Assembly (NCBI GenBank): GCA_963772005.1
Contig: CAVYVS010000021.1
Location: 52,121-116,120 of the forward strand
From: an uncultured Nitrososphaerota archaeon
Lineage (GTDB): Archaea; Thermoproteota; Nitrososphaeria; Conexivisphaerales; DTJL01
Direction of reading: 5' to 3'
Length of the DNA: 64,000 nucleotides
Below are positions 1 to 64,000 of this stretch, piece by piece. Each line of letters starts with the position of its first letter. Position 1 is the stretch's first letter. The position numbers were made by a program, and so were the translations under genes. Below the pieces are notes generated by a model. That model had not been told where the DNA came from and did not search any database. It worked only from the letters and a program-made list of their open reading frames with translations.

Positions 1-3
1 GTT

Positions 4-1022
4 TCACACCCAGAATCCTGAACTGAACATATCCCCCAATTCTCTCCCTTCTAATAACCTTATCAAACCTAACGCTTGTTCATACGAAAGCATCGGGCGA
101 TCGAACTCTTCGTTGTCGAGAGCCACCCTTGGACAGGCTGTTTCAACAAAGGCATCGATGCCGCGAATGGCCGCAACACGCTGGGCGTTAACCTCTCGGA
201 TATGAAAGAGGTATGTCTTCTTGCCAAGAGCAGCCAGCCTATCCCTAATCTGCTCGGCCTGCTTCCTGAATAGCTGACCTTCTTTCATGCTCACGATGAT
301 TCCAATCCTCTCCGCTTCCTTCGCTTTGAGCACCGACAATATGGCCTTCCTCTCGACGTGCTCGGCATCCTTCGCCATATCCTCGATGGCGTTGAAGAAA
401 GGGTCCAGCATATAGGTCGGTTTTCGGGTATTCAGGCGTAAGCCGATCGCATGGAATCTGCTCTGTCCTAAGAAAAAGAACGCATCGACATCCTTCACGA
501 TGTTTCGTGCGCTATAATAGTTGCAACCGAAGACTTGACCGTCGAAGAGCATCCCTTCGCTCTCCCCCTTAATAGCGGAGAGACCCCGTTCGTTCAGGTA
601 GGACAGCACTGAAATCGAGTTGAGCCTTATGATTGCTTATCGTCACAACACCCACCTTCGAGAAGGCACCCTTGAATTGGCTCAACGCCAAGTCCAGTAC
701 TGGCTTGAAGTCTACGGCATACTCCACGTCCACCAGGTAGGTGTACTTGCCAATTTTGTCGACTCCCACCGAGTGGCCGAGATTCAGAATCAGGTCCAAG
801 CCCAACCGCTTGGCATCGAGGTTCATCAAGGTCACAAGTGCCGTAGCTTGGGTCGAAAAGTATCATCGTCTCCACTCCATGCTGCTGCTCCAGCCTCTCC
901 GCAAAATCGAGGACGACGTTAAGGAGCCCGTCGGGGGCCTGGATTCCTATCTTCTTTGGTTTCTGTTCAGCTATTATCCGTGATACTTGGTCTTCACGTA
1001 TCGATATGCTCACGTCAAGCAC
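4..1022 (-). pseudogene. dph2: Diphthamide synthesis protein Dph2 (2-(3-amino-3-carboxypropyl)histidine synthase), reading frame broken twice
   Basis: ORF pieces 627..1022, 569..835 and 4..609 are collinear parts of one Dph2-like protein. They read IGIQAPDGLL...DPSYGTCDL, then DAKRLGLDLILNLGHS, then VLSYLNERGLS...ETACPRV. Frame changes lie near 820 and near 610. Length 1019 nt = 3n+2. Confidence 0.8.
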
Positions 1023-1537
1023 CAGAAACCTCGGCCGGCGATTCCACTATCTCCAGCCGGGTTTTGACAGGAAGCTTACTCGAGGCTACCTTGATGGCGT
1101 CCTTTGCCTGCTGGACGTTCTTACCCTTTATACCCAGCTCAAGAAGGACGGTACCATCCTCAACTCTGGCGGCCAACCCCACCGGTTTGCCGAAGGCCCG
1201 TCTCATTCCCTCTGACAACCTGTCTGCTCCGGCTGTTGCGACCACCTTGTTCTCTCGCAGAATCAATGGGGGAAAGCCTTGACCGAGAGGATAGTAGTTC
1301 CCCTCGCCGAGAGATGTAGCCAGCTTGTTGACGGATACCCGCGCGGCTTCGAGGGCATTGTGTCTTATCTGGGCTTTTTCGCATGATATCAATTTGAATA
1401 CATAATCGTACTTCTCGCTGGGATTGCCTATGGTGAACTTCGCTATCTTGGGTTGTGGATGCCCTTTGATATACTCGACTTCTAGTGTAGGGCTGTCCTT
1501 TCACCTCTCTATAGTTCCGTCCTTTCAACTTAATCAA
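1015..1537 (-). pseudogene. rpl10e: 50S ribosomal protein uL16 (L10e), one frame break
   Basis: The N-terminus is in the frame of ORF 1160..1537 (MIKLKGRNYREVKGQPYTRSRVY). It continues in the frame of ORF 1015..1392 (KGHPQPKIAKFTIGNPSEKYDYVFKLISCEKAQIRHNALEAARV). The join is near 1468. TTG start. Length 523 nt = 3n+1. Confidence 0.85.
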
Positions 1538-1576
1538 GCTCGTAGGTTGACGTCCGCTTTAAAAGTATATTGGTCC

Positions 1577-2275
1577 TTAGAATTTTCGTTCCAAAGCAAG
1601 GTTCAGCTTTCGAATGGCTCCAATGAGTGTCACAATCTCTTCCTGCCTGATGCCCGACCGCGCTACGGCCTGTTCGAGCGTTCTGACGGCCAACTTTCGT
1701 TTATGCACCGGATACTTCCCTAGGATCAAGGCCTTCGAAAAGTACTCCAGCAGTCTATCTGAGTAGACCCGGCCGATTTGATGAGATTCTCTAGGTTGTG
1801 CTGAAGCTAGACCGTAAAGTACGATAGCCAACGCATGGGAGATGTTCAGCGTCGGGTAGGTGGTCCCTGTGTGCAGGTGGAGGACAAGGTCACAGGCTTG
1901 CAATTCGTCGACCGTGAGCCCCGTGGTATCTCTGCCAAGGAGAATTACGGTACTCGCCGGATCTATGGCTATGGAGGTAAACTCTTCAAGCGAGACGGTC
2001 TTCCTAGCAGGGTTCCTCCCCTTTCTCCCTGCTATTGCCGTTGTTCCGACAAGAAGATCGCAGTGTCTTCTGAGTTGGTCGAAGTTCAAATAGCGGGTGC
2101 CATCAAGCACATCTGCTCCATGAGAGGCAAAGCGGAAGGCTGAGCGTGGGATGTCTTCCTTGCCAACGATGAACAACCTACTCACCCCAAAGTTCTTCAT
2201 GGTCCTTGCGACATAACCTATGTTTAGACCGAATCTTGGTTCGACCAAGGCCACGCCAAGGCGTTCTAAGCGCAT
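1577..2275 (-). CDS. SpoU/TrmH-family RNA 2'-O-methyltransferase (TrmJ-like)
   Basis: 232 aa ORF with a SPOUT-class pattern (LVEPRFGLNIGYVARTMKNFG, ILLGRDTTGL, LNISHALAIVLY). Confidence 0.7.
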   Translation of the reverse strand: MRLERLGVALVEPRFGLNIGYVARTMKNFGVSRLFIVGKEDIPRSAFRFASHGADVLDGTRYLNFDQLRRHCDLLVGTTAIAGRKGRNPARKTVSLEEFTSIAIDPASTVILLGRDTTGLTVDELQACDLVLHLHTGTTYPTLNISHALAIVLYGLASAQPRESHQIGRVYSDRLLEYFSKALILGKYPVHKRKLAVRTLEQAVARSGIRQEEIVTLIGAIRKLNLALERKF

Positions 2276-2335
2276 GTCGTTCCGATGGGAACATTAAAAA
2301 CAGGGATTTAACCATTGGTTCAATCAAGTCAATAG

Positions 2336-3430
2336 TTGCCAACGAATCTGACGGCAGAAGCTAGAGCTCGCTGGGCTCAGGCTCGCGCCGCAAAAGACCC
2401 CAAGCAAAAGGTGAAGCTGCTTCGGGAGTTCTACTCACTGATGCCCCACCACAAGTCCACGGAGAGGCTAGAGGTTTCGATTAAGAAACAGATATCCAAC
2501 TTGGATGACGAAATCCAGTCAGCCAAGTCTAGACGAACGGGCAGCACTCGCGTCGAATGGCAGGTAGAGAAGGGTATCTTCCCACAGGTAGCCCTGAGCG
2601 GACCACTCGAGACCATCGCGCCGCTTTTCAAGAGGCTTACGGGGCTACAGACTTCGCTATTCGAGGTCCACAAAGGTCCAGTCGTAGGGGCCTATCATCT
2701 GGGCGGTCTCACCCTGCAAATCATATTGACACCATACGACCGGAACATCGGCAGACTGGTGCAGGAGAGGCTGCTCTACCTAGTCAGGACCTCGGACTTG
2801 CTTCTGATAGCCCTACCATCTAAGTCATGGAACGAATATTGGACGGAATTCAATCGATGGACGCTCGAGCACAATCTTGAAGTATCGCCGAAGCAGGCGG
2901 CCGTCGAGCTTCGAAACATGCCAACAGGGGGCGTCCGAATGGTAGGCAAGGCCACCGCCTTCAGCGAGAGCGCGCTGGTTTCGTTCCTTCAAGGCTACAA
3001 CATCTTGAACTGCATCGTCAAAGTTACGCCCGATGCCACACTAGACGACGTGGAAGCTGTCATATTCGGCAGGATCTTCAAAAAGTGCGCCTTCCTAACG
3101 CCGCCCAAGGCCTCTCCGATAGAAGGAGTGACTTCGGCCTCCTTCAACATAGATGACGTGTTCTCATCACCTTCCAGGTTCGTAGATTCCCTTCTGGCGA
3201 ACATGGAACTGGTTCGCATCAATACGAGGTCGGCGAGCGGCACCGTCGCCGAACGTCCTTTACTCATCCGGAGCAACAGCAGGGTAATCGAGGTAGCCAG
3301 AGACATACACAAAGACCTTTGGCGCAACTTCAAGTACGCGAAGGTGTGGCGAGGTTCTGAGCGACCACCCATCAGGGTAGGAAAGGACTTTCGAGTCGCC
3401 AACGGCGATGTCATCGAAATCTTCGACTAA
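2336..3430 (+). CDS. DRG/Obg-like protein with C-terminal TGS domain; GTPase motifs degenerate
   Basis: 364 aa, TTG start. The C-terminus (DIHKDLWRNFKYAKVWRGSERPPIRVGKDFRVANGDVIEI) matches the DRG TGS region. The position of the P-loop reads VALSGPLETIAPLFKRLTG, with no GKS/T. Confidence 0.6.
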   Translation: MPTNLTAEARARWAQARAAKDPKQKVKLLREFYSLMPHHKSTERLEVSIKKQISNLDDEIQSAKSRRTGSTRVEWQVEKGIFPQVALSGPLETIAPLFKRLTGLQTSLFEVHKGPVVGAYHLGGLTLQIILTPYDRNIGRLVQERLLYLVRTSDLLLIALPSKSWNEYWTEFNRWTLEHNLEVSPKQAAVELRNMPTGGVRMVGKATAFSESALVSFLQGYNILNCIVKVTPDATLDDVEAVIFGRIFKKCAFLTPPKASPIEGVTSASFNIDDVFSSPSRFVDSLLANMELVRINTRSASGTVAERPLLIRSNSRVIEVARDIHKDLWRNFKYAKVWRGSERPPIRVGKDFRVANGDVIEIFD

Positions 3431-3981
3431 CCGCTGGTTTGATTGGCCTTCGCCACTTCAAACGCCATCAGTTCCTCGAAGAACAGCCTTATCGACCCCA
3501 ACTTGGTCACATCCATCCCCATGTCGCGAAGCTTCCTCAACAGGTAATCGATATCTGACAAGCTTGAAGCAAGAAAGACCATCAATCCCCCTGAACCCAG
3601 CGCCCTGTGCGAGCTGATGACCATTTCATATGTCGTCTCGATGCCCTTTTCTCCCCCCGAAACGGCTAGGTCCTCCTCTCCCTCGTTTCTGAGATAGGGA
3701 GGATTGAAGAAAATCAGCTGGAACGAGCCCTCCCTAAGGCAATCGCATGACTTGCATAACAGGTATTCAACGCATTCAGACTCGTCTCTCTCGCGGGCCA
3801 TATTCAACGCAAAGGTGTCCACATCGGTGCCTATCGCCAAGTCCGGCGAATTGATTGAAATGTAATGGCGAAGCACAAAGCCCGAGCCAACACCGATCTC
3901 TGCCACTCTATTCGCCCGAAGTCCTTCGACCTTTCCGCACAAGAACAGGGTGTCTTCGCCTGGCTGGTATACTTCGTTCAA
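3427..3981 (-). CDS. HemK/Mtq2-type protein N5-glutamine methyltransferase
   Basis: 184 aa with YQPGEDT, the SAM motif EIGVGSGFV and the catalytic NPPY (IFFNPPY). It overlaps the ksgA stop by 4 nt. Confidence 0.7.
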   Translation of the reverse strand: MNEVYQPGEDTLFLCGKVEGLRANRVAEIGVGSGFVLRHYISINSPDLAIGTDVDTFALNMARERDESECVEYLLCKSCDCLREGSFQLIFFNPPYLRNEGEEDLAVSGGEKGIETTYEMVISSHRALGSGGLMVFLASSLSDIDYLLRKLRDMGMDVTKLGSIRLFFEELMAFEVAKANQTSG

Positions 3982-4721
3982 TCCGAGACGATCCCTCGAA
4001 TCACGATCATGGCTTCGGAAGGCAGGAGCTTCTCCACCCTTTTGTGAAGCAGGCCATCATCCAAATTGATTGCGGCATCCCAGAGCCCCCTCTTCTTAAA
4101 ATCTCTCACTAGCGAAGCAACTAGCCTCCCTCTATAACTGAACAGCGACTTCAATTTGATTGCGCATCCCCTAGAATTCGGAAGGGTTCGAATACGTTCC
4201 AATAGCAACGCCGAAGAGAATACCTTCGGCTTTGGTACAAAGGCATCAGGCGGGATGACGAACAACTCCTTCAGTCGGAAGCAATATGACGTCAAAACCG
4301 AATATGCGCCGTACCTGCGATCCCCTGGCGCAGAACCGATTTTGTCCGCGAAATCCTTCTGAAGCACAACCACGCCCAACGGCGTGGAGGTCCCAGCGAA
4401 CCATTCTACAAATCGCCTTGAAGCATAATACGGAAGGCTCGATACCATAGCATCGTATCCCTCGACGTCGGTAAACCCATCGGCCATGACGAGCTTCAGT
4501 CTTGGATTCTCCCCTATCCGTTCTTTCGCCACGAGGAAGAGGTCTCCATCCAGCTCGTAGCCAGTCACTTCATAGCCGGCGTTCAACAGCCTGCCCGTCA
4601 AGCGGCCGTCTCCGACTCCAATTTCTAACACTGTCTTTGTCGAATGCGGTACTTGATCGACCAGTCTCCCTAGGAATGCTTCTTTGACAAGGAAGTGCTG
4701 TCCAAGCCTGGCCGACCTCAT
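3978..4721 (-). CDS. ksgA: 16S rRNA (adenine-N6,N6)-dimethyltransferase KsgA/RsmA (Dim1)
   Basis: 247 aa with LGQHFL, EIGVGDGRLT and SSLPYY motifs. It sits in the conserved archaeal position after DUF655. Confidence 0.85.
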   Translation of the reverse strand: MRSARLGQHFLVKEAFLGRLVDQVPHSTKTVLEIGVGDGRLTGRLLNAGYEVTGYELDGDLFLVAKERIGENPRLKLVMADGFTDVEGYDAMVSSLPYYASRRFVEWFAGTSTPLGVVVLQKDFADKIGSAPGDRRYGAYSVLTSYCFRLKELFVIPPDAFVPKPKVFSSALLLERIRTLPNSRGCAIKLKSLFSYRGRLVASLVRDFKKRGLWDAAINLDDGLLHKRVEKLLPSEAMIVIRGIVSD

Positions 4722-4724
4722 GGC

Positions 4725-5287
4725 CTATTTCCTGATGAATATGCTGATCCGCGTCTGGCCCGTGAGCTCTTCGTATACCCTCTTCGCTATCTGTTTTGCG
4801 GGTTCCTTTAGACCCACTCTAGCCTGGATGTCAACGAACGATTCGAAGGGTTTCTTTTCTCTTGCATCCAGTATCTCCACGGTCAGAGTCTTGCCGATTC
4901 CCGGGATCAGTTCTAAGCATGAAGCCTCGGCGTTATGGGTTGGAGATTGTTGAAGTAGCTCACATACTTCTGTTCTCCATTCTTGACCAACGTTTCAATT
5001 ACGAGCGGAAGTTCATTCTTGGCGCCCTGAGTGAGATCTTCATAGTTGAGCTTCCCCAGGACGCTGATGACCTTGTCGCGGCGATCTTTCCCGATGTACA
5101 CCTTTTCTTCCTGAGCGAATTGGGCATTATTGAATGCTAGGAGCTCCAAGAGGGTTAGGTACTCTTCTCCCAACGCTTGGACGATGAAGCCCTCTCTGTT
5201 GTGCACTATCTTGGAACGCGCCCTTGGCATGAAATCAAGGACGTAGGAATACTCTTCATATTTCTTGATTTGAGGTTGGAAGCTCAT
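4725..5287 (-). pseudogene. DUF655-family helix-hairpin-helix protein, one frame break
   Basis: ORF 4913..5287 ends at ...ITPRLHA*. The next frame continues LELIPGIGKTLTVEILDAREKKPFESFVDIQARVGL...IFIRK*. The junction is near 4915 in a tt/aa run. Length 563 nt = 3n+2. Confidence 0.7.
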
Positions 5288-5422
5288 CTAGTGGTCCACT
5301 TCTTCTTCGTCCTAGAACGCTAGAGGACAGCCTGGGCAGGAAAACGCGTCACCGACTCTATCGGTTCCCATTTAGCCCACTTCGTAAGGCATGCATGAAA
5401 CGTTGGAACTAAGATTTAAAGA

Positions 5423-5776
5423 TTAGGACGAGGTCTTGGGCCTTCTCGAATTGAGAATCCCCAAGATTTTGTCCAATACGTCAGTGGGAGTCAATTTCCT
5501 CCAGCCTACGGTGAACGTGCGGAGCTCCTCGCGGGTCTTTGGCATTATGTTGACGACCTCCACGGCCTCCTGTTCTGTCAAGCCCGTTTCCTTAACCAAT
5601 TCTTTGACCATCGCTCTGGCATCGTCGCCGTCCAAGTTGGAGAACTTAGTCACATAATCCAGGGTCCTCTTTTGTATCTGGTCGGCCTTTTCAGGGTCTA
5701 CCTTTTCCAAGAGTTTCTTGGCTTCATGGATAGTAAGCGGCTTTCGCTCCATCTCCTCGACCAAGGCTTCAATCAC
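5423..5776 (-). CDS. rpoF: DNA-directed RNA polymerase subunit Rpo4/RpoF (Rpb4 homologue)
   Basis: 117 aa helical protein in the L21e-RpoF-DUF655-KsgA order. It overlaps the L21e stop by 4 nt. Confidence 0.75.
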   Translation of the reverse strand: MIEALVEEMERKPLTIHEAKKLLEKVDPEKADQIQKRTLDYVTKFSNLDGDDARAMVKELVKETGLTEQEAVEVVNIMPKTREELRTFTVGWRKLTPTDVLDKILGILNSRRPKTSS

Positions 5777-6051
5777 TTAATTGGTTTTACGTGCTCGAAG
5801 CGCGCTATTATCCTTTTGGTCTTGTCCCCTACCGGCACGTCGAGGACCACCGCTCGTGGGCGGACTTCTTGAATTACCCCGACTAAGCCCTGAAACCTGC
5901 GGTGGGGCATCCCCTTTTGCTGACTCGGCTCGATGTCGACAGCGACCTTCTGCCCTACGCTGTACTCAATCATAAGCCTAGAGAGCCCCGGTTTGTCCCT
6001 CGATGTCAGCAAGCTCCTGGTTTTGCGCCTGACTCCTTTATGATGTGGCAA
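5773..6051 (-). CDS. rpl21e: 50S ribosomal protein L21e
   Basis: 92 aa. MPHHKGVRRKTR...GMPHRRFQG is typical of L21e. Confidence 0.85.
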   Translation of the reverse strand: MPHHKGVRRKTRSLLTSRDKPGLSRLMIEYSVGQKVAVDIEPSQQKGMPHRRFQGLVGVIQEVRPRAVVLDVPVGDKTKRIIARFEHVKPIK

Positions 6052-6113
6052 TATACTCTCACGATTGCTAGCTTACAGCAAGCCTCCTTATCCCCCATAA
6101 TTAATGCTTTTCC

Positions 6114-7292
6114 TCAGTAGCCGATCTTTCGAAACCCTACGATATCGCTTTCCACGGTCAAGACCCTATTCGTAGGCAGTAGGTCTGCAAAGCTCGGCTG
6201 GAGTCCTTCTACCTCGGTCCTGAAGTCCGATTTGGGAGCGAGAAGCTGCCTGAGGCTTATCCTGTTGTCCAGGAGGAGTCGGATCTTAGCCTTCTTCCCC
6301 GATTCAACAACCACAAGTTCGTGTACTCTCCTAGGTCTAGACTTCCTGTCTCTCGGCACAACCAAATCCCTTCCCTTGTAAGCTTGCTCTAGGAGCCGGA
6401 CGTCGGCCGCCACTAACTCTGACTCGAAGTCAGCTGTGACCAACACTTCCTTCACCAAATCCTCTATCCTGCTTCTGTCCAGCCGTGCCAGTTCGACAAC
6501 TGTGAACTGGATGTCCTTTGTCGGCGTCATGTTAAGCCGGAGCAATCCCGATTCTCTTCGGGTCGGCGCCACGACCTCGACATACGTGGGCCGCCCGCTT
6601 CCCAGGAGTAGTGACGATTCGTCCTCTATGCCAGACCAGCTAATTCTTACCTTAGCGCCGAGGAAGGCTTCCAAGAACGCGCCAACTAGGGCAGCCTCAA
6701 CGCTTTCATCTTCTTCTATCCCCCTTCCTTTGCATGCTTCACACCCTTCGCCTTGACACTTGGGACACGGGATTGCTCTAATCGGGACCCCCCTTCTAAG
6801 CTTAAGGTATTCCACATAGAACGTGATGGGTTTGCGCTCGACATAAACCGATTCTTCCGGGAGTCCAATTCTGATGGTGACCTCCGGGTTCCTCAGAGAG
6901 GGCGTCCTATACAGGAGCTCGGCAAGATCTCGTCTGAACATGGTCGTCAATCCCTTCTTCAAACTGATCCCGCTGCTCAGTTTCAGTTTCGACCGCATCT
7001 CGTCTTCTCTATCTACGGATCCGTTCGACAGGACCACGCCGACTTGAAATGTGGAAAACTCTGTTTGACCGAGCTCGGCGATGATCCTCTTTTCAATCTC
7101 TCTGCGTCGCTGAAACGCGTTTCCACACAGCTCGCACTTTCCCGTGTTTCGCAGGCCCAATCGCTCAGTCACACGCAAACCGACTTTCTCTATTTCCCCC
7201 TGTGACGAAGCATATTGCCTTCCCAAGCACCATGTGCATATGGCAACCCCTCCAAGGACGCCCTTGGCGGTTGGAGAGATCCCCTCCTTCAT
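6114..7292 (-). CDS. pus10: tRNA pseudouridine synthase Pus10
   Basis: 392 aa with an N-terminal Zn ribbon (CTWC...CELCG) and a second Cys cluster (CPKCQGEGCEACKG). The IEDESSLLLGSGRPTYVEV block is at the position of the Pus10 catalytic loop. Conserved neighbour of L21e. Confidence 0.7.
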   Translation of the reverse strand: MKEGISPTAKGVLGGVAICTWCLGRQYASSQGEIEKVGLRVTERLGLRNTGKCELCGNAFQRRREIEKRIIAELGQTEFSTFQVGVVLSNGSVDREDEMRSKLKLSSGISLKKGLTTMFRRDLAELLYRTPSLRNPEVTIRIGLPEESVYVERKPITFYVEYLKLRRGVPIRAIPCPKCQGEGCEACKGRGIEEDESVEAALVGAFLEAFLGAKVRISWSGIEDESSLLLGSGRPTYVEVVAPTRRESGLLRLNMTPTKDIQFTVVELARLDRSRIEDLVKEVLVTADFESELVAADVRLLEQAYKGRDLVVPRDRKSRPRRVHELVVVESGKKAKIRLLLDNRISLRQLLAPKSDFRTEVEGLQPSFADLLPTNRVLTVESDIVGFRKIGY

Positions 7293-7332
7293 CTAGGCTA
7301 GGCCGCTCCCTTTGAGTTGCTTCATGAGCTGT

Positions 7333-8625
7333 TTATTCATTGCGCATGCTCTTCGCGTTCTTCATCAGTTTCTTTCCTTGCTCGAAGGCAGTCAGCATGT
7401 CTTTGACGTCCTTCTCGGAAACCCCCGATCCTCGAGCGATCCTCTTTGTCCTCGACGAGTTAATTAAATCGGGATCTTTGCGTTCCTTGGGGGTCATCCC
7501 TCTGATTATCGCCTTCCACTTCTTGAACTTCGTCTCCATCTCCTCTGCGGCGCCTTCTTCTAGCTTGGGGAGGCCAGGCATCATCTCCATAATCTTCTGT
7601 AGCGGGCCAAGCTTGTTCAGCTGTTCCATCTGAGCATAGAAGTCTTCAAGGGTCATCTTCCCGGAGGTAATCCGCTTGGCGGTGGCTTCGTCCACTTCTG
7701 TGCCTGCCATCTTCACCTTTTCGAGAAGCCCGTGAAGGTCTCCCATCCCCAGCATCCTCCCTGCAAATCTGCTGGGCGAGAATTCCTCCAGGTCGTCAAC
7801 GCGTTCGCCGGCTGATACAAAGACTATTTTCGCCCCAGTTGCCGCGGCTGCCGCAAGAGCCCCACCTCCTTTCGCCGTTCCGTCCAGTTTGGTGACTACA
7901 ATTCCTCCCACCTTCGTGGTCGAATTGAAGGCCGAAGCCTGAGCGTAAGCCTGCTGGCCGATGGTCCCATCGATTACCAAGAGCACAAGGTTCGGTTGCA
8001 AACGGCTCTCAATTCTCTTCATCTCCTCAAGTAGTGTCTTCTCTTCCTTGTGTCGGCCTGCGGTGTCAACTACTATGAGACGTTGCCCTTCCTCAACGAA
8101 GTGCTTCTTTCCGTCTACCGCGATGGCTTCGGGTTCTTTCTTCTCCTCCCAGAACACTTCCGTCTGGGTTCTTTCTCCTAAAGTCCTCAACTGGTCATAG
8201 GCTCCAGCTCGAAAAGTGTCAGCACATACCAGGCCGACTTTGAATCCTCTTCGGGTGAAGTACCTCGCTAGCTTCCCGGCGGCAGTAGTCTTCCCAGAAC
8301 CCTGAATCCCAACCAACAAAATTGTAAAGGGCTCGGTGGCTGGAGGGTTGAGTTTTGTCTCCGTCCCCATGATCTTCGTCAGTTCGTCATAGAGGATTGA
8401 GAGAGCCTGCTCCTTCAGGGAGACGCCAGGCTTGGCCCTTTCAGCCATCAATCGATCTTCGACTCTCTTGCTAAGCTCGAAGACCACTCTGACGTTTACA
8501 TCGGCCTGGATTAGGGCCCGCTGTATATCTTTGACGAATTCCTTGATTGCCGCTTCGTCCACGACGTCAACGTCGAACAGCCGTTTGATTGCCGATTGCA
8601 GGCTTTCTCGAATCTTCTCAAACAT
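7333..8625 (-). CDS. srp54: Signal recognition particle protein SRP54
   Basis: 430 aa with GIQGSGKTT, DTAGR, TKLDGTAKGG and a Met-rich M domain (KIMEMMPGLP). Confidence 0.95.
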   Translation of the reverse strand: MFEKIRESLQSAIKRLFDVDVVDEAAIKEFVKDIQRALIQADVNVRVVFELSKRVEDRLMAERAKPGVSLKEQALSILYDELTKIMGTETKLNPPATEPFTILLVGIQGSGKTTAAGKLARYFTRRGFKVGLVCADTFRAGAYDQLRTLGERTQTEVFWEEKKEPEAIAVDGKKHFVEEGQRLIVVDTAGRHKEEKTLLEEMKRIESRLQPNLVLLVIDGTIGQQAYAQASAFNSTTKVGGIVVTKLDGTAKGGGALAAAAATGAKIVFVSAGERVDDLEEFSPSRFAGRMLGMGDLHGLLEKVKMAGTEVDEATAKRITSGKMTLEDFYAQMEQLNKLGPLQKIMEMMPGLPKLEEGAAEEMETKFKKWKAIIRGMTPKERKDPDLINSSRTKRIARGSGVSEKDVKDMLTAFEQGKKLMKNAKSMRNE

Positions 8626-9334
8626 CGGCGGTTTTGTCTCTCAGGATAGCCTTTTTAATACTTAGTGTCCCTTCGCCCCTCTCCCAGGACTTTTCCGCTT
8701 CAAGGACGACTATCTTCCGGCTAAACATCGGCATATCTAGAACGAACGTCTCTCCTTCTCCCCCCTCGAGAGAGGGATTGAATCTATTCTTCCGCGCAAG
8801 GGAGATCAGCCTCTCTATTCCGTCTTCATCGAGCTCGGCTCCAATCCACTCCGGCCCAAGCCCTAGAGCCGCCACCCGCGTGACAATGGCCCTAAAGCCG
8901 TCTGGCACCAGTCTTCTGAGATATGATTCTTCGTCAACGCCCCAGAGAGGATTGACGCCTTCCAACCCGTTCCGTGCGAATACGCCACCGAAACGATCCA
9001 TCTGAAACTTGCTCTTCACCGCGCCAGTGACTACCCCCACAACCCCAAACCTGTCTTTCGCTTCGGCGACCAGTTCTGACAGACACTCATTCTCGTCTTG
9101 ACCGCGCCTGATTTCCTTGGCGAGGATTGGGATGCCGAGGGACTCCGCCTGCAACGTCGTCAAGTGGGTGTTCGGATGATGGAACAACATGCTGTCAACA
9201 TCGGCGGGTCTGACGGAGAGGAGGCAGGCGACTTCGAATCCTTCCTTAATGGCTTGGAACAGCGCGTAGTTGCTGTCCTTCCCTCCGGAGTACAAAACAG
9301 CCAACCTTGGCGGATTTGACCTCTCATCTCTCAT
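8618..9334 (-). CDS. dph6: Diphthine-ammonia ligase (Dph6) / MJ0570-family PP-loop ATPase
   Basis: 238 aa with the PP-loop LYSGGKDSNYAL and the EGGEGETFVLD motif. Confidence 0.75.
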   Translation of the reverse strand: MRDERSNPPRLAVLYSGGKDSNYALFQAIKEGFEVACLLSVRPADVDSMLFHHPNTHLTTLQAESLGIPILAKEIRRGQDENECLSELVAEAKDRFGVVGVVTGAVKSKFQMDRFGGVFARNGLEGVNPLWGVDEESYLRRLVPDGFRAIVTRVAALGLGPEWIGAELDEDGIERLISLARKNRFNPSLEGGEGETFVLDMPMFSRKIVVLEAEKSWERGEGTLSIKKAILRDKTADV

Positions 9335-9450
9335 AATCTACATCACAGGAATGTCAGTCGGCTCTTCCGTGTAATCATTGAGGCCATGCTAGGCTTGATG
9401 GGCTTTGTTCATTAACTTAACTGAACGCGCGAACATGACACACTTATTAA

Positions 9451-10317
9451 ATGCCTGTTTCAACACCTAGTTCGATGGTTCTGGCAGCCGAGGCAGTGAA
9501 GAGCGTGGCCGTGGTTTCGAAGGCAAGCCTCGTGGGCACACCACTCTTTGCCGAAGCCATCGATGTGCTCAGCTCTCATTTCGACGTCTCTTTGGTGGCC
9601 CCTGCCAAACATCGGGGCTGCAAGACCCTCCCTTCTCTTGAAGCGGTGTCGAGCGACAAACACGGACTTGTCCTGAGCTTGGGCGGCGATGGAACTCTTT
9701 TGACCGTGGTGCGTGGTTTGAGGAAGCAGTTACCCGTTCTCGGCATCAACATGGGCGGGCGTGGGATTCTCAACGAACTCGAACTGAGAGACCTTCCTCT
9801 TGCTGTGGAGCGTCTGAAATCTGGCGATTATCATCTAGAACATCGCATCAGACTGAGAACGAGGACTCGCGGCAAGGCCTTCCCTGACGCTCTAAATGAG
9901 GTCTATCTCGCCAGGCCGCGACACAATGTTACTCCGTCATTCTTATTACGGTTCCTCGACAGAACGATGTCATCCAAGATGGATGGGTTGATAATTTCTA
10001 CGCCGACGGGTTCAACGGGCTATTCCTATTCGGCGGGGGGGCCCGTGGTCCTTGAATCGCTCGAGGTCTTCATAGTGACGCCTGTACTGCCTATCAATCG
10101 TATTCCTCCAGTAGTCCTTCCAGTGCAGGAGATCACCGTATCGTCGAGCTCCGCCTTTGATGTTACGATAGATGGGCAACAGGTGTTTGACGCGAAGGAA
10201 GGGGACCAGATACGCGTTTCTCTCGCACCGGAGCCCGCTCGTTTTGTAAGGTTCACCCCTCAACCCTTCAAGCAGCTCTCAAAGTTATTGAGTGAAAATG
10301 TCATACAACAACAATAA
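9451..10317 (+). CDS. nadK: NAD kinase
   Basis: 288 aa with GGDGTLL, NEV and STPTGSTGYSYSAGGP. Confidence 0.85.
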   Translation: MPVSTPSSMVLAAEAVKSVAVVSKASLVGTPLFAEAIDVLSSHFDVSLVAPAKHRGCKTLPSLEAVSSDKHGLVLSLGGDGTLLTVVRGLRKQLPVLGINMGGRGILNELELRDLPLAVERLKSGDYHLEHRIRLRTRTRGKAFPDALNEVYLARPRHNVTPSFLLRFLDRTMSSKMDGLIISTPTGSTGYSYSAGGPVVLESLEVFIVTPVLPINRIPPVVLPVQEITVSSSSAFDVTIDGQQVFDAKEGDQIRVSLAPEPARFVRFTPQPFKQLSKLLSENVIQQQ

Positions 10318-10828
10318 GGAACGCGCCCTGGTTCTAGATACCTCGGCCGTAATTGCAGGCCTGTTGCAATCAGGCATGGATCTCAAGATGTACACCACAC
10401 CACTGGTGATCGACGAGGCCAGAGGAAGGGGCTACTCGTCATTCCTTCGCAAGGAAGCGCAGAACGCACGAGACTTGGCCGTGATGGAAGCTACGCCGGA
10501 TATCATCAATACAGTGAAGGCCAAGATCAGGCAGATGGGAGAAAGCGCCAGGCTTTCTGATACGGACATTTCCGTCATCAGCCTTGCCATCTATCTCAGA
10601 AACGAAGGTAATACCGACGTCACGATAATGTCGGACGATTACTCGCTCCAAAACGTAGCTTCTTCTTTGGGTTTGACTACCAAGTCTTCCAACACGCAGG
10701 GAATATCTAAGCAGTTCGAGTGGTCATACTATTGCCCAGCCTGTTTCAAGAACTACAACAAGCCACCGAAGGACATGCTATGCGGACTTTGTGGCACCAA
10801 ACTAAAAAGGAAGCCCATTAAGGCATAG
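10292..10828 (+). CDS. nob1: Nob1 endonuclease (PIN domain plus Zn ribbon)
   Basis: 178 aa with PIN acidic residues (LVLDTSAVI, SDTDISVISLA, SDDYSLQN) and a C-terminal CPACF...CGLCG ribbon. The start may be a few codons downstream. Confidence 0.7.
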   Translation: MKMSYNNNKERALVLDTSAVIAGLLQSGMDLKMYTTPLVIDEARGRGYSSFLRKEAQNARDLAVMEATPDIINTVKAKIRQMGESARLSDTDISVISLAIYLRNEGNTDVTIMSDDYSLQNVASSLGLTTKSSNTQGISKQFEWSYYCPACFKNYNKPPKDMLCGLCGTKLKRKPIKA

Positions 10829-10845
10829 AACGAGGTTCAGGGTGT

Positions 10846-11307
10846 TTGGCCAAACCGAAGATTGTCAACTCCCAGCTCCCTCCCACCGGAATCTATGCGA
10901 AAGACACCCTGAAATATGAAGAGCTGATAGCAGCAGCTGTAGAAGCGGTCCAAGGGACATCTGGTGCCGTTGCATCGTATATCGGGCTCGTCAAGTCTGC
11001 CGGCCTAGGGAACAGAGAGGTCAAGGAGTTAGTCATTGAAACATACCCACAATACTCCGACAAGATGCTCCTCCAGATATGTGACGAAATCAAGCGGAAG
11101 TACAAGCTCCAGATGGCAGTCATTTATCACTTTGAAGGCAGTTTCGCAGTGGGAGAGACCCTAGTGATAGTCATCGTAGCCGGAAAGAGCCGCACAATCG
11201 TCTTCCCCGCTGTCGAGGAGGCTATTCGCAGATACAAGACCGAGCCTGCCATCTGGAAGAAGGAGATTTATGGCGGGGGCAAGTCCAAGTGGGTCAACCA
11301 CCCATGA
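10846..11307 (+). CDS. moaE: MoaE-family protein (molybdopterin synthase catalytic subunit-like)
   Basis: 153 aa, TTG start. It is collinear with MoaE (YIGLVK...ETYPQYSDKML...HFEGSFAVGETLVIVIVAGKSR...EPAIWKKE). No moaD lies next to it. Confidence 0.6.
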   Translation: MAKPKIVNSQLPPTGIYAKDTLKYEELIAAAVEAVQGTSGAVASYIGLVKSAGLGNREVKELVIETYPQYSDKMLLQICDEIKRKYKLQMAVIYHFEGSFAVGETLVIVIVAGKSRTIVFPAVEEAIRRYKTEPAIWKKEIYGGGKSKWVNHP

Positions 11308-11361
11308 ATACATCACAAGAAGCCGTCATGGATGGGCCTCAAGCTGGCAAGAGGAAAAGCA

Positions 11362-12361
11362 TCAGCAGACGATAGCGTTCTCTATGGTCCTGTAAGCCTC
11401 AGCCTCTGATCTAGCCTGTCTCTTGATCGCCTTAGCCACACATGCCAGCCTCGTTGAAGTGTCCTCCTGCTCGAAACATAACTGCCTGAGGGTTTGGTCT
11501 ATCACCGACCAGTCTTCGGCAATCTTCCTGAAGGATTCGGCGGCGGACATCAGTTCTTTGTTGTTTAGCACGGCCGATGTCTCCTCCAGAAAGCTCGCGA
11601 AGAGCTTTCTATACCCACCCCTTGCTTCCCCGTCACCTTCCCACGACACGTAATGATTCATCAACTGGTATCTGAAGTTCGGGTTCTTCCACCACCCGTT
11701 CACCCGTTCGGCGAACTTTTCTATACCCCTGACTCCAGAGAACGTCGAATCCCCGTGGAGCATCTGAGTTGTAGTCTTGGCGAGGGCCTTTCGCAGCGCG
11801 TTTTCGAAGCCGCGTAGAGGCCCCCATTCATAATACATGCCAAGGTTCTTCGACGCCATGAAACCCTTTGCCGATCGCGCCTGCTCGACGCTCTGAATCG
11901 CGGGCTTCCGGATTTCCTGACTTCCTACATCTACGACATAGAGGTTTGACTCATCGTATCCGCAGACGGTGAGATAGTGAGCGTTGAAATGGACCCTCCT
12001 CTCCAAATAGTTCAGATAGAAGCGGTCCAGCTTGAGCCCATACGGTTTGCCGTTGTCCAGCCTCCTGTACAGATTGGTTCTAGCCTCACTACGACTGACC
12101 GTTTCTTCTAGGATAAGCTTCAAACCTAGGACTTCGCTAAGACTCCGAGCCATTTCCCCAGGCTTGGCCGTGCAGAGCACCACGGGTTCAATGCAGTCCC
12201 GTCTTCCTATCGAATCTATCTATGTAGGTAAAACCGATGCCAGAGCCTAATCCAAAGACCATCGGCTCTGAGAGCTCAAGGCCCTCGGCAGCCAGCAAGT
12301 TCCTACCCGTAGTCGATTCGCAATGTATCCCTGTCAGAGGCCTGAACCCATCTACAATCAC
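11362..12361 (-). pseudogene. BtrH_N/DUF4872-like protein (C39-like peptidase fold), one frame break
   Basis: A short piece not listed in the ORF track starts at GTG 12361 (VIVDGFRPLTGIHCESTTGRNLLAAEGLELSEPMVFGLGSGIGFTY...). It then continues in ORF 11362..12183. The join is near 12190. Length 1000 nt = 3n+1. Confidence 0.5.
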
Positions 12362-12537
12362 GGGCCGATATCATCCAAGTACGCGCAAACAGTATTAAAC
12401 TAACTACCCCCAGGCCAAAGCCTACCTGCTACGCGGCGAGCGTACCCGTCCAGGCATCTCATGCTATTGCGAACAGCAGCGGGCCACCAAACGGGCCGCT
12501 CCTTGGGATCGTCTGGCATAAAGCGATTGTAGACTGG

Positions 12538-12612
12538 TGGTGGACTGGGGGGGACTCGAACCCCCGACCTCTCCCATGCCAAGGGAGTATTCTACCTCTG
12601 AACTACCAGCCC
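12538..12612 (-). tRNA. tRNA-Ala (anticodon GGC), CCA encoded
   Basis: Hand-folded cloverleaf: acceptor GGGCTGG/CCAGTCC with the G3:U70 Ala identity pair, D stem GTTC/GAAT, anticodon arm CTCCC-TTGGCAT-GGGAG, T arm GGGGG-TTCGAGT-CCCCC, discriminator A, then CCA. Confidence 0.85.
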
Positions 12613-12638
12613 TTGCTGAAAGGTTCTCTAGGTATCGG

Positions 12639-12647
12639 TATTTATTT
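12639..12647 (-). promoter_or_regulatory. Candidate TATA box for tRNA-Ala
   Basis: The minus strand reads AAATAAATA, ending about 26 nt upstream of tRNA position 1. This is the usual archaeal spacing. Confidence 0.35.
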
Positions 12648-12716
12648 CCTTCGTTCATTAGCCGCTGAGTCACTATTCAGTAGCCCCCACCACTAAAACC
12701 CATGGCGCGCAGATTA

Positions 12717-14294
12717 TCAGCGGGTTACCTTAACGGTTATCCAATCCAGCTTGGATCTGCTAGCCCATCCGAACTTCCTTTGCATGGTCTTTGGATACAA
12801 GGCCTGCCAATCGAAACCTACGTGATCGGCCCAAGCTTTGTACACCCTAGGGTCGATGTAGTTCTTCAGGGACGTATTCAGATTGTAATCTCGTGTCTTC
12901 CTGGCCATCTCCAAGGATAACTCAGCCTTGCGTAGGCGCCTTCTATGAGCCTCCGCCTGCTTGGCGGTATCGGGGTGGATGGTTTTCAATTCGGCTACCC
13001 GTTCCTCCTTCTTCCTCAGACTTTCATCCCAACTCTTAGGCGGAGTTCTCTTGTGGTTGCAGAGCACCGCAGCTTGGAGGTTGGCCATCTTTGCAAGGTA
13101 GAGATCCATCTCAAGGTCATCGTTACTCGTCTTGTCTTCGACAGACGACAGGTAATCGCGAACCACATTAGTAGCATGATACGTTCTAAACACCTTAGCG
13201 GTCAGGCCGGGTACGATACTGCCAAGGTACGAGTTGACCTTTGATGAAGTGACTCCATCAAATATCAGGTCGTTGGGTTTCTTCCCAGTCAGGAATTCCT
13301 TGAAGTTCCCAATCACACGTGGTTCTACATCGTCAAGGACCTTCAACCACCTGACGCTGTCCTTGCCTAGGAAGTCGAAGATGATTTTACGGTTATCTAA
13401 GTTGACGTGCTCCACCCTTAAAGTTGTGGCGCCAACCGTGTCCGCTTCGTCTTCGTCCTTCTCGTCACCCACCCTCATGCACAACCAATCTATGAGATAA
13501 CATACTGTGGCGGTCTTCCGGACCTGCTGGTCCCTGCTCGCGAGGCCGTCTTCTATTCTCTTCCTGACGCGGCCGATGGTATGTTGCAACTTCTGGGCCT
13601 TGTCGTACTTTGATTTGTTCTTCTCTTGCGCTAGGCTGCTGCTCTCGTGGGGCCAAACATACTTTACTTTACCCGATAGACCATCCACCCACGAAGCCAA
13701 CCACATGCAGGAAGGCTCATGGACGATTTTGCCCCAGGTTCCAGGAGGCATGGGGGCGGCATCATCTAGGTTCAACGTTATGTCCTGGCGCTCGACTCTC
13801 GGCTTCCATCTCCCTCGCATTGGATGGGTTCCTCTTCCCTGAAATATGCCGGGCGGTTCGACAACCCAATTCTGGATTTCCACCTTCTCCCCGTCGATGT
13901 AGGCGGAGCCATACTGCTCTTTCATGACCTCCTTTGCCTTCTTACGCTCGGATGCCAGCTTCTTCTTTTGTTCCTTCGTGAGATTCTCTTTTTGCTGCTT
14001 TTCCGAGTCGACCTGGTGGATGAATTCCGTGAGATCGAGATCGTTCATTGCGACAGATTTGAGCTCTGCAGGGAGCTCTCGGGAGAAGTCTTTCCAGAAG
14101 TTGCTAACATAGGTCGAGTCGCTTACGTAAGGGGTGTCCTTCTTCTTGGCCCAGGAGTACGCCATTTCTTCAGCCAAAGGGCTCAATGGGAAGGCCTTCT
14201 CCTTGTACCTGAGCCTCAAGCCTTTTGGCTCATAGGGTGGAGTGAAAACGACGCCGTTGTGGCGGAGGCCATGCCAATAGCCCACCTTGGTCAT
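12717..14294 (-). CDS. DNA topoisomerase IB (eukaryotic type)
   Basis: 525 aa with TLRVEHV and AVLCNHKRTPPKSW (compare eukaryotic LCNHQR). The C-terminal LNTSLKNYIDPRVY carries the catalytic Tyr motif. Confidence 0.9.
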   Translation of the reverse strand: MTKVGYWHGLRHNGVVFTPPYEPKGLRLRYKEKAFPLSPLAEEMAYSWAKKKDTPYVSDSTYVSNFWKDFSRELPAELKSVAMNDLDLTEFIHQVDSEKQQKENLTKEQKKKLASERKKAKEVMKEQYGSAYIDGEKVEIQNWVVEPPGIFQGRGTHPMRGRWKPRVERQDITLNLDDAAPMPPGTWGKIVHEPSCMWLASWVDGLSGKVKYVWPHESSSLAQEKNKSKYDKAQKLQHTIGRVRKRIEDGLASRDQQVRKTATVCYLIDWLCMRVGDEKDEDEADTVGATTLRVEHVNLDNRKIIFDFLGKDSVRWLKVLDDVEPRVIGNFKEFLTGKKPNDLIFDGVTSSKVNSYLGSIVPGLTAKVFRTYHATNVVRDYLSSVEDKTSNDDLEMDLYLAKMANLQAAVLCNHKRTPPKSWDESLRKKEERVAELKTIHPDTAKQAEAHRRRLRKAELSLEMARKTRDYNLNTSLKNYIDPRVYKAWADHVGFDWQALYPKTMQRKFGWASRSKLDWITVKVTR

Positions 14295-14426
14295 AGCCTA
14301 GCGCCTGATATGAGACTTTTTAAGTCGTTCCCTTCCTATCCTTCCTAGGAACTCCTTCGGCCCTCAAGAAAGGAGCTCCCCCATGTCGCGAGCCTGAACT
14401 AGACTTTAAATACAGTATCCAGAGGC

Positions 14427-15422
14427 ATGAGGTTGAACACTCTTTTGCTAGCCGATAGGAGGCTGGGCTTGGCCGTGCTCGTCATACTTCTGGCCCTGCC
14501 TTTGGTCGCAGCCTACGTCTCTAACCCAGTGAACCTAGAAGCAGGATGGAACGAGGGCAAGGGGAGCCTTCTCCTCGTGCTGGTCTTCGTGGCCATCGAA
14601 GGGCTCGACGCCGCCTACAGCTTCAGCAAGGTCAGATTCGCGGTCGCATTCGTTTGCTCGGCGCTCCTTTCATTGGTCTTCTTCTACGATCCGGCTTCGT
14701 TGCGGCTCATCACCCAGTCTGGCACGTATTTTGGAGTCACCCCCAGCCTTTTGATCTATAGCTGGCATGAGTTTTGGGTTACAACGATTTACCTCCTTCT
14801 AGTGCTGGCACTAATGGTAGATCTAACCGGACTTGGGCAGTTCAGGGTCTTTCTCTTCACTCTGACGTATACTGTCCTTACTGCAATTGTGCTCTTGCTG
14901 GACGCCATTTTCCCATATGACGAACTTGGTCCGCTGCAGTCCTTAGTGCCAGTTCTGGTTGCCGTCGCTACCTCAGTCATGAAAGCCACTGGAATTGTCA
15001 GTTTGACATCTTTCGGCAACACCATGCTGATCAACGCCGGGGGAACCGTGAAAGCGCTAGTAGTCTACTGGCCATCGGCAGGGGTCCACAGCTTCCTGAT
15101 ATTCACAGGGATAGCGGTCGCATTCTTGTTGAAACAGAGGATAGGCGGCATCAAGCTCATCATCTACACCGTCCTCGGCGCGCTTGGAACGATTTCGGTG
15201 AACATATTCAGGATCATATTGCTCGCGTATTATACTGCATACTACCCCGCCCAGAGCTTCCAGAGCTTCCACGACGTCATCGGCGAAATTCTCTTCCTTC
15301 CCTGGCTGGTTGCTTTCATGATCATAGTGCATTACATAGAGAAGCGCCTTGCAAAGGCACAGAGACCACAGTCACTCCATCCTGAAGTCATTCAACTGCC
15401 TCGCAACCCCACTCCTGCATGA
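14427..15422 (+). CDS. Exosortase/archaeosortase-family polytopic membrane protein (thaumarchaeosortase-like)
   Basis: 331 aa, multi-TM. It has WPSAGVHS at the position of the sortase xCSGxxS motif, then NIFRI (Arg) and FHDVIGE (His). Confidence 0.55.
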   Translation: MRLNTLLLADRRLGLAVLVILLALPLVAAYVSNPVNLEAGWNEGKGSLLLVLVFVAIEGLDAAYSFSKVRFAVAFVCSALLSLVFFYDPASLRLITQSGTYFGVTPSLLIYSWHEFWVTTIYLLLVLALMVDLTGLGQFRVFLFTLTYTVLTAIVLLLDAIFPYDELGPLQSLVPVLVAVATSVMKATGIVSLTSFGNTMLINAGGTVKALVVYWPSAGVHSFLIFTGIAVAFLLKQRIGGIKLIIYTVLGALGTISVNIFRIILLAYYTAYYPAQSFQSFHDVIGEILFLPWLVAFMIIVHYIEKRLAKAQRPQSLHPEVIQLPRNPTPA

Positions 15423-15513
15423 TCCTTGGCTTCAAGGAGACGATGTTCCATTCTTCATTCGAAGCGGGGCCCATGCGCGGTCGTCGTAGCTGGAATGGCT
15501 CACCACGCGCATT

Positions 15514-17455
15514 TCATTTCAAATATGAGTCGAACCATCTGAGGTACAGTTGCAGCCTCTGAACTCTGTGCTTCGGTTTCCCTGCTCTTGAAAGCTCATG
15601 GTTCTCGCCAGGGAAGAGCACAAGTTCGGTCTCCTTTCCGAAGTATTTCAATGCGGTGAACATCTGCAGGGCTTCGACCATCCAACAGCGATAGTCCTCC
15701 ATCGAATGCACGAAAAGGAGAGGGGTCTTCACATTCCTTACGTAGCGTATCGGGGATTTGGCCATAGTCTCTTCTTCATGATCCCATGGGTCATTGCCCA
15801 TCTGGTCCTTTGTGAAGTAGGTCCCGATATCGCTGGTCCCCCAGAAAGTCCACCAGTTAGAGATTGATCTATCAGACACGGCTGCCTTGAACCGGTCCGT
15901 CTGCGTCACGATCCAATTGGTCATATAGCCGCCATAGGAGCCCCCGGCTACCCCGAACCTCTCGCCGTCCACGAAACCAAAGTGGGTCTTCGCATAGTCG
16001 ACAGCCTCCATTAGGTCCAAGTAATCTCTCTCGGCATAGTGCCCCCTGATGTCGGCGAACTTTTCAGAATAACCATCGCTTCCTCGCGGATTGATGAAGA
16101 GGACGGCATATCCTCTGGCAGCGAACACTTGGAACTCGTGAAGATACGCGTATCCGAAGGCCGTCTTGGGTCCTCCATGAATGTATAATATCGTCGGGAC
16201 TTTCTTTGTGGTCTTGGGCCGCACTACCCACCCATCTATGGGCTCCCCATCGCTCGCCTTGAAGTGGAAAATCGTCGGTCGAAGTATGGTGAGAGTCCGT
16301 TGCAGCCCTTCGTTAAATTCTGTTATTCGCCTTATCTTGCCGTCGTATACATAGAGCTCCGCCAGCCTGGTGGATTCCATTGAAGTAAAGTAGATCTTTC
16401 CCGCCCTTACCTCGAAGGCCTCTATGCTCCTCTCGCCTCCAACCAGAAGCCGAGGCTTTCTCACCGTGGGGTCGATGTTGTAAAGATGCACCGCGCCCGC
16501 GTCGTTCACCATGAAGAAGATGTCCTTGCCCACCCACTTGGGTTCGGAATTGAGCCCACCTTTTCTGACATCGCTGTTCAGCGAGTTGTTCTTGTTTCTG
16601 TCGATGCCATCGAGTTGTCGCGGCGCCCCTCCTGACGCTTCTACCACCCATAGGTGCTCATGTGAAACAGACCCGAGGATGCGACGATGGCCTAGGAACG
16701 CAATCTGTCTGTCGTCCGGGCTCCATGCTCAGGGACGATATCTCCATGTCGTGCTTGGTCAACGTCGTAGCCTTGCCACTCTTCAAATCCGCGACGACGA
16801 TGTCGGTGAGATATGGTCTGATATCATCCGTGGAAGCAGTGTAGGCGATTTTGTCTCCAGAATGCGAAACCATGGCTTTCTCAACGTCAAATTCCCCTTC
16901 AGTAACCTGTTTGGCCTTGAGGGTCTCTAGGTCGAGGACGAAAACGTGACGCCTGAGATTGTACACGAAGCCTTTGTCGTTGAACCAGATGTTGATTCGT
17001 TTTATTGTCTTGACGTCGTCCTGTGCCTCGCCCACTGCAGAAATGAAAAGGATCCGCCTGCCGTCGGGGAACCAGGCGGGCGCTTCAATAGCGCGCTTCC
17101 GTCTGTAGAGTAGCTTTGCCTCTCCTCCCTTTGCACCGATTACGAAGAGAGCGTTCCCCTTGGCGCCTCTCCTGAATCCTCGCTTTGAAGTGAAGAGGAT
17201 GCTCTTCCCGTCAAGGGAGAATTTCGGAGCGCCGTCCTTACCAGACGCCGTCAGCTCCTTCGGCTTGCCACCAGCGGAAGGGACGAGCCACACATTGCCT
17301 TCGTATTCATTGGTATCGAGGTTTGCTCGATAGACAGTGACGGCCACGGCGTCACCCTTTGGTGAAACCGATGGTTCAGATAATAGGGAATACTGGATGA
17401 TGTCCTGCGGCTTCACTGGCGTAGGCAACGGCTTGAGCCTATGCTGCCCCCTCAT
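15514..17455 (-). pseudogene. S9 family serine peptidase (acylaminoacyl-peptidase / prolyl oligopeptidase-like), one frame break
   Basis: The beta-propeller part is ORF 16658..17455 and the alpha/beta hydrolase part is ORF 15514..16647 (GGSYGGYM, GENHEL). A third frame bridges them (SLS | WSPDDRQIAFLGHRRILGSVSHEHLWVVEASGGAP). The break is near 16726. Length 1942 nt = 3n+1. Confidence 0.85.
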
Positions 17456-17477
17456 TAAAACTAACTCATCCTCATCA

Positions 17478-18572
17478 TCAAGCGGTGGATTGGCCCGAAA
17501 GCTCCCTGTCCAAATCCTCGAGCAGTTTCTTCTGCTTGGAGCTTAGATTGCGTGGAATCTCGACGCTCATCTTGACGAACTGGTCTCCCTTCCCCCAACC
17601 ATTCAACTTAGGCAGTCCCTTCCCCTTCAGCTTGAAGACTGTCCCGTTCTGGGCACCCGGGGGTATCTTGAGTTCGGCCCTCCCGTCAATCGTGGGAATG
17701 CCCACTGTGGTTCCCAGGGCGGCCCTTGGAAAGCTAACGGTGATTTCGGAAAGCAAGTCCCGTCCACTCCGTTTGAAAGTCGCATGAGGTTTGACTCGCA
17801 CCATGACATAGAGGTCGCCTGGGCCTGTCCCCCCACGCTTCTCATGCCCACCACCGTTCAGCCTGAGGCTGTAACCATCTTCTATTCCAGCGGGTATCTT
17901 CACGTCCAGGGTCCTGTGTTTTTGAACCAGGCCACTCCCCCTGCAACTGCGACAGGGCGTGTCCACGATCCTGCCGGATCCAGCACACCTTGGACACGTT
18001 TCGACTCTCACTAATCTGGCGAACCCGGCAGACTGCACCCTTTGGACCTGGCCGGCCCCATTACACTGTGGGCACGTCCGAACATTCGTGCCCGGTTGGG
18101 CGCCCGAGCCATGGCACACGTCACACTTCTCCATTCGGTCAAGCTCTATCTGTTTGACGACACCCTTTGCGACATCCTCCAGTGACACGTATACGGCGAC
18201 CTGTAGGTCCTTTCCCCTTGGCGATTCCCTCTGGCCGCCGAACCCGAACAGGCTGTCAAAGATGCTGTCGAACCCCCCAAATCCGAAACCGCGAAGGATC
18301 TCATCAAAATCGACCCCTCTGAAGATGTCTTCTTGGGAGTACTTGCTGTCTATGCCTGCATGACCAAACTGGTCGTACTGTGCCCGCTTCTCGTCATCAG
18401 AAAGCACAGCGTATGCTTCGGATATTTCTTTGAACCTTTCTTCTGCGCCCGGAGCCTTGTTTCTGTCGGGGTGGTACTGCAGAGCTAGCTTGCGGTAGGC
18501 GCTTTTGATGTCGTCCTTAGAGGCGCCCTTCGGGACGCCTAGGACGTCATAGTAATCGCGCTTACCACTCAC
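17478..18572 (-). CDS. dnaJ: Chaperone DnaJ
   Basis: 364 aa with a J domain (YHPDRN) and four CxxCxGxG repeats. Confidence 0.95.
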
Positions 18573-18599
18573 AGCCCATCAGGTCCTAGGGGACGAACT

Positions 18600-20510
18600 C
18601 TACTTCTTCTCTTCATCCACGACCTTGTAGTCGGCGTCGACCACTTTGGCGCCCTGCCCCTGTTGCGAAGCATCACCTTGTGTACTCTCCTGTCTTGGGC
18701 CTGTCTGCGCGGATTGCTGCTGTTTGGCTTGAGTTTCCGCCGCCTTTTGATATACGCTGGCTCCAATCTCCTGGAGGACCTTGGAGAGGGCATCGATGGC
18801 GGTTTTAATGGCGCCTAGATCTTTGCCTGCGACGGCAGTCCGTAGATCCCCAGTCGCCTTGTCTATGTTGGCCGCCTGGTCAGGAGATATCTTGTCCTTA
18901 AGGTCGTTCTTAGTCTTCTCAGCGGTATAAAGCATGGAATCCGCCGCATTTCTGGTCTCAGCCTCTTCAACCTTCTTCTTGTCCGCTTCGGCGAACTCCT
19001 CTGCCTGCCTCACCATGCGCTCCTTCTCCTCCTTCGAAAGCTTGGTGGACGCCGTGATTGTGATCTTAGCTTCCTTGCCTGTCCCCAGGTCCTTGGCGGA
19101 CACGTTGATTATTCCATTGGCATCTATGTCGTAAGTCACTTCTATCTGTGGAACTCCCCTGGGAGCCGGTGCAATCCCTGAAAGGTTGAACATTCCCAGT
19201 GAGACGTTGTCGCTGGCCATGGGTCGTTCGCCTTGCAATACGTGAATCGTGACGGTCGTCTGGAAATCCGCAGCGGTTGAGAACACCTGACTCTTCTTGG
19301 TAGGTATGGTGGTGTTCTTTTCGATGAGCTTGGTAAAAACACCTCCCATCGTTTCGACTCCCAGCGACAGCGGGGTGACGTCAAGGAGGAGAAGATCCTT
19401 TACCTCTCCCGCCAGGACGGCTCCCTGGATGGCCGCTCCAACAGCCACACACTCCATCGGATCGACCCCCCTTTCAGCCGGCTTGCCCACGATTTCTTCG
19501 ACGAATTTCCTCACAAGGGGCATCCTTGTCTGCCCGCCGATCAAGATGATCTTGTCTACATCGCGGGGCTCAAGCTTGGCATCAGCCAAGACATGCGTAA
19601 TGGGGGCTCTCACCCTCTCTACGATTGGTGTAGCGATTTCCTCCAGCTTGGCCCTAGTGAGTGTTGTGTGGAAGTTCTTTGGTGTGCCCCCTGCCATGGC
19701 CAGAAACGGCAAGTCGATATCTGTGCTCACCAGGTTCGAAAGCTCAATCTTGGCCTTCTCTGCTGCTTCTTTCAGTCGCGTCATGGCCACTTTGTCTCCG
19801 GTCAAATCGATTCCGGTTTGGCGCCCGAACTCGCCCACTAAATATGAAACGATGGCGTTGTCTATGTCCGCTCCCCCGGTCTTCGTATCGCCGCTGGTGG
19901 CGAGAACCTGGAACACTCCGCCCCCGAACTCCATCAGCGTGACGTCATGGGTGCCACCGCCAAAGCTGAACACCATTATCTTCATCTCTTTGTCCAGCTT
20001 GTCCAATCCATAGGCGAGGCAAGCCGCCGTGGGCTCGTTGATGATACGCATGACATCGAAGCCAGCGATTTCCCCGGCATCTTTCGTAGCCTGCCGCTGG
20101 TTGTCGTCGAAGTGCGCGGGCACCGTTATGACGGCCTTCTTCAGCGCAACGCCGAGATAGGCTTCGGCATCTCGCTTGATCTTCTGCAAGATGAAGGCAG
20201 AGATCTGTTGTGGCGTGTACTCCTTCCCATATATCTTGACCTTGTAGTCCGTCCCCATTTTGCGCTTGATTTCGAAGACAGTTCCCTCGGAGTTGCTTGA
20301 TATCTGTCTCTTTGCAGACTCTCCCACCAGAAGTGTGCCGTCTGCCGTGAAAGAGACCACCGAAGGAAACATCTTCCCAGCCATGGTCGGACCTTCGGCG
20401 CTCGGAATCACCACAGGTCGACCGGCTTCAAGTATGGCAGCGGCCGAATTCGTCGTTCCTAGGTCTATGCCTAATATCTTCTCCTTTTGCGCTGGTTTCG
20501 ATTCACTCAA
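18600..20510 (-). CDS. dnaK: Chaperone DnaK (Hsp70)
   Basis: 636 aa with GIDLGTTNS and the full Hsp70 pattern. Confidence 0.97.
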
Positions 20511-20513
20511 ATA

Positions 20514-21095
20514 TCAATCACCTTTCGATTCTCCATCCTTGGCATCTTCTCGTGCTGCACCAACCTTCACTAGACTACTTCTTATCACTTTTCCTCTTAG
20601 CGTGAACCCCTTTCTCACTTCTTCAACAATGTGGTTCGCTGTTCCCTTCGGGTCCACATGCTCTACAATCTCATGGAGGTTGGGGTCGAAAGCCTTGCCA
20701 ACAGCTTCGATGGGCTTCATTCCTTCACTGGCAAACAAAGCCTCAAGCTTCTTGACCTCCATTTCAAGTCCTGACACGATTGTTTCCTTGTCTTCGGTTT
20801 CTCTCGCCACCTTCACGGCGATGCACAACTCATCGTAGATTCCGAGCAGATTGACCAGAAGCCCGTCGGCGACAGCCCGGCTCGCTTCGCTTCTCTCCCT
20901 TTCAACGCGCTTTCTATAGTTGTCGAATTCAGCCTGAAGGTATTGTAGTCGCCTTAGGTAGTCGCCAGCTCTGGCATGCTCCATCTCAAGCTGTCTCTTG
21001 AGCCCTTCCTCCACCTCTTGGAGTTTGATGTCTTGCTCCTTCGGACCCGTCGCGGCCCCTACCGGATTAGATTCAGGTTGCTCATTCATTTGCAA
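20514..21095 (-). CDS. grpE: Nucleotide exchange factor GrpE
   Basis: 193 aa with a coiled N-terminus and a GrpE C-terminus (HEIVEHV...GFTLRGKVIRSSLVKV). Operon order is grpE-dnaK-dnaJ. Confidence 0.9.
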   Translation of the reverse strand: MQMNEQPESNPVGAATGPKEQDIKLQEVEEGLKRQLEMEHARAGDYLRRLQYLQAEFDNYRKRVERERSEASRAVADGLLVNLLGIYDELCIAVKVARETEDKETIVSGLEMEVKKLEALFASEGMKPIEAVGKAFDPNLHEIVEHVDPKGTANHIVEEVRKGFTLRGKVIRSSLVKVGAAREDAKDGESKGD

Positions 21096-21293
21096 TCATA
21101 CCCTCACTTCACAATGGCGCAGCGTCTAAATGGGTCAAGGGCCATTTCCTATAAATCTTACGCGGAACAGCTTACCACCCATATCCTCCAATCACGACCT
21201 TTCTGGAAGAATCTCTAGGCGCCTGCGAAATCGCGGGGCGTACTAATCAGAACATCAACGAGAACCGCCGAAAGGGACACTAATGTAAGTCTT

Positions 21294-22088
21294 CTAGGGG
21301 CCGCCAACAAGGAATGCGTCCCTCAAGGTCTTCACCGTGTCCGCCACTTCGGCTTCCTCGTTGGTCAGCTTGAGGAAGACCTCTTCGAGGGTCGCGTTAG
21401 TTCCTCCAGCCATGCCACGTAGCTGCTCCAGTGTTCCCTCTGCTAGAATCCTTCCTTGATAGATGATCCCAATCCTCGTACAGACGCGTTCGGCCACCTC
21501 CATGATGTGCGTCGAGAACAGTATGGCTCCGCCCCCTTGGGTGTGAAATGACAGGAGATCCTTCAAGATACGACTACTCCTGGCGTCGAGTCCGTTCAGC
21601 GGCTCATCAAGTAGCAACAGCTGAGGCCTATGTAGCAGAGACGCGATGACAGCCACTTTTTGCTTGGTGCCCATCGACAATGTAGCTATCGGAGAATCCA
21701 AATGGGAGCCTAGATCGAAGGCAGTAACCAACTGCCCAACGATTCTATTGGTAGGGCCTCCATCCAGCTTCCGCAATGACGCCACGAATTCGAAGAAGTC
21801 TCTTGGGGAGAGAGATTCATACATGGTTGGGTTCTCCGCTACATATCCGATACGCGACTTGGCCTCTATCGGGTTCTGCACAGGATCATAACCTACGACG
21901 CTCACCGTTCCAGAAGTCGGCTCCAATAGGCCGGCCGCAATCTTCATGGTAGTGCTTTTGCCCGCGCCGTTTGGTCCCAACAGACCATACGTTTCGCCGG
22001 GGTGGACCTGTAGGTTCAACCCCTCCAACGCCTTGACGTCGCCAAATTGCTTTGAAAGGTTCACTGCCTTCAGGAGCGGGTCAGACAC
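21294..22088 (-). CDS. ABC transporter ATP-binding protein (no adjacent permease)
   Basis: 264 aa with Walker A GPNGAGKST, signature LSMGTKQK and Walker B LLLLDEP. Confidence 0.85.
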   Translation of the reverse strand: MSDPLLKAVNLSKQFGDVKALEGLNLQVHPGETYGLLGPNGAGKSTTMKIAAGLLEPTSGTVSVVGYDPVQNPIEAKSRIGYVAENPTMYESLSPRDFFEFVASLRKLDGGPTNRIVGQLVTAFDLGSHLDSPIATLSMGTKQKVAVIASLLHRPQLLLLDEPLNGLDARSSRILKDLLSFHTQGGGAILFSTHIMEVAERVCTRIGIIYQGRILAEGTLEQLRGMAGGTNATLEEVFLKLTNEEAEVADTVKTLRDAFLVGGP

Positions 22089-22215
22089 ATGACATCCCTC
22101 TTGAGCTGGCGATTTAACGTTTAGGCCAAGGGCTCAACTCGCCTAGGCTAGGTCCAAGGCCTTGGTCTCTCAAACACACAATCAGTTAAGAATGTCGCTT
22201 CTCGTGTGACTATGT

Positions 22216-22923
22216 ATGAATTCGACTCCCATCATCGAATGGCCCGATCTAGTGGGAGGTAGATTCATTTCAAAGGTGAACAGATTTGCCGCCTACGTCG
22301 ACGTTTCTGGCACGACTTACTATGTGCACGTCCCCAACCCAACGGCAGCACCGGAGCTTCTAAGGCCCGGGGCCCACGTTCTGATGACGAAGCTCTCTCC
22401 TAACCATAAGACCAGGTTTCGTCTGTTAGCGGCCAAGGTCGGCGACCTATGGGCGACCCTTGATACAGCCGTACCAAACGTTGTCTTCAGAGAAGGCATA
22501 AGCCGGGGCTTATTTCCAGAATTCGCTGGTAGGACGGTCCGGAAGGAGGGAGTCCGGCTGGGAAGAAGCATCATCGACTTCCTGCTGTCGGGCGTTCGAC
22601 CCTCTTATGTTGAGATCAAGAGTTGCACTCTAGTAAGAGACGGGACAGCACTATTCCCCGACGCCATCACCGAACGTGGGCTGCGGCATCTCCGAGAACT
22701 TGAACTTGCGGTTGCGAGCGGAGCAGACGCGGCCCTGATGTGGATAATACAGCGTCCGGATGCCCGCAATCTGAGACCCTATAAGGAGCGGGATCCCAAA
22801 TTCTCAGCCGAAGTGACTCGAGCGCATAGAGCAGGGGTCCAATTCCTTGCCTACTGTTGTTCCTTCGACGGCAGCTCGCTCAGGTTGGAAGGGAGTGTGC
22901 CAGTGACCATTGACAGAATCTGA
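22216..22923 (+). CDS. sfsA: SfsA-family protein (sugar fermentation stimulation protein homologue, nuclease fold)
   Basis: 235 aa. GRFISKVNRFAAYV...YYVHVPNPTAAPELLRPGA is typical of SfsA. Confidence 0.8.
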   Translation: MNSTPIIEWPDLVGGRFISKVNRFAAYVDVSGTTYYVHVPNPTAAPELLRPGAHVLMTKLSPNHKTRFRLLAAKVGDLWATLDTAVPNVVFREGISRGLFPEFAGRTVRKEGVRLGRSIIDFLLSGVRPSYVEIKSCTLVRDGTALFPDAITERGLRHLRELELAVASGADAALMWIIQRPDARNLRPYKERDPKFSAEVTRAHRAGVQFLAYCCSFDGSSLRLEGSVPVTIDRI

Positions 22924-23019
22924 CCACAGGGGAATGCATGTCAACCGTCCCGACGAATAGGTTAACAATAATAAACCTCAGGACTATTATAATGTAGACT
23001 CATACAAGCGAAGTGGTAA

Positions 23020-24918
23020 TTGGCTACCGAAAGGGAACAAGCGGTCGTATCATTCTTGCGAGGCGAAGACGAGCCGGCCGTTGGTGAAAATGAAGAATAC
23101 GCCAGGGTCTATTTAGAAGTTCGGGGGCCCGAGAAATGGTTCGTATCGACATCGGCAAGAGGGGTCGAGAGCATTAGGCGCGAACTATACCCGTTCTACA
23201 TGGTGCCTGTGCCCAATCGCGGCGGGTATTGGTTGCTAGATCCAACAAAGGCGATTACTGTATCGGCTTTCGATGAATTTAACCCGACTCTACTGGCGGC
23301 GCAGCTAGGATATCTCATCGACGAAAGAAGGACGAGCTTGGATTTCACGAACGAATCGGGCCAAGCACTATTCGATTACATATCGGGCTCGCTTTTGGAC
23401 TACACCAGACTGCAAGAGGATTATAATAGAGACCTATCCGCAGTGATTAGCAAAGAGTTCCTCACTAAGGATTACTTAGGCTTGGTAGAAGCCGCAAGGC
23501 CACTGGTGGGGAATGGCGCCCTCAGATCGTCACCTTATGGAACAGAAACCTCAGAGAAGATTAACCCGATGTTCACATGGGACGAAGCCTTCAGGCTTTC
23601 AGAGTCCGTCGAGAAGCACATCAGCCTTGTGACTGAGTATCTCCGTAGATGCAACGAATCGATAACGAAGCTCGAGGCGCGAGCATCAGAATTTGGAGAT
23701 CTCGTCGCGCGCGCCAAGGCAGCACTGGCCAAGGAGTTCGAAGACTACAAGTCCCTCAAAGGCAGGGAGGAGGTCGACATCACCGAGAAATGCGAGACTG
23801 ACAGGCTCAACATGGAGAAGAACTACAAACCGCTTTTTGCCAAGGCGGAGAAACAACTTAAGACCGCCAGAGAGGCCAACGAAGCAGCCCAGCTTGAGCT
23901 AATGCCCGTGCAGAGCGTATACGACGAGATGCACGGCGCTGCTGCGAAGCTCCAGGACATGATAACCCAGTCCAAGACGGCTCGCGACGAGGCCGTTCAA
24001 AAGGCGACCGAATTCAGGGCAAAGTACGCTAAACTTCAAGAGGACCAATCCAATCTCCAAGCTCGTTCGACCAAGGGGACTGATTCGAAGTCCGTACCAG
24101 AAGATACCCCTTTGGATGCAGAGATGGCCTACCTTGAGCGGCAAGCCATAACTTATGAAGACAGGCAGAGACAGCTTGAGGAAGAGCTTGAACGATTGTC
24201 CGCCGATCAGACGAAGGGGAATTCCGAGTTGGACAAGTTCGAGAAAACCTATCGCCCGCTCAAGGAGAGTGTGGACGAAACGAGGGCATCGTTGGAGGAA
24301 AGCGGGGAAGACCTGGAGAAACTCAAACGACAGAACGCCGCTGAGATGGATCTTGCGGCGAAGAGTTGTCAAGGCGAGCTAGGCCGAATCAAGTCCGAAA
24401 TAGCAGGGGCCGAGGCCGTGCTCGGGCACAGGACCTCATCCATCGATCAGTCGTTCATAGGCCTTCAGACATCGCTGAACGGCCTCAAAGCGACTATGGC
24501 CTCTGCCGGCAAGTACGCCGATGAAACAATCCGTTCAGGCCTTGAAGCTATTACGCTCTCCGTCGAGGTCATGTCTAGAATGATATACTATCCTCTCTAC
24601 TTGGCCGTGAGATACGGCACGCCTTCACCCGTAGCGGTTGCGGGTCGCACATGGCAGTTGGCCGCCCAGACGATGCCGGACGGGAGTCCGAGCACGGCAA
24701 CATACGCGCAAGCTCCTATCGACTCTTACGTCATGGGGAGGCTACCTTCGTTTCAGTGGAGCAAGGAAGCCGGGGAATTCGACCTGTTCTCTCAGATTGA
24801 GTTCAAAGGCAGACTCATAGCAGGTTTCAAGGAACTGATGAAAAAGGGGCTCATTTCCGAAGGCAAGATGCTGAAGTTGGCCAAAGAGGTGGCCGTAATC
24901 GACTTGAAACTCCCCTAG
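23020..24918 (+). CDS. Hypothetical long coiled-coil protein with globular N- and C-terminal domains
   Basis: 632 aa ORF, TTG start, with ATTATAAT about 30 nt upstream. The central ~270 aa are E/K/A/Q-rich and heptad-like. I recognise no family. Confidence 0.5.
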   Translation: MATEREQAVVSFLRGEDEPAVGENEEYARVYLEVRGPEKWFVSTSARGVESIRRELYPFYMVPVPNRGGYWLLDPTKAITVSAFDEFNPTLLAAQLGYLIDERRTSLDFTNESGQALFDYISGSLLDYTRLQEDYNRDLSAVISKEFLTKDYLGLVEAARPLVGNGALRSSPYGTETSEKINPMFTWDEAFRLSESVEKHISLVTEYLRRCNESITKLEARASEFGDLVARAKAALAKEFEDYKSLKGREEVDITEKCETDRLNMEKNYKPLFAKAEKQLKTAREANEAAQLELMPVQSVYDEMHGAAAKLQDMITQSKTARDEAVQKATEFRAKYAKLQEDQSNLQARSTKGTDSKSVPEDTPLDAEMAYLERQAITYEDRQRQLEEELERLSADQTKGNSELDKFEKTYRPLKESVDETRASLEESGEDLEKLKRQNAAEMDLAAKSCQGELGRIKSEIAGAEAVLGHRTSSIDQSFIGLQTSLNGLKATMASAGKYADETIRSGLEAITLSVEVMSRMIYYPLYLAVRYGTPSPVAVAGRTWQLAAQTMPDGSPSTATYAQAPIDSYVMGRLPSFQWSKEAGEFDLFSQIEFKGRLIAGFKELMKKGLISEGKMLKLAKEVAVIDLKLP

Positions 24919-24945
24919 GGAAACGTTTTACCACATCTTTTCCAC

Positions 24946-25296
24946 ATGAGCGGAATGGAATATGGGGAAAATGTTTTAGCGTCTCCTTTTCAAAGGGTGA
25001 GACTTGTGAGCGAAGAGCAGTTCCGAAATTGGGCCTCCGGCCGTGGGCCCCATGTCCCATTGGCCGTTAAGGGACATACCTTCATGTTCGAGAAGGAGAA
25101 CATCATCAAGGTTGACGGTGGCACCTTCGTTTATGAGGAGGCTCTAGAGCTCGTCAAGATGCTCAATTCGCGTAACCCCTTTGACTCAATAAACGCCAGC
25201 GTGATAATCTGGGAGAGAAACGGGGTCCTCAGGCTTATGGTCCTCGCCTTGGTGGCAATACTAATCGTGGCCGTCATAGCGTTGGCCCGTCGCTAA
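24946..25296 (+). CDS. Hypothetical small tail-anchored membrane protein
   Basis: 116 aa, 27 nt after the coiled-coil gene. It has a single C-terminal hydrophobic helix (LRLMVLALVAILIVAVIALARR). Confidence 0.4.
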   Translation: MSGMEYGENVLASPFQRVRLVSEEQFRNWASGRGPHVPLAVKGHTFMFEKENIIKVDGGTFVYEEALELVKMLNSRNPFDSINASVIIWERNGVLRLMVLALVAILIVAVIALARR

Positions 25297-25305
25297 ATAA
25301 CACCT

Positions 25306-28116
25306 CTAGGGCTCAATCGTCAAGTAGTACAGCTGCGTCACACCTGCGCCAGCAGCTTTGAGGATACCGATGTTGTAGTCTTGGCTGGTGTCATTCCAGA
25401 CGTACACAGTGTTCCCTAGGTTGCCTGGCCCGTAGGTCGAAAGGAAGTTGCTGACCTGGCCTAAGGTCGAATTCAGGCCAAGGAGAGAAAACGGGAGGGT
25501 CCCTTCGTTAATCCATACAGTTGGATTGATCGTAGTCGCGTTGACCAGCGTGTATCCATCGGAGGAGACTAGGGAGGCAACATTCGACAACAGTACATGG
25601 ATGTCGGCCACAGGCTGAGAGGAAGTAGCCCCCACCAGGTTGTAATACGCAAGCCCCGCGTTCGCGCCCAAACTGACATTCCCGCTGGTGGGCGCAATCG
25701 CCGTTATGAAGGGAAGCTGTGTTACAACGCCGCCTCCTCCAGGATTGGTGTAAACGGCCACAAAGTAAGTGAGCGCCCCACCAATCGAATACAGGAGATA
25801 CGATCCAAACCTGTAGTTGGGCAAGAAGGTGAGCTGAGTTCTCACTTGTCCGTTGGTCTGAAGGGCTTGCTCCGCGGCCGTAGGACCGATGAATGTCGTC
25901 GACGGCGACGGATTCAAATACACTTCAATTTGACCCAACCTGGTTCCGCCATAGGCGATGTACATGGCCGCTAGGTTCTCGCTCGCCGAGTTCTGGAAGT
26001 TAACTAACTGCATCCCGACGAAGTAGGTATCGTTCCCAATGGCCCAGGGGAGATACTGTACCGTGGTGTTGGCGGGCCTTTCGTAGAACTGAGTTCCAGA
26101 TCTCCAAACGAATGGATCGTTCACATGGAACTGGAAGTCGTAGTCTAGTTGGCCGGGTCCCGAATCGGGGGAGCCCAGGAGCGCTTCAGGGTACCTGAGC
26201 TGAGGAACCAGCCAAGAGGGCGGCGCTCCCCACGTAGAATAATACTTCTGGTAGAAGGTGGTCAAGAAGTCGCTGCTATTGGTACCAATGAGATTCGACA
26301 CCGTGTAACCCTGCATCGACCCGTCTTCAACGTTGACAAGGACAACTCCGAAGAACCTGAGGTATGGGCTTGCGGCGAAACCAGATTGCATCGGGTAGTC
26401 AATGTAGAGCTGAACCGTATAATACAGGTTCTTTCCGTCGGTGGAAAGGTAAGCGGCAGGATCCTCGACGAGGCCCGGTATCAGCACGCTCTGAACCCTG
26501 CTAAACACGTCTCTGTTGAAGAGCATGTCGATCGACTGGTACTGACTTGAAAACGCAAATCCCAACTGGCCTTCGGCGAAGGTGAACCATAAGGCCTTCT
26601 GCCATCCGGTCAGAGTGTAGTCAGGTTGACCCTGATAAGAAGTGTTTTGGATCTCGTCATAACCGGGGATGTGGACGTATACGTTCTGCATGAACCCGCC
26701 AGGCTCTCCATTGAGTGGTTCCTCACCGTAATAGATAGGGGGCTGCGTCGATATGTTGAAGGCTTGTTGGACCGGCACCTCTTGGCCACTGTATGTATTG
26801 ATCACCATGACTTGGGAAGTGTGGGTGTAGATCAGGTGCTCGCTAATCCAGTCTGTTGAAGGATATAGAGTGGAAGTGGGAGCGACCCAGTACTCCTTGT
26901 TGTTCAAGAAGACTATCTCGGAACTGGCTAGGGTCATCCAGTTGTATGCTCCAATCTCTTTGGTCATGGTGACCGCCGCGGCCTGCTGGTCCCACTGTCG
27001 AACCAGGCTCAGGGTGGTCGTGGCGTTGCTCGTGGGGAGGTTGAGAAGCGAAGCCTGTTGTATGTTGCCAGTCCCTGCAGCCCATCTAGTCACCGATATT
27101 TCCTTCTGAACCTCAGGGTTCCATTCATAGTTCAAGTAGTTGTTATTCCAGTTGGCGGCGAAGAACACCAAGGCGCCGAGCTGTATCACGAGCCCAATGG
27201 CGACGATCACAGCCAAGCCCTTGAAGATGGTCCTTCTGGAGTTCGGGGACTCGAATACCCTCTTGCCGGTGGCCCTCAGGTATCCCCAGCCCAAGGCCGC
27301 TCCTGCTAACATCGTCCACAGCACCCCGTAGATGTAAGGCGTCGACACATTCATCAGCCAGTAGGGCGCGCCAATGATGAAGGATAGGAAGATCGCCGCT
27401 AGGAAGACCAAGAAGTTGCGAAGCCAAACGTCGCTGGTCCTGATTCCCAAATTGGCTAGGAGGCGCAAAAGCATGCGAACCGCGATTATTGTCAGGACAG
27501 CCCAGGCGACGATGTAAACGACCCGATACTGTATTTCCATCGCCGGCATCAACGTAACGAGTTCGGTCCCCGATGCAGGAAACAGTGGAAGCAAGAAGAC
27601 TCGAGGGACGGAAGACCAGTCGCCCAGACCCATCACCATCATCATTATGGGGTTCATCACGTTTCCGATGTACACGAGCCCCCCCGCTAACACGAAGTAG
27701 CCGAAGCCGGCAGACCATTTAACGACTTGCCAGAGGAACCACATCCACTTCCCCGGCTTCGGCAGCCTCATGGGCTCGTAGACTGGCGCCTCTCCTTCGA
27801 ACTCCCTTGGCCGCCGGACCATCAGGGAGCCCCTCAGGAAGGTGCCCACCAGCCTCCAAAGGTCACTGCGGCCCACCTTCGGGTTGATCAGCAGGAGGGA
27901 GAAGAGCGCGGCCGCGATGAACGTATAGTTATGGTAGAAGACAATCTGAAACCAATTGAGCCCGGCCTTCAGCGAATAGACATGCTGAAAGATGGACCAT
28001 TCAAGATACGTCCAAGCGACGAAGAGCGCCACCACTATGGCGATTATGCCGATGATTACCCAGGCAAGAATCGTGCCGCGGTTGAACCTGCCCGTCCCTG
28101 GCATCTCATCTTGCAT
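25306..28116 (-). CDS. UPF0182-like large membrane protein (COG1615-like)
   Basis: 936 aa with an N-terminal ~300 aa block of multiple TM helices. A large Asn/Tyr/Thr-rich extracytoplasmic domain contains LRYPE. The family call is from memory of the overall architecture. Confidence 0.55.
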   Translation of the reverse strand: MQDEMPGTGRFNRGTILAWVIIGIIAIVVALFVAWTYLEWSIFQHVYSLKAGLNWFQIVFYHNYTFIAAALFSLLLINPKVGRSDLWRLVGTFLRGSLMVRRPREFEGEAPVYEPMRLPKPGKWMWFLWQVVKWSAGFGYFVLAGGLVYIGNVMNPIMMMVMGLGDWSSVPRVFLLPLFPASGTELVTLMPAMEIQYRVVYIVAWAVLTIIAVRMLLRLLANLGIRTSDVWLRNFLVFLAAIFLSFIIGAPYWLMNVSTPYIYGVLWTMLAGAALGWGYLRATGKRVFESPNSRRTIFKGLAVIVAIGLVIQLGALVFFAANWNNNYLNYEWNPEVQKEISVTRWAAGTGNIQQASLLNLPTSNATTTLSLVRQWDQQAAAVTMTKEIGAYNWMTLASSEIVFLNNKEYWVAPTSTLYPSTDWISEHLIYTHTSQVMVINTYSGQEVPVQQAFNISTQPPIYYGEEPLNGEPGGFMQNVYVHIPGYDEIQNTSYQGQPDYTLTGWQKALWFTFAEGQLGFAFSSQYQSIDMLFNRDVFSRVQSVLIPGLVEDPAAYLSTDGKNLYYTVQLYIDYPMQSGFAASPYLRFFGVVLVNVEDGSMQGYTVSNLIGTNSSDFLTTFYQKYYSTWGAPPSWLVPQLRYPEALLGSPDSGPGQLDYDFQFHVNDPFVWRSGTQFYERPANTTVQYLPWAIGNDTYFVGMQLVNFQNSASENLAAMYIAYGGTRLGQIEVYLNPSPSTTFIGPTAAEQALQTNGQVRTQLTFLPNYRFGSYLLYSIGGALTYFVAVYTNPGGGGVVTQLPFITAIAPTSGNVSLGANAGLAYYNLVGATSSQPVADIHVLLSNVASLVSSDGYTLVNATTINPTVWINEGTLPFSLLGLNSTLGQVSNFLSTYGPGNLGNTVYVWNDTSQDYNIGILKAAGAGVTQLYYLTIEP

Positions 28117-28271
28117 TGAAATTAGCCGCCACCCGGTCGTATAAATACCTCTCCATATCTATGTCCGATCGCAGGCCATAGGTTCCTTTCGCGACTGGAT
28201 GGAGTTGCCGGCCTGCTGTCGCCTCAAAAAGCTCATCCAAACCCTTTAATGATGACTGGGCAGAATGCCAA

Positions 28272-29495
28272 GTGTTCATGAGATTCGCGCAGAAGGTCGC
28301 CGACATCCCGTCCTCCTCCCACCGCAGAGTCGTAGCCATAGCCGAGAGGAAGAAAAGAGAGGGGAAGATGGTGTACAACTTTTCACAAGGGCAACCAGGC
28401 CTCCCTCCGGACGCGCAGGCGCTGGCGGCCTTCGCCGACACGCTGTTGAAACATCCTTTCGACACCTCAAAGTATTCGGAGACCAAGGGCCTGCTGCGGC
28501 TCAGGGAAGCCCTGAGCGCCGATCTGAAGAAATATGCCTCTGTAGATGTGGCCGCCGATCAATTCGTAGTTACAGATGGTGCAGTCGAAGGGCTCGACCT
28601 CAGCCTGACATGCCTGACAAAGCCCGGGGATAAGGTCCTTCTCCTGGAGCCATGCTACAGCGTGTACTGGGACTTGCTTCAACTCCATGAATTGAAGGCC
28701 GTAACCGTTTCGCAGAAGCTGGATGAGGGATTCCAGCCTAACATTGAGGAGACCAAGGCCGCGCTGGAGGCCGACGTCGCGGCCGTCATCCTTTGCAGCC
28801 CGGACAATCCTACCAGCCGCATCATATCCAAGGAGGCCGTGGACACAATCTTGGACGGGGTCGTCGGCAGGGGAATCCCCTTGATATATGATGAGGCCTA
28901 CAAACACATCCTCTATGAAGGAAGGCACGTGTGGTTACACAATCGTCCCGGCCTTGCCGAGAACCTGATAAGCCTCAACTCTTTTTCGAAGGATCTCGCT
29001 CTTCCTGGCTTCAGGCTCGGCTACATGTTCGGGCCTCAGGATTTCATCGAACAGGCGACCAAGCTGAAAGCGATGACCTCGATATGCAGTCCAACACCAT
29101 CTCAGTATCTCGCGCTGGCCTACTTCGAAGAAGCCAGAAAGGAACCATATCTGAAGGAGGTCCTACCCATCTATCAGAAACGGAGGGATGCGCTATTCCA
29201 AGCCATCGCTTCACACCTTCCTCTTGCAAAGGTAATTAGACCGGACGCCGGGATGTATTTGTTCCCGGACATCTCCGCATATCTCGATCCGCTACTCATC
29301 AACGATGTGGATTTCAGCATGAGATTGGCCGAAGAGGCAGAAGTGATCACGATTCCAGGATCGATATCAGGTCCGAGCGGGCAGGGCCATCTCAGGATGT
29401 GCTTTGTTGGAGAGACCGAGGAAAAGCTCGAGGAAGGAGCCACCAAGCTCTTTGACTACATTTCAAAGCGTGGGTTCGCCAATGCAGGCGCCTAG
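28272..29495 (+). CDS. Class I/II pyridoxal-phosphate aminotransferase (aspartate aminotransferase-like)
   Basis: 407 aa with NFSQGQPGLPP, SPDNPT and the PLP lysine in SFSKDLALPGFRLGY. Confidence 0.85.
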   Translation: MFMRFAQKVADIPSSSHRRVVAIAERKKREGKMVYNFSQGQPGLPPDAQALAAFADTLLKHPFDTSKYSETKGLLRLREALSADLKKYASVDVAADQFVVTDGAVEGLDLSLTCLTKPGDKVLLLEPCYSVYWDLLQLHELKAVTVSQKLDEGFQPNIEETKAALEADVAAVILCSPDNPTSRIISKEAVDTILDGVVGRGIPLIYDEAYKHILYEGRHVWLHNRPGLAENLISLNSFSKDLALPGFRLGYMFGPQDFIEQATKLKAMTSICSPTPSQYLALAYFEEARKEPYLKEVLPIYQKRRDALFQAIASHLPLAKVIRPDAGMYLFPDISAYLDPLLINDVDFSMRLAEEAEVITIPGSISGPSGQGHLRMCFVGETEEKLEEGATKLFDYISKRGFANAGA

Positions 29496-29782
29496 AACGT
29501 CATGGCAGACTAGTGGAATCAATGGCCTTCGTGACGACGGGCTGTTCTGCCCATGCGATTCTGGCACTACATGGCGTCCAAGATAACCCCATAGCGGAAG
29601 CGTTGGGCCACCAGACTCTCTCAGGCTATATCCTCTCGGGAATGTGGATGAAGGTGGATGACAGAGCCCAGCTGTGGAATCCGCTTCGGAGCATCAGATA
29701 GGCCTCCGTAGGCGATGACACCTCCCCGTGGATGTGTAGCTGGACTTAATAGTGAAACCAGATTTGGCGCATTCGACAAGGT

Positions 29783-30259
29783 ATGAAGCTCAGCATCGGG
29801 GACAGCGCACCGAAGCTGGCGCTACCTGACCAAGACAGGAGGGTCAGAGACCTAGGTGAGTTCCAAGGGAAAGGCAACGTCGTCCTTGCCTTCTTCCCAG
29901 GAGCGTTTACTTCTGTCTGCACACACGAGATGTGTACGTTAAGGGACTCGTTGTCGAAACTCTCGTTTGGCAACGCCCAAGTAGTCGGCGTCAGCGTGAA
30001 TGACCCCTGGACTTTGAAGGGATTCGCGAGCGTGAATTCGCTTCCATTTCCTCTTCTTAGCGACTGTTTTCGCGACGCGGTGAAGTCCTATGGGGTAGAG
30101 CTGGCCGACTTCGGGGGACTGAAAGGGTATAACGTGGCCCAAAGGTCGGTCTTCATTCTGGACAAGGCCGGCAAAATCAGGTTCGCCTGGATTGCGGCGC
30201 AGCCCTCCCTCGAGCCGGATTACAAGCTCCTTGAACAAGAGCTGGCTAAGATAAAGTGA
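29783..30259 (+). CDS. Peroxiredoxin (AhpC/TSA-redoxin family, 1-Cys/AhpE-like)
   Basis: 158 aa with FPGAFTSVCTHE. Confidence 0.8.
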   Translation: MKLSIGDSAPKLALPDQDRRVRDLGEFQGKGNVVLAFFPGAFTSVCTHEMCTLRDSLSKLSFGNAQVVGVSVNDPWTLKGFASVNSLPFPLLSDCFRDAVKSYGVELADFGGLKGYNVAQRSVFILDKAGKIRFAWIAAQPSLEPDYKLLEQELAKIK

Positions 30260-30264
30260 CCTAG

Positions 30265-30732
30265 ATGATAGACATCAAGGTCAAGGTCGGGGACAGAGTC
30301 CCTGATGTCGAACTTGAAGCGTGGCCTCAGGGCAGTGCTGTCAAGCTTTCATCCTATCTTGGGCGGTGGGTCGTCCTATACTTCTATCCAAGAGATGATA
30401 CGTCGGGTTGCACAAAGGAAGCCTGCAGTTTTCGCGATTCAATCTCGCCGATAAAGGAACTTGGTGCCGAAGTCGTGGGGGTAAGCACGGACAGCACTAG
30501 CAGCCACGAGCGGTTCGCCGGCAAATACGGGCTCAACTTCACACTTCTCAGCGATCCCAAGGCCACCCTGGGCTCAAGCCTTGGCGTATTCAAGGAAGGA
30601 GGGTCCTCTATGTACAGAGTGACTTTCCTAATCGACCCCCAAGGTCGGATTGCTAGGATCTACCCGAGGGTCGACCCCTCCATTCACTCCGAAGAAGTGC
30701 TCAAGGACCTAAGATCTCTGAAAAGCAACTAG
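30265..30732 (+). CDS. bcp: Peroxiredoxin Bcp/PrxQ type
   Basis: 155 aa. YPRDDTSGCTKEACSFRD carries the CxxxxC arrangement. Confidence 0.85.
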   Translation: MIDIKVKVGDRVPDVELEAWPQGSAVKLSSYLGRWVVLYFYPRDDTSGCTKEACSFRDSISPIKELGAEVVGVSTDSTSSHERFAGKYGLNFTLLSDPKATLGSSLGVFKEGGSSMYRVTFLIDPQGRIARIYPRVDPSIHSEEVLKDLRSLKSN

Positions 30733-30867
30733 CCGCACGTGCTTCGGGGCCAGCCGGGTCCAAGCTGGAATAGATATTAGTCACACCTGCCTACCACTGT
30801 CCGAAATCGCGGTGAAGCCTGGCTGACAGAAACACATCACCAAGTCTTCTTCAAAGACTCACGTGAC

Positions 30868-31710
30868 ATGGGGCGTTTGAGTGATTCCTCAGTCCAGCTC
30901 GTGGTCACATCCCCGCCCTATCCGATGATTGAAATGTGGGATGCGTTGTTCAAGCGGATGAACACTCGAATAGCCGAGCTCTTAGACGACGTCGTTTTGT
31001 CTGATGGAAACAACGGCACTCAAGCTCTGGCCGCGTACGAACTCATGCACAGACAGTTGGCGCAGGTATGGCAGGAATGCCACCGCGTACTGACCGAAGG
31101 AGGCATAGCCTGCATAAACATAGGAGACGCCACCAGGACGATAGGTGGCAGTTTCAGGCTCTACCCCAACCACGCGAAGGTCATTGAGCACTGCGAAAGA
31201 ATCGGGTTTGTTACTCTTCCATTCATCATGTGGAAGAAACCCACGAACAAGCCGAACGCCTTCCTAGGTTCGGGCTTCCTTCCGACGAATGGCTACGTGA
31301 CCCAGGACTTTGAATACATACTGGTCTTCAGGAAAGGAAACCTGCGAAGGTTTCCGCCCAAGGACGCTCTGCGGTACTCAAGCTCGTTCACCAAAGCACA
31401 GCGAGATGTCTGGTTCAGTCAGGCTTGGTCCGTCCATGGAGCCGTCCAAGCTCTTGGCAAGTCGCAGCGACGAAGCGCGGCCTTTCCAGAAGAAATCCCT
31501 CGCCGGTTGATAAGAATGTTCTCACTGATAGGCGACACCGTATTAGATCCCTTCCTGGGGACCGGTACTACAACGAAGGTAGCCGGCGAGCTCTCCCGTC
31601 ACTCCGTTGGCTTTGAATTCGACGACACCCTTAGGGCATCTATTCGTGAAAAGCTCGGCCGGCCGGTGCTTGACCTAGCTGACCGCCTAGAGTTCACTAA
31701 AGTCTCATGA
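30868..31710 (+). CDS. Beta-class DNA methyltransferase, SPPY type (N4-cytosine or N6-adenine)
   Basis: 280 aa with motif IV VVTSPPY near the N-terminus and motif I DPFLGTGTT near the C-terminus. Family-like sequence (HQVFFKDSRD) continues upstream of the ATG to 30781 with no canonical start, so the 5' end is uncertain. Confidence 0.8.
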   Translation: MGRLSDSSVQLVVTSPPYPMIEMWDALFKRMNTRIAELLDDVVLSDGNNGTQALAAYELMHRQLAQVWQECHRVLTEGGIACINIGDATRTIGGSFRLYPNHAKVIEHCERIGFVTLPFIMWKKPTNKPNAFLGSGFLPTNGYVTQDFEYILVFRKGNLRRFPPKDALRYSSSFTKAQRDVWFSQAWSVHGAVQALGKSQRRSAAFPEEIPRRLIRMFSLIGDTVLDPFLGTGTTTKVAGELSRHSVGFEFDDTLRASIREKLGRPVLDLADRLEFTKVS

Positions 31711-32132
31711 AAGCCGATAGAGGATCCACGACGGTCTAGCTGAGAGAACCTAGGTGCGTCTGTGACATCTCTCTGGATCCTTTCCTTGAGCCGCATCATT
31801 GCTTCGAAGCGATAGTTCACTCTTCCTACCCTGTCTCGCTCCTCCAGCAGGAGGCTACGGTAGTATCCTGCCCCCAACAGATGCAAGATCCTGATGAGGA
31901 CCGTGAGACGATCCTTCAATTGGTCGTCGCCGTCGGCTTGGCCCTCCACGACTTCTAGGGCCTTCTTCAAGTCCTGCACGTCTAGTATCTCCATCTGACC
32001 AAAATCGCCGAAATTCGATTTCAAGAATTCGAGTAAAACCTGTCCTGCACCATCTGCCAAGTCGGAATCGTTTATCCCGTCCAGCAGAGATGCGTGGCCC
32101 GAATCGACTGTCCTCACGGCTTGCACATACAT
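31599..32132 (-). CDS. Hypothetical acidic protein
   Basis: 177 aa ORF convergent with the methyltransferase, overlapping its 3' end by 112 nt. I recognise no family, and the 3' end is doubtful. Confidence 0.3.
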   Translation of the reverse strand: MYVQAVRTVDSGHASLLDGINDSDLADGAGQVLLEFLKSNFGDFGQMEILDVQDLKKALEVVEGQADGDDQLKDRLTVLIRILHLLGAGYYRSLLLEERDRVGRVNYRFEAMMRLKERIQRDVTDAPRFSQLDRRGSSIGFHETLVNSRRSARSSTGRPSFSRIDALRVSSNSKPTE

Positions 32133-32275
32133 CCAACGGCGAACCTGATTTAAGGAGCCACGTCGTTAGCGAAACAACTACCAATGGCCGGAGCCTTGAC
32201 TCCCGTTCGACCCGTCCAACCATGGGGAAGCCCGCGCAAACGTTGAAGACCATCTTCCAACCCAGCTTCGTTGAC

Positions 32276-32691
32276 ATGAAGGCATACCTGTATGGAATGC
32301 GAGTCACCTGGGTGGAGACCGACGCGGCGTAGGTCGCCCATTTCTCGAACTACTTCAGATACTTCGAACGCTCCGAGCAGGAACTCTATAACTACGGGGA
32401 GATCGACCCCTTTGGAATAGGGGCAATCTGAAGATGTGGCTGTCTCGAGTCGAAGCCAGTTGCAGACACACATCTCCGTGCAGACTGAACGATGAAATAG
32501 AGATAGAATTGACGGCATCAACAATTGGCGCCAAGTCGATCAGGTATGAATTCGGAGTAAGGAATTTCACAACGGTAATGGACGCTGCCAAAGGATACGT
32601 AGTCGCGGTATCAGCGGTCATTTCCGAGGCACAGGCAATCGCCATGCCAGAGGAGCTCTCCTCCGGTCTGAAGAAGTACTTTGGCCCTTAG
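32276..32691 (+). pseudogene. Hotdog-fold acyl-CoA thioesterase (YbgC/4HBT-like) with in-frame TAG and one frame break
   Basis: It reads MKAYLYGMRVTWVETDAA, then TAG (32330-32332), then VAHFSNYFRYFERSEQELYNYGEIDPFGIG. The frame changes near the GGGG run at 32420-32423. It then reads NLKMWLSRVEASCRHTSPCRLNDEIEIELTASTIGAKSIRYEF... Length 416 nt = 3n+2. Confidence 0.6.
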
Positions 32692-32756
32692 ACAGGCTTG
32701 CGACACTACTATTATTATCGGGAGTTCGCCTATCAGGGGACGTCGGCGGGACCTCA

Positions 32757-33185
32757 ATGCAGGATGTCCTCATTGACAGAGATCATTTCGTAAAATCGGT
32801 TTCGGACAAGATATCCAAGACGGCGGCGGAACTTGCTTCTGCGGAAATGGCCCCTCTGGACTTCCATAACACACTGCAGAGGAAGGTCGCGGAACTAGCG
32901 GCAGAGTTTGGGTTCAGGGGTGTCAGGGAGTATCCCGTCTACAGCCCTGGCGACGGAGTGGAGGGTCTTGCCGATGTCGCATGGCTGGCCAAGCAGCGGC
33001 TAGCGTCCGTCTTCGAGATAGATTCCGCCCCGAAGGCCAAGTCGGTGATGAAGCTCGTGGTCCTGGACTCGCCTTTTCGTTTCTGGATTTACTACGGTCA
33101 CCAACACTATCTTTCGATGGTTAGGTCCGTGGACAGGAGCGGCTCAGTAGAAGTGATTCGGCTCAAAAACGTGTACTTCGAGTGA
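32757..33185 (+). CDS. Hypothetical protein, possible PD-(D/E)xK-like nuclease fold
   Basis: 142 aa. The spacing REYPV...GLADVAWL...SVFEIDSAPKAK resembles an E...D...ExK-type core. This is pattern only. Confidence 0.35.
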   Translation: MQDVLIDRDHFVKSVSDKISKTAAELASAEMAPLDFHNTLQRKVAELAAEFGFRGVREYPVYSPGDGVEGLADVAWLAKQRLASVFEIDSAPKAKSVMKLVVLDSPFRFWIYYGHQHYLSMVRSVDRSGSVEVIRLKNVYFE

Positions 33186-33235
33186 CCGTTACGACGGAGA
33201 AGAGTTATCTGCCTCCAGGCCCTCCTCGCATATAG

Positions 33236-33586
33236 TTGAATGGCCTCGAGACGCAGACAAAAGCCCGCATCGTCCATCTCATACTATCCAAAGAGACAGA
33301 AGTCGCGCTCGAGCAGCTGAGCTCGCTGAACCACATAGATGTGCCCGGGCTCAAGGTAGGAGCCGTCAGGGGGAGGAAGAAGGCCCTGGCGGTGTATGTG
33401 GAGAAGGAGAAGACGATCTACGTCGCCAAGGGGGATAACCTGTGGGACCCGTTCATCATCCTCCATGAGTTCTACCACCATCTGCGATGCAGGAGCGGCA
33501 AGCACAGAGGGACAGAAAAGCTGGCCGACGCCTACGCCGTGGATTTCATCAACGCGTACAAGCTTGCTGCCTCCAGAGTTTCGTGA
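33236..33586 (+). CDS. Hypothetical small HExxH protein (putative Zn-metallopeptidase-like)
   Basis: 116 aa, TTG start, with the motif ILHEFYHHL. Confidence 0.35.
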   Translation: MNGLETQTKARIVHLILSKETEVALEQLSSLNHIDVPGLKVGAVRGRKKALAVYVEKEKTIYVAKGDNLWDPFIILHEFYHHLRCRSGKHRGTEKLADAYAVDFINAYKLAASRVS

Positions 33587-33669
33587 ACGCATCTTGCATT
33601 TGACTGCAGCCTCTTCCTTCCTGTTCTTCAGCTAGGTTAAAACGCCCGAGGAGAATGCGCGAATTTCGT

Positions 33670-34498
33670 ATGAGTGTAGCGGGGAAGCTCAGGGTAGGTT
33701 GCAGCGGCTGGGCCTATCAGGACTGGGTCGGTCCCTTCTATCCGAAGGAGGCCCCGCTCCAAGGATTACCTAAGGCTCTACTCTTCCGTGTTCGACACCG
33801 TAGAGATTGATTCAAGCTTCTATCGGATGCCAAACCACTTCATGATTAATCTCTGGAAGAACTCTACGCCGGACGGTTTCATCTTCTCAGCCAAGGTCCC
33901 GAAGAAGATAACTCATGACGCCAAGCTCAGAGACTCCACCGAAATCATGGCCCGATTCTACAGCGTGATGGGAGGACTTGGAAGCAGGCTAGGGCCGCTC
34001 ATCGTCCAGCTTCCACCTTCCTTCAAATACGAAAAGGACTTGGACGCTTTGCGGCTGTTTGTGTCCGAGCTCGACGTCAAGTTCAAACACGCTATCGAGT
34101 TTAGGCACAAGTCGTGGTTCAGGCAGGACGTGTACGACCTCCTGAGGGCGAAGAACGTGGCCTTCTGCTGGGCCATTTCTCAGTATGTCGAAACGCCGAG
34201 GGTGAAGACGGCCGATTTCTTATACGCTAGGATGGTGGGCGACAGAAGCATCACGAGCTTCGGCGGCATCCAGAAGGACAAGACCGCCCAGGTGGTCCGG
34301 ATGAAAGATGATCTGCAGAAGTCGATTGACGACGTCGACAAAGCCTTCCTGTTCTTCAACAATCACTTTGCCGGCTTCAGCCCAGAGTCGGTCAACGAGT
34401 TCAGAAGGCTTTCTGGCCTAATGGAGATGGACTGGAAGGGACTCGCGGGCCTAGGAGTCAGCAACGAAGTCTCTCAGAGAAGCCTGACCGACTTCTGA
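33670..34498 (+). pseudogene. DUF72 (UPF0759) family protein, one frame break
   Basis: It starts at ATG 33670 (MSVAGKLRVGCSGWAYQDWVGPFYPKEAP). It continues in ORF 33788..34498 and its upstream extension (SKDYLRLYSSVFDTVEIDSSFY...). The join is near 33757. Length 829 nt = 3n+1. Confidence 0.75.
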
Positions 34499-34542
34499 TG
34501 GGAGGGTGAACCATTACGGCCAGTCCACTACCCAGGATAATA

Positions 34543-35610
34543 ATGCATCTGGACCTTGACGCCTTCTACCCATCGGTCGAAATCAAGCGCAAGCCCGAAC
34601 TCAAGGGGCTCCCGGTGATCGTAGGCGCTGACCCGAAAGAAGGGAAGGGGCGCGGGGTCGTGCTCTCCTGCTCTTACGAAGCTCGACGGTACGGCGTTCA
34701 TTCGGGCCAGCCTATTTCCAAGGCGTTCAGGCAATGCCCCCAGGCCATCTTCCTGCGCCCGGACTTCCATTCGTATGGAACGACCTCCGCAAGGGTGATG
34801 AAGTTACTCAAGGACAAATGCGGCAAGTTCGAACAGACGAGCATCGATGAAGCCTTCATGGATGTGACCGCCGATGTGAAGGACGATGAGGAAGCACGAA
34901 TCCTCGCCACTCGAATCAAAGAAGAAGTCCTGAGGGTCGAAGGTCTGACATGTTCGGTAGGCATCGCGCGCAACAAGTCGACCGCTAAGATTGCATCCGA
35001 TTTGGAAAAACCTGACGGTCTGGTCGTGGTGGACCCAAATCGGGTCGAGGAGTTCTTGGCCCCTCTCCCCGTATCTGCCATTACCGGGGTCGGAGAGAAG
35101 ACCCGCCGATTCCTGAAGGGGAGGGGCATAGAGACCATCGGTCAGCTCCAGGCGATCCCAGGGAGAGAGTTGGTGGAGTACTTCGGAAAGGGAGGCGTTT
35201 GGCTCTGGGGCGTCGCCCATGGCCTGGAAGAGGTCGAGGTATTCGACAACAGGACGGTCAAGTCACTTTCGGTAGAGCACACCTTCGAAGAAGACATATC
35301 GGACAGACGCGTGCTCGTCGAGACCCTACGGGAACTGGCCGCTGAGCTCCACAAGAGGACGGAGATGGGGAACTTCGAGTTCAAGACGGTGGGGATCAAG
35401 ATACGCTTCGAACACTTTCAGACATTTACCAGGGAGAAGACAATGAATACCCATGAGTTTGGCGAAAAAGTCATCCTAGACCAATCCATCGCCCTCATCG
35501 ACGAATTCAAGCATGACGTAAGGAAGGTCAGGCTTTTGGGGCTACGGGTGTCACAACTCCGGAAGGCCGAGCAAAAAGGGTCGGGGCTCGAAGCCTGGAT
35601 GAGTATCTGA
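34543..35610 (+). CDS. dinB: Y-family DNA polymerase IV (Dpo4/DinB)
   Basis: 355 aa with HLDLDAFYPSVE and SIDEAFMDVT. The family-typical RII precedes the ATG, so GTG 34507 is a possible earlier start. Confidence 0.9.
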   Translation: MHLDLDAFYPSVEIKRKPELKGLPVIVGADPKEGKGRGVVLSCSYEARRYGVHSGQPISKAFRQCPQAIFLRPDFHSYGTTSARVMKLLKDKCGKFEQTSIDEAFMDVTADVKDDEEARILATRIKEEVLRVEGLTCSVGIARNKSTAKIASDLEKPDGLVVVDPNRVEEFLAPLPVSAITGVGEKTRRFLKGRGIETIGQLQAIPGRELVEYFGKGGVWLWGVAHGLEEVEVFDNRTVKSLSVEHTFEEDISDRRVLVETLRELAAELHKRTEMGNFEFKTVGIKIRFEHFQTFTREKTMNTHEFGEKVILDQSIALIDEFKHDVRKVRLLGLRVSQLRKAEQKGSGLEAWMSI

Positions 35611-35617
35611 GTCGGAC

Positions 35618-36466
35618 TCATCCATTCACTGCTGCCAAGGCGGAGGCTTCCTCGGCGTCTAGCCGCCATCCCGCTGCCCCGGCATCCTCGATGACATGTT
35701 CGACCTGCGAGGCTCTAGGAATGGGCATCACATTGTCGCCGCTCGCCAGCAGCCAATTCAGTGCCACCTGAGCGGGGGTCTTCCCCCCATGCTTCTTCGA
35801 AATCTCGTCAACCAACAGCTTTAGGCTGCCCTTCGGTTCGGATAACGCTCCATGGGCCACAGGGCGGTATGCAATGACAGCGATGTTGTTCTTCTTGCAA
35901 AAGGGCAGCACTTCTGCTTCGATTCCGCGTACTGTCAAGCTATACTCGACTTGGTTCGACGCAAGTTCATGCTTGGACATAGCATCTTGAGCTTCTTTCA
36001 TTTGCGCGACTGAGAAGTTGCTCACACCGATTTGTCTGACCTTTCCGTCGTTCACCAACTTCTCCATCGCCTTCATCGTTTCACCAATCGGGATCCTGCC
36101 ATTGGGCCAGTGAATCTGGTAGAGGTCGACGTACGCGACCTTGAGTTTCGCCATACTATTGGCGGCCGACCTGAGAACGTCATCGTAGTGAAGATGAGAG
36201 GGCCATACTTTAGTGGCAACGAAGAGTTCGTCCCGTTTGAACCCCTGTATGGCCTCGGCCACAATTCCTTCGGTCTCATAGGCCTCCGCCGTGTCTATGA
36301 GGTTCATTCCCAGTTCGATCCCCTTCTTCAAGGCAGAAACCTTGTCGGTCGAAGCTCGCGGACGGTCCGCCGTTTCAGAGAAGAACGTGGTGAGCGTTCC
36401 ATAATACGTTCCCATCCCAACGGCGGACACCCTGTAGCCCGTTTTGGCGAATGCCCGATACTCCAT
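35618..36466 (-). CDS. Aldo/keto reductase
   Basis: 282 aa with IDTAEAYE and DLYQIHWP. A TTTATCAT element lies about 30 nt upstream on the minus strand. Confidence 0.9.
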   Translation of the reverse strand: MEYRAFAKTGYRVSAVGMGTYYGTLTTFFSETADRPRASTDKVSALKKGIELGMNLIDTAEAYETEGIVAEAIQGFKRDELFVATKVWPSHLHYDDVLRSAANSMAKLKVAYVDLYQIHWPNGRIPIGETMKAMEKLVNDGKVRQIGVSNFSVAQMKEAQDAMSKHELASNQVEYSLTVRGIEAEVLPFCKKNNIAVIAYRPVAHGALSEPKGSLKLLVDEISKKHGGKTPAQVALNWLLASGDNVMPIPRASQVEHVIEDAGAAGWRLDAEEASALAAVNG

Positions 36467-36759
36467 CGAATTCGTGTTCGACTCAGTCCTATGATAAACC
36501 AGACGGCCCTTCCCGTCGCTTCGGGATTATTGCAGGTAGCTTATATCGACGGAGACATCTGTTCGCGAGTCGGGGGGCGCAGTCCGAAGCCCTCAGTCGA
36601 CCCCCGACGCGGAAGCCCTTTTTACCGTCCTTGACGGGGGCAAGATTTCGGGGGACTGTGACTGTATTTCCGACGTTCCACCCACCCCCCAAACAGAGGC
36701 ACCTAGCCGTCGCAGTTCCACAAGAAACCTAGTTCGCGGGATGGTTCAGGACCCAGCGT

Positions 36760-37809
36760 TCATCTTTCCAAGGATATTTCTTGGACGCATTGGAGCGTCC
36801 TCTCTATATCGGCCCTTCCTATTCCCCGGTGGGTCACCATCCTGACCCTGAAGGCATCAACGGTCCCACATAGGACGCCCTTGTCCTTCAGCCGTCCTAG
36901 GAACTGATCGGCCGTCATCCCCAGCCCTCGGACCCCAAATGCTACCATGTTCGTCTGGACCGCATCCAAGTCCACCTCGATGCCATCCAGCCTGGTCAAC
37001 CCGGTCGCAAGAACTTTGGCGTTCTCATGGTCTTCGGCGAGCCTCCCTATCATCTTCTCTAGGGCTATTATACCCGGGGCGGCGATTATTCCAGCCTGCC
37101 TCATTCCCCCTCCCAACATCTTCCGGTACTTCCTTGCCCGATTCACGAACTCAATGTCTCCTACTACTAGCGACCCCACTGGGCAGCTCAAGCCCTTGGA
37201 CAAACAGAACATGAGGTTATCGACGTTCTTGGTGAACTCCTTTGCGTCTACTCCCATCGCTACGGACGCGTTGAACACCCTTGCTCCGTCCATGTAGAGC
37301 TTGAGCCCATGCGCGTGGACCACGTCGGCGATGACCCGAATCTGTGAAGGGTTGATGACAGTCCCCCCTGCTCTGTTATGGGTATCCTCAATACACACGA
37401 CGGTGGCATCGGGAAAGTGGATGTTCTTCGGCCTGATGGCCGCTTCGATATCCACAGGATCGAGTGCCCCTTTGAACCCCTTAATCGGCCAGGGGAGGAC
37501 ACCCGCCACGGTCGAGATGCCACCTACTTCATACCAGTAGATATGTGACTCTGCTTCGAGGATAACCGAATCGCCACGTTTCGTATTGCTCATGGTGGAG
37601 ACGAGATTGGCTTGGGTACCGCTGGTCACAAGCAAGGCGGCCTCCTTTCCCATCTTCTCGGCCGCCATCTCCTCCAGCTTTTGGACAGTTCGATCTTCCC
37701 CATACACATCGTCGCCCAGTTTCGCGGTTCTGATTGCTTCGAGCATCTCATCCGTTGGAAGAGTGACCGTGTCGCTCCTAAGATCAACCGACACCCCAGC
37801 GAAAGTCAT
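36760..37809 (-). CDS. ltaE: Low-specificity L-threonine aldolase
   Basis: 349 aa with DLRSDTVTLPT, GDDVYGED, SGTQANL and the PLP lysine in CLSKGL. Confidence 0.85.
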   Translation of the reverse strand: MTFAGVSVDLRSDTVTLPTDEMLEAIRTAKLGDDVYGEDRTVQKLEEMAAEKMGKEAALLVTSGTQANLVSTMSNTKRGDSVILEAESHIYWYEVGGISTVAGVLPWPIKGFKGALDPVDIEAAIRPKNIHFPDATVVCIEDTHNRAGGTVINPSQIRVIADVVHAHGLKLYMDGARVFNASVAMGVDAKEFTKNVDNLMFCLSKGLSCPVGSLVVGDIEFVNRARKYRKMLGGGMRQAGIIAAPGIIALEKMIGRLAEDHENAKVLATGLTRLDGIEVDLDAVQTNMVAFGVRGLGMTADQFLGRLKDKGVLCGTVDAFRVRMVTHRGIGRADIERTLQCVQEISLER

Positions 37810-37965
37810 ATCTTTCTCTCCGGATGACTCAGCAGGCTCGCTGGACCTTATATGAGCTTTTCACACCCGTGGCCTCGGGTACGGCAAAGGCCCAAGTTGC
37901 AAGAGGTTGAGATCGATCAGCACGCTCTATCCACCATCACGTTGCGGAGCCCAGGGCTGTTCGCC

Positions 37966-38625
37966 CTATGTGATGACGACTCTGTACCTCTGTCTCAGAT
38001 ACAGCGCGAAAGCGATGCCGACGGTTAGACCAGCTATGTGGGCACCGTTGGCGATGTCTGAAGGAGTGAACAGACCGATGAAATCCAGCACGGCATAGAG
38101 CGCCGCGAAGACCACCATGGGCATGGGCACTATGAAGTACACATAAACCATCGTCATCGGGGTTAGAACCGCGAGCATCCCGATTATGCCATAGATTGCC
38201 CCCGATGCACCTATGGCGGGGGTCGTTGAACTCGGCGCCGTCAGCATATAGCCGAAGTTGCCCACGATTCCGGCGATGAAGAATACCAAGAGGAACAGCC
38301 TCGGGCCCACCATCCTCTCGAGGTACGTGCCGAAGAAGAACAAAGCAATCATATTGAACAGGATATGGTCGATGCTGGCGTGGAGGAATATCGAAGTGAC
38401 GAACATCCACGGGTATTGAGCTGCGAAAGCCGGAAAGAACGCGAAGTATGCCCAACCACCCCAATTCACCGCCACGTTTTGAAGGATGTACACGAATACG
38501 CAGACGCCTATCAGTACGTAGGTCCATCGGACGCGGTAGGGTTGGAACATCCCACTCTTCCAAATCCTCCTATTTGGTGGTTGAAAAGAATTCCGGGCCC
38601 CCCCTTTGGGCCACAGGATTGCCAA
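37966..38625 (-). CDS. Rhomboid-family intramembrane serine protease
   Basis: 219 aa, multi-TM, with FLHASIDHILFNM and GASGAIYG. Confidence 0.8.
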   Translation of the reverse strand: MAILWPKGGARNSFQPPNRRIWKSGMFQPYRVRWTYVLIGVCVFVYILQNVAVNWGGWAYFAFFPAFAAQYPWMFVTSIFLHASIDHILFNMIALFFFGTYLERMVGPRLFLLVFFIAGIVGNFGYMLTAPSSTTPAIGASGAIYGIIGMLAVLTPMTMVYVYFIVPMPMVVFAALYAVLDFIGLFTPSDIANGAHIAGLTVGIAFALYLRQRYRVVIT

Positions 38626-38780
38626 GAGACCTCAAATGGACTCGTGGATTCGTGGGCAACTCAAAGTCGCCCAAGACTTAAATCCAATGCCTCGCAATTC
38701 AGGTCGCATGTTCACGCCCGAACATCCAGCCCCACGCAGGCTATCGCGCCCTCCTTCGAATTCGATTCTAGATTGCCGAG

Positions 38781-39827
38781 GTGAATAGTAGAATGGCCTC
38801 TGCTTCAACACATTTTCGTCGGTTCGTTCTCATAGTGATAGCGATAGGCGCCGTAGCCTATGTCATAGACTTCGTTTTCGGGGCACTAATCTCCAGTGAA
38901 GCAACCTTCCTTGGGCTACAGTTTTCGACGAGGCAGGTTGTTCAGTCGTCCATCGTCGCCATTGCCGGCATCCTAGTGGTGTTGTTCATCAGGCGATTCA
39001 CAAGACAACTGAGGCATCTGGTTGGCCCGTACCCGGCTTCTGTCTTTTCATATGTGCTCATGGTGCTTGATTTCTTCGTCGTGATAATCTCCGTCCTGGA
39101 GATACTCAATGTCCCGGCCAACTCGCTGTTATTGGGAGGGAGCTTTGGGGCGATAATCGTAGGCCTAGCGGTCTCTACGCTCTTCGGCAACATCTTCTCT
39201 GGTGCGCTGATGCTCTTCGCCAAGCCTGTGGCCGTCGGGGATGAGGTACTCATCAACAGCATGCCGGGCCGAATCGAAGAGATTTCGACCCTGTTCACGA
39301 AGATAGCAAACGAGTCAGGCACCCAAACAATCCTGCCTAATTCGGCGCTGCTTTCAGGCGCTGTGACGCTGACGAAGGTATCGGTCGGCCGGACTTCCAG
39401 TGGGCTTCCCTTCAAACCCGGCGACAAGATCTATACTTCGTATGTGGGTGGGGAGGGAGTGGTCAAGGGGATAGGGTCCTTGTATACCGACGTGACATTG
39501 GTCGGAGGAAGGGATGTAAAGATCCCTAACGTCGGCATATTGAACGGCTCAATCTCAATCGCGCTGCTCAATTCCGCCTCCGGCCCCGAGTTCAAGGTCA
39601 CGCTCAAAGTAAGCTGGGACGTCGAAAAGACGGTCAAGGCGATTCGGGCCGAAGCAACGGCTTACCCAAACGTCTTCAAATCTCCAATACAGGTTCTGTA
39701 CATTGCATTGGATAATGAAGAGGTCGAACTTGAGGTGAGCGGAGAAGTCGATGCTTCGCGAATCCCCGAGGCCCGGAGTCTCATACTGCGAGCGGCCTAC
39801 TTAGCCAAGGGCGGTCCGAACACCTGA
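38781..39827 (+). CDS. MscS-family mechanosensitive channel
   Basis: 348 aa with N-terminal TM helices, then GNIFSGALMLFAKPVAVGDEVLIN..PGRIEEISTLFTKI. The start is GTG 38781 or ATG 38793. Confidence 0.8.
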   Translation: MNSRMASASTHFRRFVLIVIAIGAVAYVIDFVFGALISSEATFLGLQFSTRQVVQSSIVAIAGILVVLFIRRFTRQLRHLVGPYPASVFSYVLMVLDFFVVIISVLEILNVPANSLLLGGSFGAIIVGLAVSTLFGNIFSGALMLFAKPVAVGDEVLINSMPGRIEEISTLFTKIANESGTQTILPNSALLSGAVTLTKVSVGRTSSGLPFKPGDKIYTSYVGGEGVVKGIGSLYTDVTLVGGRDVKIPNVGILNGSISIALLNSASGPEFKVTLKVSWDVEKTVKAIRAEATAYPNVFKSPIQVLYIALDNEEVELEVSGEVDASRIPEARSLILRAAYLAKGGPNT

Positions 39828-39902
39828 GGCCAACGCTCATCTCTTACGATACTTGAGCAGGTCTTCCGAATTCGTTCGAAAGGGCAGTGGAGCCCCTCAG
39901 GT

Positions 39903-41047
39903 CTAAATCGCCACTTTTGTGGCCTGCGTTTCGTTTCTTAGCTGGGCGAGCCATTTCATAAAGGGCGTCCCGCCCGTCCCACTTTCGTCGGCGACCTTAC
40001 TCTGTATGTACGACACGGCATATTCGAGGTGGAGTTGTCGAAAGTCGCAGATTCCGTCAAGACAGAAGTTGTAAGCCTTGGCCAAAGTCTTGGATTGCCT
40101 GGCCACGATGTATTCTCTCAGGGGCTTGGTGGCCTCCTCTGCCACCACCGCTCCGATGAAGGCCCTGTGTCTACAGGCATGTAATTGCGCATGTCCCCGA
40201 CGTAATCAGTGAGGTCCGTCCTCATGTGCCAAACGCCCAGCGCTGCGTCGAGGGAGGGAATTATCGAGCTCTGAGCCCCAGTTTCTCCCCTGTAAGTCTG
40301 CGGTCCAGGCAATTCCCTTACTCCCACATACGTCACTCCGTCGAACATCTGGATGTAGGGTCTGAATGCAAATGCGTAAACATCGGGGCTGTTCCCTTCA
40401 GGCATTCTCTTAAGCGTCGAAACCATCTTGGTGAGAGATCCTCCTATGGCCTCGAGGGCTTCTTCCACTTCTTGCTCATTGTCGTCGGCCACACCTTGTT
40501 GCAAAGGCCCGATCGCTCGTACGGCCGCCGCCGCTTTCGATTCTATCTCTGTATGAACTAGGATGAACCACGGTTCGTCAGGGATCCTCACGAACTTCTG
40601 AACCGTGTCCAGGTTCCCAAGCTCAATCGGTCCATTTGGATCGATGCGACGCCAGTTGTTCAAGCAATACAAATCGTAAGAAAGTATCGGTCTGCTCCTC
40701 TCCATCATCCGAGAAAGGATGAAGAGGGGCAGGGCGACGGACCTAGGCAGTCTGGTCGCCGTCTCCTGCCCTATCTGGTGGACATACGCACTTGCAAGGA
40801 AGGCATACACTCTTGCTGCCGCAACCACTTCTTTCTCTCGAAGTCGATCGAAGGTCGTCAGGTCCGGTAAGGGGAGGGCCTCGACTACGGAGCGCACCTT
40901 CTGCGATTCCAGAAGTTCTGGTATTCTCTTTCCCGTCTCCTCCAATTCCTTCAAGAAGACATCCGGGTTGACGTCAAACCCTAGAGGCGGATCGGAGAGC
41001 GGCAAGAAGCCCCGAGAAGGATCTATGCCGAACCTGCCTAGCTCCAT
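39903..41047 (-). pseudogene. Indoleamine 2,3-dioxygenase (IDO)-family heme dioxygenase, one frame break
   Basis: ORF 40118..41149 has YAFLASAYV, LYCLNNWR, FRPYIQ, YRGETGAQSSIIPSLDAALGV and MRNYMPV. The next frame and ORF 39903..40148 continue HRAFIGAVVAEEATK...FRQLHLEYAVSYI...GTGGTPFMKWL (proximal His region). The join is near 40170. The likely start is M35 at 41047; ATG 41149 is also possible. Confidence 0.7.
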
Positions 41048-41513
41048 TGTCGCAACGAGCGCTGACACGAAACTGCCGCGTAATCCAACAAGATAAGCCT
41101 TGCATCGTTTCTGCACAAATACCGCTTCACGATGGTCCTGAATTGACACGGGCGGAGGCTCTCGAGTACAATAATTATGTTGTCAATTTTTCGTATACCA
41201 TACCCATTAAAACTCCCCATCTTAACGAACTGCAGGATGTCTGCACTAAGCTTTGACGAACTTGAGCGAATGAGATCAATGGCTCCCCAGGACGAAGAAA
41301 CGTTAGTCAGGAAGCTTAGCACGAGAGCAATCGAACCCCAACAAAAGTGACATCACGATTCTTTAACCCTGTCCGGGCCGACCATCGTCAGACAGCTTCG
41401 ACGCGGATAGTCCACATCTGCACTAATCGCCTTCCGCAATCCATCCAATGAAAAAGATGATATACCTGAGTCTCGACAAGTGAGCCGATTCTCCTGGGAA
41501 GGCGCTAGATGGA

Positions 41514-42743
41514 ATGGAAGTTGCGGACCTTCAAGCTGAGCCGACCGGATTGGCGGCCCCAGAAGGACCCTCGCCTTCTAACGGTCCGCAGAGATTCGAA
41601 GGGAACGGCCACCTTGCGGAGTCGTTTTCTCCTTCTCTCATCATCGCTTTATTGATTCCGGCATTCCTTTTCGGTTTCCTCTCGGCCCTCAGGGTTCATC
41701 CCTTCCCGACCGCGGACAGTCGTCTGTCTTGGATGCCGTCGGTCCTCCTGGTGGGAGCTTTGGTGGTGGCTTCGGCATCCTTTGGGTCTTCTAAGCTCGA
41801 GGGCTTCCGAACGGCCGCATTGAGTCCTGCTCTCTCCTGGGCCCGACGTAGGACGGGCGCCCTGCGCAAGGACTTCTACATCGTGATGCTGGCAGCCTAT
41901 CTGGCTCTATTGCTCTTTTCGTACTTCAGGTTCGGCATCTTGTTTCAGTTTTCCTTGGGGATGTATGCTTTGATTTCGCTCCCACTTGTCCTGTTGATCG
42001 GAAGGGGAAAACTAGTTTTCCTGAAGAGCTGGATCCCCTTCCTTGTCGTATTCCTTTCATATGAAGCCTTGCAGGGCCTGGTAAGCGTCGTCGTCGCCAA
42101 CAGCGGCATCATATCTCTTTATGCGATCGACACTCCCATCTGGGGTTTCAACCTCTCCGGAGCCGTCCAATCGGCTCTCTACTCCAGCACGCTGACATAC
42201 ATCATGACCATCTTCTACACCATGCACCTCCCACTCGTAATCTTTGCCTCAATATACTTCTGGTACACCGACAAGTCGATCTACAAGGGATATACCTACG
42301 CCATTATCATCACTTCTTACTGTGCTCTGGTGACCTTCCTGTTCTTCCCCACTGCCCCGCCTTGGTACGAGGGGGCTGCAAGAAACCTCCTGCAAGGAGT
42401 GAATAGCGTGGTTCCGGTTCGGGTCTATACGAACTTGATGAACGCCATCGAATCTGACAAGTTCGCGGCCTTTCCTAGCCTTCATGCGGCCTTCGCCATC
42501 ATATTCCTGTTTTACATGAGGAAGCGCGGAAGGCTCCAGACGCTGGTGGCCCTGCCCATCACCGCCGGCATTCTCCTTTCAACCATATATCTCGGCCAAC
42601 ATTACCTCATAGATTTGATTGGCGGCGCGGCGTATTCGTTGCCAGCATGCCTTTTGGTCAACTGGTCCATCAACCGCTCGCAGAAGAAAGCGGCCGAGGG
42701 CCTGGCAATCCCTCAGGTGCCAAAGCCCAAGACGGCTCTATAG
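41514..42743 (+). CDS. PAP2-superfamily polytopic membrane protein (AUR1/IPC-synthase-like PAP2_3 pattern)
   Basis: 409 aa, multi-TM, with PPWY...FPSLHAAFA...QHYLIDLIGG. Confidence 0.6.
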   Translation: MEVADLQAEPTGLAAPEGPSPSNGPQRFEGNGHLAESFSPSLIIALLIPAFLFGFLSALRVHPFPTADSRLSWMPSVLLVGALVVASASFGSSKLEGFRTAALSPALSWARRRTGALRKDFYIVMLAAYLALLLFSYFRFGILFQFSLGMYALISLPLVLLIGRGKLVFLKSWIPFLVVFLSYEALQGLVSVVVANSGIISLYAIDTPIWGFNLSGAVQSALYSSTLTYIMTIFYTMHLPLVIFASIYFWYTDKSIYKGYTYAIIITSYCALVTFLFFPTAPPWYEGAARNLLQGVNSVVPVRVYTNLMNAIESDKFAAFPSLHAAFAIIFLFYMRKRGRLQTLVALPITAGILLSTIYLGQHYLIDLIGGAAYSLPACLLVNWSINRSQKKAAEGLAIPQVPKPKTAL

Positions 42744-43799
42744 GTAGCCTTTGTGCGACATCAGTTCCGCCGTAAGTATCGCGTTGCCTGCAGCCCCCCT
42801 GATGGTGTTGTGAGAGAGCAGAGTCATCCTAAGCGAATGATCGTCCAATCCTGACCTTACTCTGCCAACCACCACGCTCATGCCTGGGACGCTTCCCGCA
42901 AGCCGATCAAGTCTGGGCTGAGGCCTGTCCTTCTGTTTGGTAACGATTATCGGGAATTCCGGAGCGGTGTGCAGGTCGAACCTCTGGGGCTCCCCCACGA
43001 ACTTGCTCAGTTGCGACTCTGCCTCCGCGGGGCTCACGGCTCTGCCGAACTCGCAGAAGAGCGTCTCGAGGTGGCCGTCCAAGGTCGAGACCCTGTTGCA
43101 TGAAATGGCCATCGGGAGGGAGAACGGCCTCACCGAGTCCTCCTCTAAAGTCCCCAATATCTTCCCGGATTCACGCTCCACTTTCTCTTCTTCATCCTTG
43201 ATATACGGTATCACGTTCTCAAGGATAAGGAGAGAAGATACGCCAGGATAGCCGGCTCCAGAAACGGCCTGCATTGTCGTAACAACCACCTTCTTGATTG
43301 GGAAGCCGTCCGCCAAAGCCTTGAGCACCAAAGCGAGTCCGGTGACCGTGCAGTTCGGCGTCGTCACAAGTCCTTTCTTCCACCCCCTGTTCCTTCTCTG
43401 GTAGTCAAGGAGTCGCAGATGATCTCCATTGACTTCAGGCACCACAAGCGGCACGTCCGGTTCCATTCTGTGAGCGCTGACTTCGCTTACGACCGACTTT
43501 CCCATCTTGGCAAAGAGCGGTTCCAACTGAAGGGCAGCTTCGGATGGCAACGCCGAGAATATCAGGTCGCAATCGGTCACCGACGCAGATGTGGCATCCT
43601 TTACCAACTCGTTGGAAACGGCCTCTGGGATGGGCGTAGGGAGCAACCACTTCACGGTCTCTCCATATTTCTTGCCAACCGAAGACCTTCCGATAAGTAC
43701 CCTCAATTCGAAGTCTGGGTGCGACGCCAGCATGTCGACATATCGCTGGCCCACCACACCGGTCGCACCCAACAGTCCGACCCTCACTTTGTCTTTCAT
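42738..43799 (-). CDS. asd: Aspartate-semialdehyde dehydrogenase
   Basis: 353 aa with GATGVVGQ and the active-site TPNCTVTGL. There is a 4-nt ATGA overlap with dapL. Confidence 0.9.
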   Translation of the reverse strand: MKDKVRVGLLGATGVVGQRYVDMLASHPDFELRVLIGRSSVGKKYGETVKWLLPTPIPEAVSNELVKDATSASVTDCDLIFSALPSEAALQLEPLFAKMGKSVVSEVSAHRMEPDVPLVVPEVNGDHLRLLDYQRRNRGWKKGLVTTPNCTVTGLALVLKALADGFPIKKVVVTTMQAVSGAGYPGVSSLLILENVIPYIKDEEEKVERESGKILGTLEEDSVRPFSLPMAISCNRVSTLDGHLETLFCEFGRAVSPAEAESQLSKFVGEPQRFDLHTAPEFPIIVTKQKDRPQPRLDRLAGSVPGMSVVVGRVRSGLDDHSLRMTLLSHNTIRGAAGNAILTAELMSHKGYL

Positions 43800-44962
43800 G
43801 TCGACAGGCCTCGCATTATGTCTAGGGCTTCTTTAATCGCTTCGGTCGGCCTGGCCACAGACCACCTGACATAACCCTCGCCGCCACTTCCGAATGCCGT
43901 GCCCGGCGTAATGACTATCCCCTTCTGCAGGAGCTTTTCGGCGAACTCCGCGGCGGTTCCGTTGACCCTCTGCCACAGGTAGAACGTGGCTGAGGGCGCC
44001 TGTGCTTCGAACCCCTGAGCCTCGAGGCCCCGAGCCAGCAGCTCAAGCCTTCTGCGGTAGATTTCGATGGAAGCCTCCACCTCTTTGGGCCTTTTAGAGG
44101 AGGTGTAGCTGTCCAGGGCCGCCTTTGCCGCGCGCTGAATGAACTTCGGCGGGCCGGAGTCGACCTGGCTCTTTATTGCTTTCAGGCCAGCGATGGCGTC
44201 CCTGCTGCCGACCGCGAATCCGATCCTGCATCCAGTCATGGCAAACGTCTTCGAACATGAATGGACTTCGACAGAGACCTCCTTGTCAACGTCGACCTGC
44301 AGGATGCTGGGGGCGAAGTATGATCCGTAGGTCATCTCAGAATATGCGTTGTCATAACATATGATTGTCCCCGATTCCTTTGCGGCATCCACTAGGGCTT
44401 CGATGTCTTTGAGGTCGGCCACAGCCCCCGTAGGGTTGTGTGGATAGTTGGCATAAAGGAGCTTCACACCCTTCAGGTCTCCCGATTGCAGGTTCATCTT
44501 GTACCCATCGCTCGGTGACAGCCTTCGCAGTATTGGCCTCGCCCCAAGAAGCAAAGCCCCTCCTATTCCGTATACGGGGTAGGCAGGGTCAGGCACCAGG
44601 ACCTGGTCCCCCTCTTCGACGAAGGCCCTAGCGACGTTGGTCAGACCCTCCTTCGAGCCCGTAAGTGCGCATACTTCAGTGTCTGGATTCAGCTCAACTC
44701 CGAACCTCTTGGAGTACCAGTTCGCCACGGCCTCCTTGAACCACCCTTCACCATCGCTACTGGAGTACCCTTGGTCGTCCGGGTTTCTCACGGCCGACGC
44801 CAAGGCATCCACGATGAACGAAGGCGTGGGGAGGTCTGGATCCCCGACGTTGAAGGCAAGGACCCTCTGGTTCTCTGTTCTTCGCGCCCTTATGATCTGG
44901 TCCAGCTTCGCAAAGGGATATTCAGGTAGGGAAGTGACCCTGCTCGACGGTGTCCAGGTCAA
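43796..44962 (-). CDS. dapL: LL-diaminopimelate aminotransferase-like class I aminotransferase
   Basis: 388 aa with LPEYPFAKLD, VGDPDLPTP, YPHNPTG and SCSKTFAMTGCRIGF. It is embedded between lysA and asd. Confidence 0.7.
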   Translation of the reverse strand: MTWTPSSRVTSLPEYPFAKLDQIIRARRTENQRVLAFNVGDPDLPTPSFIVDALASAVRNPDDQGYSSSDGEGWFKEAVANWYSKRFGVELNPDTEVCALTGSKEGLTNVARAFVEEGDQVLVPDPAYPVYGIGGALLLGARPILRRLSPSDGYKMNLQSGDLKGVKLLYANYPHNPTGAVADLKDIEALVDAAKESGTIICYDNAYSEMTYGSYFAPSILQVDVDKEVSVEVHSCSKTFAMTGCRIGFAVGSRDAIAGLKAIKSQVDSGPPKFIQRAAKAALDSYTSSKRPKEVEASIEIYRRRLELLARGLEAQGFEAQAPSATFYLWQRVNGTAAEFAEKLLQKGIVITPGTAFGSGGEGYVRWSVARPTEAIKEALDIMRGLST

Positions 44963-46257
44963 CCGAGTAGCCTCGCTGGAATCGACTGACCTGTCAGCAG
45001 ATCGCTGGCGGTTTCCCTTCGCCTTATCAAGTCCATTCGGTCACCGCTTACGAGCACTTCGGCCGCCCTGGGCCGGTTGTTATACTGGCTGGACATGGAG
45101 AATCCGTAGGCGCCCGTATTGAATATCGCAATCAAGTCCCCCTCCTTGAGCTTGGGGAAGGCCCTGTCCTTCGCCAAGATATCGGTGTTCTCGCATATCT
45201 GGCCGCAGACGTTCACCTCTTCATGATCGCGCTGGCCGATTTTGTTGGCGACCAGCATGGGATGGTAAGCCTTGTAGAGTGCCGGTCTGAGGAGCGTGTT
45301 CATTCCAGCGTCGATTCCCACGAACTTCTTCACCCCACTCTTGATGTGACAAACCTTCGCCAGTATAACCGTGGAGTCAGCGACAAGGTATCTACCTGGC
45401 TCCGCGGCTAGGTGCGGGTCTCCCATCTCGTACTCCTCGACCTTCGCCCTGAACACTTCTCCGACCGACTTGGCGACCTTACCGATGGGGAGCTCCTTTT
45501 CGTCCGGCGAGTACGGGATTCCAAAGCCTCCTCCCACGTTGACGAAATCGAATTCGACTCCTACCTTTGAAGCTATCCTCCCGGCGATGTCCATGAGCCG
45601 CTCCGTGATGGCGGGGAAGTAATTCGAATCTAGCACGTTGGATCCAGTCATCATGTGAATTCCGAACTTCTTCACCCCCAACCGCTTTGCCTCCGCGTAC
45701 CCCTTGGCGGCCACCTCTTCCGACGACCCGAACTTGGCGTCGGGCCCTGCAAACACGAGCCCTTCCTTGCCGCCCTTGCCCAAACCAGGATTTATCCTAA
45801 AGCAAAGCGTGTCTGGAAGGGCCATCGGTGAGAGTTTGCGTAGAAGGGCAGAATCGTCTAGATTGATGGGCACGCCCGAGTTGACAGCATAGTCTAGCTC
45901 CTCCTTCGTGTTGTAGTTCCCTGTGTACAACATCTGACTCGACTTGAAGCCTGCGACCGAAGCAGCATAGATCTCTGCCGGTGACGAACAATCAGCGGAG
46001 GCTCCCTCGCGCCTGAGCAACGCCAAAAGGGCCAGGTTCGTGTTAGCCTTTACCGCGTAGTAGAGCCTGAACTTTGAGAGCCCTCCGAACGCCGAACGGA
46101 ACCTGCGGAAGTTCTCTCGAATGCGCGCTTCGCTGGTCACGAAAGTGGGCGTCCCGAACCTCTGGGCGATATCTAGGGAGGACGCACCCTCCACGCACAG
46201 GACTCCGTTCCTGCTGCCGAAGCTTCCCCTAAGCCTTGTCAGTATCCAGTTGTCCAA
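44959..46257 (-). CDS. lysA: Diaminopimelate decarboxylase
   Basis: 432 aa with YAVKANTN, GGGFGIPY and EPGRYLVA. Confidence 0.9.
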   Translation of the reverse strand: MDNWILTRLRGSFGSRNGVLCVEGASSLDIAQRFGTPTFVTSEARIRENFRRFRSAFGGLSKFRLYYAVKANTNLALLALLRREGASADCSSPAEIYAASVAGFKSSQMLYTGNYNTKEELDYAVNSGVPINLDDSALLRKLSPMALPDTLCFRINPGLGKGGKEGLVFAGPDAKFGSSEEVAAKGYAEAKRLGVKKFGIHMMTGSNVLDSNYFPAITERLMDIAGRIASKVGVEFDFVNVGGGFGIPYSPDEKELPIGKVAKSVGEVFRAKVEEYEMGDPHLAAEPGRYLVADSTVILAKVCHIKSGVKKFVGIDAGMNTLLRPALYKAYHPMLVANKIGQRDHEEVNVCGQICENTDILAKDRAFPKLKEGDLIAIFNTGAYGFSMSSQYNNRPRAAEVLVSGDRMDLIRRRETASDLLTGQSIPARLLG

Positions 46258-47425
46258 CTAACAGGTTCTCCTCCAACAGACCATAAGCCTCGTCAAGGCG
46301 CTTCTCATCAACGAAGAAGGTCATGGCTCCCTTGCTTGACGTCACTTCTATTATGTTGATTCCATGCATGGAGAGTATGGTTGCCGCCGTCGCCACCACT
46401 CCTGGCTGGTCCACGAGATGGGGATGCACAACCTCTATGTAACCTATTCCGGCCCTTCCCGAGACCGCCTTGACTCCGTTGACCCCATGAACGCGCCTGC
46501 AAGCTTCCTGCCATTCATCTCCCTGCATGAAGAACGTTATCGTCGTCCTCCCCGTTCCTATCCCTTTGACCTTGGCAACCATCCGGTCCAATACCTGTCC
46601 AAGCACGGCAACTCCCAAGTCGGACACCACGGTAAGCTCACTCAAGCCCGAACCTTTCGCGAAATAGGGGTCGGTGGGAAGAATCGAGCCCGTGATTTCG
46701 GTGCCGTCATCACCCAGCGGTCGGCCAAATGGCACAACCCTCAACCTCTGATTGACGACCTTGTAGAACAGGGCCTCCGGTCGGACCACCTTGGCTCCTC
46801 CGTGGGCTAGGGCGTACATTTCATCTATGGTTATCTTGCTGACGGGCCTGGCGTCGGGCACGACGTTGGGATCTGCGCTCATTACGCCTGACGTGTCCTT
46901 CACCAGTATCACTTCGTCGGCCTCCAGGCAGTTCCCCAGCACGGTGGCCGTGATATCAGAGCCGCCGCGTCCTAGGACGGTGATCCTGGTTTCACATCGT
47001 CCGAGGAATCCCGGAACGACAGCCACCGAATCCTTCAGTATCGGCATGACCCCCGTGCGACATTTCTCCTTGGTCGCCCCCAGGTCGACTGCGGCGTTCA
47101 GGAAGTCCCCGTTGGTGACCACAGGAAAGCCATCGTCAGTCGGATCGAATTCCTTCACTTTAATCCCTCTGGCCCTCAGAGCGGAGGTCAAAACCTTCGC
47201 AGATGTCCTTTCGCCCATCGAGAGTATCTCGGCATAGGCGTTTCCTTCGATGTTATCTTCGAAGGAAGAGACCAGGTTGAGGAGTTGGTCCGTCGTCCTC
47301 CCTGGTGCCGATACAACAACGACCTTTTCTTCGTACGGAGCCTCCGCTATCATCTGAGCGGCCCGCCTCACACGCTCTCCATCGGCGAGGGTAGCCCCTC
47401 CGAACTTGATGACTGCCCTAGTCAT
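46229..47425 (-). CDS. Aspartate kinase (as sequenced, read through from dapB as one 669-aa ORF 46229..48238)
   Basis: It starts MTRAVIKFGGATL at 47425 and has GRGGSDITA and C-terminal ACT repeats. Confidence 0.9.
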   Translation of the reverse strand: MTRAVIKFGGATLADGERVRRAAQMIAEAPYEEKVVVVSAPGRTTDQLLNLVSSFEDNIEGNAYAEILSMGERTSAKVLTSALRARGIKVKEFDPTDDGFPVVTNGDFLNAAVDLGATKEKCRTGVMPILKDSVAVVPGFLGRCETRITVLGRGGSDITATVLGNCLEADEVILVKDTSGVMSADPNVVPDARPVSKITIDEMYALAHGGAKVVRPEALFYKVVNQRLRVVPFGRPLGDDGTEITGSILPTDPYFAKGSGLSELTVVSDLGVAVLGQVLDRMVAKVKGIGTGRTTITFFMQGDEWQEACRRVHGVNGVKAVSGRAGIGYIEVVHPHLVDQPGVVATAATILSMHGINIIEVTSSKGAMTFFVDEKRLDEAYGLLEENLLVGQLDTDKA

Positions 47426-48238
47426 CCTAATCCAAGCACCCGATCCATGCCCGTAGATTCCCGGACGCCGATTCAACACCCACTTGGCCGCGAGCAGCGC
47501 TCCGGTTGCGAACGCGGACCTTGAGAAGACGGTGTGCTCTAGCCTTATTGTTTCGAAGGCCCCCGCAGCCAACACGTCGTGCTGACCAGGGATTCCTCCC
47601 CCTCTGACGGAGAGGACCTCTAATTCCTCTGGTTTCCTCTGCGAAAGGCCGTCCCTGCCGTGGACGGTCTTCGTGTACCTCCTCTGGACCCTCACGATTT
47701 CGGCCAATTTGGAAGCAGTTCCGCTGGGGGCGTCGGCCTTGCGAATGTGATGGGCCTCCACGATCGAGAAGTCGTAGCTGGAGGGCAGATGACTGAGAAG
47801 TTCCGTGAGCGAGAACAGGAAGTTCGCTCCTACAGAAAAGTTGGGCGATATTACGACTGGTATGGGTTTTACAACGGTTTCAAGCAAGGCCCTCTGGTCG
47901 GATGAGAATCCAGTCGTCCCGACCACAGCGGGCTTTCGAAGGCTCGCCACGATGGGCAGGTTCGAGAGCTCCGCTTCAGCGGTCGAAAATGAAACAAAGA
48001 CATCACATCGTCCCAAGACCTCCGCCAGCTTAGAGGGAGGGCTCACCACGACGTCGCTTTCGACCACGCCTGCCCGCCCAAGGGTCATCCCGAGCATCGA
48101 GCTCTGCGTGGATTCAATCGCTCCGCCTATCACAAAGGGGGGCGAGGCCTCTCTGGCCACCGTTGAACCCATCCTTCCCAGCGCGCCAGCAATGCAGATC
48201 CGTATCGGGTCATCCGGGCCTGACTCAGTAGCTTTCAT
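47422..48238 (-). CDS. dapB: 4-hydroxy-tetrahydrodipicolinate reductase DapB; a 1-nt indel near 47449 removes its own stop and fuses it to aspartate kinase
   Basis: It has ISPNFSVGAN and EAHHIRKADAPSGTA. After PGIYG the alternative frame reads MDRVLGLG*, with TGA at 47422-47424 forming an ATGA overlap with the ask start. Length 817 nt = 3n+1. Confidence 0.85.
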
Positions 48239-49331
48239 AGAAGAGCCCTTCCCGACTTGCAGGGGAGCCGAGACGGTCGGCGACGCTCACCCCGAAGGCC
48301 TTTTCCAACGGCTCCAAAACCTCGGGATTATGACTCCAGACCAACCTCAGCCCAACCATCACCTTTTCCAGGCCTGCCTTCGTCAGCTTCCCTAGCGGAC
48401 CTCTGCAAGGGCCGGATGGAATTCCCAGCAACGCCGCCATGGCCTTTACGGGCACCGGGTTCCTGGCCTTCACCATGAGGTTATGGCCGAGTGCCTGTTC
48501 CTCGGTCTTCACAGTAACCAGCTCGAACAGGGGCCTTAAGGCTCCGGCAATCGAGCTGGCCGTGGCCATATCGCCCCGCAGAGTCGCGGAGACCATGTCC
48601 GAGACTGCACGCGGGGCTATGTTAGACATGACCGAAATGGTTCCATTGGCCCCAACGTTAGGGTCGATCATCAGCCCAAAGGTCCGCTCGTCGTCTCCAG
48701 ACAAAATTGAGAAAGATGGATTGCAGAGCGATCTGATCATGGCGGCGTTCTCCGTGCTTCCGGTCGCCTCTTTTACGGCGACGACGTTGGGGTGGGAATT
48801 CGCCAAGATTGAAACATCTTCGGGCGCGAGTTGAGTTCCAGTGCGGCCGGGTATGATGTATGGAACGAGCCACATCTCTTCGACGGCCTTGGCTATGGGC
48901 TCGTAATATTCGCGGCGCATCTCCATGCTGCTGGGGCAATTGTAGTAGGGGTCCACTAGGAGGGCCGACTTTGCGCCCAGTCCCCAAGCCTCGGTCGTGG
49001 TCGTAAGGGCCTTTTGGGTACTGTTTGCGCCAGTGTTGGCCATGACCAGCGCCCTGGCCCTCACAACGTCCAGCGTCAACGATAGGGCCTTGACGAATTC
49101 CTGGTGCTCGAGGGTGGGGCCCTCCCCGGTAGTCCCAGCCACGACCACACCTTCCACACCATTCCTCAACTGAAAGTCCAACAACTCACGCAGCCCATCC
49201 ATGTCCAGATCCCCTTCCACTTCGAACGGGCTAATGATTGCCGTGATGCAGCCTTCCAATTTGCTCTGCAACACGGCAGGCACTCTGAATGGCAGTAATA
49301 AGGATTGCCCTAGGGGATACGATTTCAGCAA
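48225..49331 (-). CDS. dapA: 4-hydroxy-tetrahydrodipicolinate synthase DapA
   Basis: 368 aa with AGTTGEG and VAVKEATGS (Schiff-base Lys). TTG start at 49331. A GTG/TTG at about 49271-49283 would give a more typical N-terminus. Confidence 0.85.
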   Translation of the reverse strand: MLKSYPLGQSLLLPFRVPAVLQSKLEGCITAIISPFEVEGDLDMDGLRELLDFQLRNGVEGVVVAGTTGEGPTLEHQEFVKALSLTLDVVRARALVMANTGANSTQKALTTTTEAWGLGAKSALLVDPYYNCPSSMEMRREYYEPIAKAVEEMWLVPYIIPGRTGTQLAPEDVSILANSHPNVVAVKEATGSTENAAMIRSLCNPSFSILSGDDERTFGLMIDPNVGANGTISVMSNIAPRAVSDMVSATLRGDMATASSIAGALRPLFELVTVKTEEQALGHNLMVKARNPVPVKAMAALLGIPSGPCRGPLGKLTKAGLEKVMVGLRLVWSHNPEVLEPLEKAFGVSVADRLGSPASREGLFYESY

Positions 49332-49418
49332 TATTGTGACGAATTAATCTTCCACTAGCGATAAATGTTACGCATATCGGAGCATGATGTTCGCATGCTC
49401 ATAGTGAGTCGACGTTAT

Positions 49419-50903
49419 TCATAGGATGGATTCGACTCTGTCGTTGAGTTTCTTCTCGGCTTTTGCAAGATCCTTCCGCCGATCGGCCGTCTCTGATTTG
49501 ATTGCTTTCAGCTTATGGTGAAGGGCTCTGTAGTTTGAAAGGACTTGCGCCCTAGACGGTCCGCCTTCCGTGGTCGTCGCCTCTAGGACGGCCTCCGGCC
49601 TGAGATACCACCGCAGTTCTTTCATCTCTGCTGCCGAGAAGGCCAGTATGGGACCCGCCTTTCGGATGAGATCGGCCAGTTCGCCTTCATCGAGGTCGAC
49701 GAATCTAAGTTTTCGCCGTGCCAAGCTTCCTGACACTTTCCCGGCTATAGAATGGGCCTGGCGGAACGCCACTCCGTGCCTCTTGACGAGCCACTCCGCG
49801 AGGGGCAGTGCGAAGACGTCGCTGCCCTCCGCCTTCTTCCGCATCTCACCCACTTCAAACGTTCCCTTTTCAAAGCATTTCCTGAGCACAGAAACAGCTT
49901 CCAAAGTAGTCGGGAAGGACCCGGCAAGAACAGCCTTCACGTTCTGTAGGTCCCTGTTGTAGCCACTCGGAAGACCCTTCAGAGTTGCCATCGTCTGTAC
50001 CAGCTCTGCTATCTTAAGGGCTGCGTCAGCCCTGACCACTTCCAGCACGTCGGCGTTCTTCTTCTGAGGCATCGCGCTCGAGGGCGAGGAAAGGTCGTCG
50101 GGGAGCTCGAAGTAAGCGAATTCCGAAGTGGACCAGATTATCAGGTCCTCCGCCATCCTGCTCAGTTCAACAAGGAGGAGGGCCTGCACGAAGACTGCTT
50201 CGGCGGCATAGTCTCTGCTTTCCACGGCGTCCTCGCAGTTGATGAGCGGCGAGTGAAATCCTAGGAGCTCGCTGGTCAGCCTCCTGTTCACCTCTATCGT
50301 CGAGCCCGCCACGGCCGATGCGCCCAATGGACTTTCGTTTGTCCTTGTGTAACAGTCTGCGAGCCTACCGAGGTCCCTGACCATTGGCTCCGCATAGCTC
50401 TGCAGGTGATGGCCCAACGTCTGAAGCTGCGCCTGCCGCATGTGGGTGTAGGCCAGCACGGGTGTCGAAGAGTACCTCCGTGATAACTCCAGAAGCGCCT
50501 CCGCGAGTCCTATCGTCGCATCGGTTAGTTCCAGGAGTCGGTCCCGACATAGCATGCGCGTTATGGTGGCGACCTGGTCGTTCCTGGACCTAGCCGTATG
50601 CAGTCTTCCTCCCGTGTCCTTCGAAGTCAAAAGGGTCACCGAGGTCTCTACGAATTCATGGATGTCCTCGAACCCTGTTGTCAGGACGCCTCCCTCCGCC
50701 GTCTTCCTCAGGGCCCGGATGAGCTCTCCTGCCTGCCTTTTGTTTACCCATCTCTGTTCCTCCAGCATTACCACATGTGCGAGGGAGCATTCGATTTCGT
50801 ATGCCAGGAACTCGGCGTCGACATGCAGGGACCCTATGAAGCGCTGGGATTTGGGATCTATGTCCTTGCTCAGCCTTGACCGATAAAGCCCTCCAGTCAT
50901 CAC
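49419..50903 (-). CDS. argH: Argininosuccinate lyase
   Basis: 494 aa with TARSRNDQV and SSAMPQKKN. GTG start. Confidence 0.95.
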   Translation of the reverse strand: MMTGGLYRSRLSKDIDPKSQRFIGSLHVDAEFLAYEIECSLAHVVMLEEQRWVNKRQAGELIRALRKTAEGGVLTTGFEDIHEFVETSVTLLTSKDTGGRLHTARSRNDQVATITRMLCRDRLLELTDATIGLAEALLELSRRYSSTPVLAYTHMRQAQLQTLGHHLQSYAEPMVRDLGRLADCYTRTNESPLGASAVAGSTIEVNRRLTSELLGFHSPLINCEDAVESRDYAAEAVFVQALLLVELSRMAEDLIIWSTSEFAYFELPDDLSSPSSAMPQKKNADVLEVVRADAALKIAELVQTMATLKGLPSGYNRDLQNVKAVLAGSFPTTLEAVSVLRKCFEKGTFEVGEMRKKAEGSDVFALPLAEWLVKRHGVAFRQAHSIAGKVSGSLARRKLRFVDLDEGELADLIRKAGPILAFSAAEMKELRWYLRPEAVLEATTTEGGPSRAQVLSNYRALHHKLKAIKSETADRRKDLAKAEKKLNDRVESIL

Positions 50904-51591
50904 TGCTTGCCTCCCAATCGCCGCGCTTCGGAGACAAGGTCTGTAACAGCCGTGAATGCCTTGACGACGTCCCCCATCTTCACAACTATGATAGTGTCGG
51001 TGTAGTTGCTCACGGTGTCGACCACGTTTATACCTCCCCGTCCGACGCGGTTATAGATGGCAGCTACGCAGCCTGCAGTCTCGGCTATCTCCTCAGGGCT
51101 ATGTATGATGAGGGCAGGCTACGCTCGGTCTTCGCTTCTATCACTTCTTCGTCCTTGAACCGACCACGAAGATATCCGAACAGGCTTCTCTCAAACACCA
51201 GGGTGTATGCGCTGGGAGAGCTCGAAATCTGCAGGAAGGCGTCATAGTTCTTGAACGCGATGTCCTTTATCCTAGCTGACGCCTCCGGGTCTACCTGGAC
51301 CGAGACCAAGGCTAGGTCGGTCCTGACCTCGACGCTGCTCTTTGCCAGCACCTTAAGGTATCCCAACGCCCCTCTCCTATAGGCGCCCTTAATTCGCTTC
51401 AACGAAGTGATTATGGCCTCCTCTGAAACGCTCCGGCCCATGCTCGACACGACCGCGGGCCTCAGCAGCCTAGCCGCCGCGCTCACGTTCACGATCCCCC
51501 TCGCCAGCGCTTCCTGCAACAGAGAATCGCCGTCCACCTGCTCCCTGACCGACCTGGAGATGGAAGTCGTGACCAGTTTTGGTCTAGTCAT
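50900..51591 (-). pseudogene. Hypothetical protein with C-terminal ACT-like domain, one frame break; candidate amino-acid-sensing regulator
   Basis: ORF 51085..51591 continues in another frame as ALIIHSPEEIAETAGCVAAIYNRVGRGGINVVDTVSNYTDTIIVVKMGDVVKAF...GGKQ*. The join is near 51114. Its stop overlaps the argH start (GTGA). Length 692 nt = 3n+2. Confidence 0.45.
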
Positions 51592-51616
51592 GGCTAATTC
51601 CGACCAGCGTCGTCCG

Positions 51617-51629
51617 AAATAATTAAATG
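51617..51629. promoter_or_regulatory. Candidate shared bidirectional TATA element between the ACT-argH and argG-lysW operons
   Basis: The near-palindromic AAATAATTAAATG lies roughly 26-40 nt from both ATG 51591 (minus) and ATG 51657 (plus). Confidence 0.35.
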
Positions 51630-51656
51630 TTGCCCTCCAGCTGCCTTGCGTTATCT

Positions 51657-52868
51657 ATGGCCTCTAAAATCGTCTTGGGCTATTCGGGCGGCCTTGACAC
51701 CACGACAGCCATTCTGTGGCTGAAGGAGAAGTACGGCTACGACGTCGTGACCTTGACCATCGATGTCGGACAGGAAGAGGATTTCGCGCCTATAGCGAGG
51801 AGATCGCAGGAGCTGGGCGCGGTTCAGCATTACGAAATCGATGCCAAGGAGGAGTTCTCCAACGCCTACATAGCCAAGTCCATCAGGGCCAACGGGCTCT
51901 ACCAGGGGAAGTACCCCCTCAGCACCGCCTTGGCCCGGCCGCTCATTGCCGCCAAGCTGGTAGAAGTTGCTGAGAAGGAAGGTGCGACGGCCGTGGCCCA
52001 CGGTTGCACCGGCAAGGGTAACGATCAGGTCAGGTTCGACTTGTGCGTGAACGCCCTCAACCCCAACCTCAAGGTGGTAGCGCCAGTAAGGGAATGGAAT
52101 CTTAGTAGGACCGACGAAGTGGCCTACCTCAAATCCAAGGGCTTCGATGCGCCCACCAAACGGTCGGAGTTCAGCGTCGATCAGAACCTATGGGGGAGAT
52201 CCGTTGAAGGTGGCGCAATCGAGAATCCTGCCGATGAGCCCCCGCAGGAGGCCCTAGATTGGACCCAGCCTCCAGAGCTCTGGCCCGCCGAGCCGTCATA
52301 TGTAACGATCGGCTTCCAGGAGGGAGTTCCCACATCGTTGGACGGCCAAGAGCTGAAGCTGTCCGAGATTATAGTCAAACTCAACCGCCTGGCAGGGACG
52401 CATGGAATCGGGGTCCTCGACCACATGGAGGATAGGTCTGTTGGTATCAAGTCCCACGAGGTCTACGAATGCCCAGCCGCCACGGTCCTAATCGAAGCCC
52501 ATCGGGAGCTCGAGAAGCTCGTCCTGACGAGATCTGAGGGAGCCTTCAAGCCAATCGTCGAGCAGCAGTGGGCCTCGTTGGTCTACTCGGGCCTCTGGAT
52601 TGACCCGTTGCTCAAGGACCTTCAGAGCTTTATCGATTCAACCCAGGAGTTCGTTTCAGGGGAGACCAAAATCAAACTGTTCAAGGGAGCGAGCAGGGTA
52701 GTGGGGAGGTCATCCCCCTATGCGCTCTACCAGAAACAGTTGTCCACCTACGGGGTGGATTCGACCTTCGACCAGAGGGCAGCCGAGGGCTTCATCAAAC
52801 TCTGGGGTCTTCCGTCTGTGATGGCTGCACGACGCAGCCTACTAAAAACGAAGGAGGTGTTAGCATGA
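51657..52868 (+). CDS. argG: Argininosuccinate synthase
   Basis: MASKIVLGYSGGLDTT at the second ATG (the ORF track starts at 51627), plus HGCTGKGNDQVRF. Confidence 0.95.
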   Translation: MASKIVLGYSGGLDTTTAILWLKEKYGYDVVTLTIDVGQEEDFAPIARRSQELGAVQHYEIDAKEEFSNAYIAKSIRANGLYQGKYPLSTALARPLIAAKLVEVAEKEGATAVAHGCTGKGNDQVRFDLCVNALNPNLKVVAPVREWNLSRTDEVAYLKSKGFDAPTKRSEFSVDQNLWGRSVEGGAIENPADEPPQEALDWTQPPELWPAEPSYVTIGFQEGVPTSLDGQELKLSEIIVKLNRLAGTHGIGVLDHMEDRSVGIKSHEVYECPAATVLIEAHRELEKLVLTRSEGAFKPIVEQQWASLVYSGLWIDPLLKDLQSFIDSTQEFVSGETKIKLFKGASRVVGRSSPYALYQKQLSTYGVDSTFDQRAAEGFIKLWGLPSVMAARRSLLKTKEVLA

Positions 52869-53035
52869 ACGGGACATGTGCAGAGTGCGGCGGTAGCGTG
52901 CCAGTACCAGGGGACGCGTTGAAGGGCGAAATCGTCTCGTGTCCTGACTGTGGGACCGAGTTCGAGGTCAAGGAGCTGGGATCGACGGTTCAGCTGGCGG
53001 CCGCACCTAAGATCGAAGAAGACTGGGGAGAATAA
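52865..53035 (+). CDS. lysW: LysW/ArgW amino-group carrier protein
   Basis: 56-aa ORF below the track cutoff: MNGTCAECGGSVPVPGDALKGEIVSCPDCGTEFEVKELGSTVQLAAAPKIEEDWGE. It has a Zn ribbon plus the diagnostic C-terminal EDWGE, and an ATGA overlap with the argG stop. Confidence 0.85.
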   Translation: MNGTCAECGGSVPVPGDALKGEIVSCPDCGTEFEVKELGSTVQLAAAPKIEEDWGE

Positions 53036-53044
53036 GCCGGTCAG

Positions 53045-53893
53045 ATGACGAAAATCACCCTCTTCTACGACCGCGTAAGGTGGGAAGAGAAACAACTTCA
53101 CGACCGGGCTTCGGAGAGAGGAATCCAGCTCGACTTCTTGGATGTGCGGGAGCTCCTCTACCCGACCGCTCCTGAACAGATGGCCTTAGGCACCGCCCTG
53201 CAGAGGTGCGTCAGCCACACGAGGGGAATTCTCGCAGCCCATTACTTCGAAACGAGGGGCACAACGGTCATCAACTCCGGCAAGACGTCCGAAATCTGCA
53301 GCGACAAGTTCGCGACGGGCCTCCGCCTAGCTGCAGCCGGCATACCTCATCCAAGAACGATTGTAGCGCTCTCCGTGGAGTCCGCCATGAAGGCGGCGGA
53401 GAAGGTGGCCTATCCGGTGGTCATGAAACCTCTCAACGGATCGTGGGGGAGGGAAGTGGCAGTCCTCACCGATGAACGGTCTCTGAAATCATACATTGAG
53501 CTGAAAGAAGGCTCCGAGGATCCCGAGGACCATGTGTACTACCTTCAAGAATTCGTGCAAAACCCGGGGAGGGACATCAGGTCCGTCTGCGTCGGCGGAG
53601 AGATCGTGGCTTGCATCTACCGCTACACTCCAGAGGGCGAATGGAGGTCGAACGTGGCACTCGGAGGCACGGCAAAGCCTTGCCAACTCGACGAAGCAGG
53701 CAAGGAGATGGTGCTCAAGGCGGCGGAAGTGGTCGGCGGCGAAATCGTTGGCGTGGACTCGATGGAGGGCCCCCATGGCCTAATGGTTCATGAAGTCAAC
53801 TCGAACGTCGAGTTCCGAGGAGCCACCGGCGGCACTGGTGTCGACATCGCAGGTCGGATACTCGATTACGCGGTAAGGAGGTCCGCTAAGTGA
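53045..53893 (+). CDS. lysX: LysX/ArgX RimK-type ATP-grasp ligase (carrier protein-amino acid ligase)
   Basis: 282 aa with an ATP-grasp pattern (VVMKPLNGSWGREV, YLQEF, GVDSME), immediately after lysW. Confidence 0.85.
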   Translation: MTKITLFYDRVRWEEKQLHDRASERGIQLDFLDVRELLYPTAPEQMALGTALQRCVSHTRGILAAHYFETRGTTVINSGKTSEICSDKFATGLRLAAAGIPHPRTIVALSVESAMKAAEKVAYPVVMKPLNGSWGREVAVLTDERSLKSYIELKEGSEDPEDHVYYLQEFVQNPGRDIRSVCVGGEIVACIYRYTPEGEWRSNVALGGTAKPCQLDEAGKEMVLKAAEVVGGEIVGVDSMEGPHGLMVHEVNSNVEFRGATGGTGVDIAGRILDYAVRRSAK

Positions 53894-54939
53894 GGGTCGG
53901 CGTTCTAGGGGCGTCCGGATTTGTGGGTGGAGAGCTCCTCAGGTTGCTCCTGCGACACCCTTCGGTCGAAGTCACCATTATTTCGTCGAGAGAATACGCG
54001 GGGGAGTTCGTGCACAGGGCACACCCTCACCTCAGAGGGGTCTCAAGCCTCCAATTCACTCCGTACGACCTCGAGAAGGTCGTGGACGCTAGCGATCTCG
54101 TGTTTGCTTCTCTGCCCCTCAAGGCCTCGCTGGATGCCATACCCAGGCTTGTAGCTGGGGGCGTGAAGGTGATTGACATGAGCCCAGCCTACAGGCTCCC
54201 AAAGGCCGAGGACTTCCAACTTCACTACAATATGGTTCACCCGGATCAGCTTCTCCTTTCACGTTTTGCCTACGGCCTCCCCGAGCTCTACCGTTCCGCG
54301 ATAGCATCCAGCAACCTGGTCGCCAATCCGGGATGTTCGGCCCTGACCTCCATTCTGGCCACAGCGCCGTTCGTCGAGCTCATCGAACCTAATTCCGACC
54401 TTGTCGTCGATGCGAAGGTCGGCTCCTCCGGCTCGGGGTCCAAACCGTCACTTGGAGGAATGCATGCGGTCAGGTACGGGACCATTCGGCCATACAAGCT
54501 CGGTAACCACCGCCATGGCTCTGAAGTCAGGACCTTCCTCAGGTCCTGCGGCAACGAGGGAGTGAACGTGCTTTTCTCCGCCCACGCCGTCGACATGGTC
54601 CGAGGGATACTTGTCACAGAATATATCGCCACCAACACATCCATAACGGCCAAGGACGTCTGGCAGCGACTGCGCGGCAAGTATGGTCAGGAGCACTTCA
54701 TCAGACTGGTGAAGGACAAGGTAGGAAGCTTCAAGCTTCCGGACCCGAAGATCTCGATAGGCTCCAACTTCTGCGACATCGGTTTTGAGCTGGACCCAGA
54801 TGGAAGGCACTTGATGGTAGTCGCCGCCCTGGATAACCTGATGAAAGGAGCCGCCGGCAACGCGGTGCAGTGTATGAACGTGATGCAGGGCTACCCAGAA
54901 AGCACAGCCCTCGATCTGATTCCAATATTTCCGGTGTAG
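53890..54939 (+). CDS. lysY: LysY/ArgC-type (carrier-bound) gamma-glutamyl/aminoadipyl-phosphate reductase
   Basis: 349 aa with GASGFVGGEL and the active-site NPGCSALT. There is a GTGA overlap with lysX. Confidence 0.9.
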   Translation: MRVGVLGASGFVGGELLRLLLRHPSVEVTIISSREYAGEFVHRAHPHLRGVSSLQFTPYDLEKVVDASDLVFASLPLKASLDAIPRLVAGGVKVIDMSPAYRLPKAEDFQLHYNMVHPDQLLLSRFAYGLPELYRSAIASSNLVANPGCSALTSILATAPFVELIEPNSDLVVDAKVGSSGSGSKPSLGGMHAVRYGTIRPYKLGNHRHGSEVRTFLRSCGNEGVNVLFSAHAVDMVRGILVTEYIATNTSITAKDVWQRLRGKYGQEHFIRLVKDKVGSFKLPDPKISIGSNFCDIGFELDPDGRHLMVVAALDNLMKGAAGNAVQCMNVMQGYPESTALDLIPIFPV

Positions 54940-54945
54940 TCAGAA

Positions 54946-55747
54946 GTGGTAACAGTCGTAAAGATAGGCGGCCGGCTCACCGAAGGACCCTACCTAGATC
55001 AGTATAGGAGCCGATCTGGCGTCTAACAAGGAGCTTTCTCCCACCCTTATCGTCCACGGTGGAGGGGACCTGGTGACCAGGTTCGGAGAGCGGATGGGGA
55101 TAAAGCAGAAGTTCGTTATGGCTCCGTCGGGCGTCCGAAGCAGATATACCGATGGCGAGACCCTTCAGGCCTGTCTGATGGTCTTGGCAGGGCTGGTGAA
55201 CACTCGCGTCGTTCAGGCCCTGGAACGCCAGGGCGTACAAGCATTGGGGCTTACGGGTGCCGACTGCGAGTTGATCAGGGCCGAACGTCGGGAGAAGATA
55301 TTGGTGGTCGAGGGTGGAAAGAAGATGGCGATCGATGGCGGCTACTCCGGGAAACCCTTCGCCGTGAACTCGGGCTTGATCAGCCACCTCTTTGACATGA
55401 ACATAGTCCCCGTTGTCGCTCCCTTGGGGATAGACGCCAAGGGAGACCTTGTGAACATGGACGGCGATTCTGCGGCTGCCGCCATCGCGTCGGGACTGAA
55501 AGCAGATACATTGCTGTTCCTCTCGGACGTGGACGGCTTGCTGATTGACGGCAAAGTCATCCCCAGGGTCCAGGCCGGTGCCTTGGAGGGTCTAATCAAG
55601 ACCACGGGTGTGGGCATGAACCGCAAGCTTCTCTCTGCCCTCAAGGCGCTTAGAGGAGGGGTTCCCAAGGTGATAATATCCAATGGGAAGGCACAGCGTC
55701 CGCTGAGCGCGGCGCTCTTCGATAATCGGGGGACCATAATTCAATGA
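54946..55747 (+). pseudogene. lysZ: LysZ/ArgB-type amino-acid kinase, one frame break
   Basis: It starts at GTG 54946 (VVTVVKIGGRLTEGPYLDQ). The frame of ORF 55073..55747 then extends upstream (GADLASNKELSPTLIVHGGGDLV...NMDGDSAAAAIA). The break must lie between 54998 and 55023. Length 802 nt = 3n+1. Confidence 0.85.
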
Positions 55748-56916
55748 GCGACGCGCAGACGAACATCGAAGACCGTTGGCTCATCCCAACCTACGCCAAG
55801 CTTCCTGTGAAGATAGTCCGGGGCGAAGGGTCCTATGTCTGGGATGCTAGCGGGAAGCAGTTCATCGACTTTGCCACTGGATACGGCACCGCCATCCTCG
55901 GCCATTGTCCGCCTGCCGTCAAAGCCGCAGTAGTTGAACAGGTATCCAAGCTCATGGTCTGTCATGGGAGCCTCTACAACGACGCAAGGGAGAGGTTCTT
56001 TGAGGCCCTCGAGCCAGCGGCCCCAAAAGGCCTCGACAAGGCCTTTCTGGGCAATAGCGGGGCCGAAGCGGTAGAAGCAGCGATGAAGCTCGCCATCAGG
56101 AAGTCTGGAAAGAAAGGTTTCGTTGCCTTCCAGGGCGCGTATCACGGGAAGACCCTCGGCGCGCTCTCGCTGACTTGGGGGGCCAAGTATAGGGAACCAT
56201 ATCAGGAGATTCTCCTTCCCACCAAATTCGCAAGATATGGCGACTCGTCGAGCGTTCCTCAGCTAATTGACGCCGACACGGCTGCCGTGATTGTCGAGCC
56301 CGTCCAAGGAGAGGCCGGCATTAGGGTGCCGCCTCCAGGGTTCCTAAAGGAGGTCGAAGAGGCCTGTCGGCACGCCGGCGTGCTTCTGATAGTCGATGAG
56401 ATTCAGTCTGGCTTGGGCCGTACGGGGCTCATGTGGGCGCACGAACGCGAAGGCATTAGGCCCGACGTCATGTGCTTCGGGAAGGGTCTGGCCTCAGGGA
56501 TACCCATACGGAGCAATCCTGACGACTCCAGAAGTCGCCGGGGCTTGGCCAAAGGAGAACACACTACAACTTTCGGAGGGAATCCGGTTTCCTGCGCTGC
56601 TGCCGCTGCTACACTCAACCAAATTGTCTCGAGCAAGCTGTGGCTCAACGCGGCCGAAAAGGGAGCCAGGTTGGTTGACATCTACAGCCGCCTCCCGCGA
56701 ACAATCGTCAGGGAGGCCAGGGGATTGGGATTGATGCTCGCAGTGGAGACCCGGCAGCCTTGCACGCCCATCATCAAGAAGCTCCTGGCCAATGGGCTTT
56801 TGACCATCCCTACAGGCCTCAACGTCGTGCGGACTCTTCCTCCCATCAACCTTGAGGCCTCCGTACTGGATACGGCCGCTCCGATTTTAGAGTCCGCCTT
56901 CAGGGGTGACGCCTGA
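55744..56916 (+). CDS. lysJ: LysJ/ArgD-type acetylornithine-family aminotransferase (contains a compensated out-of-frame stretch 56509-56555)
   Basis: 390 aa with DEIQSGLGRTG, FGKGLASG and TFGGNP. There is an ATGA overlap with lysZ. Confidence 0.9.
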   Translation: MSDAQTNIEDRWLIPTYAKLPVKIVRGEGSYVWDASGKQFIDFATGYGTAILGHCPPAVKAAVVEQVSKLMVCHGSLYNDARERFFEALEPAAPKGLDKAFLGNSGAEAVEAAMKLAIRKSGKKGFVAFQGAYHGKTLGALSLTWGAKYREPYQEILLPTKFARYGDSSSVPQLIDADTAAVIVEPVQGEAGIRVPPPGFLKEVEEACRHAGVLLIVDEIQSGLGRTGLMWAHEREGIRPDVMCFGKGLASGIPIRSNPDDSRSRRGLAKGEHTTTFGGNPVSCAAAAATLNQIVSSKLWLNAAEKGARLVDIYSRLPRTIVREARGLGLMLAVETRQPCTPIIKKLLANGLLTIPTGLNVVRTLPPINLEASVLDTAAPILESAFRGDA

Positions 56917-56917
56917 C

Positions 56918-57963
56918 ATGCCTCAGGATTCGGAAGCCGTCTCTCTCCTAAGGAAGCTGGTCCAGCTATACTCTCCAAGTGGCAGAGAGAAAAGGGTCGC
57001 CTCCGTCGTCCATCGCTGGCTTGCCGCCCAATCTTCTTTTGATGAAGTCGTGATAGATTCGGCTGGCAACGTCGTGGCTACAAGGGGCTCCGGACCATAT
57101 CTCCTGCTATGTGGACACATGGACACAGTGCCTGGCAGGCTACCCGTCACCTTCAAGAATGGAATGATAAGAGGGAGGGGTGCGGTTGGACGCCAAGGCG
57201 TCGCTCGCAGCCATGTGTATGGGTTCCTCATTGGCCGCAAGCCAAGGTGCGAAGGGCTTTATGTTCGCCGCAGTCGTGGGGGAGGAGACCAGCGGGAAGG
57301 GCATGAAGGCCCCTTCTCTCCAAGGGATGTCAGTTCGCGGGAGGGATCTTCGGCGAGCCCTCCGGTGGCGGAATCGTCATAGGCTACCGAGGGAGGCTGG
57401 GCTTGGAGCTCGAGGTCCAGGGCAAGGCGGCTCATGCCTCAAGCTCGGCTCTGGGCGTCAACGCGGTTGAGATTGGGATGGAAGCGGCGCTTGGGCTGAA
57501 GAAGGAACTCACCTCTTTAGGGTGCGCAGCCTCCATAACCATTGTCAGGGGAGGAAAGGCGGAGAACATGATACCTGCCAGCTGCAAGGTGGCCATGGAC
57601 ATTCGGATTCCCACTACGGTGGAGATGGCCCAAGTGCGTAGAGTCGTCGAGGAAGGCGATAGACCGGGGACGAAGTCAAAGGTCTCTGACTTCACTCCTC
57701 CCATCAACGTAGGAAGGGCGAACCGCGTATTCGGCTCTATGGCGGCGGTCATGACTGAAAGGGGAGTCCAGCCGAGGGCCCTGGTCAAGGTAGGCACCAG
57801 CGACATGAATTCGTTCTTCCTTACTACGAGGGCACCATGCATCGCATACGGGCCCGGCGACGCCGCCCTCTCCCATACGGACAACGAGGCCGTAGGCGAG
57901 GCGGATTATCTGGCCGCCATTCAAGTCTATGCCTCGACCATCAGAAGATTCTTGCGAGCGTGA
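56918..57963 (+). pseudogene. lysK: LysK/ArgE-type M20 deacylase (carrier-protein hydrolase), two frame breaks
   Basis: There are three collinear pieces. The first is ...CGHMDTVPG...IRGRGAV. The second is DAKASLAAMCMGSSLAAS...AAVVGEETSGKGMKA. The third is LLSKGCQFAGGIFGEPSGGGIVIGYRGRLGLELEVQGKAAHASS... The breaks are near 57188 and in the CCCC run at 57310-57313. Length 1046 nt = 3n+2. Confidence 0.8.
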
Positions 57964-58052
57964 TCATGAAGTTGTCGAGAATCCAGTTTCGACCTCATCA
58001 GGCATTCCTTAAATATGGTGGTCTGGTTGCGCGCATTGTGGGCTGAAGGGCC

Positions 58053-59036
58053 ATGACGGCGATAGAAGTCGATGGGCTAACGAAGGTGTACCCGCCCGAT
58101 ATGAGGGTGGTGGATTCGATTAGCTTCAAGGTCGAAGACGGAGAAATCTTCGGGCTTCTGGGCCCGAATGGCGCTGGGAAGACCACGACCATCAAGATGA
58201 TTATAGGGCTTACCAGGCCCACATCCGGCTCGATGAAGATATGCGGGATTGATGCCCTTTCATCCTCATCTAAGGTTCGACAGATGATGGGGTACGTCCC
58301 TCAGGCCATCTCCGCCGACGGCGACCTTACTGGATACGAGAACCTTCTGATATTCTCGAAGCTCTTCTACGTCCCGAGGAAGGACCGCGAGCCCAGGATC
58401 AAGGAGGCGTTGCAGTGGATGGAACTCACGGACAGGGCCAACGATCTCGTAAAGCACTATTCGGGCGGCATGATGAGACGGCTTGAAATTGCGGAAGCCA
58501 TCGTGAGTCGTCCGAGGGTCCTCTTCTTGGACGAGCCCAGCATCGGGCTGGATCCGTCGTCCAAAAGGCAAGTCTGGCAGCACATAAAGCGCTTGAACAC
58601 GGATCTTAACATGACCGTCCTGATAACAACGCACGATATGGCAGAGGCCGACGAGCTATGCGGCAGGATCGCCATAATGAACCGTGGGCGATTCGTGGCT
58701 TTAGGCACTCCCGAGGAACTCAAACATGGGATGGGGGGCGATGTGGTGACCGTCTGGCTGTCTGGAAAGCCCGACGTTTTCCCGCCTATTGAAGTCGGAA
58801 AGCCGCTTCACGTGTTGGAGGATTCCGTTGACTTCCTGACCGCGAACGGGGAAACGGCCATCCCGAAGATCGTCGGTTTCTACGAGCAGAACGGATTCCA
58901 GGTCCTTTCGATGTCGCTCAACAAGCCCACTCTCGACGACGTCTTCCTGAAGTACGCCAAACTGCGCATCGAAGAGGCCGAGAGCTATACGCAGACGCGT
59001 CAGTCTCGCAGAACGTTCATGAGGCATGCTGGATAA
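58053..59036 (+). CDS. ABC-2 type exporter ATP-binding protein (DrrA-like)
   Basis: 327 aa with GPNGAGKTT, YSGGMMRRL and VLFLDEP. Confidence 0.9.
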   Translation: MTAIEVDGLTKVYPPDMRVVDSISFKVEDGEIFGLLGPNGAGKTTTIKMIIGLTRPTSGSMKICGIDALSSSSKVRQMMGYVPQAISADGDLTGYENLLIFSKLFYVPRKDREPRIKEALQWMELTDRANDLVKHYSGGMMRRLEIAEAIVSRPRVLFLDEPSIGLDPSSKRQVWQHIKRLNTDLNMTVLITTHDMAEADELCGRIAIMNRGRFVALGTPEELKHGMGGDVVTVWLSGKPDVFPPIEVGKPLHVLEDSVDFLTANGETAIPKIVGFYEQNGFQVLSMSLNKPTLDDVFLKYAKLRIEEAESYTQTRQSRRTFMRHAG

Positions 59037-59809
59037 TGAACGCAATTTCTCGTTTTGTCTCCAGCTCGCTCGCTGTTGCCGAGATGGAGGCAAGGAAGAT
59101 TCGTCACGATTCGACAGAGCTGTGGACTAGGGTGGTCCAGCCGGCGCTCTGGCTGTTGGTGTTCGGCGAGGTGTTTACAGGCATCCGGGCCATCTCGACG
59201 GGTCCTTACTCCTACATCCAGTTCATAACACCTGGAGTCTTGGCACAGTCCGTCCTCTTCGTGGCCATATTCTACGGCATCACCGTGGTCTGGGAACGGG
59301 ATGCTGGGCTGCTCCATAAACTCCTTTCAACCCCATCGCCAAGATCCTCGATAATAGTCGGCAAGACGCTCGCCGCCGGTGTGCGAGGCATCTTCCAGGC
59401 CATCATGATATTCGCCCTGGCCTTGATAATCGGCGTGAACCTCAGATTCGACGTACTGGACGTGATGGGCGTCTTCATCACGATAGTCGTATTTGCGATG
59501 TGCTTTTCCAGCCTCTCGATGATTCTGGCTTCGTACTTGAAGACACGCGACAGAATGATGGGAATTGGCCAGGCGATAACGATGCCCCTCTTCTTCGCCA
59601 GCAACGCCATCTATCCAATCTCCCTGATGCCGCCATGGTTGCAGGCCATCTCGGTCTATAACCCGTTGAGTTATGGTGTGGACGCGGTCAGGGCCATGAT
59701 TCTCACAGGCCAATACTCCAATCTGCCGGTGGATGCCGCTGTGCTCGGGGGCTTTACCATCCTGTTCTTGATCGTCGCTTCGATTTCAATACGTGGAATG
59801 GTGGAGTAG
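59036..59809 (+). CDS. ABC-2 type transporter permease
   Basis: 257 aa with six predicted TM helices. Its start overlaps the ATPase stop. Confidence 0.8.
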   Translation: MNAISRFVSSSLAVAEMEARKIRHDSTELWTRVVQPALWLLVFGEVFTGIRAISTGPYSYIQFITPGVLAQSVLFVAIFYGITVVWERDAGLLHKLLSTPSPRSSIIVGKTLAAGVRGIFQAIMIFALALIIGVNLRFDVLDVMGVFITIVVFAMCFSSLSMILASYLKTRDRMMGIGQAITMPLFFASNAIYPISLMPPWLQAISVYNPLSYGVDAVRAMILTGQYSNLPVDAAVLGGFTILFLIVASISIRGMVE

Positions 59810-59905
59810 AAGTCCTGCGGCCCGGAGCAGGAACGCGTGCATTTCTAGAGCTGTCACCTGTCTATGATGAAATGAAACAGAAACTAAGCAGGGTGTTGTG
59901 GTCGA

Positions 59906-60214
59906 CTAACCGAAGAGGGCGGCTAGGCCTTCGAGGGCTTCCTCTTCCTTCTTCTCTTCCTTCTTTTCCTCTTTCTTCTCTTCCTTCTTGGCCGGAGCGG
60001 CAGCTGCAGCTGGAGCAGCCTGTTGCTGAGCCGGCATAGCCACCGCCGCCTTCAACGCCTCATCGATATTGATTTCGCCGAGGGCCGCGACGAGCGCCTT
60101 GACCTTGATTTCGTCAGGCTGAACGCCAGCGGCGGTAATGATCTTCTTAATGCTCTCTTCGTCCACTTTCTTTCCTAGTCGGTGAAGTATGAGAGCAGCG
60201 TAAACATACTCCAT
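59906..60214 (-). CDS. rpl12: Ribosomal stalk protein P1 (L12e)
   Basis: 102 aa. It begins [11 protein letters not shown] and has an Ala-rich hinge, a KKEE repeat tail and a terminal EGLAALFG. Confidence 0.9.
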
Positions 60215-60477
60215 TTAATATCCCACGCCAGACAAGCACCTTTCTGAAGGTATTTAGACATTTCCTTTACTGTGGAGACCCGAATGCGTCTTCAAATCGG
60301 GTCGAAAGGATGGGCGTTGCCGCCCTTGTCCTCATTTCGAATCGCCAAGCGAGCCAGCCGCATCTGCGGCGCTGAGATGATTGAAGCCTTCGTCATCGAC
60401 AACGCCGAATGCAGAACTCTTTTATGCCGCTTAATCGCTAAGAGTTTGTGAATTAATGATGCCTGTTACCCAGGCAG

Positions 60478-62364
60478 ATGGGTGTGTTTTGTTTGGTTGA
60501 TTCTTCACTCATCCTGCGCGGCATCAAGGACCAAAAGCTCCTCATCCTAGGGAACGAAGCCGTGGTGAGAGGTGGCCTCGAGGCCGGAATCTCGGTGTTC
60601 ACTTCCTATCCGGGCACGCCAGCCTCAGAAATTCTTGATGTGGCTGCCGAGATTTCGAAAGAAGCAGGAATCGTTGCCGAGTACTCGATTAACGAAAAGG
60701 TAGCCATCGACACGGCGGCTGGCGCTGCCATGAACGGGCTGAGGGCCGTCACTTCAATGAAGCATGTAGGCCTGAACGTCGCTTCGGACACGTTCATGGC
60801 CCTCCCGTACTTCGCGCCCAAGTCCGCCCTCGTCATCGTCGTAGCTGACGATCCCGAAGCATATAGCAGTCAGAACGAACAGGACACCCGCAACTACGGC
60901 TACTTTGCTAATGTTCCCACACTCGAGCCTTCCGATCCCCAAGAGGCCAAGGACTGCATAGCTAGGGCTGTCGAGATATCCGAGTCGCTCGAACTGCCCG
61001 TCCTTGTGAGGCTTGACATACGGGTGAGCCACGTAAGGGGACCTGTCGTTCTAAACGACCTGAAGGCCCCTCCGGCTAGGAAGGAGTTCGTCAAGGAGAG
61101 GGGCAGATATCTCGCCATCCCGCCCTACCCCGTCAGGGCCCATGCAGCCTTGCTCGAAAAGATGGAACGCTGTAAGCAGGAAAGTTCGTCTCCAGAATTC
61201 GTAAAGGTCATCGAGAGGGGCTCTGACACCGGCGTCATCTGCTCCGGTTCGGCAGCCACGCATGTCCTAGACGCCGACATCCCCGGACCGATGCGGCCTG
61301 ACGTGATGAAGATGCTGATGGTCAACCCGCTGCCGGAGGCTGCCATCGTGAACTTCCTTTCGACTCACAGAAAGGTCTTGGTCGTTGAGGAGTTGGACCC
61401 CATCTTCGAGAACCGAATCAAGCAGCTCGCCTACGACAACGGTCTGAGGACTGTGATACTCGGCAAGGGAGCGGGGATTCCATCTGTGGGCGAGCTCATG
61501 CCTGCCGATGTGCGCCAGGCTATTTGCAACCTTGTGGGGATTTCGTCACCTAGGAAGGTCAGTCGGCCTGGACCCTCGGGTCCAGCAAGGCCTCCGGTAT
61601 TCTGCGCAGGATGCCCGCACCGAGCCTCAATGTATCTGATCAAGACGTTGGCAGGCAAGAATAGGGTGGTCGTGTCTGACATCGGCTGCTATGGGATGGG
61701 TAGCCTTTCGCCCACCGAGGTCGGCGACGTCCTCCTTGACATGGGGTTCAGCATCGGTGCTGCGGGGGGCTTTGCGATAGGGGCCAAGCTGAAACCGCTC
61801 GCTGTGATCGGAGACTCCACATTCCTCCACGCAGGCATACCAGCCCTCATAAACGCGGTCTGGAACAGGCACGACCTGGCGCTGATAATCCTCGACAACT
61901 ACATAACCGCCATGACTGGGCTGCAGCCCAATCCATCCAGCGGCCTTGATTCGCAGTTACAAAGCACGGACAGGATCGCCATCGAGGAACTGGTGAAGGC
62001 CTGCGGGGTCAAGAGTCTCAGGATTGTAGACCCAATGAAGGTCAAGGAGTCAAAGAAGGAGATCCGCGAGATGCTAGACGAAAAGGGCGTCTCCGTGATG
62101 ATACTCAGGCAACCATGCGCCCTCCTGACCAGCCGGCAGCTGAAAGCCGCAGGCCAGAAGGCCGCTGCCTACGAAGTCGTGGCCGAGAACTGCAACAACT
62201 GCAACGCCTGCCTGGTGCTCGCCAGCTGCCCTGCCCTCGTTCCTGCAGATTCCGGAAAGGACGGGGTTGCTGGGAGGGTCTCCATCGACCCGACTTCTTG
62301 CACGGGATGCGGCTTTTGCGCGGAGATATGTCCCTACGACGCAATCATACAGGGAGGAGAGTAG
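60478..62364 (+). CDS. iorA: Indolepyruvate:ferredoxin oxidoreductase alpha subunit
   Basis: 628 aa with the TPP motif GDSTFLHAG...LDN and two C-terminal 4Fe-4S motifs (CNNCNAC...CP and CTGCGFCAEICP). The exact start is uncertain. Confidence 0.9.
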   Translation: MGVFCLVDSSLILRGIKDQKLLILGNEAVVRGGLEAGISVFTSYPGTPASEILDVAAEISKEAGIVAEYSINEKVAIDTAAGAAMNGLRAVTSMKHVGLNVASDTFMALPYFAPKSALVIVVADDPEAYSSQNEQDTRNYGYFANVPTLEPSDPQEAKDCIARAVEISESLELPVLVRLDIRVSHVRGPVVLNDLKAPPARKEFVKERGRYLAIPPYPVRAHAALLEKMERCKQESSSPEFVKVIERGSDTGVICSGSAATHVLDADIPGPMRPDVMKMLMVNPLPEAAIVNFLSTHRKVLVVEELDPIFENRIKQLAYDNGLRTVILGKGAGIPSVGELMPADVRQAICNLVGISSPRKVSRPGPSGPARPPVFCAGCPHRASMYLIKTLAGKNRVVVSDIGCYGMGSLSPTEVGDVLLDMGFSIGAAGGFAIGAKLKPLAVIGDSTFLHAGIPALINAVWNRHDLALIILDNYITAMTGLQPNPSSGLDSQLQSTDRIAIEELVKACGVKSLRIVDPMKVKESKKEIREMLDEKGVSVMILRQPCALLTSRQLKAAGQKAAAYEVVAENCNNCNACLVLASCPALVPADSGKDGVAGRVSIDPTSCTGCGFCAEICPYDAIIQGGE

Positions 62365-62367
62365 CTG

Positions 62368-63006
62368 TTGGACAAGCCCATCTCGGTGGTCGTGTCGGGA
62401 GTCGGCGGTCAGGGAGTCCTCCTGGCCTCTGAAATCCTGGGCAACGCGGCGATGATCTCCGGGCTTGACGTCAGGGTCACCGAAACCCATGGCCTCAGTC
62501 AGAGGGGGGGCTCGCTCGTTTCCTTCGTCCGAATCGGCAGGGAAGTGCACTCTCCTCTCGTGGACCAAGAAGGGGCGGACTACATCATCTCGATGGAGCT
62601 TCTCGAGGCCCTGAAGTCATCCACGTATTCCAACGACAAGACCGTATGCATAGTCAGTACGCTCCAGATTCCACCGGTGACCGTGCTCAGCGGCAAGGCA
62701 AAATACCCACCTTCAAAGGAAATCATGTCCTCAGTGTCGGCCGTCTGCAAGAAAGCCTACTTCGTGGACGCCGCAGGAATGGCTTCGATGGCCGGGAAGA
62801 GCCTTTACCAAAACGCCGTGCTCTTAGGTTTCTTTTCCGGGGTGACGGAGGGGTTGTTGGAAAGGAAGGACTATGAGAAAGCGTTAGAGATTCTCGTTCC
62901 CCCCAAATCCTTCGCTTCGAACGTCAGGGCGTTTGATTTGGGACATCAGGCCTTCCTAAGCGCCCGAACTGAAGCGCTCCCAGAGCAGTCCAGCCAAACA
63001 CTTTAA
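62368..63006 (+). CDS. iorB: Indolepyruvate:ferredoxin oxidoreductase beta subunit
   Basis: 212 aa, TTG start 4 nt after iorA. VSGVGGQGVLLAS...THGLSQRGG is typical of the 2-oxoacid oxidoreductase gamma-like domain. Confidence 0.85.
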   Translation: MDKPISVVVSGVGGQGVLLASEILGNAAMISGLDVRVTETHGLSQRGGSLVSFVRIGREVHSPLVDQEGADYIISMELLEALKSSTYSNDKTVCIVSTLQIPPVTVLSGKAKYPPSKEIMSSVSAVCKKAYFVDAAGMASMAGKSLYQNAVLLGFFSGVTEGLLERKDYEKALEILVPPKSFASNVRAFDLGHQAFLSARTEALPEQSSQTL

Positions 63007-63030
63007 TGGAGAAATTCCTCACGTGCCATC

Positions 63031-64000
63031 GTGCGGCCTAACGTCCTGCTGACTTACAGATTGCCCGCTGCAGGGCTGAGCAGGCTGGCCGCCGCGCTAG
63101 GCGAGACCCCGGCGGTTCCCGAACATGCCCCTAGGATGAAAAGGTCGGAGCTCCTTGAAAAGATCGCAGATGCCGACGCCCTTCTTTGCTCTCCACATAC
63201 CAGGGTCGATTCCGAGCTTCTGGCCCAGGCCAGAAGACTCCGCGTCGTTTCGACCTACAGTGTGGGGTTCGATCACATCGACGTGGCTGAAGCCACGCGA
63301 CTAGGGATTTATGTGACCCATACGCCGGGCGTCTTATCCGGAGCGGTGGCCGACATCGCTTGGGGGCTCCTCCTAGCCACCTCGAGACACATCGTCACCG
63401 GGGATCGGTTTGTCCGGGAACGCCTTTGGAAATCCGAGAGCGACCTCGGCTTCATGATTGGTCACGATTTCCAAGGAATGACCTTGGGGGTAGTCGGATT
63501 TGGACGGATTGGAGTCGAGGTCGCAAGGCGAGGGAAAGGCTTCGGCATGAGGATACTCTACTACAGCAGAGCAAGGAAGCCTCCCATGGAAACTGAGTTG
63601 GGGGCAGAGCGCGCAGACCTTCCTAAATTGTTGAATGAGGCCGACTACATCTCTATCAACCTCCCCCTCACACGCGAGACTCGTCACATGATCGGCAAGA
63701 GGGAGCTTTCAATGATGAAGAAGACGGCGATACTGGTCAACACCAGCAGGGGAGCCATCATCGACGAAACGGCCCTCGCCGCAACCCTAAAGGCAGGAAA
63801 GATTGCCGGTGCAGGCCTCGACGTCTTCGAAATAGAGCCTCTCCCTCAAGATTCTCCGCTCCTAGGGTTGGACAACGTCGTGCTCCTCCCACACGTAGCG
63901 AGTGCCACGGTGGAGACTCGAGACAAGATGGCAATCCTGGCCGCTCAGAACATCATAGACGTGCTGGGCGGGAGGTTGCCGCAGGCCCTCCTCAATGGCG
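63031..64000 (+). CDS. D-isomer-specific 2-hydroxyacid dehydrogenase (glyoxylate/hydroxypyruvate reductase-like), 3' end beyond window
   Basis: The frame is open from GTG 63031 to the window edge, and it is not in the ORF track because no stop is reached. It has GVVGFGRIGVEVARR, NTSRGAIIDE and PHVASAT. Confidence 0.85.
   Translation, partial: MRPNVLLTYRLPAAGLSRLAAALGETPAVPEHAPRMKRSELLEKIADADALLCSPHTRVDSELLAQARRLRVVSTYSVGFDHIDVAEATRLGIYVTHTPGVLSGAVADIAWGLLLATSRHIVTGDRFVRERLWKSESDLGFMIGHDFQGMTLGVVGFGRIGVEVARRGKGFGMRILYYSRARKPPMETELGAERADLPKLLNEADYISINLPLTRETRHMIGKRELSMMKKTAILVNTSRGAIIDETALAATLKAGKIAGAGLDVFEIEPLPQDSPLLGLDNVVLLPHVASATVETRDKMAILAAQNIIDVLGGRLPQALLNG

Follow-up and report, generated by a model that had tools for sequence, protein, structure and literature searches.

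Small indels interrupting conserved genes on an archaeal metagenome contig are very probably consensus errors, some of them beside CATG motifs

Decaying genomes, such as those of Mycobacterium leprae and recent endosymbionts, carry frameshifted pseudogenes, while programmed frameshifting and transcriptional slippage are known in prfB, dnaX, and IS elements and, as poly-A slippage, in endosymbionts. Errors at modification motifs in nanopore assemblies are more typically substitutions inside the motif. Methylation motifs and, after them, homopolymers are where consensus errors in Oxford Nanopore (ONT) assemblies concentrate (Wick et al. 2019, PMC6591954, Genome Biol 20:129); species-specific modifications perturb the sequencing signal, and errors of this kind can be recognized by the frameshifts they leave in coding sequences (Homopolish, PMC8011154). 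The 64,000-nt stretch of archaeal DNA analyzed here (the window) resembles these ONT cases in that its putative errors gather at one short palindromic motif, with some in short homopolymers, in that assemblies of the same reads differ at the motif, and in that frameshifts interrupt otherwise conserved genes, the short-read assemblies of relatives being clean (PMC6591954, PMC8011154). Unlike ONT cases involving Dcm (CCWGG) or Dam (GATC), the motif in the window is CATG(C), the errors are mainly indels 1 to 4 nt beside it, with insertions dominant, and both platform and modification are presumed.

Frame breaks and comparison sequences

The window's proteins were found on a single 126,468-bp NCBI/ENA contig from a metagenome-assembled genome (MAG), and their nearest relatives are encoded by Nitrososphaerales/Conexivisphaerales MAGs, consistent with an uncultured, Conexivisphaerales-like member of the Nitrososphaeria as the source organism. 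Breaks were detected by Pfam searches of stop-to-stop fragments and by frameshift-aware protein-to-DNA alignment against intact orthologues on related contigs, namely the MEGAHIT-named, short-read-style L001, L009, and L010 and the Flye-style, long-read-style L008. Close relatives of 91 to 93% identity co-occur in public data. Logan contigs from run ERR11594402 provided a same-sample comparison: five contigs, among them L004, L005, L006, and L011, cover 14.4 kb of the window at 99.95 to 100% identity, and since they represent one run, systematic errors would be common to them, limiting their independence. A literature search found no mention of accession ERR11594402; the platform behind both run and contig is most probably Oxford Nanopore.

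All 16 frame breaks listed in a preliminary description of this DNA are present in the deposited sequence, about 12 nt or less from where it had put them (its positions are given below with a tilde or as "formerly"). At least six further indels were found (SRP54 at 7341, L10e at 1290/1265, an ACT-like gene at 51646, and a probable pair in a rhomboid protease gene), for a total of approximately 22 indels of one or two bases: 15 of +1, two of +2, and five of −1. At least two suspicious substitutions are also present in the consensus. The events are clustered, with five in 613–1480, six in 55003–57312, and none between 17 and 32 kb. Each of the disrupted genes has an orthologue that is unbroken in L001, L009, L010, or L008. 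When breaks were sought in the reverse direction, in the relatives' contigs, the MEGAHIT contigs L001 and L009 contained none, and the Flye-style L008 contained five to six of its own, in genes other than the broken set of the window (Pus10 twice, Dph6, the homologue of window 10292–10825, DnaJ, and a KsgA fusion). Inserting or deleting one base recovered a complete ORF in each case, with orthologue lengths for DUF655 (187 aa), SRP54 (443 aa), DapB (271 aa), and LysJ (390 aa). Identity to orthologues was 81.6% before the first break and 82.2% after it, with no extra stop in 2,681 codons downstream of the breaks; by these two measures, no relaxed constraint was seen after the lesions, and the affected genes include uL16/L10e, SRP54, and dph2.

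Affected genes

The diphthamide synthase gene dph2 (4..1022, minus strand) carries +1 indels at 830 and 613 (~820 and ~610), with Pfam PF01866 spread over three frames and 289/338 identities to the L008 orthologue in a frameshift-aware alignment. The gene for uL16/L10e (1015..1537, minus) contains three indels within 215 nt, a +1 at 1480 (~1468) and a previously unlisted compensating pair, +1 at 1290 and −1 at 1265; with all three permitted, the alignment to the L008 orthologue contains 158/170 identities. In the DUF655 gene (4725..5287, minus), a −1 at 4917/4918 (placed at 4918; ~4915) adjoins CATG 4918–4921. The corrected 187-residue protein is an exact match to one encoded on MEGAHIT contig L010. 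Between L010 and the window there are 123 substitutions and a single gap, the gap being this break; the DNA differences inside the gene are all synonymous. SRP54 (7293..8625, minus) was absent from the earlier list. A +1 at 7341/7342, 3 to 4 nt from CATG 7345–7348, removes its C-terminal 13 residues, leaving 430 aa as compared to 443 aa in all close relatives; the alignment recovers 'MNKQLMKQLK...', and the edited ORF regains the full 443 aa.

Frame arithmetic, translations, and Pfam place profile positions 1–37 of BtrH_N in one frame and 44–133 in another in the BtrH_N/DUF4872 protein (11362..12370, minus), with a +1 located within 12187–12211 (~12190). The gene for a peptidase of the S9 prolyl-oligopeptidase family (15514..17455, minus) is broken by an additional C at 16730 (CATGCT[C]AGG; placed at 16729/16730, ~16726). 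The rhomboid protease gene (37966..38709, minus) is probably shifted by +2 at 38646 and by +1 at 38572, both in a poorly conserved N-terminal region, where 'PEFFSTTK' pairs with 'PEVFSTAK' of the orthologue in a third frame only; this pair, missed in the preliminary description, is held with lower confidence. An IDO-like haem dioxygenase gene (39903..41149, minus) bears a −1 at 40171–40177 (~40170), 1 to 9 nt 3' of a CATG on the coding strand. Its Pfam IDO match is split over two frames (2–302 and 303–358) and all homologue matches end near residue ~337, but alignment to P0278 and P0282 reaches the natural C terminus with zero stops. For the N6_N4 DNA methyltransferase (30868..31710, plus strand), a 5' break near 30822 had been called probable. 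However, its 280-aa ORF aligns in a single frame, with no events, to the 280-aa orthologue on L009; the gene is unbroken, and that proposal is refuted.

The dapB and aspartate kinase genes appear as a false fusion (46229..48238, minus). An extra C in CATGCC[C] at 47450–47452 (+1; ~47449) joins dapB (47422–48238) in frame with the aspartate kinase gene (46229 to about 47450), such that a 685-aa stop-to-stop ORF holds DapB_N, DapB_C, AA_kinase, and ACT; in L001 the two are separate genes of 271 and 417 aa, the former equal in length to the edited DapB of the window. An ACT-like/DUF7523-like gene (50900..51657, minus) has a +2 at 51117 (~51114) and, both newly recognized, a +1 at 51646 and ATA at the position of the orthologue's ATG start, with 220/251 identities to the L001 orthologue. 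Three consecutive plus-strand genes are also broken. The lysZ/argB-type kinase gene (54946..55747) has an extra T at 55003 (formerly 54998–55023). In the aminotransferase gene lysJ (55744..56916), a +1 at 56509 (formerly 56509) and a −1 at 56549 (~56553) leave the ORF open and scramble 14 residues after the PLP-lysine motif, the window reading RSNPDDSRSRRGLA as compared to GAVLTTPEIAAAWT in the orthologue, with the +1 frame giving GAILTTPEVAGAW. The M20 peptidase gene lysK (56906..57963) contains a +1 at 57188 (~57188) and another at 57308–57313 (~57311), the latter either behind CATGAAG or in a CCCC run.

Two further plus-strand genes bear lesions. The hotdog (4HBT_2) thioesterase gene (32276..32691), missing from the relative L009, is the only gene with two lesions of different kinds, an in-frame TAG at 32330–32332 (CAG to TAG, where homologues have Q/K) and a −1 near GGGG 32420–32423 (~32421); both had been described previously. 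The DUF72 gene (33655..34498) has a +1 in the CCCC run 33752–33755 (~33757). Over both hotdog lesions (TAG and −1) and the DUF72 +1, Logan contig L006 matches the window with 100% identity. Because two assemblies built from the same reads have these three lesions in common, the lesions are either systematic errors, two of them in four-base homopolymers, or real.

Same-sample disagreements and the CATG motif

Within the 14.4 kb covered, the S9 insertion is the only window indel without support in the Logan assembly, with L004 lacking exactly the extra C at 16730. Disagreements also arise in the other direction. L004 has a frame-breaking change of its own at 15781–15783, in a gene unbroken in the window, and an extra C at 35700 in L005 ruins the conserved C terminus of an aldo-keto reductase, which is intact in the window. 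The sole difference between L011 and the window lies at the C of a CATG, and a substitution at 43998 is not at CATG. Overall, four of five disagreements fall within 4 nt of CATG (three of the first four tested; P = 4e-4), and, of eight Logan contig ends tested on four of the five contigs, three directly abut a CATG (P = 7e-4).

The same motif was found at the window's own breaks, with 6/22 sites within 4 nt of CATG as compared to 1.03 expected (P = 4e-4), or 5/21 when S9 is left out (P = 0.002). In an unbiased scan of 680 3- to 5-mers, CATGC/GCATG ranked at the top (6 versus 0.72 expected; P = 5.9e-5). No other motif common to the break sites was found, and 16 of the 22 have no CATG nearby. 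Several breaks had been noted to sit in short homopolymers, and some do; however, this enrichment is weak (3/22 sites in runs of at least four bases, such runs making up 4.1% of the window), and the CATG signal is stronger. The CATG link could also have a different technical origin, for example digestion of the library by an enzyme that cuts at CATG.

Origin of the indels

The deposited sequence does contain the breaks, yet they are almost certainly an artefact of assembly, not biology. The preliminary description had favored base-calling or assembly error, a reading backed by the intact short-read-style orthologues, the different breaks of L008, the S9 disagreement, the CATG association, and clean repair; the approximately 22 indels are thus very probably errors of read technology and consensus and did not arise by mutation in the archaeon. 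Those lying 1 to 4 nt from CATG, mostly CATGC, make up about a quarter and would reflect base-calling upset by a modification there, possibly methylation, and the remainder would be ordinary low-coverage or short-run errors. Gene callers then output split genes, a truncated SRP54, garbled LysJ and L10e segments, and a false DapB-aspartate kinase fusion, in agreement with the earlier warning that ORF-based annotation misleads here. Against an error origin stand the reproduction of the hotdog and DUF72 lesions in the second assembly of the same reads, the clustering of events, which is not expected of purely random error, the 16 sites with neither CATG nor another shared motif, and the excess of insertions over deletions, a departure from the usual nanopore bias toward homopolymer deletion.

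Genuine pseudogenization, with indels as real mutations fixed in the population, would account for the two independent hotdog lesions and the DUF72 lesion being the same in both assemblies, and the five lesions over consecutive lysZ, lysJ, and lysK are as expected of a dead operon. As in decaying genomes such as that of M. leprae or those of endosymbionts, small indels break up numerous genes, which ORF callers then give as split genes. However, unlike in such genomes, essential genes of single-copy type are hit (uL16/L10e three times, SRP54, dph2), secondary decay was not seen (identity is unchanged and stops are not added), the S9 lesion is missing from a separate assembly of the same sample, and lesions follow motif and assembly technology, neither of which neutral decay predicts. 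We therefore give decay of the window's genes only a small chance. The hotdog thioesterase gene, absent from L009 and so an accessory gene that may truly be dying, may be a real pseudogene and is the sole such candidate among the broken genes; the earlier caveat regarding genuine decay holds for this gene and, formally, for DUF72, both assemblies agreeing on their lesions. A similarly small chance attaches to a mixture of related strains, collapsed such that the consensus switches between haplotypes with real small indels or misaligned reads, in which case the breaks would still be artefactual but would stem from heterogeneity in the population, not from base calling. Clustering at 613–1480 and 55003–57312, the few differences between Logan contigs and window (including the non-CATG substitution), and the coexistence of 91 to 93% identical relatives are consistent with such a mixture. 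However, the essential genes of real strains would likewise be free of frame-breaking indels, so that mixing such intact haplotypes should not yield frameshifts; moreover, the near-identity of Logan contigs to the window leaves little trace of a second haplotype, and the CATG link is left unexplained.

Recoding, in which real breaks are bypassed via programmed ribosomal frameshifting or transcriptional slippage, has a nearly negligible probability. The downstream frames are perfectly kept and encode the conserved continuation of each protein, as recoding would demand and as in the known systems. In contrast to those systems, no conserved slippery sequence was found among the contexts of the 22 sites, CATG at six being the only common motif, nor was a shared stimulatory motif; both signs and +2 occur, the LysJ and L10e pairs would require two events 25 to 40 nt apart, the S9 indel is missing from a separate assembly, and the orthologues of relatives, being single-frame, lack the breaks and need no recoding.

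As an artefact, the finding has significance confined to annotation quality. It is extremely improbable that some breaks (DUF72, hotdog, or the clustered lysZ/J/K) are real and are tolerated, or bypassed by frameshifting or slippage during expression; if they were so bypassed, the archaeon would be a case of widespread recoding. Far likelier, at perhaps somewhat less than an even chance, is that the link between errors and CATG(C) reveals a DNA modification specific for this motif, hitherto undescribed, in the Conexivisphaerales-like lineage.

Placement of the frame breaks

Stop-to-stop fragments of the window were scanned against Pfam for successive parts of one profile in differing frames. 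The dph2 product was recovered in three separate frames (PF01866 positions 2–45, 40–106 and 108–287), and differing frames also held the parts of the BtrH_N profile (1–37 and 44–133) and of the IDO profile (2–302 and 303–358). The S9 peptidase was frame-split into a propeller fragment and a catalytic fragment, LysK was likewise split, and the matches to DUF655 and LysZ were truncated. With blastn, the 73–77% identical relatives produced numerous false gap pairs that cancel each other; a frameshift-aware dynamic programme was therefore used to align the window DNA with intact proteins of orthologous genes. Relative to these orthologues, extra (+) or missing (−) bases were placed in dph2 (+1 at 830 and +1 at 613), L10e (+1 at 1480, +1 at 1290 and −1 at 1265), DUF655 (−1 at 4918), SRP54 (+1 at 7341), the S9 peptidase (+1 at 16729/16730), DUF72 (+1 at 33754), IDO (−1 at 40171–40177), DapB (+1 at 47452), the ACT-like gene (+1 at 51646 and +2 at 51117), LysZ (+1 at 55003), LysJ (+1 at 56509 and −1 at 56549) and LysK (+1 at 57188 and +1 at 57312). 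Frame arithmetic placed a +1 in BtrH within 12187–12211, and two weaker calls fell in a poorly conserved region of the rhomboid gene (+2 at 38646 and +1 at 38572). The total is at least 22 indels across 16 genes, at a density of about 0.4 breaks per kb.

By Pfam fragments and frameshift-aware alignment, all 16 breaks listed in the preliminary description are genuine features of the sequence, with coordinates good to ~12 nt. A further break that it had thought probable at the 5′ end of a methyltransferase (~30822) was rejected, the gene encoding 280 aa in one frame in both the window and L009, a contig of a relative. Its remark that several breaks sit in homopolymers holds for 3 of 22 sites, which lie in runs of four or more, too few for homopolymers to be the main cause.

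The LysJ indels leave the ORF open and alter 14 residues to RSNPDDSRSRRGLA, against GAVLTTPEIAAAWT in the orthologue; over the altered stretch, the window's +1 frame gives GAILTTPEVAGAW. At 51655–51657 (−), the ACT-like gene has ATA at the position of the orthologue's ATG start (CCATAG versus CCATGG in L001, a contig of another relative), a possible substitution error within a CATG. The hotdog thioesterase gene encodes a true member of the 4HBT_2 family; it carries a TAG where homologues have Q or K, and its junction requires one additional base beside GGGG.

Relatives and independent assemblies

Exact-sequence look-up placed 9 of 10 long window ORFs on public record, all on one 126,468-bp NCBI/ENA contig, and three of these nine also turned up in Logan assemblies built from a sequencing run. 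No match was obtained for the 936-aa ORF, for LysY starting with M or for nine of the ten frame-corrected proteins, a result that is uninformative because a match requires a complete, error-free gene with an identical start. A LysY orthologue (90% identity) lies on L001, which bears a MEGAHIT-style name (k141_...) and comes from a 'Nitrososphaerales archaeon' MAG; SRP54 was matched at 90–93% identity, one match carrying the name Conexivisphaerales. Syntenic DNA for comparison came from L001 (window 43887–62957, 77% nucleotide identity), L008 (3–20157, 73% identity) and L009 (~28230–46684). The window has a G+C content of 52–59% and a sole tRNA, tRNA-Ala(GGC), at 12538–12612 (−). It is accordingly assigned to the metagenome-assembled genome of an uncultured Nitrososphaeria archaeon. 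Three ORFs of 632, 116 and 936 aa (23020–24918 (+), 24946–25296 (+) and 25306–28116 (−)) are without a Pfam match. This Nitrososphaeria MAG also carries a BtrH_N/DUF4872 protein (11362–12370, −) and an IDO-like haem dioxygenase (39903–41149, −), the latter with homologues of 373–400 aa at up to 64% identity and none in the syntenic relative L009. Within 42738–57963, a block colinear with L001 throughout, genes for DAP-type asd, an aminotransferase, lysA, aspartate kinase, dapB and dapA adjoin argH, the ACT-like gene and argG, together with a LysW-type cluster (lysW/X/Y/Z/J/K). Compared with L001, an in-frame 24-nt CT-rich insertion (59949–59972) lies within a small minus-strand ORF (59906–60214).

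In a reverse test, window ORFs were searched against contigs of the relatives for frame breaks. The MEGAHIT-style L001 and L009 had none, the sole multi-frame match being the DapB–aspartate kinase fusion of the window. The Flye-style contig L008 (ena:ERZ25039512:contig_45184) was broken in other genes, namely Pus10 (twice), Dph6, the homologue of window 10292–10825 and the DnaJ C-terminus, and has a KsgA–methyltransferase fusion. Its breaks and fusion lie at contig positions ~2561–2574, 8092–8105, 9472–9491, 11554–11567, 11825 and 13909–15210, and the genes broken or fused there are all intact in the window.

Five Logan contigs of run ERR11594402 covered 14.4 kb of the window at 99.95–100% identity. 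One of them, L004, lacks the extra C at 16730, so that the S9 gene is continuous at that point, and breaks the same gene by a substitution and a deletion at 15781–15783, where the window is intact. In L005, an extra C at 35700 turns a canonical aldo-keto-reductase C-terminus into nonsense; a deletion in the window at this position was considered and rejected, since the window translates to the proper C-terminus, which puts the error in the Logan contig. Two assemblies of one population thus carry frame-breaking indels at differing places. The other contigs differ from the window by a sole change, in the C of a CATG at 6528 (L011), by one substitution (43998; L007) or not at all (L006). A literature search on ERR11594402 found nothing.

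Consensus error, decay or recoding

One-base edits restored ORFs of exactly orthologue length. Were the genes genuinely decaying, relaxed constraint would be expected, and none was seen: upstream of the first break the products are 81.6% identical to their orthologues, downstream of it 82.2%, and the 2,681 codons downstream of breaks contain no stop. Essential genes are affected (three indels within 215 nt of uL16/L10e, loss of the SRP54 C-terminus, dph2 in three pieces), and one lesion is not reproducible. The corrected DUF655 protein matches exactly in L010, an independent MEGAHIT contig; 123 substitutions separate it from the window, those within DUF655 being synonymous without exception, and the sole gap between the two is the window's deletion. 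Decay may apply to the hotdog gene, which could be a true pseudogene: it bears two lesions differing in kind and is without counterpart in L009. Its TAG, its −1 and the DUF72 +1 are the same in the window and L006; two of these three lesions lie in homopolymers of four bases and could represent systematic errors common to both assemblies. Recoding likewise fails, the shifts being of mixed sign and without a shared slippery site, and the orthologues being in one frame.

The earlier interpretation as base-calling or assembly error is instead supported by the unbroken MEGAHIT relatives, the disagreement between assemblies, the absence of decay, the involvement of essential genes and a link to CATG. 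Of the 22 break sites in the window, six lie within 4 nt of a CATG (1.03 expected, P = 4 × 10⁻⁴), and an unbiased scan of all 3–5-mers ranked CATGC/GCATG first (6 versus 0.72 expected, P = 5.9 × 10⁻⁵). S9, DapB, SRP54, DUF655 and IDO share one geometry, in which CATGC is followed by 0–2 bases and the indel. Four of five Logan–window disagreements are also within 4 nt of CATG (three of the first four, P = 4 × 10⁻⁴), and 3 of 8 Logan contig ends are flush with it (P = 7 × 10⁻⁴). Of the four places of Logan–window difference at 6528, 15781–15783, 35700 and 43998, three coincide with or adjoin a CATG. The 3–5-mer scan gave no convincing or shared second motif for the 16 non-CATG sites. Break events were clustered and insertion-biased, for which low local coverage or quality, the one explanation offered, may account.

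This pattern matches the consensus errors that modification motifs and low coverage leave in long-read assemblies. ONT consensus errors concentrate at methylation motifs and next at homopolymers (PMC6591954), and species-specific modifications are a recognised source of systematic errors visible as frameshifts (PMC8011154); a review (PMC7985215) contained no usable statement about frameshifts in nanopore MAGs. We infer a nanopore platform and base modification behind the CATG link; an alternative technical origin of that link would be a library step that cuts at CATG.

Consequences for annotation and for the lineage

The breaks are thus correctly and carefully observed features of an artefact, and their importance concerns data quality rather than biology, with value as a warning. 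That ORF-based annotation here is misleading is borne out by the false fusion created by the +1 at 47452: Pfam on stop-to-stop fragments finds a 685-aa ORF that spans both DapB and an aspartate kinase, and the 669-aa artefact protein (46229–48238, −; P0011) is already in public collections (NCBI, ENA). When ORFs are called on this contig or on the long-read L008, split, truncated, garbled and spuriously fused products result. The CATG-linked error pattern offers a cheap diagnostic and is an indirect hint that this archaeon may carry a CATG-type DNA modification, for which an intact N6_N4-type DNA methyltransferase (30868–31710, +), conserved in L009, is a candidate. Estimates of completeness and of pseudogene content would be skewed, and pathway reconstructions of the lineage would mistake dph2, lysZ, lysK, IDO, S9 and others for absent genes or pseudogenes.
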